DNA of 36,926 bases from a virus. Taxonomy: Duplodnaviria > Caudoviricetes. A program made the translations under genes and the position numbers. This document shows, one piece after another, positions 1 through 36,926 of the stretch. The stretch covers positions 1 to 36,926 of IMG/VR virus record IMGVR_UViG_3300002091_000057. One strand, 5' to 3'. How positions within the stretch are numbered: the stretch's first letter is position 1; every line of letters starts with the position of its first letter. Under the pieces are notes generated by a model. That model worked only from the letters and a program-made list of their open reading frames with translations. It searched no databases and was not told the DNA's origin.

Positions 1-198
1 AGTGTCGGTCTGTCGGGCCTGTAGAAAGTCTTCTACCAAGAGTTCTTCATAGCTACGGCCGCCTGAGCGTTGGTCCAGGACCTCCAGCAGGTGTTTGATT
101 GTGACATTGTCTCTACTGCCAGGTTTACGACCGGCACCGGGTCTGGCACCGCCGCGGCTTGAGATCTTGGGCTTGCCTGTTTTAGCGTTTGTTTCCAT
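1..198 (-). CDS. Partial diverged allele of the putative terminase small subunit (METNAKTGKPKISSRGGARPGAGRKPG...), truncated by the window edge
   Basis: ATG at 198 lies 4 nt after TAAATA (203-208). It aligns codon for codon with 34558 downward, with mostly synonymous changes. Confidence 0.75.
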   Translation of the reverse strand, partial: METNAKTGKPKISSRGGARPGAGRKPGSRDNVTIKHLLEVLDQRSGGRSYEELLVEDFLQARQTDT

Positions 199-258
199 AC
201 AGTATTTAGTGTTCGGAAACTATTGATAGATTTCCGTGCGGAACTGGATCTGCTGCAG

Positions 259-286
259 AAAAAGCCCCAGCAATCACACTTGGGGC
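259..286 (-). terminator. Rho-independent terminator after the 296-463 gene
   Basis: GCCCCA...TGGGGC stem (264-286) followed by TTTTT on the minus strand, 10 nt after the stop codon. Confidence 0.75.
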
Positions 287-295
287 CTCCCCGTT

Positions 296-463
296 TCACG
301 CAAGTTCTAACTGTTGTTTCAACGCTTCTATTTCAGCTTGTTGTTGCCGTAGCATGGTGGCTATATCATTCATTACATTTTTTGGTTCATTATCTATCCA
401 TTCCCTAATAGGAATTTCACAAGACAAGCCATCAGCAATTTCAGCCAATTCAATTGCAGTCAT
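296..463 (-). CDS. 55-aa small early protein (MTAIELAEIADGLSCEIPIREWIDNEPKNVMNDIATMLRQQQAEIEALKQQLELA), not in ORF track
   Basis: Translated by hand. GAAGGAAGGAAAAC RBS, upstream sigma70 promoter, downstream terminator, C-terminal coiled-coil pattern. Confidence 0.8.
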   Translation of the reverse strand: MTAIELAEIADGLSCEIPIREWIDNEPKNVMNDIATMLRQQQAEIEALKQQLELA

Positions 464-496
464 AGTTTTCCTTCCTTCGAGTCGAACTCGGCTCGT

Positions 497-525
497 AGTA
501 TACTACATGAACCGTTTGGGGTCAA
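497..525 (-). promoter_or_regulatory. sigma70-type promoter TTGACC-N17-TATACT
   Basis: -35 at 525-520, -10 at 502-497, exact 17-bp spacer, upstream of the 463 ATG. Confidence 0.8.
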
Positions 526-785
526 ATCTCGTGGACAACCAATCGGACCACTGTGTAATCCTGCGTGCCGGTGGCATAGTTCAATCTAGCAGCCAATCTG
601 TGTGCGTGTGCAGGACCAGTGAACACTGTTCTTGTGTATTTTCGATCCAGCACAGTTTCGGTATAGGCCGATATGATCTGGCCAGATCGGGCTATGGTCC
701 ACAAACCGCGCACTGCTTGTGTGATCAGGTGCTGACCTGGTTGGTTCCAGGCCACTTGGTCAAGTCTGGCAGCAGCGGGTCTCAT
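522..785 (-). CDS. 87-aa hypothetical phage protein, probably leaderless and late-promoter driven
   Basis: ORF starts 5 nt after TATAAATA (798-791 on minus). Confidence 0.7.
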   Translation of the reverse strand: MRPAAARLDQVAWNQPGQHLITQAVRGLWTIARSGQIISAYTETVLDRKYTRTVFTGPAHAHRLAARLNYATGTQDYTVVRLVVHEI

Positions 786-790
786 GTGGA

Positions 791-809
791 TATTTATAAA
801 CTATAAATA
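791..809. promoter_or_regulatory. Back-to-back pair of perfect T4-late-type boxes (TATAAATA on each strand)
   Basis: TATTTATA at 791-798 and TATAAATA at 802-809. TATAAATA is the established T4 gp55 late promoter consensus. Confidence 0.7.
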
Positions 810-814
810 TGCAC

Positions 815-1042
815 TTATGCAAACCAATCTTGTAGTATGGCGTCGTCGATCCGGAGCTTGGGAACTGGCCTCTGTGGTAGCTCGATCTCAACCTGGTCGG
901 CTTCGGGCTGAACAATTTCTAGATTCATGGCCCAAGATCGTTCAAGAGCGTCAAGCACGATTGAGTCGGCCTCCGGACCCCAACGATCGCGTAATCCCTT
1001 GAAGTGTGCTTCAAGCCTTAATCGTTCGAATAATCGGGTCAT
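815..1042 (-). CDS. 75-aa hypothetical early protein
   Basis: GGAGG RBS and ATGA overlap with the upstream gene; last gene of the sigma70 operon. Confidence 0.7.
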   Translation of the reverse strand: MTRLFERLRLEAHFKGLRDRWGPEADSIVLDALERSWAMNLEIVQPEADQVEIELPQRPVPKLRIDDAILQDWFA

Positions 1043-1281
1043 TCTACTGCCTCCAACTCTTTGCGAAGTTGTCTGTGTTCAGCAGGATCAAGATACTGTT
1101 CTGCTATGTTCCATTTTACAAAGTTCATATCATCTTCAAACCAATCCCAAGCATCGTCAAGACTGTTATAAGTTTTGTCAAGATATGTTGCCTTGCCGTC
1201 AACCATTTTAGGTTTATTAGCAATCATAGCCAAGCATATTCTCTTTAATGTTGCTTCTGGTGATAATACGCAATAAGTCAT
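1039..1281 (-). CDS. 80-aa hypothetical early protein
   Basis: GAGG RBS and ATGA overlaps at both ends. Confidence 0.8.
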   Translation of the reverse strand: MTYCVLSPEATLKRICLAMIANKPKMVDGKATYLDKTYNSLDDAWDWFEDDMNFVKWNIAEQYLDPAEHRQLRKELEAVE

Positions 1282-1451
1282 TCTGTGGCCTCTTTAATAA
1301 ACCATTTAGCACCGCAACAATAAAGGATTCTATTTAATGTAGGATGATGTATTTCCATAGGTCCGTTCCAACTTTGGATTTCAAACTCGTCTATTTCTAT
1401 AGCACAAGTAGATAATAATTTCATAGCCGTAACTGAGTTTATTGGTTTCAT
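1278..1451 (-). CDS. 57-aa hypothetical early protein (MKPINSVTAMKLLSTCAIEIDEFEIQSWNGPMEIHHPTLNRILYCCGAKWFIKEATE), not in ORF track
   Basis: Translated by hand. It fills the gap exactly, with ATGA overlaps on both sides. Confidence 0.8.
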   Translation of the reverse strand: MKPINSVTAMKLLSTCAIEIDEFEIQSWNGPMEIHHPTLNRILYCCGAKWFIKEATE

Positions 1452-1654
1452 TCTGCGGCCTCCAATTGTAATTCAAGTAATTCTCTGCGAAGTTTTTCCA
1501 GGATAGGTTCAATTTGGTCGGCCAAATCTGGCATACCACGCAAGGCCATTTTGGCTTGGTGGATGTGTAACTTCTTGAGTTCCACCGGTGACATCAATTG
1601 GATAGCGTTAAGAGCCCGACTCCATTCATCTTGTGTTAGCATATTTTTTTTCAT
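1448..1654 (-). CDS. 68-aa hypothetical early protein, first gene of the sigma70 operon
   Basis: GAAAGG RBS, directly downstream of the sigma70 promoter. Confidence 0.8.
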   Translation of the reverse strand: MKKNMLTQDEWSRALNAIQLMSPVELKKLHIHQAKMALRGMPDLADQIEPILEKLRRELLELQLEAAE

Positions 1655-1699
1655 TTTGCTGCCTTTCTTTGGTGATTGATTTAACTTACTACAAATACT

Positions 1700-1728
1700 A
1701 TTATACGGTCAGGGCCATTTCTGGTCAA
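1700..1728 (-). promoter_or_regulatory. Strong sigma70-type promoter TTGACC-N17-TATAAT
   Basis: -35 at 1728-1723, perfect -10 at 1705-1700, 17-bp spacer. Confidence 0.88.
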
Positions 1729-1772
1729 TGTTGTCTTTTTGCAACACTAACCGGTGTTGTTTTTGCGCAACA
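1729..1772. promoter_or_regulatory. Two 18-bp palindromic operator-like sites TGTTG-N8-CAACA (third variant at 1931-1948)
   Basis: tgttgtctttttgcaaca 1729-1746, tgttgtttttgcgcaaca 1755-1772 and tgtggcttttgtgctaca 1931-1948. Each abuts a promoter. Confidence 0.65.
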
Positions 1773-1774
1773 AC

Positions 1775-1780
1775 TAAATA
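1775..1780 (+). promoter_or_regulatory. TAAATA late-type box upstream of putative sRNA
   Basis: CTAAATA lies 5 nt before a closed stem structure that ends in a terminator. Confidence 0.6.
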
Positions 1781-1785
1781 ACTTG

Positions 1786-1922
1786 GTCCAGGTGTTTCGA
1801 GCACGAGGTTGCCGTCAAGAGTAGCCAATTGTTCTTGTCAATACTGTTTTGGTATTGTCCTTTTTTCTATCTATCTAACTCACCTGGACATCCTCCGGCC
1901 ACCCAAAAGGTGGCTTTTTTTT
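1786..1922 (+). ncRNA. Putative ~135-nt small RNA (RNA1)
   Basis: 9-bp closing stem GTCCAGGTG/CACCTGGAC (1786-94/1881-89), inner hairpins 1807-1826 and 1839-1857 with G-U pairs, own promoter box and terminator, no credible ORF. Confidence 0.6.
1898..1922 (+). terminator. Rho-independent terminator
   Basis: GCCACC-caaaa-GGTGGC followed by 8 T. Confidence 0.85.
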
Positions 1923-1953
1923 AGGTAAATTGTGGCTTTTGTGCTACACTACA

Positions 1954-1959
1954 TAAATA
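1954..1959 (+). promoter_or_regulatory. TAAATA late-type box (CATAAATA) upstream of large structured region
   Basis: Follows the terminator and third operator palindrome; precedes ~480 nt of hairpins. Confidence 0.6.
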
Positions 1960-1964
1960 GTAGC

Positions 1965-2436
1965 AGATAGAGAGAATCCCCAGGTTGGTATGCCAAGATA
2001 ACTTATACCGACAAACCCGTTCTGATGTGTGACGGTAGTCAATTCGCTGTTGCTCTCACAGTGGCCTATACGCACTACCCTTGACCGGATGCTTAAAGAA
2101 TAATCCTATTAGTCTGAACCCTACGAATGGATGACCCTTTGCGTGTATGTAATAGTTCAAAAGTGAGTGGGAGTCACGACCGCAAGGTTACCCCACAAGA
2201 GCACTGGATCGGATGTCCTTGTATCCCCAGTCTCTGCGTGTTCGCAACCAAACAGGTGATCGCAAAACCTACCTGGCCTCAATGGCGTTGTTATAAGGAT
2301 CTGTCCGACGATACCCGTCGAAGAATCACGGCTCGGATAGCGTGATTCTATCCTCAAATTACCCATCTGTCTCAACTGCAAAGAGAAAGGCAACATTGAG
2401 TGGCGTAAGACGCTCAATAGATCTCGCAAGAGATCT
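1965..2436 (+). ncRNA. Putative large structured RNA or origin-associated transcript (RNA2)
   Basis: About 12 stems visible by eye, several with G-U pairs that work only on the + strand and GNRA loops (GCAA, GTAA). The overlapping ORFs lack RBS and look spurious. Confidence 0.55.
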
Positions 2437-2458
2437 TGAAACTGTGTATTATATAACT

Positions 2459-2746
2459 ATGACACTCATCTCAAGCATCTACTCCAACCCATATTACCTC
2501 AGAGAGAATCATCGCGAATATTCAGAAGATGATTATCGATCTCAAATTCTAGGACTTGTAAAAATGAAACCCAACTATCAGGAATACGCAACCACCCGAA
2601 TGCCATTTGGTCGATACCGAGGTTATTTCATCAAGGATGTGCCAGAGGATTATCTCAAATGGGCAGTCATGAACATAAAAGATCAGGCACGAGCCACTAT
2701 GTTTGCTATCGAATTACAAAGAAGAAATCCCCGATTACGCCGATAA
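2459..2746 (+). CDS. 95-aa protein with DUF3820 / exodeoxyribonuclease X C-terminal-like domain
   Basis: MPFGRYRGYFIKDVPEDYLKWA matches the MPFGK(Y/H)KG..I.DVP..YL.W motif. Start moved to ATG 2459 because the upstream part is the hairpin region. Confidence 0.75.
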   Translation: MTLISSIYSNPYYLRENHREYSEDDYRSQILGLVKMKPNYQEYATTRMPFGRYRGYFIKDVPEDYLKWAVMNIKDQARATMFAIELQRRNPRLRR

Positions 2747-2754
2747 TCGTGTGT

Positions 2755-2776
2755 TATTTACAGTGTGGCATAAATA
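2755..2776. promoter_or_regulatory. Divergent pair of TAAATA boxes
   Basis: TATTTA at 2755-2760 and TAAATA at 2771-2776 in the intergenic gap before the 2803 gene. Confidence 0.55.
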
Positions 2777-2802
2777 AGTTTATAGAACAGAAAGGACAAG
2801 CA

Positions 2803-2979
2803 ATGACAACAGAACACCAACGCACTTGGGATCTATTACAATCTCAACCACCCACACGACTCACACAACTTGTAGCCCAGGTACGAGGTTTACCATATCC
2901 AGCCACCTGGCGTGAGCAACAGCTGGTGCACGAGATCATGCAGGCCACTTTACGGGAGGCGGATCATGCCGGAATTTGA
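2803..2979 (+). CDS. 58-aa hypothetical protein (MTTEHQRTWDLL...)
   Basis: AAAGGA RBS at 2791-2796 before ATG 2803. Confidence 0.75.
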   Translation: MTTEHQRTWDLLQSQPPTRLTQLVAQVRGLPYPATWREQQLVHEIMQATLREADHAGI

Positions 2980-3364
2980 ATATACAAGTCGAAGACAGAT
3001 GGAACCCAGACCAGGCCGTAACTATGCCACTGAATACTACAAACAAACACAACCAGAATACAATCTGTTACGAGCACATGTGTATGCGGTAGCAGCGGAA
3101 ATAATGAGCGAACGAGACAGCAGCCAAGACACCCTGTTGTGGACCAGTGAGCCATTGAAACAATTTAAACGGAGCACTCGGGGTCAATACTACAGCCTGA
3201 TAGAAATCGTCACAGACATGGTCGCTCAATTGGCTTCACACAAGGACATACCATCAGGTATCCTGGGTCGTTGGAATCGCTTGTTTGAGGGCACCAGATG
3301 GGACATTGTGATGGTGCTTGAAGCACAAGATCGAACCACACGGTTCCAGGAGTTGTTTCAATGA
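2966..3364 (+). CDS. 132-aa hypothetical protein (MPEFEYTSRR...)
   Basis: GGAGG RBS before ATG 2966; ATGA overlap with the next gene. Confidence 0.75.
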   Translation: MPEFEYTSRRQMEPRPGRNYATEYYKQTQPEYNLLRAHVYAVAAEIMSERDSSQDTLLWTSEPLKQFKRSTRGQYYSLIEIVTDMVAQLASHKDIPSGILGRWNRLFEGTRWDIVMVLEAQDRTTRFQELFQ

Positions 3365-3768
3365 CAAATCCAGCGGGTTCAAGACCGGGCCCAAGACCCC
3401 AGGTGTGGTTGAGTGGACCTGATGAGACCAGACACCAGCAACATGTGGCCTGGCGTCAACAAAAGAATCAAGCACAGTACCGCGGCGAAATCTGGGAACT
3501 GGCGTTTGAGGACTGGATCCTGTTATGGGGTGATAAGTGGCACCTGCGTGGTAGAACTGTAAATTGTTATTGCATGACCCGTCAGGATTGGGAACTGCCT
3601 TGGACACGGGCCAATGCTCATGTGATCACTAGAGAGGAACACGCCAGAATGCAAAATGTGGCCAAAAATCAGGGTTGGGTCAGTCCAGCCAGATCTCAAT
3701 GGCGAGCCGAAACTGGCACAGCCCGCAAGCGACCCGGTCGCAAACCCAGACCCAGGACTGCACCATGA
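3361..3768 (+). CDS. Degenerate HNH/His-Me-finger-like DNA-binding protein with basic C-terminal tail
   Basis: WELAFEDW...W...RGR...YCMTRQDWELPWTRANAHVITREEH resembles the phage R-x-D...N beta-beta-alpha family, with the catalytic His not evident. Tail is RKRPGRKPRPR. Confidence 0.5.
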   Translation: MTNPAGSRPGPRPQVWLSGPDETRHQQHVAWRQQKNQAQYRGEIWELAFEDWILLWGDKWHLRGRTVNCYCMTRQDWELPWTRANAHVITREEHARMQNVAKNQGWVSPARSQWRAETGTARKRPGRKPRPRTAP

Positions 3769-4343
3769 TAGATCCTGTTCGTTTCAAACACCAGGCCACA
3801 GATCCCTGGACTTGGCGTGCAGCTACTGGACCTGATGTGCCGGCCATGGTTGACTTGGCCCTGAGAAATTATGAATCTGATGCTCGTGGACTCACCGCTG
3901 TTGATCCTGTGGAAGGCAGCAGGAACTTGATGTATGCCATAGTGAATCAAATGTACAATCCCAAGACTGATTTTGTGAGTGTGGCCGAGCGACGGTCAGA
4001 TTCGCGATTGTTGGCTTTTACCTGGTGTGTGCGTGGCATCAGACAACCTTGGTCAACAGAGGAAATGGTTGTGCCCAAGGTCTTGAGTGCAGAACTGGGT
4101 CTCAGCACTAGAACCAGATTGGCCTTGAGCATACAGGGCATGTATCTTTGGGAACGCTGGGCTCATGTGTGCGAACTCCAATTGATCAACAGTTCAAGCA
4201 TGCGACTGGATTGGTCAGCATTTATGCAACTACACATGCGTATGGGTTACAGTGTGCGTGGATCCAATGCGTTCAAACGCTTGAGTACCATCACCTATGA
4301 AGTCAATAACCAACAGGCAGTGCCCAAGATCGTATTGCCTTAA
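3765..4343 (+). CDS. GNAT-fold acetyltransferase-like protein
   Basis: N-terminal WRAATGPDVPAMVDL, central VSVAE..LLAF strands and C-terminal LHMRMGY match the GNAT pattern; ATGA overlap at the start. Confidence 0.55.
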   Translation: MIDPVRFKHQATDPWTWRAATGPDVPAMVDLALRNYESDARGLTAVDPVEGSRNLMYAIVNQMYNPKTDFVSVAERRSDSRLLAFTWCVRGIRQPWSTEEMVVPKVLSAELGLSTRTRLALSIQGMYLWERWAHVCELQLINSSSMRLDWSAFMQLHMRMGYSVRGSNAFKRLSTITYEVNNQQAVPKIVLP

Positions 4344-4351
4344 ATATTCAG

Positions 4352-4446
4352 CTACGGGTCCGTCAAGATCGTACAGGATTGAGGAGTTTTGTCCCGTTCC
4401 TCCCAGACCAAAGGTAATGGTAAACCTACTGCGACGATCTTATTGA
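4352..4446 (+). ncRNA. Putative ~90-nt three-way-junction RNA (RNA3) between convergent operons
   Basis: TAAATA at 4341-4346. Stems AAGATCGT/ACGATCTT (4365-72/4434-41), GAGGAG/TTCCTC (4381-86/4397-4402) and AGGT/ACCT (4412-15/4424-27). Strand uncertain. Confidence 0.45.
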
Positions 4447-4706
4447 GTTACGAAATGTATTACAACACCCACAAGTATCAGGATCACAGCACCGGCCCAT
4501 CGTAGATAGGTGTGTGTGGTGTCGCTTCGAATGTCAGTGATGTGAGTGTGTATGTCAGTCAAGGTTGCGTGTATCTGGTCCAAGCGACCATCCACTTCAT
4601 CAAATTTTGCTATGAGTTGGTTGTATCTTTGAGCACACAGTTCGGTGTGCAATTCCAAGTTGCTGGCTTCACCGGTCACTGGTTCTATCACAGTCATTTC
4701 AGTCAT
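4440..4706 (-). CDS. Small coiled-coil protein with one C-terminal TM helix (XhlA-like / holin-like)
   Basis: Heptad pattern FDEVDGRLDQIHATL, then hydrophobic WAGAVILILVGVVIHFV. Likely start MTEMTV at 4706. Confidence 0.6.
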   Translation of the reverse strand: MTEMTVIEPVTGEASNLELHTELCAQRYNQLIAKFDEVDGRLDQIHATLTDIHTHITDIRSDTTHTYLRWAGAVILILVGVVIHFVTQ

Positions 4707-4708
4707 GC

Positions 4709-5140
4709 CTACTCCAAGGTCACTCGCAACATCCAAAGACTCTTTTCCAAGTCCAGGGCTTGATCCTGTGCATAGTTGGCTATTTCGTCCAGCCCTTCGT
4801 CATCAGCCACTTGTATCAGATCCTTGAAATCTTCCAAGAGATTTTCTAAATCTTGTTCAACCAAGTGTAACAGTTGATCGGCTGAGCCTTCAATGGCACC
4901 AGTAGGTATAAAACTCATTTCGACCAAGTCGGCTAGATCACACGGCATGTATTCATCCATACTGCGTAACAATTCACCTATACGGTCAATTTGATCTTGT
5001 CTGCGTGTGTAAATGCCTTCGAGCAATTTGTGATCCGATCTAAAATTTCTGCCGGTCACATTCACATGTGCCACATGCGATCTAAAATATGTGACAAAAT
5101 TGTCTCTAAACAGTTGCGTTAGTTTTTCTGCTGTGTTCAT
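4709..5140 (-). CDS. dps: Dps/ferritin-like protein
   Basis: HVAHVNVTGRNFRSDHKLLEGIY...IDRIGE...EKSLWML matches the Dps H-W-N-V-x-G-x-x-F-x-x-x-H, D-x-x-A-E and K-x-x-W-M-L motifs. Confidence 0.88.
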   Translation of the reverse strand: MNTAEKLTQLFRDNFVTYFRSHVAHVNVTGRNFRSDHKLLEGIYTRRQDQIDRIGELLRSMDEYMPCDLADLVEMSFIPTGAIEGSADQLLHLVEQDLENLLEDFKDLIQVADDEGLDEIANYAQDQALDLEKSLWMLRVTLE

Positions 5141-6127
5141 TTATTGTCCTTGGGGTAACTGTTGTGGTCGAACTGGCTTTAGGGCTTGTGCGGCTGCTTG
5201 TTGTCGAATCACACTATTTAAAAATTCTTGTCCACCAAGGCCTTCAATATCTCTCAGCGATCCTGATTGTAATACAGCTTGAGCTTGTTCGGGCGAAATG
5301 GGCGCACCATACTGGGTGTTGTGTTGACGGAATGCCTGTTCGGCTCGTTGTCCTTGCCCTTCAGCTAATCGTTGACCCAGCCCAGATTCTTGTGCGTATT
5401 GGCTGGCATCATAGGCATTTAATGCTAAACCTGCTGGCCCTAGCACTTTGCCAGCTCCTCGCACCACTGGTCCCAAGACTCGACCAATCTGTTGCATGCG
5501 ACCGGGCACTAGTTGAACTAATTCTTTTGCTTCGGGCATGGCACGAATTGCTGGATCAGCTGTGTCAAAAAATTCTTTTAAACCTTGAGCACCACGCTGA
5601 GTGATCAAATTGGTTAATCTAGCAGATTCAGATTTTGGCAAAGTATCCATTAATGTATTAAATGTGTTTTGCAAACCAGGAGTTGTGGCAATTCGGCTGG
5701 CCAAGGCTTGTCCTGTGTCAGCGGCTTGTTTTAGAGCACCATAAGTTTCGTGCAGACCTTTCAAGGCACTGGCAGTGCCAAATACTGGGGGCATTCCGTG
5801 TGTGGCCATCAAGGTATCTGCAATGGCCTTGCCAGCACCACCTGCTCCGGCTCCGTATGAATTGAATACTCGACCTGGAATTTGTGCAAATGGTTTCAGT
5901 GTTTCTCCAACAGCTTGTCCATTAAATCCTGTGGGCCCGGGCACAGCAAATTGAGGCATGGGCGACACAGATGTTTCAGATCCGTACTCGGCCTGCACCG
6001 GTGGTCGTAAAAATTGATCTGGATCAAACCCTCCAGTTTCTTGTCGAACTGGAGACGGTTGATTCGTAGTGGTTTCAACCGATTCTGGTTGAGTCCGTTC
6101 AAGGAATGCATCTGGATCAAATGCCAT
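5141..6127 (-). CDS. Putative internal virion / DNA ejection protein
   Basis: Gly/Ala/Gln-rich, repeated FDPD(A/Q)FL motif, located after the large ejection protein. Confidence 0.55.
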   Translation of the reverse strand: MAFDPDAFLERTQPESVETTTNQPSPVRQETGGFDPDQFLRPPVQAEYGSETSVSPMPQFAVPGPTGFNGQAVGETLKPFAQIPGRVFNSYGAGAGGAGKAIADTLMATHGMPPVFGTASALKGLHETYGALKQAADTGQALASRIATTPGLQNTFNTLMDTLPKSESARLTNLITQRGAQGLKEFFDTADPAIRAMPEAKELVQLVPGRMQQIGRVLGPVVRGAGKVLGPAGLALNAYDASQYAQESGLGQRLAEGQGQRAEQAFRQHNTQYGAPISPEQAQAVLQSGSLRDIEGLGGQEFLNSVIRQQAAAQALKPVRPQQLPQGQ

Positions 6128-9100
6128 TATCTTATTCCTATTCTTGTCAGTATTTCAGCGGATCTTGGATCGTTGGGGTTTTGTTTGACCCATTTGTATG
6201 CCTGTTCAGCTTCTTTGGCATTGCCCAGGAAATAGCGTGAGTCTGGTTCCATGCCGTTGTTCATACGCTGACGATTCACACCCACCTTGATAATTTCTTC
6301 CAATTGATGAGCATTTCTTAAAAATGCTTCTTCGCTGATACCCTTGTCTTGTAACGCAGACAAGGCAGCCGAAGCTGACGCACCTTCTTTGTCACTGATA
6401 GCACCAGCTCCGCGCAGTTTGGCAAATTGTACCATGAATTTTTCAGCTTCCAACTGGTTGTATTTGGCAGTCCAGTCTCTTGCTTCGGTACCACGAATTT
6501 GTAACATGCCAGTAATACCCGGTACACCCACATTGGTTTTTAGGCCTTCTGATATAAGCGGATTACCATTTTTGTCCAACTTGATCTTGCCGGTTTTATT
6601 GTCTGTTTGATACAGCACATCATTAATGGTACCCAAAATCTGATCAGCTTGTGCTTGATATTCTGGGAATGCCAAGGTAGATTTGGCCTGTCCTTCGGCA
6701 AGATCTGCGGCCAATTTGTCATAAACTTTTTGTCTGGCCTTGAACACTGCTTCAGGTTCATTCATACCACGCACAGGTGGTGGTCCAGCTTTGTCAATTA
6801 CTGCACGATTTTCTGTTGCAACAACAGGAGCTGTTGTTGCAGTTGATACACCAGCAGTTTTGTTTGCCATCATTGACAAGTATCGTTCAGCTGTGGTATC
6901 CAGTTGTGGATTGGTTTTTCTTGCGGCACTGCCAGGAGCAAAGCCCAGCATGTCAGCTACATTTTTCTGTGCGTTGGCAGGGTCAATGACCTTGCCCACA
7001 TTGCCAGCACCAATTGCTTGTGCTAGATAGATGTTTCTTGGAGTGGCTTCTACCCCAGCCTGTTTCAAAGATGCAGTGTTCATTTGCGTCATTACTTCAT
7101 ATAACTTTTCTTGATTTTCTCCACTGAATTGATCTTGATCAGTCAGGCCAGCTGACTTCATCAGGCCACGCACTGTGCCAGGCAGGAATCCATATTTGCC
7201 AGCACCGCCGGTATTGTCTTTCATGCGGCTGTCCATTATTTTCAATGCTTCACCAATGCTCAACTGAGATAAATTTCGACCACCATTTGCGGCTGGTATT
7301 GATTTGTCTCCACCTGGCCCACCAAAACCAAATATAGCATCGTAGCCGGCTTGACCGCCTTCGTTGCGACCAATAACTTCCTTGAGTGAATTTGGATTTG
7401 TTGTACCAGTCTGAGCGGTTGCGGCGACTGTGGCAGGATTCACAGGACCTTGAGATCCTGGTACACCGCCTTGCACAAATCCGTAATTGCGCAGGAATGT
7501 GGCTTCTTCATCGGCAGTAATATTGCCACGATCCTTTTTAAGTTGTGCCAAGGCACTCAAAGCATCTTTGCCATATTGCGTTTTAAGACTGTTTATATAG
7601 TTGATGTCGCTGATCAATTGATGCGTGGTAACTCGTTTGGCAGTAGGTATGTCACTGCCGAGATAGATTTGATCTTTGTTAGGACCTGTGGCATACACAT
7701 AATCCACATTACCAGTTTTGAGATTTTGTCTTTGACGCACTTCAGCTGGCTTGCCATCGGGTCCGTTGACCACACCTTGTTCACCAGTAAAAGTAAACTG
7801 ATGACTGGAGTTGTATGGTCCTTGTGAGGCCCAGGCATATAATTCTTTACCAGTGATGGCAGTACCATCTGCACGAACACCACCAACTGGAGCACCTTGT
7901 GAGTTGTAAGTGAGCACACCGTGTTCACCGTTGGGTCCTTGTGCTGCCATGGTTTTGTTGCCTTGGCTGCTGGCCCATTCTAGTAGTTTGGTGCCTGTAA
8001 TAGCAGTGCCATCTGCTCGCACGCCTGATACTGGATTGCCGTTGCCATCCACCGTGATCATGCCACTTTCGCCATTGGGGCCAATCGCGGCTGTGGTGCG
8101 ATTTTTCAAGCCCAGTTTGTTGGCTTCTAGATCGGCGGCTGCGTGTAGGTTCATGCCTTGGAACAACAGATACTTGACCCAACTGCCGTCTGATCCTGAT
8201 CGTTGTGCTTCACGCATGACTGGACGCATGTCGCCAGATTCTTGTGCCTTGGCAAATAGTTCTTGTGCGGCTTTTTCGGCACGCTTTTGATCAACAAAAT
8301 TGCTGAGATGTTGTTCAGCCACACCACGCACCCATTTTGGTGCATTGGGGTCAAAGGCCATTTCAGCAACCATTCTAGGATCTTGCTGTGCTCCGGTAAA
8401 TCTTTCAGCCCAACCTTCAGGATCCATCAGTTCGGTACCAGGACCCATCTGACCGGGTGTGGTGTTCTCAACTGAGGTGTTGGGCGCGACCGCAAGCGGT
8501 GTAGGCACAACAGGTTTTGCTGGAGCCACATACCCTTTGGGTTCAGTTCCAGGTGCATAGTTGGGAGTTGGTTTTAGGCCATTGGCTCGATCACGATAAT
8601 ACTGAATTTTTTCTGCATAGGTTTTCATACCGCTGGTTTCGTTGTCAGGCAATATAGTTGTGGGGTTGCCAGGTGTGCCGTTAGCACTGCGGTAACTGGG
8701 CGGATACAAGGCAGCATCTTGGAAAGTTTCTTGAGGTGCTACGGGCTTACCAGTTTTGATATCAAACACTTCACCGGCCATGCCACCTTCTTGCTGTAGT
8801 TGGTTTTGCGGCGACACTGGTGCTGTTGTTTGTTGTGATAAAAACTGTGCTCGAGGATTTTGATTTTGATTAGTTTGACCCGGATAGCCTCCAACATCTG
8901 GCTGTCGTCCTTGCAAATTGGGATTGAATTGACTGCCGTCCATGGGCGATACCGGTGACACCGGATTCATTGTGTTCAATTGACCTTGTGGTCGGCTGGC
9001 CAAATAACCTTGTAGCATTTGGTCACCTGTCATGGTGGCTGCTGCCGGTTGGCTCACTGTGGGCGTAAACGGATTGGCACTACTGAGATCTTTGGTGGAT

Positions 9101-9243
9101 CCAGAGATGGTCATGGTTTGTTCGCCAGTCTTGGGATCAATCTTGATTGTCTGTGTTACTGGTTGAGCCTTTTCATTGCGTTCTCGCAACTTGCGATACA
9201 TGTCCAAAACAGGATCTTGATCCAGATATTGATTTTCATCCAT
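6127..9243 (-). CDS. Large internal virion/ejection protein with lysozyme-like (lytic transglycosylase) domain
   Basis: 1038 aa. IGRNEGG..GYDAIFG...QLSIGE...GAGKYGFLPGT...FSGENQEKL resembles lambda-R-like muralytic domains; podovirus synteny. Confidence 0.7.
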   Translation of the reverse strand: MDENQYLDQDPVLDMYRKLRERNEKAQPVTQTIKIDPKTGEQTMTISGSTKDLSSANPFTPTVSQPAAATMTGDQMLQGYLASRPQGQLNTMNPVSPVSPMDGSQFNPNLQGRQPDVGGYPGQTNQNQNPRAQFLSQQTTAPVSPQNQLQQEGGMAGEVFDIKTGKPVAPQETFQDAALYPPSYRSANGTPGNPTTILPDNETSGMKTYAEKIQYYRDRANGLKPTPNYAPGTEPKGYVAPAKPVVPTPLAVAPNTSVENTTPGQMGPGTELMDPEGWAERFTGAQQDPRMVAEMAFDPNAPKWVRGVAEQHLSNFVDQKRAEKAAQELFAKAQESGDMRPVMREAQRSGSDGSWVKYLLFQGMNLHAAADLEANKLGLKNRTTAAIGPNGESGMITVDGNGNPVSGVRADGTAITGTKLLEWASSQGNKTMAAQGPNGEHGVLTYNSQGAPVGGVRADGTAITGKELYAWASQGPYNSSHQFTFTGEQGVVNGPDGKPAEVRQRQNLKTGNVDYVYATGPNKDQIYLGSDIPTAKRVTTHQLISDINYINSLKTQYGKDALSALAQLKKDRGNITADEEATFLRNYGFVQGGVPGSQGPVNPATVAATAQTGTTNPNSLKEVIGRNEGGQAGYDAIFGFGGPGGDKSIPAANGGRNLSQLSIGEALKIMDSRMKDNTGGAGKYGFLPGTVRGLMKSAGLTDQDQFSGENQEKLYEVMTQMNTASLKQAGVEATPRNIYLAQAIGAGNVGKVIDPANAQKNVADMLGFAPGSAARKTNPQLDTTAERYLSMMANKTAGVSTATTAPVVATENRAVIDKAGPPPVRGMNEPEAVFKARQKVYDKLAADLAEGQAKSTLAFPEYQAQADQILGTINDVLYQTDNKTGKIKLDKNGNPLISEGLKTNVGVPGITGMLQIRGTEARDWTAKYNQLEAEKFMVQFAKLRGAGAISDKEGASASAALSALQDKGISEEAFLRNAHQLEEIIKVGVNRQRMNNGMEPDSRYFLGNAKEAEQAYKWVKQNPNDPRSAEILTRIGIR

Positions 9244-9246
9244 AAA

Positions 9247-10200
9247 TTAAGCCACCTTTTGCATAGAAACACCAATGCGATCATAATTGACATGCAGGTA
9301 TCCAGTTGGTCCTGTATACACAGCGGCCGGATCAAGTTTTTGCACATCTTGTGCCATTACACCTCTCCAACGACCTGGGTATTCACGATAGTCAAAATCA
9401 TAAATGTCATGACCATTTTGTTTGCCCACATACTCAATATTTTTCTTGGCGTTGCGATCACTGAGACCTGGCAACAGGCTAACGCCACTTTGTCCAGTGC
9501 CCGAATTGGTAGTGGTTGTACCACCCGCTGTGCCACCGTAATTGCCTTTGGTTCCGGCAAACAATTGATTCATTACAGGTGCATATTTGCCGAATAAATC
9601 GGTTTGTGCACCAGCGGCTCCAAGTCCAGCTTGGAATTGTCCCAGACCACCAGCCAATTGACTTGCCCCGCCGCCCATCAGGCTGTTGGCGGCATTGGCT
9701 CGGTTGGCTTCAATGCCAGCTTGTGTTTGTGCCATGGCCTGTTGCTGTTGCATTTGATTTTGTTGTGCTAAAGCACCACCTGCGATAGCTTGTCTAGCTG
9801 ATCCCAAGTTGCCTGCACCACCAAAGTTGGCCTGTTGACCAGCTAGGTTTTGTTGATATTGTAACTGTGCTGGAATAGCACTTGCAGCCACCTGCTGTTG
9901 AGCATATTCAGGACTGAACAAGTTTTGCAGGCCTTGACTGCCTGTTTGTAAATTACTTGCACCTGTTTGTCCAAGTAGGCCACCAGCTTGATTGCCGTAA
10001 CCAGCCACGGCATTGGCTGCGTTGCCAACACCGCCAACTCCTGCATTAAATATGTCACTACCGGCCTGCAAGGTCTGTCCCAGTATGGGTGACGCTTGAT
10101 TGTTCAAGCCTGTGGTATTGGCCATTTCCTGCAATTGGTACGGACTCAATTGTGGTGCTTGATAGGTTTGACTGCTTCCGCTGCCTGATTGTGTGTTCAT
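9247..10200 (-). CDS. Gln/Gly/Ala-rich virion (ejection-like) protein with C-terminal peptidase S74 intramolecular chaperone domain
   Basis: LSDRNAKKNI...IYDFDY...GVMAQDVQK..P.AV....GYLHVNYDRI is the S74 autocleavage signature. Confidence 0.8.
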   Translation of the reverse strand: MNTQSGSGSSQTYQAPQLSPYQLQEMANTTGLNNQASPILGQTLQAGSDIFNAGVGGVGNAANAVAGYGNQAGGLLGQTGASNLQTGSQGLQNLFSPEYAQQQVAASAIPAQLQYQQNLAGQQANFGGAGNLGSARQAIAGGALAQQNQMQQQQAMAQTQAGIEANRANAANSLMGGGASQLAGGLGQFQAGLGAAGAQTDLFGKYAPVMNQLFAGTKGNYGGTAGGTTTTNSGTGQSGVSLLPGLSDRNAKKNIEYVGKQNGHDIYDFDYREYPGRWRGVMAQDVQKLDPAAVYTGPTGYLHVNYDRIGVSMQKVA

Positions 10201-10203
10201 AAT

Positions 10204-11010
10204 TTATCCTCTTGGTGCTACAGGGCCCGAAGCCATCATTTGTGCTCCTGGATTTTGCAACTGTAAATTTTTCAATGCGTTAAATTGTGGTGCTTGCATC
10301 TGCATGCCAGCATTTGAGCCAACTTGCACAGCTGGTAATGGTGTGAAGTTTGGTGGAGTAAAATTCTTGAATTGATCTGCGTAGTTTGGTGGAGTAAATG
10401 TTTGATTACTGCCTGTACCTGTACCTGTTAATTTTGGTATGGCATAGGCCGCTGCTGCGGTACCCAGTAACGGCAATAACCAGTCCATGGTGGAACCTCC
10501 GCCGCCACCTGAACCACCTGAACCAGCCGAGTTGTTTGATTTACCGCCACCAAACAATTTGCTGATGCTGTCTAAAAAACTAGGTTGACTTGATTGATTT
10601 GGGTTGCCAGCAAGATTGCTAGGCGGGCCCATCTGCTCAGGGGGTTGTTGATTGGCAAATCCTGATCTAGGTTGATAAGGAGTGCCACCCTGGCCGCCCT
10701 TTAACACATTGCCGTTTTGATCAACAACCTGTCCTTGTTCGTTGGTTCCAACCGGCATGGGATTGCCCTGGTCATCGAACTGTACTCCGTTGCCCATTAA
10801 ATCTCGGCTGGGCCCCATTTGTTCACCATTTGAATAATCTCGAGAGGTCATTTCAGGTGCTACTGGACCTGTCGACACAGGTGGTTGTTGTACCGGTTGT
10901 TGTATGGGTTGATCCCATCCCCAATCATCCTGTGTGTATGTTGGTTGTTGTACAGGTGCTACCGGTTGGTATTCATTGTACTGATCCCAACTGCTCCAAT
11001 CTGCGCTCAT
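10204..11010 (-). CDS. Low-complexity Pro/Gln/Gly-rich putative internal virion protein
   Basis: Disordered composition, one hydrophobic segment (WLLPLLGTAAAAYAIP), synteny. Confidence 0.55.
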   Translation of the reverse strand: MSADWSSWDQYNEYQPVAPVQQPTYTQDDWGWDQPIQQPVQQPPVSTGPVAPEMTSRDYSNGEQMGPSRDLMGNGVQFDDQGNPMPVGTNEQGQVVDQNGNVLKGGQGGTPYQPRSGFANQQPPEQMGPPSNLAGNPNQSSQPSFLDSISKLFGGGKSNNSAGSGGSGGGGGSTMDWLLPLLGTAAAAYAIPKLTGTGTGSNQTFTPPNYADQFKNFTPPNFTPLPAVQVGSNAGMQMQAPQFNALKNLQLQNPGAQMMASGPVAPRG

Positions 11011-11011
11011 A

Positions 11012-11344
11012 TTATTCTCTCTCTGAAACTATGTCATCGTCAACTCGAGCAGGGTCAGTTACATCAGTTCTGTGAATACAGAACCATTTGACTGGAGCTT
11101 CCAAAGGAACAATCCAGTGACGCCGGTCGGCCACGATGTTTAACACAGCAGGTGCTGTGTGTACGGTTCTTACACCGTCTACATCCAGAATAACTTTACC
11201 GGATGTGAGTATACTCATGTGATCATAATGATGCTTGTGTTGATGCATGCAATCATCAAGTGTTTCTAGAGTCATTTCCTTGGCGTATACGCCGCCCGAG
11301 AAATGATGCACTACTTTTAACTTTTGTTCTGATTCAGGTGTCAT
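11012..11344 (-). CDS. Cupin (RmlC-like) domain protein
   Basis: HHFSGGVYAKE...HQHKHHYDHMSILTSGKV...HWI...WFCIH; preceded by TAAATA-N5-ATG. Confidence 0.85.
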   Translation of the reverse strand: MTPESEQKLKVVHHFSGGVYAKEMTLETLDDCMHQHKHHYDHMSILTSGKVILDVDGVRTVHTAPAVLNIVADRRHWIVPLEAPVKWFCIHRTDVTDPARVDDDIVSERE

Positions 11345-11349
11345 ACGAG

Positions 11350-11356
11350 TATTTAG
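11350..11356 (-). promoter_or_regulatory. Late-type box CTAAATA, 5 nt before cupin ATG
   Basis: Sits in an 18-bp intergenic gap with no Shine-Dalgarno. Confidence 0.7.
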
Positions 11357-11362
11357 CGGCGG

Positions 11363-11797
11363 TCAAAGCCAGCTGGGTCTTGTGGGCCACACTATGGTAG
11401 CTGGAAAATCCTGCTGTTGCGGTACTGCCAACAAGGCCAATCTATAGTCTTGTAATTGTTGTTGTTGTTCAGTGGTGAGGCTGGCAAACCATAATGGGTT
11501 CACTTGATCAACCAGGCCTAGACCCAAATTTCTTGATTTTCTTGCTTGTGTGGCTGTGGCATCCAGATCGATTTGATAAGTTTTGGTTACATAGTCAAAC
11601 ACATAAACAGATCCATCTGCTGGTGGCCTTGGAATACGCACTGCCTGTTGTGTGGCTGTGTCTATGTAAAAATATTGCCCTTGATAAAAAATCGGGATTG
11701 AGGATTGCTCATCTGATACGAAAGGTGGTTCAGTTTCTTGCACTTGAGCACTAGAAACTATCTGTCCTGTTGTGGTATTGTATATGGTATAACTCAT
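11363..11797 (-). CDS. Tail fibre assembly chaperone-like protein
   Basis: C-terminal ARKSRN...YRLALLAVPQQQDFPATIVWPTRP motif; follows a fibre gene. Confidence 0.8.
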   Translation of the reverse strand: MSYTIYNTTTGQIVSSAQVQETEPPFVSDEQSSIPIFYQGQYFYIDTATQQAVRIPRPPADGSVYVFDYVTKTYQIDLDATATQARKSRNLGLGLVDQVNPLWFASLTTEQQQQLQDYRLALLAVPQQQDFPATIVWPTRPSWL

Positions 11798-14124
11798 CGT
11801 TTTAGCACCGTTCCTGAAACTGCATAAGCCTCCACTGCCATGTCATTCACAGTAAATGTTCCTTGGAAATTGTCCCAACTGATAAATGGAATGTAATAAA
11901 ATGTGCCAGCAGTGGGTGGAAAATCAAAAATACCTGTGATTGAAAATGGCACAACAAAACTGTAAAAAGCATTGTTGATAAACACCTGGGTGCTGGTAAG
12001 TATGGTACTCCACACATAGGTGCCCGAAGTCACAGTGCTATCATATCTGTAGATGTCCACATACACCAACATCTGTGCATAAACACCTGCTTGCAACGCT
12101 GTGGCCTTGGTATCAAGAAATATGGTTCCATTGAAGTTTAATTGCACCAGTTGATTGGCTGCAGTGGTAGTGATTGGCAAATACGGACTGGTGGGTATGT
12201 CTGGTAACAGTTGTACCACAGCATTTGACAAGGCTACTGTGGGTGTGGGTGTGACTGTAAACGAATTGCCGGTCACTGCGGCTGTGACCACAGTGTTGGC
12301 TGCCAAGGTACCTGTACCAGATATTTTGGTCACCCGCGAATTTACAATTGACACATCACTAGTCCAGCCACCAAATGGTGTGTTTGTGGTTATGGTATTG
12401 CCTGAACTGTTGGCACTGTTGGCAATAAATGTTCCAATGCCGTAGGTGTTGCCGGCTGTGATAGGCCCATCTATGCTGAGCACATAGCCTGGAAATTGTC
12501 CTTGGTTACTGCTGGTCACAGCATTTTGTATGATAGTGGTTGTTTGTACAGTGTTGGCATTGAGACTGGCACCACCGGCACCATTGCCAGTTATTAGTCC
12601 AGCCACTGTTAAATTGCCACCTATGGAAGCATTGTTACCTATGATCAGGTTGCCACCTATGTTGGCATTTGAACCAACTGTGAGCAGGTTGCCAATGCTC
12701 ATGCTGCCACCAAATCTGGCATTGCCTGAAAATGCGTTGGCCCAAAAACCACCCGAGGTATTGCTGTCAAGTACAGCATTACCGCCTTTTAGGACCAGGG
12801 TATAAACTTCATTGGCATTGAGTTTACTTGCGTTTACACTGCCAGTTATAAACACATTGCCATTGATGGCCTGTCCCGGAGCATCAGCCCAGGTCTGCGT
12901 GGTTGCGTTGAACTGATAAATTTTGACCACTGCGGTATTGGCTGTCCAGGTGAATGCACCCACATCGGCATCTACTGGTGCTAGACCAGATCCGATTGGT
13001 GCCACAGTATTTGTTGTTGCACTGGCCCACCAGGTTGTTAAATTGGCATTGCTTGCACCCACTGGTGTGCTGGGAGTAAGCACATAGCCCATGGGTATTG
13101 GACCACGACTACCAGGTGCACCACCTGCTCCGGTGTATTGATAAGTGGCTCCCCAGGCATTGCCGATGCTGACATTGGCAGTGGGATTGGTACTGCTTAC
13201 AGTGGTGCTAGTAGCATAGATAGGAGCACCATTGGCACTGACTGGTGTGTTTGACCAAGTGGCTGGTGGAGTTCCCAAACTAGTACTAAAGTTGTAGAAA
13301 CCACCTGTGGGTGTGGCTGGTGCTGAATTGGCACTTTGGAACACGCTGTAAAAGAATGTGCTTACACCATTAGAACCGTTTGAACCGTTTGAACCGTTGG
13401 CACCAATCTGTCCTGTAAGCACTGCTGTGGTCCAAGGTGCACTTGGCCCCACTGTGATATTGCCAGTGCTGGTGGCCTTGAATGTGTTTTGACTGCTGTA
13501 AAAGCCTGCATTGCCGGTTGGTATGCTGTTGCTCCAGCCCGACGGTGCTGTAAAAATCAAGTTGCCAAAGTCATAAGTTCCACCTGTGGGTGTGGCTGGA
13601 GTTGCATTGGCTCGCTGATACGCAGTCATGACCACGATTGGCAATGCAGCCACTTGCGTGACAAAATCCAGATCAATGCCCGAGGGACTGGTGGGTGCTT
13701 GAACATAACCTGATGCAGGCAATGAGGTATCAACTATAAACCCAATTTGTCTACCACCAATAGTGGTGTAATACAATTTGTATGTGGTCCCAAATCCGCC
13801 ACCAGCCACTTCGGTCCATTGATAACTGGCCGGATTGTTGATGGTGCTGGGGCTGGTGCTGTTGTTGTTTAGCACACCAAAATACAGCTTGTTAGTGTAA
13901 ACAGTGGTACTGAATCCTGTGCTGCCATCGGCTGCGTTGGAGTAGGCAACATACAAGTATTTGTAGTAGTAACTGAGTAAGTTGTTGCCCTGCGAAATTT
14001 GACCAGTTGTGGTATTGATGCTGACAGAGTTTCCAGTTGCGTTGGTGCTTTGCCCAAGATTGCTCAGGGCATAGTTCAACGCATCCATCATCTGACCTGT
14101 GTCAGTTATACCAAATGTACTCAT
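11794..14124 (-). CDS. Tail fibre/spike protein
   Basis: Duplicated PATPTGG.Y.F...PxxWSN module, YLYVAYSNAADGSTGFS motif, short GXX linkers, beta-repeat IGGNL.IG. Likely start MSTFG at 14124. Confidence 0.7.
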   Translation of the reverse strand: MSTFGITDTGQMMDALNYALSNLGQSTNATGNSVSINTTTGQISQGNNLLSYYYKYLYVAYSNAADGSTGFSTTVYTNKLYFGVLNNNSTSPSTINNPASYQWTEVAGGGFGTTYKLYYTTIGGRQIGFIVDTSLPASGYVQAPTSPSGIDLDFVTQVAALPIVVMTAYQRANATPATPTGGTYDFGNLIFTAPSGWSNSIPTGNAGFYSSQNTFKATSTGNITVGPSAPWTTAVLTGQIGANGSNGSNGSNGVSTFFYSVFQSANSAPATPTGGFYNFSTSLGTPPATWSNTPVSANGAPIYATSTTVSSTNPTANVSIGNAWGATYQYTGAGGAPGSRGPIPMGYVLTPSTPVGASNANLTTWWASATTNTVAPIGSGLAPVDADVGAFTWTANTAVVKIYQFNATTQTWADAPGQAINGNVFITGSVNASKLNANEVYTLVLKGGNAVLDSNTSGGFWANAFSGNARFGGSMSIGNLLTVGSNANIGGNLIIGNNASIGGNLTVAGLITGNGAGGASLNANTVQTTTIIQNAVTSSNQGQFPGYVLSIDGPITAGNTYGIGTFIANSANSSGNTITTNTPFGGWTSDVSIVNSRVTKISGTGTLAANTVVTAAVTGNSFTVTPTPTVALSNAVVQLLPDIPTSPYLPITTTAANQLVQLNFNGTIFLDTKATALQAGVYAQMLVYVDIYRYDSTVTSGTYVWSTILTSTQVFINNAFYSFVVPFSITGIFDFPPTAGTFYYIPFISWDNFQGTFTVNDMAVEAYAVSGTVLKR

Positions 14125-16004
14125 TATCTGTCTTCCTCTGTGGCAGTAAATTGCCAACTGACAGCACCGGCCTGCCAGGTATTGGTACTGCTGGTATTAC
14201 TTACTTGAACGCTGTAGGTTCTGTACACATTCTGATTGGCCTGTATCCAGGGATTGCTAGTGTTGATGGCAATGGTACCAGGCGTGGTAAAAGTACTGGC
14301 CTGACCCACACTGTCGCTACCGCCAATGGCCACTGTGATCGTACCAGTGCCATTGGCTATGGGCAAACCAGCTGTGTCAATGTTGTACACCTCGGGCAAC
14401 ACACGGTGCATCAAGGCCTGTTGACTGTACTTGAGTCCCAGTTGCACATTGTCTCGCTGGAATGTGCTGGTGATAGGTCCATCTATAAAAGTGGTGCCTT
14501 GATCTTTTTCTACCAGTTTGGCACCAACCACGGCACGACTGTAGGTAATGGTTCTAGTGGCATCATTGAAGTTGACCCCATCAAATGTGGGTGCTTCTAC
14601 TGCATGACTGGCAGTGTTGACATCTCTTGGTGCTTGCCAGCAGTCCAGATCATATCTGTAGCTGAGCATTTTGTTGGGCCAACCAGTGCTGTTCAAATCT
14701 GCATAATAAATTTCAATTTGATTCTTGTTGGTGTTGTTGACCATGTAGGTTCGTGCATAGTAGGTGGGATTGAGATTTTCATAAAAATAATTTTTTACTC
14801 GTTGATTGCCCAAGCTCTTGAAATTGTTTCCATCAAACACCCAGATATCTCTTGCATCCAGACCATATATGGTTTGGTCCGCATTGGCCCAGCAGTTTTC
14901 ATTTAACAAACCGCGGCCTTGATTTAGTAGCTTGACACCCAAGACCGGATAGTTGGTGCCCTGATAACTGATTGGCGAAAATACGCAAGTGTCCCAATAG
15001 CTACAAACATAAAAGTTGCCATTGGCTGGAAATCCATCCACAACAGGACCACGCACTGGAATTTCCAGCTGATTGGCCACATTGGTCGCAGTAGGTGCCC
15101 AGGTTGCTGGCACATCATTGAGTCCAAAACTTTGACTCCACTGTATTGTGGTTGGATAGCGTGATATGGTATTGTTGGTGTTGGTGGCTGTTAGGTTACC
15201 GGCGATCAGGATCGACCCCACATTGGGTGTGCAATACATACGCAAGAATCCTGCTGTGACTTTACGCCAGCCCGGAGTGTAGTTCCATTCATAAGGTACT
15301 GTGACAGTACCTGCTTGTGTTTGACTACCAGTAGCGGTTGAAGCATAACTCACAGTGGTTGTGTTACAGGCTGTGACTGTGTAAGTTCCGTTGTAACCAA
15401 AAGGTATCACATTTGAAACTGTGATTTGTTCGCCCACAGCAAATGGAGCACTTGATTGTGTGGCAAAGGTCAGGGTGGCCACACTACCAGTTCCCGAAGT
15501 GGCAGTGGTCAACAGATTTGAGGTATTTTGACTGTACAGTTGAAATTCTGTGGCTGAACTTGACAAGAACATTGGTGCACTCACGCTGTCATTGATTATG
15601 AGCGTGGTACCATTCCAGGTATCGGTGATTGGCATATCGGTCGAATAACCTGGCAAATAGGCATTGGCATCAGCTCCGTATCCGGGCGTGATATTGCTGA
15701 CTCCTGCTGAATCGACGGCATACCAACGACCTTCACTGGTATTGCTCAACACACAGGCAATGTAATACCAAACATTGTTGGCACGATAACCGGCTGATAT
15801 GAATATGACTGTGCCAGCTGGTCCAGCAGAGCCTGGGATGGCACTTAGGATTTCTTGATCACCAAACACAGCACGGATGCCTCTGGTGTTGGTTTCCACA
15901 TTCTGTCCAGAATTGTATTCATTAGCGGCCAATGAGCCACTGGGCACATCCGGTGTGAATGTCATGCTGTTTAGTGATGTTTTTACTTCTGTAAATGTTG
16001 CCAT
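14124..16004 (-). CDS. Tail nozzle / tubular protein B-like beta-propeller
   Basis: 626-aa beta-rich protein, IQWSQ...PATW and IWVFDG motifs, podovirus synteny. Confidence 0.65.
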   Translation of the reverse strand: MATFTEVKTSLNSMTFTPDVPSGSLAANEYNSGQNVETNTRGIRAVFGDQEILSAIPGSAGPAGTVIFISAGYRANNVWYYIACVLSNTSEGRWYAVDSAGVSNITPGYGADANAYLPGYSTDMPITDTWNGTTLIINDSVSAPMFLSSSATEFQLYSQNTSNLLTTATSGTGSVATLTFATQSSAPFAVGEQITVSNVIPFGYNGTYTVTACNTTTVSYASTATGSQTQAGTVTVPYEWNYTPGWRKVTAGFLRMYCTPNVGSILIAGNLTATNTNNTISRYPTTIQWSQSFGLNDVPATWAPTATNVANQLEIPVRGPVVDGFPANGNFYVCSYWDTCVFSPISYQGTNYPVLGVKLLNQGRGLLNENCWANADQTIYGLDARDIWVFDGNNFKSLGNQRVKNYFYENLNPTYYARTYMVNNTNKNQIEIYYADLNSTGWPNKMLSYRYDLDCWQAPRDVNTASHAVEAPTFDGVNFNDATRTITYSRAVVGAKLVEKDQGTTFIDGPITSTFQRDNVQLGLKYSQQALMHRVLPEVYNIDTAGLPIANGTGTITVAIGGSDSVGQASTFTTPGTIAINTSNPWIQANQNVYRTYSVQVSNTSSTNTWQAGAVSWQFTATEEDR

Positions 16005-16017
16005 TGTTTTTCCTTGA

Positions 16018-16824
16018 TTATACTATTATATCGGATGTTGCAGGATAACGAATTATTACAATTCCTTGACTGGCTCCGTTGTTATCAATACCATTTGATC
16101 CTGATCCATAATTACCAAATCCAAGACCTGGAGTACCGTTTGTAGTGATATAAGTTGGACCAACAAGGTATCCACCAGCACCGGCACCACCTGCTCCATA
16201 ATAAGTGGCAACACCATTGATACTATTGCTGGTTCCATTGCCACCATTACCACCTTTTACATCTGAGCCTGCGGCTCCAACTGAACCAGCTCCACCACCT
16301 CCACCACCCGAATATCCAGAAGCGTCGCCACCATTATTTCCTTGTCCTGCAATTCCTATACCACCTGCTCCTGGAAATCCAATACTTGGATCAACCTGGC
16401 CACCTCCACCACCACTTGCACCAGCACCACCATTGGTAAATCCGGGAGGAGGAGTTCCTCCATACCCACCTCCATTGGCAGTAACACCAAATGCTATTGA
16501 TGGTCCTCCTGTTATAGGACTTGCATAAGGGCCGCCACCTGCACTACCTACTGTGATAGTATATGATGAAATTGAGGTGGTGGTATTACCAGTTTTAACG
16601 CCACCACCACCTCCGCCACCTGCACCTCTTCCTGCTGTTCCACCAATTACCCCACCACCACCAACTATTAAATAATTACAATTTAATGCTTTAGCGGTTG
16701 TAAAAGTTCCTGAACTGGTAAAAGTGTGAATATAGTAATTGGTTCCAGAAATATTAGCCAAAGTAACAGTTCCGCCTGATGCAGGTGGAATACTAAAAAT
16801 AGCAGTTTGATTATGTAAAAACAC
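16018..16824 (-). CDS. Glycine-rich (polyglycine) domain protein, putative receptor-binding adhesin
   Basis: SGGT...YYIHTFTSSGTF...YLIVGGGG...GGGGGG...GIVIIRY; GTG start. Confidence 0.8.
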   Translation of the reverse strand: MFLHNQTAIFSIPPASGGTVTLANISGTNYYIHTFTSSGTFTTAKALNCNYLIVGGGGVIGGTAGRGAGGGGGGGVKTGNTTTSISSYTITVGSAGGGPYASPITGGPSIAFGVTANGGGYGGTPPPGFTNGGAGASGGGGGQVDPSIGFPGAGGIGIAGQGNNGGDASGYSGGGGGGAGSVGAAGSDVKGGNGGNGTSNSINGVATYYGAGGAGAGGYLVGPTYITTNGTPGLGFGNYGSGSNGIDNNGASQGIVIIRYPATSDIIV

Positions 16825-16826
16825 GA

Positions 16827-17597
16827 TTACACATATCCTTTGACTAGGTTACACAGGTAACTGCTTCCGGTGTAGAATATACTCATTACATCTGTGCTTG
16901 AAACCGCAGTGCTGAGTGTCTTGACTCCATACGCAAATTTGTAGGCAGCATTTGGTGTCATTGTTCGATTACCAGTAGCGTCCTGTGTAATTATTAAAGT
17001 AATACTGCTTCCAGTGAGCATACCGCTTGGTGCTTGTAAAGTAAAATTTGAATTGGCTGTTATTCGTTGCACAGGACCATTGCTCCACAGTGGAGTAAAA
17101 CTGGTACTGGTATTGACTGCCGCGGCTGTGGTTTCTATATAGGTGTTTAGGGTTGTTGTACCAACCGTAGTCAAATTACCTGTGGCACTTATGTTTCCTG
17201 CTGACACATTACCAGTGGTTGTTATAGCGTTAGATCCAAAGTTGGCCATCAAGCTGACCACATTGGCATTGGAGTAAGTGGCTGGTAATCCAGTCAATTG
17301 ACTTCCATTACCCAGCACATAAGCACTTGTAATATTGCCGGTTACACTGATATTGCCACGAATATTGGCCCCGGTCAAGGTCGACAAATAACTGCCGTTA
17401 CCAATAAAATTGTTGGCAATAACATTGCCAGTTACACTGATGTTGCCAGATATGATATTGCCGTTGCCACCATTTATATAAGTTTGCAGATTGGCCATGG
17501 TCACTGTGTAATTGACATTGGCACTCACAGTTGGTATAATGGTCGTGGCCGTTATACTGGTTTGATTTGGCAGTTGGCCAAAGGTTATATTAGACAT
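16827..17597 (-). CDS. Short fibre protein with GNISVTGN repeats and C-terminal docking-like domain
   Basis: Repeats shared with the 18839-22000 protein and a paralogous C-terminal domain. Likely start MSNITFGQLP at 17597. Confidence 0.7.
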   Translation of the reverse strand: MSNITFGQLPNQTSITATTIIPTVSANVNYTVTMANLQTYINGGNGNIISGNISVTGNVIANNFIGNGSYLSTLTGANIRGNISVTGNITSAYVLGNGSQLTGLPATYSNANVVSLMANFGSNAITTTGNVSAGNISATGNLTTVGTTTLNTYIETTAAAVNTSTSFTPLWSNGPVQRITANSNFTLQAPSGMLTGSSITLIITQDATGNRTMTPNAAYKFAYGVKTLSTAVSSTDVMSIFYTGSSYLCNLVKGYV

Positions 17598-17745
17598 AGG
17601 GTTGTTCCACAAAATTGTTTGAATCTTGACTGATCAAGAAATTGGCACCGTCTTCGGTCACAAAGAACAAGGTCGGTAACAATACAGGCACAGGACCAAT
17701 GGTTATTCCATTTTCCACTGTGATGCCGTTTTCGATTACAATCAT
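17590..17745 (-). CDS. 51-aa small virion-associated protein (MIVIENGITVENGITIGPVPVLLPTLFFVTEDGANFLISQDSNNFVEQPYV), not in ORF track
   Basis: Translated by hand; ATGA overlap with the upstream gene and fills the gap. Confidence 0.7.
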   Translation of the reverse strand: MIVIENGITVENGITIGPVPVLLPTLFFVTEDGANFLISQDSNNFVEQPYV

Positions 17746-17990
17746 AGATTGCACGCCTGGTAAAGATCGGGCACTTGATCCGGTGTAGCCTGGTTCACAT
17801 AGCTATTGGTTTCAGGATTGAACACATTGGACCAAAAAGTTGGTGCACCTGAATTCATTGCATTGGCTGTGGCATCACCCGATGGCATTTGTCCTGTTAC
17901 TATGGGACCAAATTGTTCAATAGTCAAACTGGTGTATTGTGTTCCAACTGGATACAACAAAGGGTCTGATAATACGGTTACGATATACAT
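17742..17990 (-). CDS. 82-aa hypothetical protein in tail module
   Basis: AAGGA RBS; operonic. Confidence 0.7.
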   Translation of the reverse strand: MYIVTVLSDPLLYPVGTQYTSLTIEQFGPIVTGQMPSGDATANAMNSGAPTFWSNVFNPETNSYVNQATPDQVPDLYQACNL

Positions 17991-17999
17991 AGGTTTTCC

Positions 18000-18839
18000 T
18001 TAACTTGTGGCATTGGTAAAAGTGGTACTGCCGCTGGTGCCATCCATGTGCATGAGTAAAGTGGTAGGAGTATCAACTACAAAACTTTCTGTTGGTACTA
18101 CCAGGTTACCCACAGTCACATTACCAGCCAAGCTGATATTGCCTTGTGGATCATAACGAAATGATCCCACTGTGACACAAATTTCATCCAGGTAAGCATT
18201 TCTCAATGTTTCATCTGTGCTGCCTGAATTATAACTGCCAATGGTGATGGCTGTGCCCACACCCGAGTTAGCAAAGTTTCTGCCCACAGCAGTGTTAACT
18301 CCTTGTCTAAACAATTTGATGCCATTGGCCCAGAATGTGATTTGTGTGTTGGCATTGCCGCCTGTGGCGCCACTCCTTTGTGCCACAAAATGATTCCATT
18401 GGTTCAAGGGCCAAACATAACTGGCAAAGTCTTGATCAGCTCCTGAACGGCCAAATATGCTGATGTTGTTCACATTGCCTTGATAGGCTTGTCCCAGTCT
18501 GATACCCAAGCCGTTTGTGGCATTGTTTACTATGACATCTATGCTAGATCCATTGTTTTGTCCGGGCAAGGCTGTGTTTCTGGCAGTGGGTATGTACAAC
18601 CAACCTTCTATGGTAAAATCACCTGTGCCCACATTCATAAAAGTGTTTGTGGTTGTGGTTTGTATGTAACCACCTGATGTGTTTCCAAACATGCTGCCGG
18701 TGCCAAATTGTTTGATGGTGGTATTGATATTGGCCACACCATTTGGTATAGTCCAGGTAAAACTGCCGTTGGTACTGGGTGGCGAACCTTGCCGCTGATT
18801 GTAGTTGAAATTTTGTACAAGCGTGCTGGCAAATGTCAT
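18000..18839 (-). CDS. Concanavalin A-like / LamG domain protein, putative fibre tip
   Basis: KQFGTGS...GTGDFTIEGWLY...NQWNHFVAQRSG...YLDEICVT...TTLLMHMDG..GSTTF. Confidence 0.85.
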   Translation of the reverse strand: MTFASTLVQNFNYNQRQGSPPSTNGSFTWTIPNGVANINTTIKQFGTGSMFGNTSGGYIQTTTTNTFMNVGTGDFTIEGWLYIPTARNTALPGQNNGSSIDVIVNNATNGLGIRLGQAYQGNVNNISIFGRSGADQDFASYVWPLNQWNHFVAQRSGATGGNANTQITFWANGIKLFRQGVNTAVGRNFANSGVGTAITIGSYNSGSTDETLRNAYLDEICVTVGSFRYDPQGNISLAGNVTVGNLVVPTESFVVDTPTTLLMHMDGTSGSTTFTNATS

Positions 18840-21800
18840 TACTTAAATCCTCTTGCTAAACTTGCGTAATAAGTTGTGCCTGAATAGACCACTGCAATTA
18901 TATCTACAGCATTGGCTGTGGTACTCAAGGTTCGCACATTGCCGGCAAACAGCATGGTGCTGGTAAGGGTTCTGTTACCAGTAGCATCTTGGCTGATAAT
19001 CAAGGTTATGTTTTGTCCCGACGCTATGTTTGTAATAGCATTTAAAGTAATATTACCTGTGGCAGTCATGGTCTGGATTGAACCCAGGCTGATGTTGGGT
19101 GTAATGGTTCCTGTGGCATTGCCAAACGCATATGGCGGTTGAGCGAATACTGTGCTGGAAATTATCGCGGCATTTGATATGCTATATCCAGCAGCATCTA
19201 TGTTACCGGTTAAACTTGATCCAATTGATCCTGTTGTGCCTTGTGCACCAGTAGTGCCTTGAGTGCCAGTGCCAGTTGTTCCTTGACTACCTGTTGTTCC
19301 TACAGTGCCTTGGCTACCAGTTGTTCCTTGAGTGCCAGTGCCAGTTGTTCCTTGACTACCTGTTGTTCCTACAGTTCCTTGGCTACCTGTTGTTCCTACA
19401 GTGCCTTGAGCACCTGTAGTGCCTTGTGCACCTGTTGTTCCTACAGTTCCTTGGCTACCAGTTGTTCCTACAGTGCCTTGAGCACCGGTAATACCCTGTG
19501 TTCCAGTTGTGCCTTGTGCTCCAGCGGTTCCTTGACTACCTGTGGTTCCAGTTGTGCCTTGACTACCTGTGGTTCCAGTTGTGCCTTGAGCACCGGTAAT
19601 ACCCTGGGTTCCGGTTGTGCCTTGTGCACCTGTTGTTCCTTGAGTTCCAGTTGTTCCTTGAGTTCCAGTTGTTCCTTGACTACCTGTGGTTCCAGTTGTG
19701 CCTTGAGCACCGGTAATACCCTGTGCACCTGTTGTTCCTGTAGTGCCTTGGGTGCCCGTGATTCCTTGAGCACCTGTGGTGCCTTGTGCTCCTGTAGTGC
19801 CTTGGGTGCCCGTGATTCCCTGTGCTCCAGATCCAGCCACAGGATTGCCATTGGCATAGTAATAATTTGATCCAGATACATTACCTGTCACACTCACATT
19901 GCTACTGAATGTGACTGTGTTGTCGGTATTAAAACTGGCCGCCCAACCATTGCCAGCCACATTGGCCACTGATATATTGGCCACATATATTCGTAAAGGC
20001 ATAGTATTGGCTGAACCCGAGACACCGCTGACCAGGCGAGTTTCAGTATTGGCCAGCCCGGCCTGCATGCTAATAGTTTGATAATTGCTAGCACTAATAT
20101 TGCCGTTGATGGCAATTACTCGACTGGACACAATGGTGTTGGGATTGGTGCCACTGGTGGCATAAACAGCCAGGCCACTTCTGTTGGGGGCATTGGTGAT
20201 TACATTTAAAGTGCCACCTGATCCGGTCATATTTGCTGTGCCATTGGTCAGGATCAAATTGTTGCCGGTTATGTTGCCGGTAGCACTAATATCTGCACTG
20301 CCTAAAATATTGCCAGTGACCGTGACATTACTGCTGAATGTCACAGTATTGTCGGTATTGAAACTGGCTGCCCAACCATTGCCTGGCACATTGGCCACTG
20401 CCAAATTGGCCACATAAACACGCAACGGCACAGTGGTAGCTGTGCCAATTACAGCGCTGACCAAGCGAGTTTCAGTATTGGCAAGGCCAGCGTGTATGGC
20501 AATAAATTGACCAGTGGCAGAATTAATATTGCTATTGTAAGCACTTATTCTACTGCCAATATAAGTGCTGTTATTGTTTCCAGTAGTGGCATACGCAACC
20601 ACTCCGCTTAAACTGTTTGCGGTGGTGGTTACAAGTAAAGAGCCATTCTGCACATTTGCGCGGCCTGTGGTCAGGTTTAAATTTGCACCTGTTATATTGC
20701 CACCTGTCACATTGCCGTTGGTGCTGAAACCTGCTTCATTGACATAATTGGTAATACCTCCACTACTTTGCAAGGTAATAGTGGTGGCCGTAATGTTACC
20801 TATCATGCTGAATTGGCCACCTGTTAGATATAGGCCGTTGGTTAGGATCGCATTGCCCAAATAGGCATTGCCTTGTGCACCACCACTAATGGAACTATTG
20901 CCAAGGTCACCGGTGTAGGTGGGCAAATAAGCAGCCACATTGGCATTTGAATAATTGGCTGCAATACCAGTCAGTTGCGATCCATTACCTATGTAGTAAT
21001 TGCCGGTTACATTGCCTGTGGCACTGAGTATGGCAATATTGCTAATACTAAAGCCTTGTCCATTGATGTTGGCAGTTAAGTTGCCCGAGAATGATCCAGT
21101 GGTGCCTTGAGCACCTGTAGTGCCTTGAGCACCTGTGGTGCCTTGAGTACCTGTGGTGCCTTGTGCACCTGTAGTGCCTTGAGCACCTGTAGTGCCTTGA
21201 GCACCTGTTGTGCCCTGGGTGCCTGTGGTGCCTTGTGCTCCTGATCCTGCTACTGGACTACCATTGCCATAATAAAAAGCACCTCCTACCACATTGGCTG
21301 TAATTCTTATATTGCCACCGGCCAAGTTTCCAGAATAAGTTGGTAAAAAAGCTGCCACATTGGCATTTGAATAATTGCTGGCCACATTGGTCAACAAACC
21401 GCCATCACCTAGATAGAAATTGGCACTCACATAGTTTACACCACGGATGTTGCCTTGTGTGCCAGCGGTTTGAAATATATTGGCAACAACATTGCTGACC
21501 GCACTCACATTACCGGCTGCAACATTGCCAGTGTACACAGGCAAGAATGCTGCCACATTAGCATTTGAATAATTGGTAACTACTCCAGTCAATTGGCTTC
21601 CGTTACCTAAAAAGTATCCACCTGTGATATTGCCAGTGGTCACAATCACATTGCTGCCAAAATTGGCCAACAAGTTGGTCACATTGGCATTTGAGTAAGC
21701 ACCTGCTATGTTTAGGCCAGTCAAGTAATAACCATTACCCACCACATAGTTGCCGTAGATGTTGCCCACAGCCGAGATCCAACCACCTGCGGCAATGTTG

Positions 21801-22000
21801 CCAGTGACTGAGATATTGTCGGCTATGCCAATGGGTGCTTGACCTGCTGTGTTGTACAGGCCAGTGTTGTTGTTGCTGGGTATGGTGGTGCCTACTCCAC
21901 TGGCCGCAGCAGTGGTCACCACTGTGGATGTTCCGTTACCCGAAGTGTTATACAAACCAGTGTTGTTGTTGGCTGGTACTACTATATTACTCGTTGCCAT
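18839..22000 (-). CDS. Long collagen-like fibre protein
   Basis: Two G-X-Y tracts ([12 protein letters not shown]), four YSNANV repeats and a duplicated ~100-aa beta domain. Confidence 0.85.
19230..19830 (-). repeat. Long 9/18-bp-period collagen-coding repeat tract
   Basis: Roughly 65 uninterrupted G-X-Y triplets. Confidence 0.9.
21095..21245 (-). repeat. Short 18-bp-period collagen-coding repeat tract
   Basis: About 8 copies of G(A/T)QGTT. Confidence 0.9.
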
Positions 22001-22009
22001 TGGCTGTCC

Positions 22010-23011
22010 TTATTTGAGCGAGAACTGACTTGCTTGTCTCGGCTGGAATATACTAGTCATTCTGGTATGTCCACCCGACCATTTGCCCAAGTTGTTTTGA
22101 TCTTCAATTATGTTCCAGGCTTCATCGTATCTGGATTTGAACAAGGCCGCATCATCTTGGCTACGACGCTTGATATAGTATTCGGTCAAGCTGCCATATA
22201 TGTAACCTTCTGGAAATGACTGTAACACCGGATTGGTCTGCACTGTTGATGCCACACTGCGTGTGACATTGGTCACTGTGCCTGCTGTGGGCGTGGTTCC
22301 GCCTGTGACTGTGACCGTTAAACTGGTTGAATCAGGCTTGCTGGCCACTGTGGCCACACCACCGTTTGTTAATGTGCCTGTACCGGCTGTGGCTGTCACA
22401 ATGTCGCCTACAGCAAATGCGGTGTTTTCTGTCATGCCCGAGATAGTACAAGTCCAAGGACCTGCTCCAGATAATGATCCTATTGTGCCAGTGGCACTTA
22501 TGATGGTATTGGTCACAGCCGGAGTAAACAACAAGTCCCAAGCACGATAGTAATACATGTTCAAGATTGTGCCTTCAGCTATGTAAGGTAAGAATTGATA
22601 GTTGTTGCCCACTTCTGAGAACTTGCCACGAACCACAGCTGGTACATTGACCGGGCTGAGATAGAACTGGCTCATCATGCCTTGTGTGATGATATCTCTA
22701 TCACCAATTCGATCAAACACTATCCAAGGACCATAACCAGTGTTGCTGTTGGTTGGTATGGTTTGATCGGGTGGTTGACCAATTTGAAAAAACAAGATTG
22801 GCTTGTTCATGTCTGCTGGTATGGGCATGAGCTGATTGGCACCCACGGTGCCGTATGTGCTGTATGGATCAGTTCTAAGAGATGGTAATTCGATATTACG
22901 CATGCCAAGTTCAGCTTGGAACACGCATTGTTTGATTTCGGCATCATTGGTACTGCCGGTAAAGTCTTTGAGATAGCTGACCAGAGTATCTGCGTCTGGG
23001 ATCATGAACAT
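22010..23011 (-). CDS. Head-tail adaptor-like protein with inserted Thr/Gly-rich beta domain
   Basis: N-terminal helices (CVFQAELGMR..L...R) and C-terminal NPVLQSFPEGYIYGSL motif typical of podovirus adaptors; synteny after the capsid gene. Confidence 0.65.
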   Translation of the reverse strand: MFMIPDADTLVSYLKDFTGSTNDAEIKQCVFQAELGMRNIELPSLRTDPYSTYGTVGANQLMPIPADMNKPILFFQIGQPPDQTIPTNSNTGYGPWIVFDRIGDRDIITQGMMSQFYLSPVNVPAVVRGKFSEVGNNYQFLPYIAEGTILNMYYYRAWDLLFTPAVTNTIISATGTIGSLSGAGPWTCTISGMTENTAFAVGDIVTATAGTGTLTNGGVATVASKPDSTSLTVTVTGGTTPTAGTVTNVTRSVASTVQTNPVLQSFPEGYIYGSLTEYYIKRRSQDDAALFKSRYDEAWNIIEDQNNLGKWSGGHTRMTSIFQPRQASQFSLK

Positions 23012-23601
23012 TATTTGTGTCCTTTAAAAAATTTTGTTTCGCCTACTGCAGCCGGATATGGCACATCAATAGGAATAGGCAACCGGCCACCTGGATAACA
23101 AACATATTCTGGGAATTCCTGTTGTACCACACGGTAAAATTGTGCTTTTAGATTGCGATCGTGCTTGATCACCGACCAGGGCATGCCACCAAAGTAGCGT
23201 TCACTGATTTCCACAGCAACCACATCAGGCAAATCCATCCATTTGTAACCTATGGAACCATCCGGCATGTAAGGACCAAGTGGATCTACCATGCCAGCTT
23301 CGGCTCCGGCTCGATATTCTCGGCATTTTTGTTTGATATACTCGGTATTCATTTGTTCACGGCGTATGTAAAACTTGCCGTCTTCTCGACCTGTTGTGGT
23401 CCGGATGTTTTGATTGCCGTTCCAGCCTGATCGTTTCCAATCACCCTTCATGCTACGATACAACTTGTCGTTGCGTAGCAGTTTGTCTGCTACACCATTG
23501 TGTGCAGTGACCATGCCACCTGAGTCTTGTCTAAGGTGATCATAATTGGCAGTTACATTGTGTACATCTATATATTCGGGTTTGTGGTAGTCTTGGCTCA
23601 T
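23011..23601 (-). CDS. 196-aa hypothetical protein after capsid gene
   Basis: Clean ORF; TAAATA-N5-ATG start immediately after the capsid terminator. Confidence 0.8.
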   Translation of the reverse strand: MSQDYHKPEYIDVHNVTANYDHLRQDSGGMVTAHNGVADKLLRNDKLYRSMKGDWKRSGWNGNQNIRTTTGREDGKFYIRREQMNTEYIKQKCREYRAGAEAGMVDPLGPYMPDGSIGYKWMDLPDVVAVEISERYFGGMPWSVIKHDRNLKAQFYRVVQQEFPEYVCYPGGRLPIPIDVPYPAAVGETKFFKGHK

Positions 23602-23606
23602 GTGTG

Positions 23607-23628
23607 TATTTAGTTGAGGGCTTAAATA
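23607..23628. promoter_or_regulatory. Late-type box CTAAATA (minus, 23613-23607) with a divergent TAAATA (plus, 23623-23628)
   Basis: A promoter is needed here because a terminator lies just upstream; the box is 5 nt from the ATG with no SD. Confidence 0.72.
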
Positions 23629-23640
23629 GCGCCTGCGAAC

Positions 23641-23672
23641 AAAAACAAAAAAGCACTCCGGGGAGTGCTTTT
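23641..23672 (-). terminator. Rho-independent terminator after major capsid gene (possibly bidirectional)
   Basis: AAAAGCACTCC...GGAGTGCTTTT inverted repeat with T-tracts. Confidence 0.88.
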
Positions 23673-23692
23673 CTGGGTTGCGATGCTACCTA

Positions 23693-24868
23693 TTAATATG
23701 TAGAACCAGAACCTTGGTTTACACGACTTACAGTTGCACTTGCTCTTGGTGCTGTTACTGCCGCTCCAGTTGTGGAAATGTTGTTTAACATTCCAACGCC
23801 GGCTGGGTTACGAACAATAAGCGTCCCTTCCATGATGAACTGATCTAAACTGGCATCAGCAGAACTGAATACTTCGTTGTTAGGACCTAGGTCACGCAAG
23901 CTACCCCATTGTAGAACTTCTTCGTTCAGGAAGTAGATACTGTTGCTTACACCTGCTTGATCCATGATCCAGCTATCAAAAATCTCATAAGTGTAGTTGA
24001 AGTCACCTTCATAAGTCTGGATAGTGTCACCACGCTCCACATTACGACGATTGATACTGGTGTTACTTGTACCAATTTGATCACTAATCATTGTTCTCAA
24101 ACTTGTTGGAGCAACCATTGTACGGATCTTGGCATTGTAACGCTGTTCAGCTGTGGTTACCAACTGCTTGTAAGTTGCAGGTGCAAACAATTGGTTAACA
24201 AAAGTACCAGTATAGAACTGTGTACCATTTGCACTGATGTTTAAGTTACCCACATTGGCTACTGAGCTGTCAGAACTGGCTGTGTTTGTGTTTGTTGTCA
24301 CATTGGCTACTGCATTACCACTTGCATTGAAACTTTGTGTACCAGCAAATGCGCTCAATGAACCCATACGACGACCACCTGTACCAGCTGCGGTAGGATT
24401 GGTGATAGCTGTACCTGCTTGACCTGAGTACTGTGTACCGATCTGATCGTTACGAACCAATTGTGTTTCCACATCGAACATTAATTCGATCAACTGTTTT
24501 ACTTCTTGGTATGCTTGTGGATCTCCACCCGACTGCATGACAGCTCTGGCTGTACCAGTTGCTGCAACAGTAGTTTGGAAAATCTGTGTGTAGTTGGCCA
24601 AGTTGTAACGACCGTTGCTTTCTGCGTTGCTTGCACTAACAGTAGCACCTTCAGTCCAGGCTTGTGCCTGTGGCAAACGATAGATATCGTCTGTCCATAA
24701 TGGTAAAGTACTGTTTACTTTACGCTTTTTGGTCATAGCCATGTTAAGGATCGGTGTGTCGTCCTTGACTCTGTTTGACACATCTAAGTCTAAGTCCTTG
24801 ACTACGATGTCTGTTTGATAACTGGTTGTACCGTTACCAATATTGGTTGTTGAAATATAACCTGCCAT
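23693..24868 (-). CDS. Major capsid protein (HK97 fold, DUF5309/SU10-like)
   Basis: DTPILNM...WTDD...EGA...NYTQIF..TV..TGTA.AV...D.AYQ..KQ..EL..DVE...RRMGSL...EGTL.VRNP; strong AAGGAG RBS and a downstream terminator. Confidence 0.9.
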   Translation of the reverse strand: MAGYISTTNIGNGTTSYQTDIVVKDLDLDVSNRVKDDTPILNMAMTKKRKVNSTLPLWTDDIYRLPQAQAWTEGATVSASNAESNGRYNLANYTQIFQTTVAATGTARAVMQSGGDPQAYQEVKQLIELMFDVETQLVRNDQIGTQYSGQAGTAITNPTAAGTGGRRMGSLSAFAGTQSFNASGNAVANVTTNTNTASSDSSVANVGNLNISANGTQFYTGTFVNQLFAPATYKQLVTTAEQRYNAKIRTMVAPTSLRTMISDQIGTSNTSINRRNVERGDTIQTYEGDFNYTYEIFDSWIMDQAGVSNSIYFLNEEVLQWGSLRDLGPNNEVFSSADASLDQFIMEGTLIVRNPAGVGMLNNISTTGAAVTAPRASATVSRVNQGSGSTY

Positions 24869-24893
24869 TTTATTCTCCTTGAATTTTTAGCAA

Positions 24894-26081
24894 TTAACGA
24901 CCTGTTCGTCCTGCTCTAAGTTTACTTAGTTGCAGAGTCAACAAATTGTCTGCGGCGCGAATTCCTTCTTTGCCGCCCTGTTTGGCTTGTTCACGAAGTT
25001 TTGCAATGTCACCATCAGTATTACGACCACCTGTGGTACTAGCACCCGCTCTACGAGTCAGAGCCGCTATGCTGTTGCCAGCTTGCTTGGCTGCTGGACG
25101 ATCTCTATACTTGAGACCATCTCTTAGTAGGCCCAGGATGGTTTCATCACTGGTCACCAGGTCCAGGTTTTTTATTCCTGGTAAGGCTTCACCCGAGGCG
25201 TTGTCCCAAGTCTTGGTTAACTTTTCACGCAGTTCATTGAACACATACTCATTTCTAAGTTCCTTGTCCTTGAACCCTTTGCGACTTTGTTCTAGCAATC
25301 CGGCCACTTGTTCGCGTCGCATTGTTCTGAACTGATCTACATTGGGCTTGATCTGCTTGATCAAGTTGCCCTGCTGTTGCATGTATCTATCATTCTGTTG
25401 AATGTTAGCATGGATCTGCGCTTGTAAGGTAGGATCCTGTGTGCGTTGCAGTTGCTCGTAAAACACCTGGTTGTAACCCTGCGTCTTGAGTATTTCATCG
25501 TAGGCCTGTTGTAACTTGGGTGCAACGGTAAATTCCATTGCCAAGGTCAACCCATCGTGATGTTCACGCTGTTGCTTGAGATAATCCTCAAAATCTGCTC
25601 GTTCAACTTTTAACTGTCTTGCTTCTTCGTGTATCGCTCCACCTTGTCCCAGGATACTGGCTGCTTTTCGCGCATCGATGACCACTTGTTTGCCATCTTT
25701 CATGAACTTGAATTTGGCTTTGGGGTTTGTGTCTGCAAACTCAATAAAGTCTATCAGTTCATCTGCGGTACTGTTTGCATCTGGATCTTCGCTTACCGGT
25801 TCTTCTTGTTCAGAAGCTTCTGGGGCTTGTTCCTCTGCATAGCGGTCTATGTCATGGTCTTCTTGCGAAGTGATTCTAGGCTCATCTGGTGCCACAGAGG
25901 AATCATCTTGTGCCGCTGATGGTTCACCTGACGCAGACGATTCGGCAGCACGCAATTGATTACGCTGCGTGGTTTCACGCATGGCGGTCATTTTTGCAAA
26001 AATGCTGGCATCCGAAACAGGTTCTGCTGTTTGCTCACGGACCGCCTCAGAGAGGTTAGGCGTGTTCGATTCAGTTGTCAT
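24894..26081 (-). CDS. Capsid scaffolding protein
   Basis: Acidic disordered N-terminus, FMKDGKQVVID motif, coiled coil, located between portal and capsid genes. Confidence 0.75.
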   Translation of the reverse strand: MTTESNTPNLSEAVREQTAEPVSDASIFAKMTAMRETTQRNQLRAAESSASGEPSAAQDDSSVAPDEPRITSQEDHDIDRYAEEQAPEASEQEEPVSEDPDANSTADELIDFIEFADTNPKAKFKFMKDGKQVVIDARKAASILGQGGAIHEEARQLKVERADFEDYLKQQREHHDGLTLAMEFTVAPKLQQAYDEILKTQGYNQVFYEQLQRTQDPTLQAQIHANIQQNDRYMQQQGNLIKQIKPNVDQFRTMRREQVAGLLEQSRKGFKDKELRNEYVFNELREKLTKTWDNASGEALPGIKNLDLVTSDETILGLLRDGLKYRDRPAAKQAGNSIAALTRRAGASTTGGRNTDGDIAKLREQAKQGGKEGIRAADNLLTLQLSKLRAGRTGR

Positions 26082-26436
26082 TTATATTTTCCTTGTCAGT
26101 GACGGCGGGGTTTTGTAAACTTACCGCCCGGTTTTTCATACTCACTGATCTCTTCAGTGTACTTATGAAACTTTCTATGCCTGCAAGTTGGTTACTGAGT
26201 GCAACTCGCTGGCAATTACTATCAGGATCGTGACCGGGTATCAGGGTCAATTGATCCATTATTTCAAATTGCCACTGATGTACAAACAGGGCAAGATCTC
26301 TATTCTTCAACAAGGCTTCTGCAGCACTACCGTGGCTTTTGACTCGATCCAGTTCACTGGGTTTCATTTGCTTGATTGAGTTCAAGTCCACTGTGAGTCT
26401 AGTATTAAAAGCTTCTATAGTTGTGTCATTCAGCAT
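26071..26436 (-). CDS. 121-aa helical protein following the portal gene
   Basis: GSAAEALLKN motif; small gene between portal and scaffold. Confidence 0.75.
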   Translation of the reverse strand: MLNDTTIEAFNTRLTVDLNSIKQMKPSELDRVKSHGSAAEALLKNRDLALFVHQWQFEIMDQLTLIPGHDPDSNCQRVALSNQLAGIESFISTLKRSVSMKNRAVSLQNPAVTDKENINDN

Positions 26437-28730
26437 TAGTCGTGATATACCTTGGGTGTTCCTTGTGCCAGGGCCATGTAATCCAATTGGTGTGTGGCAC
26501 TGTCGCCACCAATCTTGGCTTGTATTTCTTGTATCTTGGCATCGTTAAGACTGGCCTGTGATTTCTTGTAAACTTCTTCAGCTGGCGGATTGGCCTTGGC
26601 CTGTTCCTGTGCCTGTTGCTGTGCCTGTTGTGCTTTTTGTATCATGGCTTCAATCTCTTGGTCTGTGGGCAAATATGTATCACAGTTTTTGACACCAACG
26701 GCATAAAGTGTGTCGGCAAATGGTCGCTTGATCTTTTCAATCAAGGCCATGTCAAATATGCCCTGTTGTTGCAAGGCCTGTATCTGTCCCACAAAGCCCA
26801 TTTGTGTTTGTTGTATCAGTTGCTGGCGCTTGACTCGATTGTCATCGCTCATCATGCCTAAAGCCAATTCAATGTGTATCTGTTTGCGTTCAAACACATT
26901 CATTTCGTCCCAGGCCTTGTAGTCTAAAAACACCGGTTCCTGGGTAGGGCTAAACTTCTGTGCCATACGCCGGACACCATAGTCATCGCCGTATTGTATC
27001 AAGGTACGCCAGATCAAGTAGATGGCTTCTTTGAGTCCATCTGCGGCATTACGCACAGCATTGTCTTGTATGATCTGATTGGGTCCAAGTGCCATGGCCA
27101 GTTTCTCACCTGAGTTACCAGCTGCCATCACTTCGGGATTGAACACATCGCCAGGTTGGGTCATACCAATCATGGCCTGTGTGTCCTGTTGCATACGAAC
27201 CATGGCATTTTCAATAAAGCCCAGATTACCACCTGGTGGCGGCATTGGATAGATGTCAGTGGCAGGATTGAATTTGCTATCCAGGATAAAGATAGCAGCT
27301 TCGCCATCCTGCATCATTTCGAAGTCCACACGGTCAGGTTTGACACCCAAGCGTGGTGTAGCAGTAAGCAAGCCCAACAGGATTTCTGCTCGACTGCCCG
27401 CGGTCATATACTCCTGCATGGGTATAACACTTTCGCCCACGCTCATGCCATAGAAGTTTCCTGGCAAAGGTTTGGGACACATGTTGGCCACTGGAATATA
27501 TTCTACTTCTCTAGCACTGATAATGTAAGTGCCTGAGTAAACTATTTCAATCAGTTCCAGCTCGCCATCACCGTCTATATCGTACCTGTCCCATACAGTG
27601 AGTATGGTCACTTGACGACTGTCTGGATCGCTTCCCACACCACTCATGACTGGAATACCTTGCACAGGCACACTATCTCTGGCGTGTATGGCCAAGTTGT
27701 TCAAGACTGATCCGGCTTGGTAAGCACCATTCTGATTGTATTCGGCAAACTCACGGAACTCTTCTAAATGATCGTTCAGTTCTGGGTACAGATACACAGC
27801 TTCTTGTATGCTCATTGGATCATAGTAGCCACAAAAGGCCTGATCTCGCATTTCTTGCACAGTGGGATCACAGATCCAGTAGTGCTGTGCAATGTTTCTA
27901 AATTTGATTTGTAGATTCCAACCGGTCAACTTGTATTTGGCAGTGTATTGTGTGTTTTTGGCAATCACTTCTGCAAACAGGTCTTCTTGATCCCGACCCT
28001 GATCAGGTGCGTCAGGTTGTTCCACTTCGGCGTCATCTTCTACAGCCGTTGCAAGACTGCTAAGGGTATTGTCAATGTGACTTTGTGCAGCCGATTCGGC
28101 TAGACCTGGAGCACGAGCCTGCACTTCTTTCATGACAGCGGCCATGTCAACACCGGTCTTTCTACGACTCTGTCTCAGCACTGTGAGACCTGACTCTTCG
28201 GCTTGTGTTTCAAAAGCTCGCAGTTGATCTAGTGTGCCGGAACTTTCCACATAGCGCACTATCTGTTCACGCTTGGGTAACACCATGAGCATGCCATTTT
28301 TGTGCATGCAAGCATCCATTACCCAACGCTGTAACACAAAGTGCGGATCGTTTTCTCTGTTCAACACAAAGTCCACCATGTCAGTGGCCTGTCTAGCAGC
28401 GTCAGCATCTTGTTCGTTTTCAGGCATGAACTCCATGTTGACTTCACCGTCGGGAGCCAAGCCTTTTACAATCACAGCACTCACATAATCCACAGCAGGT
28501 TTTACCACTGGATGGATATAGTCTATGCCGTTGACCGGAGCTGTTGATTCTTGTACTGCCAGGCCCAGGTAGTGGTAGTCCACTGCGCGATTTATGGCAT
28601 TTTTGGTAGCCAGGTATCGCAAGTAACTGGCACATTTGGTATCTAGTTGGCCCTTGAGTCTTACAAATCTATTCATTAATGCGTTTGAAGTATTCAACTG
28701 GCTTATAACTCGGTTGGTGATGTTTAACAT
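26436..28730 (-). CDS. Portal protein (P22/SU10-like)
   Basis: 764 aa after TerL. D..AARQATD.VDFV, DIDGDGELEL, P.PGNFYGMS..E motifs and a Gln-rich C-terminal barrel. Confidence 0.9.
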   Translation of the reverse strand: MLNITNRVISQLNTSNALMNRFVRLKGQLDTKCASYLRYLATKNAINRAVDYHYLGLAVQESTAPVNGIDYIHPVVKPAVDYVSAVIVKGLAPDGEVNMEFMPENEQDADAARQATDMVDFVLNRENDPHFVLQRWVMDACMHKNGMLMVLPKREQIVRYVESSGTLDQLRAFETQAEESGLTVLRQSRRKTGVDMAAVMKEVQARAPGLAESAAQSHIDNTLSSLATAVEDDAEVEQPDAPDQGRDQEDLFAEVIAKNTQYTAKYKLTGWNLQIKFRNIAQHYWICDPTVQEMRDQAFCGYYDPMSIQEAVYLYPELNDHLEEFREFAEYNQNGAYQAGSVLNNLAIHARDSVPVQGIPVMSGVGSDPDSRQVTILTVWDRYDIDGDGELELIEIVYSGTYIISAREVEYIPVANMCPKPLPGNFYGMSVGESVIPMQEYMTAGSRAEILLGLLTATPRLGVKPDRVDFEMMQDGEAAIFILDSKFNPATDIYPMPPPGGNLGFIENAMVRMQQDTQAMIGMTQPGDVFNPEVMAAGNSGEKLAMALGPNQIIQDNAVRNAADGLKEAIYLIWRTLIQYGDDYGVRRMAQKFSPTQEPVFLDYKAWDEMNVFERKQIHIELALGMMSDDNRVKRQQLIQQTQMGFVGQIQALQQQGIFDMALIEKIKRPFADTLYAVGVKNCDTYLPTDQEIEAMIQKAQQAQQQAQEQAKANPPAEEVYKKSQASLNDAKIQEIQAKIGGDSATHQLDYMALAQGTPKVYHD

Positions 28731-28751
28731 GTGTAGGGGATCCTTGTTGTG

Positions 28752-28758
28752 TATTTAG
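28752..28758 (-). promoter_or_regulatory. Late-type box CTAAATA upstream of portal, overlapping the TerL stop
   Basis: CAACTAAATACACA is identical to the context at 23603-23616; followed by an AAGGA SD. Confidence 0.65.
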
Positions 28759-30365
28759 TTGCCGGGGTCATATGTCCGTTTCCATTCCGAACTGGGCTCA
28801 GGTCGCTCACGCACCAGGTTGCGGTAACTGCGCAGGCGTTCTTGTGGAGTACGGTTATCCCAAGTTTCTGCTAGATCATTCAAGCAACCCAGCAGGGCAT
28901 ATCTAGCACTGTCAATGGTGTCATCAGGATCGCTGAAACGGCCCTGTGGATCCACATAATAATTGGCGGCTTCTCTTAGGAAATCTGCACAGTTGTCGTT
29001 GATCATAAATGTGCCGGCTTCCAGCATTTGACGCATGGCATTTATACCATAGGCCTTGTGATTGGTCGTCCGGCCTTCTGCGTCAGGTGGATTGGCAATG
29101 GGTCGGGCAATCACATTGAGTTCGTAGCTTTCAAACAGTTCTCTAATGCTTTGGCTACTCATGGTATAACGACCCGGTGTGCCTGCATCGGGTGGTAGCA
29201 CAATGGGTGTGCCAAACACTTCGGGTCGCATGAGATGCTGTATGTAATTGGCTGGATTGGCTTCTTCTAGTCCGCTCACGCAGATCTGTCTGTGCAACCA
29301 GGCCAGTCTTTCGTGTGGATGCCAGTACATGAGACTGATCACAGTACGGTCATTGACCAAGCCCAGGTCCAAGGCGATAACTCGCTCAATGCCCGGCATG
29401 GTTCTAAAGTCGTAGTCACCTGTTCTATAGGTAGGCCAAGTACGGATCTGGAACACAGCACCTTGACCCATCACAGGCCGGCCAGCTATACGGGCTTCAC
29501 GCTCGTGTGGCAAGTAATCGCGTTCCAGTTGATCTCTAGTGCTTTGTAGTAGGAATGGTTCTGACCAAGGATCCAGTTCAGGCACATCAGTCCAGGCCAC
29601 ACGCACAAAATCGTAGCCAGTTTCTCTGTTCCAGAACTTGCTGACTAGACCGTTGAGACCTTTAAGCGGTGTAAAACTGCAAAGCACCTGTCCTTGAGTT
29701 GTGGCAGTTCTGGTAACAATTTCACTAAAGAAATCATCGGGCGGTTGTTCATCAAACACGGCCAGGTTCAGTTTGAAACCCTGCATCTGACGCACTTCCT
29801 GTGTGTAGTTGGCAAACAACAAGTAGCTTTTGCCACCTGAGCTGTGTACAATCTCTACACCCATACAGTTGGCACCATCCGATCGCATGGTGTCAAACAC
29901 AATGGTGTTTCTGGGAATGGCTCCTGTGCCCATTTGTTCGCGTATTTTTACATCTTGGCTGCCCAACAGTTCATTTTGTAGCACCATGGCTACCTGGCTC
30001 CAACCCTCGCCAGCAACCATAGCTGTAATAGGATGGTCAAAACGGTGACCAGACCACCAATCAGGATATAGGCCTGTAAGGTGCATAGCTGTTTCATAAC
30101 ATGTTGACACAGTCTTGCCAATACGATTTGCAGCCAATATACCACGACGCGGAGCAGCCGCTGTGGCGAAGAATTGTTTTTGATGTTCAAATGGTCTAAA
30201 GTATCGTAGTTGATTATACTGCATGTCATCGGCCACACTAATAGCCAACTGCTCAAATGGTTCACGCACTTCAGTGCTCATATGGGAGAGACTGTCGGGT
30301 GTGAGATCATGTTGTTCCATGACCCATCTCACAGCCCTGCGCATGAGCACGGCACTGTCGATCAT
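28755..30365 (-). CDS. terL: Terminase large subunit
   Basis: PFEHQ Q-motif, Walker A AANRIGKT, Walker B LAVFDE, coupling motif FTP, RNase H-like ALDLG...DDTIDSARY. Confidence 0.95.
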   Translation of the reverse strand: MIDSAVLMRRAVRWVMEQHDLTPDSLSHMSTEVREPFEQLAISVADDMQYNQLRYFRPFEHQKQFFATAAAPRRGILAANRIGKTVSTCYETAMHLTGLYPDWWSGHRFDHPITAMVAGEGWSQVAMVLQNELLGSQDVKIREQMGTGAIPRNTIVFDTMRSDGANCMGVEIVHSSGGKSYLLFANYTQEVRQMQGFKLNLAVFDEQPPDDFFSEIVTRTATTQGQVLCSFTPLKGLNGLVSKFWNRETGYDFVRVAWTDVPELDPWSEPFLLQSTRDQLERDYLPHEREARIAGRPVMGQGAVFQIRTWPTYRTGDYDFRTMPGIERVIALDLGLVNDRTVISLMYWHPHERLAWLHRQICVSGLEEANPANYIQHLMRPEVFGTPIVLPPDAGTPGRYTMSSQSIRELFESYELNVIARPIANPPDAEGRTTNHKAYGINAMRQMLEAGTFMINDNCADFLREAANYYVDPQGRFSDPDDTIDSARYALLGCLNDLAETWDNRTPQERLRSYRNLVRERPEPSSEWKRTYDPGN

Positions 30366-31951
30366 GCAAACAGTCCTGTGGCCTGTAACGGATGTGTGTG
30401 TTCGTACCAGGCTGCTATTCTTCTTTCACTGATGGCAACATAAGCAGGATCCAGTTCTATACCGGTGTAGTCATAATCCAGTTCCACTGCGGCACAGCCG
30501 GTTGATCCTGAACCATTGAACGGATCCAGCACACGACCACCTGAGGGTGTTACAAGTTTTATAAGATACTTCATCAACTCAATAGGCTTGACTGTGGGGT
30601 GGTTGTTGCCCCGGTTGGCATCAGTGCGAGCATCCAGCCCAACTGCCATCCTATTACCGTCTGGTCCATAAGCACCCTGGACCGCACCAAACATAGCGGC
30701 AGGTAGTTCGTGTCCTATGTGCCGTTCGGCTCGGCCAACTTTGGGACAGTAGAAATACTTTTGGTAGTCTGCGATCTCACCTACGACATTGCTGGGGAAG
30801 CGGCCTATTTGACTAGGCTCCCAGTTTAACTGTTCACCTTCACGCAGACCTTGATCAGCATTTTTTTCCGCGTTATAGTTTTCGTGTGCAGTGGTTCCCA
30901 TCTTACCTGACTTGGGCTTAGTGGACTTCTTTTGATCCTGATATTTCTCCACCGGTTGCTCGCTAAAGCCTACACGACTCCATCCATCTGAGCCACCTTG
31001 CGGTCGATCTTTCTTTTTACCAGCCCAACCACCCGCATACAAAGCATTACCTTGTGTGTCACGCAAGTTGTTGGCAGGATCAAAGTCAGCAGGATCTTCA
31101 TTATCTGCGTAAGGCACACGACAAGCATCAATGTGCAAGGCGCCCACGCCCCACTGTTGACAGTTTTTAGCTATTGATAACCGGATAGGCTTGCGGGCTA
31201 ACACAATGGGTTCGTGTGCGGGCTTTAACTGTGTGCCCCAACCAGACCATTGCTGACCTGCAGGAGTTTGGCTTTGTGTGATATCCACAACGCTGGCACC
31301 CGAAGCACCAATGGTATAACGCTGTTCGTCGCTGAAGCAACCTGATAACTTTTCACCTACTTTGATCTGTGGTGTGGTGATAAAGTAATCATCATAGTCA
31401 TCACCACAACCCAGCACTGATTTGAGCGTGATCCACTTGTCATCCTTGGGCAAGTTGTTGGCCCAACCTTTGTCTCGGAAGTCAGTTTTTAGATAACCGC
31501 CTGCGTTGAATCCACACTCACGAGAGATCTCTGCTGTGCTTTTGCCTGAATCAGCGTAAAGTTGTTTTAGTATGGCTTTGACTTCTGACAATTCTGCTTT
31601 GTGTGATGCTTTGCCTGATTGACGATCAATGCTCTTGCCAATGTCTTGACTCTTGGGAAAGCCACTTGAGTAGATCCACATTATCTGATCACGGATCTCA
31701 AAGCCGGCCTGTTCGATTGTGACAGCCAAGTGATGGTAAGTTCGTGCGGCACTGAAGGCTAAAATATGTCCACCAGGTTTAAGCACTCGTAAACACTCTT
31801 GGTAAGTCTCTAGGGCACCTGTGTTGGCGTCCCAGGCTTTACCTAAAAAGTCTATGCCGTAGGGTGGATCGGTTACTATGCTATCAAAGTAATTGTCGGG
31901 GAATGTTTTGAGGACATCCGCATTATTGCCCTGTATGATTCGACTGTTCAT
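30362..31951 (-). CDS. DNA N6-adenine/N4-cytosine methyltransferase (beta class)
   Basis: VTDPPY motif IV at the N-terminus; HPTVKP...VLDPFNGSGSTG motif I at the C-terminus. Confidence 0.95.
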   Translation of the reverse strand: MNSRIIQGNNADVLKTFPDNYFDSIVTDPPYGIDFLGKAWDANTGALETYQECLRVLKPGGHILAFSAARTYHHLAVTIEQAGFEIRDQIMWIYSSGFPKSQDIGKSIDRQSGKASHKAELSEVKAILKQLYADSGKSTAEISRECGFNAGGYLKTDFRDKGWANNLPKDDKWITLKSVLGCGDDYDDYFITTPQIKVGEKLSGCFSDEQRYTIGASGASVVDITQSQTPAGQQWSGWGTQLKPAHEPIVLARKPIRLSIAKNCQQWGVGALHIDACRVPYADNEDPADFDPANNLRDTQGNALYAGGWAGKKKDRPQGGSDGWSRVGFSEQPVEKYQDQKKSTKPKSGKMGTTAHENYNAEKNADQGLREGEQLNWEPSQIGRFPSNVVGEIADYQKYFYCPKVGRAERHIGHELPAAMFGAVQGAYGPDGNRMAVGLDARTDANRGNNHPTVKPIELMKYLIKLVTPSGGRVLDPFNGSGSTGCAAVELDYDYTGIELDPAYVAISERRIAAWYEHTHPLQATGLFA

Positions 31952-32196
31952 TGTGGTTGTCCAAGATCTCGATAGATGGCGTGCAAGTGTCCAAGTGCTT
32001 GTGCTAGATCAGCAACTTCTACTGTGTCCAACTGTCGTGTAGCATTCTTGTCCAGGCCTTTTTGCAAGCGTTCAGCAGTGAGTCTGAGACAGTGTTCAAT
32101 CTGACCAGGATACTTGAGTCTGAATGCTTCTCTATTGGCCTGTCCCACACGCTGTGCTATTTTAATATCGGCTACAGCTCGATCATTTGGTGTCAT
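31948..32196 (-). CDS. 82-aa hypothetical helical protein
   Basis: ATGA overlaps at both ends. Confidence 0.75.
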   Translation of the reverse strand: MTPNDRAVADIKIAQRVGQANREAFRLKYPGQIEHCLRLTAERLQKGLDKNATRQLDTVEVADLAQALGHLHAIYRDLGQPQ

Positions 32197-32981
32197 TCAG
32201 TGTCTGCGTCCAAGGCCCAAGGATTGCGTAGTTCACCACCTTCTACATTCACAAACTCTCGATCGATCCAGGTGTCCCACCAGTTGCTGTTGTTGATACG
32301 CATGGTCTGCATGACAGCACGGATGTTACGACCCACTGGAGTTAGTGTGCCATCTTTACGCACGATCACTTGTTCGCCGGTCCTGGGATCTACCCAGCGG
32401 ATTATTTCGGGTCTCATTCGACCAAACTTGTCCATCTTTTCACCGTGTGGTCTTTGGTCTAAGGGTCCCATCACTTCATAGCTGATCATGCCGTTCTTGT
32501 ACTTGCGGAATAAACAATCAACCTTGCGATCTTGGGCACGAAAGTCCGGATCTGGGTGTGCCATGAATCTTGACACAAAATTGTTCTGCACTTGATCAGG
32601 TGCTGGCAAGCTGGGATCTCTTGGTGCAGGTTCTTTCATGGCTTCTACTGGAATAAGGTCTGCTCGTTCCAGGTATGGATTGTCTGTGCCTATGTAGATG
32701 GGATTGACTTCCAGTCCATTCAACACATCCATGGCCACTTGATACTTTAACTTGTTGGCACGACCTTTGAGAGTTAGCACCAGACCTGTTTGATCAAACA
32801 CGAACCTTTCCAGTTCAGTGGCTGTGGGAAAGTCTGTCATGAGACCGTCTATGTCATACTCTGGAGCAATGACTTCAGGCCGGGGGGTTGTGGGTCGGGT
32901 TACAGCAGGATCGACTGGAACATCATTCCAGACATCAATGGCCTCAGTGGGCTCAATAGGGGTTACTTCGCTTTTTCGCAT
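32193..32981 (-). CDS. 262-aa hypothetical protein
   Basis: Long clean ORF with AAGGA RBS. Confidence 0.8.
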   Translation of the reverse strand: MRKSEVTPIEPTEAIDVWNDVPVDPAVTRPTTPRPEVIAPEYDIDGLMTDFPTATELERFVFDQTGLVLTLKGRANKLKYQVAMDVLNGLEVNPIYIGTDNPYLERADLIPVEAMKEPAPRDPSLPAPDQVQNNFVSRFMAHPDPDFRAQDRKVDCLFRKYKNGMISYEVMGPLDQRPHGEKMDKFGRMRPEIIRWVDPRTGEQVIVRKDGTLTPVGRNIRAVMQTMRINNSNWWDTWIDREFVNVEGGELRNPWALDADTE

Positions 32982-33038
32982 ACGGTTCCTTTTCTATACG
33001 ATACTACAAACTGGGCACAGTGGACCAGTGGTTCTCAA

Positions 33039-33338
33039 TTACTTAGTGATCTTCTTGGGAGCACGCACAGTCCGGTTGTACTCAGTGCCACCTGCTGTGG
33101 GATTGCGTTTGGGTCCTGTGTCGGCGTGTAGGCCTTCCACTTTGGGATCGTAAAAGAATCCTGGGTTGCGGGCTTCAAGTGCCTTCATGACCATGTCGGC
33201 CAATGCCTCCTTTTCGCCGCCCTGTTTCTCTTTCAAGAATGTGCTGCGCTTGGTACCATTGTCGCTACCATTGCCCACTCTTGGACCTTGTGGCTGATTG
33301 ATCCGGCCGGCTTGCGGGTTTGTTTTGTTCTTGTTCAT
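33039..33338 (-). CDS. 99-aa basic disordered hypothetical protein
   Basis: Operonic ATGA overlap. Confidence 0.7.
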   Translation of the reverse strand: MNKNKTNPQAGRINQPQGPRVGNGSDNGTKRSTFLKEKQGGEKEALADMVMKALEARNPGFFYDPKVEGLHADTGPKRNPTAGGTEYNRTVRAPKKITK

Positions 33339-33520
33339 TTTTTCTTCATGCCTCGTAGTGTTTCGGCAAGTCTGGCACGCTGGCCCAACTTACCAGGAGC
33401 CTTGGCGGCTCGTGCCAGTTTCTTGGCTGGAATTGTTTCGCCCTTTTTCACGCCCATTTCTCGACGCAGTGCGCCTGGCTTCTGGATGGCATCAGCAATG
33501 AAATTCTTTTTAGTGGCCAT
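33335..33520 (-). CDS. 61-aa highly basic phage protein (FIADAIQKPGALRREMGVKKGETIP)
   Basis: GAGG RBS and TAATG overlap; from recall, a small phage family usually found near packaging genes. Confidence 0.8.
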   Translation of the reverse strand: MATKKNFIADAIQKPGALRREMGVKKGETIPAKKLARAAKAPGKLGQRARLAETLRGMKKK

Positions 33521-33924
33521 TATTGACTGTTACCTCGAACGGGACCACGACCCATGTTGATCTGATCAGGATTGCCTCGATAGTTCTGTCCTGGCTTGGG
33601 ATCAAATGGTCTTGTGCCACCGGGAGTGCGTTCTTGCTTGCCAAAGTTCAATGAGTCATTTGCACCCATTGCGGCTTTGAAATTAGGCAGGCTACTGGTA
33701 GGAGGCTTTTCTGGACCAGCAGCAGGTGTGCCGTTGTTGCCCACTGTAGGACCACGGCCATAGTTGCCACCTGCTCGGCCACCGTGTTGGTTGCCCGAGT
33801 ACTTGGAGCTCTTGGTAGTGATCCTACTGTTGTTGTCCTGGCCATTGCTGGCCAAATTGGCATCGCCCTCTTGGTCCAGGTTACGGCCAATTGCATTAGG
33901 GGTCTTGGTGTTCATAGTTTTCAT
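33520..33924 (-). CDS. 134-aa Gly/Asn/Pro-rich disordered protein
   Basis: AAGGA RBS; operonic. Confidence 0.75.
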   Translation of the reverse strand: MKTMNTKTPNAIGRNLDQEGDANLASNGQDNNSRITTKSSKYSGNQHGGRAGGNYGRGPTVGNNGTPAAGPEKPPTSSLPNFKAAMGANDSLNFGKQERTPGGTRPFDPKPGQNYRGNPDQINMGRGPVRGNSQ

Positions 33925-33933
33925 TTGTTTTCC

Positions 33934-34194
33934 TTAGTCCATCTCTCGATCGGTCTTGCTTGTTGCAGCCAGGACCACTGGATGGAATGGTTGTCTGGCT
34001 CCGGTACTGGCTGTGTGGCTCTCATACTGCGTGCCTTGTTCTTCTATATGACTGCTGTGTGAATTCCGCTTGCCTGCCTCACGCTGTTCACTGTAGGCAA
34101 TGGCCACTGCTTGCTTAACTGGCTTACCGGCCCGCACTTCAGCCGCGATGTTTTTTCCAAATGCTTTTTTTGAGGTTGATTTGATCAATGGCAT
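33934..34194 (-). CDS. 86-aa basic phage protein (MPLIKSTSKKAFGKNIAAE...KQAVAIAYS)
   Basis: Recognisable phage small-protein motif; CTAAATA 8 nt upstream and no SD. Confidence 0.8.
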   Translation of the reverse strand: MPLIKSTSKKAFGKNIAAEVRAGKPVKQAVAIAYSEQREAGKRNSHSSHIEEQGTQYESHTASTGARQPFHPVVLAATSKTDREMD

Positions 34195-34201
34195 AATATT
34201 A

Positions 34202-34558
34202 TTATTTAGTCCGGTTGGGATTGCCCACTACAGCACTCAAGGCTGCGGCAAAGGCGGCGGCTCTAGTGGCTACAGCATCTGCACTATCGGTCACTTCCAT
34301 TGTGTTCAAGGTGGCCAATAACTTGTTGCCAATCAAGTGATGATATTTCATGGCCAGACTAGCGTCGGTCTGTCGGGCCTGTAGGAAGTCTTCTACTAGC
34401 AGTTCTTCATAGCTACGGCCGCCTGAGCGTTGGTCCAGGACCTCCAACAGGTGTTTGATCGTGACATTGTCTCTACTGCCAGGTTTACGACCGGCACCAG
34501 GTCTAGCACCGCCACGGCTTGAGATCTTGGGCTTGCCTGTTTTTGCGTTTAGTTCCAT
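34202..34558 (-). CDS. Putative terminase small subunit / DNA-binding packaging protein (118 aa, start MELNAK)
   Basis: RGGARPGAGRKPGS motif is typical of TerS N-termini. TAAATA-N5-ATG start. The allele comparison supports this frame and start. Confidence 0.6.
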   Translation of the reverse strand: MELNAKTGKPKISSRGGARPGAGRKPGSRDNVTIKHLLEVLDQRSGGRSYEELLVEDFLQARQTDASLAMKYHHLIGNKLLATLNTMEVTDSADAVATRAAAFAAALSAVVGNPNRTK

Positions 34559-36926
34559 ACTGTTATTTAGCGTTCGGAAACTATTGATAGATTTCCGTGC
34601 GGAACTGGATCTGCTGCAGAAAAAGCCCCAGCAATCACACTTGGGGCCTCCCCGTTTCACGCAAGTTCTAACTGTTGTTTCAACGCTTCTATTTCAGCTT
34701 GTTGTTGCCGTAGCATGGTGGCTATATCATTCATTACATTTTTTGGTTCATTATCTATCCATTCCCTAATAGGAATTTCACAAGACAAGCCATCAGCAAT
34801 TTCAGCCAATTCAATTGCAGTCATAGTTTTCCTTCCTTCGAGTCGAACTCGGCTCGTAGTATACTACATGAACCGTTTGGGGTCAAATCTCGTGGACAAC
34901 CAATCGGACCACTGTGTAATCCTGCGTGCCGGTGGCATAGTTCAATCTAGCAGCCAATCTGTGTGCGTGTGCAGGACCAGTGAACACTGTTCTTGTGTAT
35001 TTTCGATCCAGCACAGTTTCGGTATAGGCCGATATGATCTGGCCAGATCGGGCTATGGTCCACAAACCGCGCACTGCTTGTGTGATCAGGTGCTGACCTG
35101 GTTGGTTCCAGGCCACTTGGTCAAGTCTGGCAGCAGCGGGTCTCATGTGGATATTTATAAACTATAAATATGCACTTATGCAAACCAATCTTGTAGTATG
35201 GCGTCGTCGATCCGGAGCTTGGGAACTGGCCTCTGTGGTAGCTCGATCTCAACCTGGTCGGCTTCGGGCTGAACAATTTCTAGATTCATGGCCCAAGATC
35301 GTTCAAGAGCGTCAAGCACGATTGAGTCGGCCTCCGGACCCCAACGATCGCGTAATCCCTTGAAGTGTGCTTCAAGCCTTAATCGTTCGAATAATCGGGT
35401 CATTCTACTGCCTCCAACTCTTTGCGAAGTTGTCTGTGTTCAGCAGGATCAAGATACTGTTCTGCTATGTTCCATTTTACAAAGTTCATATCATCTTCAA
35501 ACCAATCCCAAGCATCGTCAAGACTGTTATAAGTTTTGTCAAGATATGTTGCCTTGCCGTCAACCATTTTAGGTTTATTAGCAATCATAGCCAAGCATAT
35601 TCTCTTTAATGTTGCTTCTGGTGATAATACGCAATAAGTCATTCTGTGGCCTCTTTAATAAACCATTTAGCACCGCAACAATAAAGGATTCTATTTAATG
35701 TAGGATGATGTATTTCCATAGGTCCGTTCCAACTTTGGATTTCAAACTCGTCTATTTCTATAGCACAAGTAGATAATAATTTCATAGCCGTAACTGAGTT
35801 TATTGGTTTCATTCTGCGGCCTCCAATTGTAATTCAAGTAATTCTCTGCGAAGTTTTTCCAGGATAGGTTCAATTTGGTCGGCCAAATCTGGCATACCAC
35901 GCAAGGCCATTTTGGCTTGGTGGATGTGTAACTTCTTGAGTTCCACCGGTGACATCAATTGGATAGCGTTAAGAGCCCGACTCCATTCATCTTGTGTTAG
36001 CATATTTTTTTTCATTTTGCTGCCTTTCTTTGGTGATTGATTTAACTTACTACAAATACTATTATACGGTCAGGGCCATTTCTGGTCAATGTTGTCTTTT
36101 TGCAACACTAACCGGTGTTGTTTTTGCGCAACAACTAAATAACTTGGTCCAGGTGTTTCGAGCACGAGGTTGCCGTCAAGAGTAGCCAATTGTTCTTGTC
36201 AATACTGTTTTGGTATTGTCCTTTTTTCTATCTATCTAACTCACCTGGACATCCTCCGGCCACCCAAAAGGTGGCTTTTTTTTAGGTAAATTGTGGCTTT
36301 TGTGCTACACTACATAAATAGTAGCAGATAGAGAGAATCCCCAGGTTGGTATGCCAAGATAACTTATACCGACAAACCCGTTCTGATGTGTGACGGTAGT
36401 CAATTCGCTGTTGCTCTCACAGTGGCCTATACGCACTACCCTTGACCGGATGCTTAAAGAATAATCCTATTAGTCTGAACCCTACGAATGGATGACCCTT
36501 TGCGTGTATGTAATAGTTCAAAAGTGAGTGGGAGTCACGACCGCAAGGTTACCCCACAAGAGCACTGGATCGGATGTCCTTGTATCCCCAGTCTCTGCGT
36601 GTTCGCAACCAAACAGGTGATCGCAAAACCTACCTGGCCTCAATGGCGTTGTTATAAGGATCTGTCCGACGATACCCGTCGAAGAATCACGGCTCGGATA
36701 GCGTGATTCTATCCTCAAATTACCCATCTGTCTCAACTGCAAAGAGAAAGGCAACATTGAGTGGCGTAAGACGCTCAATAGATCTCGCAAGAGATCTTGA
36801 AACTGTGTATTATATAACTATGACACTCATCTCAAGCATCTACTCCAACCCATATTACCTCAGAGAGAATCATCGCGAATATTCAGAAGATGATTATCGA
36901 TCTCAAATTCTAGGACTTGTAAAAAT
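34361..36926. repeat. Right copy of terminal direct repeat; duplicates all features of 1-2565
   Basis: Same ORFs, promoters and hairpins as the left end. Confidence 0.97.
34564..34570 (-). promoter_or_regulatory. Late-type box CTAAATA heading the whole morphogenesis region
   Basis: Downstream of a terminator, 5 nt before the ATG, and conserved in the diverged allele (203-209) while its flanks vary. Confidence 0.75.

Follow-up and report, generated by a model that had tools for sequence, protein, structure and literature searches.

The satellites P4, PICI, cf-PICI and PLE are integrating elements that bring a replicase of their own and appropriate the capsids or tails of a helper phage (PMC10690885), and I55, an island transduced by a jumbo phage, is also a helper-phage parasite (PMC12595487). 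A different arrangement is described for MiniFlayer and MulchRoom, Streptomyces satellites that have their own capsid, portal and terminases and no primase or replicase (deCarvalho et al. 2023, PMC10690885); MiniFlayer is short-tailed and lacks an integrase, and its helper is a large virulent phage (PMC10690885). Virophages of giant eukaryotic viruses likewise build their own particle, and their genes are under the late promoter motif of the giant virus (PMC10301787). Among phages, the late promoters of T4 have the sequence TATAAATA and are read with gp55, gp33 and gp45 (PMC7892883). For CBB, a relative of the jumbo phages considered below, the predicted late motif is ATAAATA, and the Rak2/CBB/PA5oct-like class has a gp55-like sigma factor with no detected gp33 or gp45 (PMC5259590). 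A 2026 review describes it as unclear whether satellites are commoner around larger helpers, and lists few cases (PMC13359090).

The window analysed here, a stretch of 36,926 nucleotides, holds the genome of a podophage from a large freshwater family. Like MiniFlayer and MulchRoom, this phage has its own capsid, portal and terminase genes and no recognisable replicase or primase or, as in MiniFlayer, integrase (PHROG and Pfam searches of 47 ORFs; two fold searches without a match). It differs from them in its 34-kb genome with a full podophage tail and ejection set, in its putative helper class of ~350 kb, and in a candidate molecular link to that helper, namely a late promoter and an RNA element; the word “promoter” is absent from the MiniFlayer paper (PMC10690885). 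Furthermore, the dependence of MiniFlayer and MulchRoom is experimental, whereas that of our phage is inferred from its sequence. Relative to the helper parasites P4, PICI, cf-PICI, PLE and I55, the arrangement is reversed: capsid and tail set are full, and integrase, primase and replicase matches are absent. A sequence-only reading of this DNA had called it the reverse of P4, PICI and PLE; that holds for its own capsid and its lack of integrase and primase, but self-packaging satellites without a replicase were already known (MiniFlayer, PMC10690885). With virophages the phage shares an own particle combined with a helper-type late promoter motif; it differs in its bacterial host, its HK97-type tailed virion and the probable use of host RNA polymerase with a helper sigma factor, and no homology is implied. 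As in T4 and CBB, a single A/T box without a -35 element lies ahead of structural genes; unlike in those phages, the core is TAAATA, a distance of 5 nt from box to gene start is frequent, and the sigma factor is absent from the phage itself. In the literature searched, which was mostly open-access and without the CBB and PA5oct promoter supplements, we found no account of this podophage family or of a satellite under a helper late sigma factor.

Gene content of the podophage

Positions 1–2565 of the window recur at 34,360–36,926 with 99.4% identity (15 mismatches, plus one gap at the very start), giving a genome unit of 34,361 bp. The genome had been judged complete from this overlap, and the CheckV completeness of the record, 100%, agrees. 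The terminase, portal, capsid and tail genes expected from the sequence-only reading were also detected. On the minus strand are genes for a small XhlA/haemolysin-like membrane protein (4440–4736), a Dps/ferritin-like protein with homologs in jumbo phages (4709–5140) and DNA ejection or internal virion proteins (5141–11010), all by family match, followed by tail, collagen-like fibre and head-completion genes (11012–23601). PHROG and Pfam searches identified an SU10-type major capsid protein (23693–24868), the large terminase subunit (28755–30365; also by family search) and a DNA N6/N4 methyltransferase (30362–31951). The portal, also SU10-type, lies at 26436–28730, a conserved 262-aa protein of the packaging operon at 32193–32981, and a 118-aa protein without a family match at 34202–34569; from its position and motif, we take the last to be small-terminase-like. 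On the plus strand are genes for a 60-aa ExoX-C/QSregVF_b-like protein (2564–2746), a 132-aa protein (2966–3364) and, by family match, HNH-like (3361–3768) and GNAT-like (3765–4343) ORFs.

PHROG and Pfam searches of all 47 ORFs returned no polymerase, primase, helicase, SSB, integrase, repressor, RNAP, sigma or endolysin family, although divergent proteins could escape such profiles. This agrees with the earlier statement that no replication, sigma, RNAP, integrase or repressor genes were recognised. The window has no tRNA or tmRNA by scan, and no origin was apparent from GC skew in the window or in the jumbo phages. The 262-aa and 132-aa proteins had been singled out as possible regulators or initiators. 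For the model of the first (pLDDT 83.5), the sole match was an uncharacterised homolog from a phage (best PDB Z 4.8). Matches to the model of the second (pLDDT 88.8) were confined to phage proteins that are likewise uncharacterised (best Z 5.2); this protein has no usable match in the ESM Atlas and no known function. Neither resembled a sigma factor, initiator or helicase, which is not proof of absence: these searches covered two of about 20 unfamiliar ORFs, neither of them among the four early ORFs described below, and a factor of divergent sequence may go unrecognised by profiles.

With the capsid as tblastn query, a single match emerged from 50,697 phage records: MW202484, a relative whose capsid is 60% identical and which carries ERF, SSB, RusA, Cro and endolysin genes.

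TAAATA boxes and their candidate reader

The 11 TAAATA boxes named in the sequence-only reading are all present and all intergenic, but only seven of them head protein genes. The boxes at 791, 11350, 23607 and 34564 lie 5 nt before an ATG; the first precedes an 87-aa protein (522–785, minus strand), the second and third lie in and before the tail region, and the fourth precedes the 118-aa protein. The box at 34203 stands 8 nt before a start, that at 28752 stands 21 nt before the portal ATG, and that at 2771, 26 nt from a start, heads the operon with the 132-aa protein. The 87-aa protein has homologs in the jumbo phages G034 and G018 and no real match among the 50,697 cultured and GenBank phage records. 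Two further boxes, at 1775 and 1954 on the plus strand, head non-coding units; the former is followed by ~115 nt of non-coding sequence and a terminator-like hairpin with a T run (1897–1925). The boxes at ~802–804 and 4341 are antisense and without a called gene. The pair at 786–814 consists of back-to-back TATAAATA boxes (791 on the minus strand, 802 on the plus strand), the plus-strand box pointing antisense into four small ORFs (68, 57, 80 and 75 aa; 815–1654, minus strand) that likely form an early operon. These ORFs have no PHROG or Pfam match, and two of the four have homologs in the family. Upstream of them, at 1700–1728 on the minus strand, is a host sigma-70-type promoter, TTGACC-17-TATAAT, that went unnoticed in the sequence-only reading and matches the consensus at 11 of 12 positions, suggesting that the early operon is kept under host sigma-70.

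The raw TAAATA count in the window, 23 (six being duplicates in the overlap), is a mild excess over the 15.3 expected (3 of 100 shuffles). Location is more distinctive: 13 of the 17 sites of one unit fall outside genes, although non-genic sequence makes up 6.5% of the unit, and 12 counted non-genic sites compare with a shuffle mean of 2.8 (0 of 2000 shuffles). With automated starts, the box precedes 5 of 39 genes in the window alone, equal to the shuffle maximum of 5. The signal becomes strong at the level of the family rather than of the window alone. Across 19 family genomes, TAAATA lies within 40 nt before 143 of 727 called genes (shuffle mean 30.6, maximum 49), or 138 of 688 without the window, and in two jumbo phages it precedes 115 of 735 genes (shuffle mean 39, maximum 54). 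Spacings of 4–9 and 17–31 nt to the start are common to the family and the ~350-kb Rak2/PA5oct-like jumbo phages. The box is retained at orthologous genes, for example behind the capsid gene in 10 of 11 genomes, and the family core is mostly CTAAATA or ATAAATA (63 of 84 sites). Three island-bearing bacteria show no such enrichment (21 boxes against ~19 over 690 genes, and none at spacing 4–6), and the box precedes none of the 55 genes of MW202484. The enrichment near start codons, which the sequence-only reading had set as a check on its proposal, is found in the family and in gp55-bearing jumbo phages, and not in candidate hosts. As for T4-type late promoters, a conserved (TA)TAAATA box stands at a fixed short distance from transcript heads, for which start codons serve as proxy. 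The same box serves unrelated siphophages and islands that lack a capsid. A reading of TAAATA as an archaeal TATA box was rejected given the modal spacing of 5 nt and the sigma-70 promoters.

A gp55-like family (phrog_234, E ≤ 0.001) was found in seven of nine jumbo contigs, none of 27 small phages and none of 15 bacteria. The jumbo phages have PA5oct and 121Q as cultured kin, and the helper class, left unnamed in the sequence-only reading, is likely that of the Rak2/PA5oct-like jumbo phages of ~350 kb. One of these, G034 (356 kb), has helicase, primase, SSB, UvsX/UvsW-like, gp46/47-like, ligase, RNR and endolysin genes. The earlier proposal of a gp55/gp33-type reader is upheld for the gp55-like sigma factor but not for gp33, which is reportedly lacking in this class (PMC5259590); our own gp33 search (PF16805) matched 0 of 16, and its control also matched nowhere. 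Sigma70_r2 matched 0 of 32, jumbo phages included, so this profile is blind to gp55. Endolysin family phrog_181 was present in four of four jumbo phages and none of 23 small phages. The window and the two jumbo phages examined have few proteins in common. Sequencing runs with the window also contain relatives of jumbo gp46, gp47 and gp55; this co-occurrence had no negative control, and X1 and X2 are possibly the source.

A structured RNA element shared with jumbo phages and islands

The Polynucleobacter-1 RNA motif was catalogued in 2010 without a function (Weinberg et al. 2010, PMC2864571). The apparently empty gap at 1982–2355 (plus strand) is a covarying RNA element, newly recognised here, that resembles this motif and is common to jumbo phages and bacterial islands; its conserved hairpin tail reaches ~2460. 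A TAAATA box at 1954–1959 lies 63 nt before an invariant 19-mer, with the same spacing in chromosomal island copies. The 19-mer occurs at 119 viral and 57 bacterial-genome loci, and of the 80 viral loci for which flanks were available, 54 are jumbo-like. Four of six scanned large-contig copies reach Rfam RF01718, and jumbo copies with the 19-mer score 38–74 bits against a gathering threshold of 37 bits. The window itself has no RF01718 match at E ≤ 1, below the gathering threshold, and its copy is ~370 nt long against 141 model positions. It shares element homology and covarying 5ʹ stems with the copies that pass RF01718, and beyond the seed this kinship depends mainly on island copies: once the seed is masked, the window is still matched by a jumbo-plus-island profile (E 1e-14) and no longer by a jumbo-only one. 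Two-sided changes occur in 23 of 32 predicted pairs, some of them unique to the window's copy, which is nearest to island and small-phage copies. Its 3ʹ subtype is found at 13 viral loci, one of them a jumbo fragment.

With loci classed by their genes, the element lies downstream of TAAATA in 47 of 48 islands, 10 of 24 small-phage loci and 1 of 53 jumbo loci (background 2.6%), and TAAATA stands less than 45 nt upstream in 11 of 53 jumbo loci. A first tally (0/90, 18/26, 49/56) was discarded for classes partly picked by motif. No real match to the element was found among the 50,697 cultured and GenBank phage records. A protein gene at 1954–2560 was rejected, as no frame is conserved and conservation is at the DNA level. 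The single-sequence fold of 1965–2480 is weak (z -1.9), as is a hammerhead, the sole Rfam match in the window (E 0.09), which we dismissed. Pairing between the short upstream RNA and the leader of the element does not exceed chance in the window, where 113 of 200 shuffles did as well. The 60-aa protein also sits beside the element in an unrelated siphophage (G033).

The content of the slot that holds the element differs between relatives. Among 20 family genomes it holds the element in eight, a primase and helicase in two, and a 389-aa ORF with PolA-like motifs in three; the element never co-occurs with either alternative, and its carriers are scattered over the portal tree. The PolA-like label is based on motifs and a 0.81 Atlas match, and PDB and Pfam HMM searches gave no confirmation of it; we assume that the protein resembles TV-Pol. 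In the other seven genomes, the element is absent and no replication gene was recognised. The slot between GNAT and terminase genes is empty at ~20 loci, and four such genomes that were examined have accessory genes elsewhere. Members without the element show that the family as a whole does not require it.

Dependence on a helper and the alternatives

We propose that this phage is a virophage-like satellite that borrows its late sigma factor, replisome and lysis from a jumbo phage. We consider such dependence probable because its virion genes are under a jumbo-type TAAATA box, it carries a jumbo RNA element, and it has no recognisable sigma, replicase or endolysin gene; the satellite interpretation in the sequence-only reading thus appears largely sound. 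The phage would inject its DNA unaided, using its own tail and ejection proteins, and host sigma-70 polymerase may then read the four-gene early operon from the promoter matched above. The late sigma factor of a Rak2/PA5oct-like jumbo phage would fire the TAAATA boxes, consistent with their conservation and spacing; transcripts of the packaging, head and tail genes would presumably start there, some leaderless and others with a leader. From the box at 1954, the RNA element would be transcribed. This element shows homology, covariation and slot-swapping, and there is perhaps an even chance that it is a helper-type, RNA-primed origin for the jumbo replisome, activated by the helper. The genome would enter its own capsid, and release would likely come through helper lysis; the endolysin absence holds for the families scanned.

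Could the phage be autonomous? In that case, one of its small uncharacterised ORFs would direct the host polymerase to the TAAATA boxes, and the genome would be replicated by host enzymes from the RNA element or through an unrecognised initiator. ColE1-type origins run on host enzymes alone, some relatives bring a primase and helicase, and the phage has a sigma-70 early operon of uncharacterised ORFs. However, the early ORFs vary across the family while the boxes are conserved, and the near-universal non-structural genes sit in TAAATA-headed operons, three of them (262-aa, GNAT-like and 86-aa) also being present in MW202484, which lacks box use. The sharing of the box by unrelated siphophages and capsid-less islands, and the failure to find an endolysin (PHROG and Pfam; phrog_181), also speak against autonomy, which we regard as unlikely. 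A very unlikely alternative is that the helper serves late transcription (and lysis) only, the element being a regulatory or interfering RNA and replication being recombination-dependent from terminally redundant ends. Family members without the element, UvsX/UvsW/gp46-47-like genes in jumbo phages and the lack of a clear GC-skew minimum at the jumbo element are consistent with this. Nonetheless, element and replication genes replace one another in a single slot, and the element persists in islands that commonly carry recombinase genes and no recognised replicase. That a host lineage's own sigma factor reads TAAATA, making a helper unneeded, is highly improbable: bacterial sampling amounts to three genomes (760 kb), but family members carry near-consensus TTGACA-17-TATAAT promoters, and element-holding bacteria have neither TAAATA enrichment in core genes nor a gp55-like gene.

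What would a jumbo-dependent podophage family mean? We suggest, tentatively and at slightly less than even chances, that the fully tailed podophages of this family, unrelated siphophages and integrative islands (Polynucleobacter, Limnohabitans, Rhodobacteraceae) form a guild of parasites of Rak2/PA5oct-like freshwater jumbo phages, all relying on one two-part plug-in in which the jumbo late promoter stands ahead of the jumbo RNA-primed origin. The islands with the element are nearer to the P4, PICI and I55 class than our phage is; the podophages, on the same tentative reading, would be true bacterial virophages, common and until now counted as ordinary lytic phages. A helper late box without a sigma gene is a signature for locating such satellites, and the RNA motif catalogued in 2010 gains a testable role, with box and element as a phage-switched replicon. 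Given the size of the family (234 terminase loci; 1,139 protein clusters for one marker), its dependence on a helper, if true, would make many small “complete” lake phages hyperparasites, and virus-host models and viral counts would read differently.

Virion module and relatives

Window bases 1-2565 are repeated at the end with 99.4% identity, which gives a unit of 34,361 bp, and the record is rated complete. Window 1-203 differs from 34,361-34,563 at 7% of positions, and the other 2.3 kb of the overlap is identical; the diverged first 203 bases are probably a strain variant joined during assembly. About 29 kb of the minus strand forms a single packaging-head-tail-ejection block encoding TerL, an SU10-type portal and capsid, fibres, ejection proteins, a DNA methylase and a Dps-like protein. 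Among the 47 window ORFs scanned, no match emerged to any family for replication, integration, sigma factors or endolysins, upholding the sequence-only reading of a phage with its own virion and no recognisable replication genes. That reading had suspected 262-aa and 132-aa proteins of being overlooked regulators or initiators. Both are well modelled, and checks for sigma, initiator or helicase folds matched them to uncharacterised phage proteins only; MW202484 also encodes the 262-aa protein.

IMG/VR contains 234 terminase relatives, of which the best 80 were kept. Our comparison set comprised 19 fetched relatives of 30-39 kb, six with direct terminal repeats, that have a core in common with the window; their genes were called by our own script, and starts are approximate. 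By capsid, the only GenBank relative is MW202484 (60% identity), which encodes ERF, SSB, RusA, Cro and a chitinase-type endolysin. We found no description of this phage family in the literature. Every one of the 11 family genomes in the first comparison has the Dps-like gene (4709-5140), as do the two jumbo phages examined. Relatives (G007, G001, G004) also bear genes for GroES, SOD and glycosyltransferase, among them one 72% identical to a jumbo gene. These common Dps-like and accessory genes suggest gene flow in shared hosts.

Promoter motifs and their candidate reader

Four small leftward ORFs in the window are headed by a sigma-70-type promoter with an 11/12 match. Matches this close turn up in 22 of 26 scanned genomes, frequently within the accessory region, and sigma-70-type sites in window 1-5300 show no overall excess (8, versus 8.6 by chance). 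A perfect TTGACA-17-TATAAT at 17512-17540 (+) lies on the opposite strand to a tail gene; it could let host polymerase silence virion genes by antisense transcription, or be a chance match.

The T4-late-type TAAATA boxes are genuine. All 11 sites named from sequence alone are present and intergenic, and 13 of the 17 in the unit fall within the 6.5% of non-genic DNA (0/2000 shuffles). For the window by itself, a box precedes 5 of 39 genes by our own start calls (shuffle maximum 5). Enrichment before start codons emerged across 19 family genomes, where a box lies no more than 40 nt ahead of 143 of 727 genes (shuffles averaged 30.6 and reached at most 49). Orthologous genes keep it: the gene after capsid in 10/11 genomes, an ejection gene in 10/11 and portal in 9/11. 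Short spacings are 4-9 nt (mode 5), into which a ribosome site would not fit; long spacings are 17-31 nt and usually include an AGGA/GGAG stretch. In MW202484, none of 55 genes has a box.

TAAATA occurs as back-to-back pairs at three places, 786-814, 2755-2776 and 23607-23628, the paired boxes lying 7-10 nt from each other. In a pair, one box lacks a gene and would yield antisense RNA; the box at 804 opposes the early operon. Family DNA has 19 pairs of this kind in 662 kb, and jumbo DNA has 10 in 570 kb. The window also has a short non-coding unit at 1775-1925 (+), with TAAATA followed by a terminator-like T run. In 7 of 8 genomes bearing the RNA element described below, a second TAAATA with such a T run lies 207-329 nt upstream of the element's 19-mer seed, possibly producing a short RNA.

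What reads these boxes? In six-frame searches at E<=0.001, the gp55-like late sigma (phrog_234) was found in 7 of 9 jumbo contigs, and in none of 27 small phages or 15 bacteria (one match at E 0.02). In two jumbos, TAAATA is the top upstream hexamer and stands ahead of 115 of 735 genes, at both family spacings. Across 760 kb of three element-bearing bacteria, the count is 21 of 690 genes against ~19 in shuffles, and spacings of 4-6 are absent. A 356-kb contig with a T4-type capsid (G034; locus L211), a near-complete Rak2/PA5oct-like freshwater jumbo, offers a concrete reference for the helper class. A scan of 97 out of 435 genes called on it identified late sigma, helicase, primase, SSB, UvsX/UvsW-like, gp46/47-like, ligase, RNR and endolysin genes. 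Its sigma shares 40-46% identity with the PA5oct, Paride and 121Q sigmas. For their relative CBB, excerpted text describes a late motif ATAAATA and a gp55-like sigma, and no gp33/gp45 (PMC5259590); an excerpt on PA5oct describes dependence on host polymerase and gives only sigma-70-like motifs (PMC7318152).

Five siphophage-type genomes of 28-36 kb, with virion modules unrelated to the window's (G033, loci L259-L260; G044; G045; G050; G052), use the box more weakly (26/211 genes, shuffle maximum 23). All five are without late sigma, some have Dps, primase-helicase or PolA-motif genes, and three bear the element whole or in part (G033, G050, a trace in G052). They are a candidate second satellite lineage.

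The RNA element and the slot it occupies

The gap at 1954-2560 is kept at the DNA level among relatives and contains, at 1982-2355 (+), a Polynucleobacter-1-like structured RNA element. Its invariant 19-mer matches at least 119 viral loci (~210 estimated), and bacterial genomes contribute a further 57. Flanking sequence was available for 80 viral loci, which divide into 54 jumbo-like, 24 small-phage-like and 2 unplaced. Rfam RF01718 is passed by 4 of 6 large-contig copies scanned, and is not reached by the other two, by the window itself or by a copy closely related to the window's. Profiles built without small-phage copies cover 1982-2355; with the seed masked, jumbo-plus-island (E 1e-14) and island-only (3e-13) profiles still match, and a jumbo-only profile no longer does. 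A 36-row alignment has two-sided changes at 23 of 32 predicted pairs, and two changes unique to the window copy preserve its first stem. The window's 3' subtype occurs at 13 viral loci, of which one is a jumbo fragment whose element has its usual site behind gp47-gp46; in G034 the element is downstream of a gp55-gp47-gp46-small nuclease operon. TAAATA lies 45-140 nt upstream of the 19-mer in 47/48 islands, 10/24 small-phage loci and 1/53 jumbo loci (background 2.6%), and at 63 nt in the window; in 11/53 jumbo loci a box is less than 45 nt away.

The bacterial loci (L265-L321) lie in integrative islands and include cultured isolates. Hosts are mostly Polynucleobacter, Limnohabitans, other Burkholderiaceae and Rhodobacteraceae. 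Genes beside the element encode tyrosine recombinases, DUF6641, DUF6876, DUF6626 and a clamp-loader-like AAA protein, and 8 of 34 loci scanned have a tRNA within 6 kb. These islands are likely capsid-less satellites of the same jumbos.

Among 20 family genomes, the slot contains the element in 8, a primase-like gene plus a VapE- or SF3-type helicase in 2, a 389-aa protein with PolA-like motifs in 3 and none of these in 7; the element is never found together with any of those genes. Mapped onto a portal tree of 20 rows that omits one short portal, the element's distribution takes 4 changes, and well-supported branches force 2 of them. The portals of G010 and G011 are identical and their slot contents are not, though both records are concatemer-like assemblies. 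Against a swappable slot, however, the interval between GNAT-like and terminase-small-like genes is empty at ~20 loci. Family members with their own primase-helicase still have no late sigma; one of them, G036, has 15 of 45 genes boxed. A PolA-like slot family of 350-610 aa (L409:280-1449, L099, L096, L414, L416), with 409 relatives, has invariant D..., K...G(A) and HD motifs recalling family-A polymerases; no HMM confirmed this label, for the family or the 389-aa protein.

Probable dependence on a jumbo helper

The window's phage combines its own virion with conserved boxes of jumbo geometry, whose reader is present in jumbos and undetected in the phage and sampled bacteria. It also shares a covarying element, set behind a box, that alternates with replication genes. 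We consider it quite probable that the boxes are promoters read through a helper's sigma. An origin role for the element, serving the helper's replisome, is a more evenly balanced proposition. Four sequencing runs with all or part of the window also contain relatives of the jumbo gp46-47-55 block, a necessary condition only. Endolysin phrog_181 is present in 4/4 jumbos and MW202484 and in 0/23 small phages, and lysis would be borrowed from the helper.

The window does not class with P4, PICI or PLE. In excerpted accounts, the Streptomyces satellite MiniFlayer likewise has its own particle and no replicase (PMC10690885), and virophages place genes under a helper late promoter (PMC10301787). Excerpts of one 2026 review name few satellites of large phages (PMC13359090); another does not use the word for satellites (PMC13282480). 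The proposal made from sequence alone finds support: this phage is probably an obligate satellite, which might meet its helper by co-entry, as in MiniFlayer, or by waiting inside the cell under its early operon.

What the first reader, a model, noticed from the sequence alone, without database searches (positions are those of the whole stretch)
1954..2436. ~480-nt densely structured non-coding element behind a late-type promoter
Stems visible by eye: GTTGGTAT/ATACCGAC (1984-91/2005-12), CCGTT/GACGG (2017-21/2031-35), CGCTGT/ACAGTG (2045-50/2058-63), long-range TATACGCA/TGCGTGTA (2067-74/2140-47), GTGGG/CCCAC enclosing GACC-gcaa-GGTT (2167-96), ACTGG/CCAGT (2203-31), CAGGT/ACCTG (2253-75), CGACG/CGTCG (2306-20), AGAATCACG/CGTGATTCT (2322-49), ATTGAGTG-gtaa loop-CGCTCAAT (2395-2418) and AGATCTC-gcaa-GAGATCT (2419-36). 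Possible crossing pairs are GGTAG/CTACC (2034/2075), CTATTA/TAATAG (2106/2150) and TGAAC/GTTCA (2115/2155). G-U pairs and GNRA loops favour a + strand RNA. It is the largest non-coding block in a genome with no replication genes, so it may be a primer/R-loop RNA origin read by helper machinery (by analogy to ColE1 RNA II and T4 R-loop origins) or a new large ncRNA class. I cannot assign it to a known family.
Basis: partly seen in the sequence, partly recalled or inferred. Interest (0 to 1): 0.85.

Follow-up and report, generated by a model that had tools for sequence, protein, structure and literature searches.

The report
Folded RNA replacing phage primase genes
A small phage with no recognisable DNA-copying genes carries a conserved, knotted element of about 400 bases, likely made as RNA, at the spot where related phages carry primase-type or polymerase-like genes instead, so it likely starts genome copying by pairing back onto its own DNA, probably only when a larger helper phage is present.

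Summary
The element is real. All 14 named stems are present. Bulk folding is only modest (z -1.97), but across 44 homologues 25 of 42 pairs change on both sides, including one pseudoknot; G-U excess favours the + strand, and overlapping ORFs are not conserved. It belongs to a wide family: large T4-like phages, small podoviruses, and integrase islands of Polynucleobacter and relatives. Its 5' third is related to the orphan Polynucleobacter-1 motif (RF01718); T4-like copies pass that threshold, this copy does not. In relatives the same slot holds Prim-Pol/primase plus helicase or a family-A-polymerase-like protein. None of 80 such polymerase loci carries the RNA, and none of 127 RNA loci carries the polymerase. 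A short word flanking the last hairpin changes identically in both copies and has no partner in the RNA, which suggests pairing with its own DNA template. Best reading (0.6): an RNA-primed origin of ColE1-like logic, switched on by a helper's late sigma. Transcription, R-loop and replication are untested. The scan already reported this family and this reading on other DNA; I found no paper giving it a function.

The parts
1775..1780 (+). First TAAATA late-type promoter motif (upstream cassette)
   Evidence: same arrangement in relatives read by eye
1781..1923 (+). Separate small structured RNA candidate with long closing stem and intrinsic terminator; part of the upstream cassette, also seen in front of the polymerase-like gene in three relatives
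   Evidence: MFE z -4.06, 0 of 200 shuffles; terminator 1897-1915
1953..1959 (+). ATAAATA late-type promoter motif of the element (activity untested)
   Evidence: TAAATA 40-160 nt upstream of the core in 42 of 45 island and 14 of 28 other phage copies vs 3-4% background
1981..2157 (+). 5' domain, related to RF01718: P1 1986-91/2005-10, P2 2017-20/2032-35, P3 2045-50/2058-63, long-range P4 2068-74/2140-46, P5 2079-82/2085-88, pseudoknot 2091-93/2154-56
   Evidence: RF01718 15.9 bits here, 45-83 bits in T4-like copies
2160..2280 (+). Middle domain: P7 2167-71/2192-96, P8 2199-2207/2226-34, P10 2253-56/2272-75, conserved GCAAAACC loop; possible second crossing pair 2235-37/2262-64 (conserved, little covariation)
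2312..2319 (+). Twin word, first copy (TACCCGTC)
2322..2349 (+). Last hairpin, between the twin words
2360..2367 (+). Twin word, second copy (TACCCATC); predicted site of RNA-DNA anchoring
2395..2436 (.). Two-hairpin tail, folds on either DNA strand; separable module, predicted single-strand initiation or stop signal
2564..2746 (+). Small downstream gene (PF12843); follows the RNA in several relatives and follows the polymerase-like gene in L362
36315..36797 (+). Second copy of the element caused by the 2565-nt overlap of the record ends

Best explanation
This conserved, pseudoknotted element occupies the phage's replication-module slot and likely works as an RNA-primed origin: it is likely transcribed from the TAAATA promoter by a helper phage's late sigma factor, and its 3' part likely re-pairs with its own template DNA to hold open an R-loop from which borrowed replication proteins would start copying. 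Shown: covarying structure on the + strand; non-coding status; the same family in large T4-like phages, small podoviruses and chromosomal integrase islands; same-slot exchange with primase/helicase or family-A-polymerase-like genes; a twin word that co-varies by identity with no complement in the RNA; TAAATA motifs before genes and no late sigma found in this genome. Inferred: transcription; that the swapped proteins prime replication; that the twin word pairs RNA to template (one RNA copy annealing at the other copy's site, like the rG/dC anchor of ColE1 RNA II); that the tail hairpins act on the displaced strand; helper dependence. My odds: structured RNA 0.9, replication role 0.7, this specific R-loop mechanism 0.5-0.6.
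For: Structure. Non-coding: the ATG of ORF 2127-2345 is kept in 1 of 11 homologues and non-triplet indels occur in 10 of 11; ORF 2157-2429 has stops in 11 of 11. Slot swap: G022 has PriCT-2 primase + VapE helicase and G032 Prim-Pol + VapE; the G027 protein models at pLDDT 95.6 and matches family-A polymerases (Foldseek E 1e-4; Z 12.0, rmsd 3.7, 215 aligned). Small A-family polymerase domains of mobile elements are described as primases (PMC10061031, abstract). RNA in 0 of 80 polymerase loci (best 15.5 bits, E 0.26); polymerase, primase or VapE in 0 of 127 RNA loci, 4 of 4 controls hit; 56 of 80 polymerase loci share a neighbour family with RNA loci. Same flanking genes and the same upstream TAAATA-small RNA-terminator-TAAATA cassette in L408, L382, L438. 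Twin word: 8 of 8 identity in 27 of 50 own pairs vs 6% of cross pairs, 0 of 20,000 permutations; in the window's subtype 63 of 70 vs 50 expected, p 1e-4, complement absent in 13 of 14. Promoter: 8 of 17 TAAATA sites lie within 60 nt of a start, 3.4% of positions; late sigma absent from 5 of 5 small genomes, found in 3 of 4 large ones. Precedent: ColE1 and T4 R-loop origins (PMC4412123 section 3).
Against: No direct evidence of transcription, R-loop or replication. GC skew has no turning point at the element; AT and purine skew turn at 1945-1950 but that is also where the coding strand switches. Among 19 near-complete clade genomes picked through capsid or a neighbour gene, 5 have the RNA, 5 a primase or polymerase-like gene, none both, but 9 have neither recognised; by hand arithmetic no overlap of 5 and 5 in 19 has probability about 0.17. 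The RNA model misses diverged copies (G036, G037 found only by nhmmer), so 'absent' is sensitivity-limited. The third common slot ORF (G002 family) has no assignable fold. The polymerase-like protein was not shown to prime. Permutation tests ignore relatedness; the window's subtype has only about five word types. Large T4-like carriers presumably have their own primase, so they need no substitute. T4-like copies have no TAAATA in front (0 of 23).
Confidence: 0.6

Rival explanations
1. A replication origin that works at the DNA level: transcription only opens the region, and the folded displaced single strand (plus tail hairpins) recruits helper primase or helicase; the twin words are binding or slippage sites, not RNA-DNA anchors.
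For: Same slot-swap evidence; tail hairpins fold on both DNA strands and follow an unrelated block in G012; ColE1 can also initiate by strand displacement without priming (PMC4412123 section 3).
Against: Conserved G-U pairs (176 vs 33 A-C) and a pseudoknot fit RNA better; 34 different first-copy words in 50 elements is much variation for one shared helper protein to read.
Confidence: 0.15
2. A trans-acting large structural or decoy RNA (GOLLD/ROOL/OLE-like cage, or a sponge for helper or host proteins) with no role as an origin; the slot is simply a hot spot for accessory cargo.
For: Size and ornate folding; presence in large phages that have their own replication genes; 9 of 19 clade genomes have neither RNA nor recognised primase; the slot is variable in general.
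Against: Reciprocal exclusion with the polymerase-like gene in 80 and 127 loci with shared flanks; twin word has no partner within the RNA; no Rfam match to those families.
Confidence: 0.15
3. Guide or scaffold RNA of a neighbouring nuclease (omega-RNA/HEARO-like), with GIY-YIG in large phages and HNH-type genes in small ones.
For: A GIY-YIG gene lies next to the RNA in 48 loci; HNH-type genes lie near small-phage copies; loose order of short motifs recalls HEARO (my recollection only).
Against: No fixed partner: island copies show no shared nuclease family; the c15 gene is kept in 27 of 80 polymerase loci that lack the RNA; no HEARO match at E up to 10; no variable guide-like segment with a target was seen.
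Confidence: 0.05
4. A cis-regulatory leader (riboswitch or attenuator) for the downstream gene.
For: Weinberg 2010 lists Polynucleobacter-1 as a possible cis-regulator; PF12843 gene follows in 9 loci.
Against: Downstream genes are unrelated across loci, and convergent in L143-type and several island loci.
Confidence: 0.05

Closest known systems
Polynucleobacter-1 RNA motif (Rfam RF01718; Weinberg et al. 2010, PMC2864571)
   Same: Same order of 5' hairpins and the CACUAYCC...GGA core; 13 of 20 tested viral loci that share the window's core pass its gathering score.
   Different: Rfam models 141 nt with no assigned function; this element is about 390 nt plus tail, adds a covarying pseudoknot, a middle domain and twin words; the window scores 15.9 bits against a cut-off of 37 and 0 of 14 island loci pass.
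ColE1 RNA II primer origin
   Same: Promoter-driven folded RNA of a few hundred nt; a short RNA word predicted to anneal to the template downstream; no element-encoded initiator (PMC4412123 section 3).
   Different: No sequence relation tested or seen; the anchor is a freely varying 5-8 nt twin word, not an rG/dC tract; late-type promoter; no overlapping antisense RNA I found.
T4 oriF/oriG R-loop origins
   Same: Phage promoter plus downstream region forming a persistent hybrid that the T4-type replisome can use (PMC4412123 section 3).
   Different: T4 origins use middle promoters and an unwinding element, with no conserved ornate RNA described in what I read; here the RNA is conserved across phages and islands.
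A-family-polymerase primases of mobile elements (CCPol, TV-Pol; PMC10061031 abstract, PMC2579912 listing)
   Same: The protein that replaces the RNA has a family-A polymerase fold without an exonuclease domain.
   Different: Membership in CCPol or TV-Pol was not tested; no SSB or helicase partner was sought; it is the alternative occupant of the slot, not part of this element.
Large ornate bacterial RNAs (GOLLD, ROOL, OLE, ARRPOF, HEARO)
   Same: Size class, pseudoknots, phage or mobile-element context; ARRPOF's link to plasmid replication is recalled, not read.
   Different: No Rfam match to any of them at E up to 10.

Membership tests
Polynucleobacter-1 RNA (RF01718) | Covariance-model score at or above 37 bits | tested here: not met
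   Window 15.9 bits, E 0.81, model 1-141; homologues sharing its core reach 45-83 bits in 13 of 20 loci
Polynucleobacter-1 RNA (RF01718) | Same order of 5' stems and CACUAYCC-hairpin-GGA core enclosed by a long-range stem | tested here: met
ColE1-type RNA-primed origin | Upstream promoter producing a pre-primer transcript | tested here: inconclusive
   TAAATA motif positionally enriched; transcript not observed
ColE1-type RNA-primed origin | RNA word able to anneal to the template strand downstream | tested here: inconclusive
   Identity-covarying twin word without a partner in the RNA; pairing with DNA is inferred
ColE1-type RNA-primed origin | Persistent RNA-DNA hybrid, RNase H processing, priming by a DNA polymerase | not testable with these tools
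   needs bench work
ColE1-type RNA-primed origin | Overlapping antisense control RNA (RNA I) | tested here: inconclusive
   No - strand terminator and only weak - strand promoter matches over the element; upstream complementarity is not general
ColE1-type RNA-primed origin | No element-encoded initiator protein | tested here: met
   No replication family among 43 scanned ORFs; no polymerase-like or VapE match in G000; small unannotated ORFs remain
omega-RNA / HEARO | Rfam HEARO match | tested here: not met
   no match at E up to 10
omega-RNA / HEARO | Fixed adjacent IscB-type nuclease | tested here: not met
   neighbours vary: GIY-YIG, HNH-type, or none shared
GOLLD / ROOL / OLE / ARRPOF | Rfam match to the family model | tested here: not met
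GOLLD / ROOL / OLE / ARRPOF | RNA-only oligomer | not testable with these tools
   needs cryo-EM or SEC-MALS

The most novel reading that the evidence does not exclude
A portable, protein-free replication initiator: one folded RNA family that does the job of primase or Rep proteins, anchors itself to its own DNA through a programmable twin word, is shared by giant T4-like phages, and has been captured by helper-dependent podoviruses and chromosomal islands that fire it only under the helper's late sigma factor. It would give a function to the orphan Polynucleobacter-1 motif and define a class of capsid-encoding satellite phages.
Probability: 0.45. Interest if true: 0.92.

Novelty: new variant of a known kind. 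Interest (0 to 1): 0.78.

Why it matters
If right, a widespread aquatic phage lineage starts DNA replication with a folded RNA that is interchangeable with protein primases, extending RNA-primed origins from ColE1, T4 and mitochondria to a conserved, ornate RNA family. It would explain how ~35-kb phages with no replication genes copy themselves, assign a function to a motif catalogued in 2010, and offer a simple test (matched versus mismatched twin words) and possibly a programmable R-loop anchor.

Tried and rejected
Rfam at gathering threshold on the window: no hit. No tRNA or tmRNA. blastn of the element, and of a T4-like copy, against isolate phage records: only 27-30 nt chance matches. Sequencing runs: no RNA holder listed, so no reads were laid. 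A 5'-end pairing with the AACC loop (1982-84/2268-70): compatible in 89% of cells but no two-sided change; left open. Antisense control by the upstream small RNA: the window has 8 Watson-Crick pairs of 11 (3 of 20 shuffles reach it), L138 has 12 of 15 (0 of 20), but it is not general in the 94 loci tested; not adopted. GC skew: no turning point at the element. G002-family slot protein: no Pfam, PHROG, atlas or fold assignment. Sequence search of the polymerase-like family against PDB: nothing. One of the 57 genome hits (L258) is a chance match in coding DNA, and the L153 group shares only the 19-mer in another arrangement; both were left out of the models and of the counts, as were three duplicate loci. 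Alignment A2 kept two poorly fitting rows (L284, L308). The automatic structure in model R1 caught only 16 pairs, so R1 served as a detector only. Literature searches listed no paper giving this family a function; Weinberg 2010 supplements S1.DOC and S3.PDF could not be read and may discuss the motif's gene context.

Full report
Setting. The window is one virus record whose ends overlap by 2565 nt (99.4% identical), so the unit is about 34.4 kb and the element appears twice. Of 43 ORFs scanned, hits were SU10-type portal and capsid protein, terminase, tail fibres, a methyltransferase and a ferritin-like protein; no polymerase, primase, helicase or sigma factor was found. The capsid protein has 560 relatives in IMG/VR.

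Observation. Bulk folding is weak evidence: z -1.97 on +, -0.95 on -. Rfam gave no gathering-level hit and a weak Polynucleobacter-1 match, 15.9 bits against 37.

Homologues. blastn found matches in 8 of 50 related records, 3 of 13 near-complete ones. A 19-base core then matched 119 listed viral stretches (about 210 estimated) and 57 stretches in bacterial genomes, mostly Polynucleobacter, Limnohabitans and Rhodobacteraceae. Three settings emerge: large T4-like phages, where the element follows late sigma, gp47, gp46 and a GIY-YIG gene (48 loci with gp46 and GIY-YIG); small phages like this one; and chromosomal islands with a tyrosine integrase (39 loci). T4-like copies pass the RF01718 threshold (13 of 20 loci tested); island copies do not (0 of 14). 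RF01718 therefore describes the first third of one branch of a larger family. Weinberg 2010 lists the motif without a function (passages and supplement search seen).

Structure. On 44 window-like sequences, 94% of cells pair, 25 of 42 pairs change on both sides, no shuffle of 500 reaches this, and slid controls drop to 30-48%. Stem 2068-74/2140-46 covaries at all 7 pairs; a pseudoknot 2091-93/2154-56 switches C-G to U-A in 11 sequences. Stem 2017-35 is invariant only because it was the query. G-U cells outnumber A-C cells 176 to 33. Overlapping ORFs are broken in homologues. The shuffles ignore relatedness, so they are not probabilities.

What stands in the same place elsewhere. In relatives without the RNA, the stretch between the same flanking genes holds PriCT-2 primase plus VapE helicase (G022), Prim-Pol plus VapE (G032), or a 368-aa protein (G027). 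That protein models well (pLDDT 95.6) and matches family-A polymerases; such stand-alone domains act as primases on other mobile elements (PMC10061031, abstract only). Of 80 viral loci encoding it, none carries the RNA, though 56 share a neighbour family with RNA loci; of 127 RNA loci of 4 kb or more, none encodes it or the primases, with 4 of 4 controls hit. In L408, L382 and L438 it sits behind the same TAAATA, small RNA, terminator, TAAATA cassette as the window's element; in L362 it is followed by the PF12843 gene; in L430 and L437 it lies between gp46 and the baseplate hub. Across whole records, the polymerase-like gene is in 3 of 50 and VapE in 3 of 50, none RNA-positive. Against this: in 19 near-complete clade genomes not chosen for the RNA, 5 have the RNA, 5 a protein, 9 neither; this subset alone is not significant (about 0.17 by hand). 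Four of the nine carry an ORF family with no assignable fold. Diverged copies in G036 and G037 escape the covariance model, so absences are limited by sensitivity.

Twin word. Earlier scan notes pointed to paired repeats near the 3' end; I had seen them but tested them only afterwards. In 50 elements the words on either side of the last hairpin match 8 of 8 in 27 own pairs against 6% of cross pairs (0 of 20,000 permutations; 34 distinct words). The longest repeat had a complement upstream in only 3 of 50. In the window's subtype the signal was weak with 8 sequences but clear with 14 after new homologues were added: 63 of 70 against 50, p 1e-4, no complement in 13 of 14. The window has TACCC at 2312 and 2360. 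Change by identity without an RNA partner is what pairing of the transcript with its own template would give; in ColE1 an rG stretch anneals to a dC stretch of the template to make the persistent hybrid (PMC4412123, section 3 read). This step is inference.

Promoter and helper. TAAATA is not over-represented overall (17 vs 13 expected), but 8 of 17 sites lie within 60 nt of a start codon (3.4% of positions). It precedes 42 of 45 island copies and 14 of 28 other phage copies, 0 of 23 T4-like copies, against 3-4% background. NATAAATA is the late promoter of T4-like cyanophages (PMC2984593, passages). No late sigma was found in 5 of 5 small genomes; the search rang in 3 of 4 large records. Helper dependence is inferred.

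Not shown. No RNA run was listed. GC skew does not turn here; AT and purine skew do, but so does the coding strand.

Mechanism. Helper late sigma transcribes the element; the 5' and middle domains fold co-transcriptionally; the last hairpin brings the twin words together so that one RNA copy anneals to the template at the other copy's site; the R-loop gives a primer end and a displaced strand whose tail hairpins would load helper primase or helicase. Rivals: a DNA-level origin (0.15), a trans-acting scaffold or decoy (0.15), nuclease guide (0.05), cis leader (0.05).

Novelty. It works like ColE1 RNA II or T4 R-loop origins but is not a member of either; it is a longer relative of RF01718 that fails the family threshold. 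Eight literature searches listed no paper giving it a function. The scan has reported this family with the same reading on other DNA; those notes are not independent support. I had reached the RF01718 link and the primase swap before reading them.

Noticed in passing
window 1775-1923 (+): Separate ~140-nt structured RNA candidate with its own TAAATA and terminator (z -4.06). The architecture recurs without sequence conservation in about ten relatives and in front of the polymerase-like gene. Its 1807-1817 stretch is complementary to the P2 3' arm of the large RNA family; L138 has a stronger case; not general.
   Followed up: partly
L112:9810-10410 (G034): A different non-coding block in the same slot, with a GGGGGAGGGGG tract resembling mitochondrial CSB II (resemblance recalled) followed by an array of short hairpins.
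   Followed up: no
L120:4550-4960 (G012): Another unrelated ~370-nt non-coding block in the slot, ending in the same two-hairpin tail as the window.
   Followed up: partly
L115:7290-7650 (G037) and L124:250-600 (G036): Diverged members of the RNA family that lack the 19-base core; G036 has a perfect twin word. The family is wider than my searches show.
   Followed up: partly
L095:14764-15555 (G002), also G010, G018, G074: Common slot ORF of unknown fold whose disordered N-terminal part is encoded by repeat- and hairpin-rich DNA, as expected for an origin inside an initiator gene.
   Followed up: partly
L253-L309 bacterial islands: Small integrase islands with DUF6641 (37 loci), DUF6876 and a clamp-loader-like ATPase (8 loci), TAAATA motifs and this RNA: candidate satellites of large T4-like phages.
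   Followed up: partly
L153, L154, L161, L184 group: Small phages that share only the 19-base core in a different arrangement, with a C-rich tract downstream.
   Followed up: no
window 1728-1700 (-): Near-consensus sigma-70 promoter (11 of 12) facing the leftward small ORFs, so some genes may be expressed without a helper.
   Followed up: no
window 30362-31951 (-): 529-aa DNA methyltransferase, long for its family; profile matches are split between the two ends, suggesting an insertion.
   Followed up: no
window 4709-5140 (-): Ferritin/Dps-like gene conserved across the clade.
   Followed up: no
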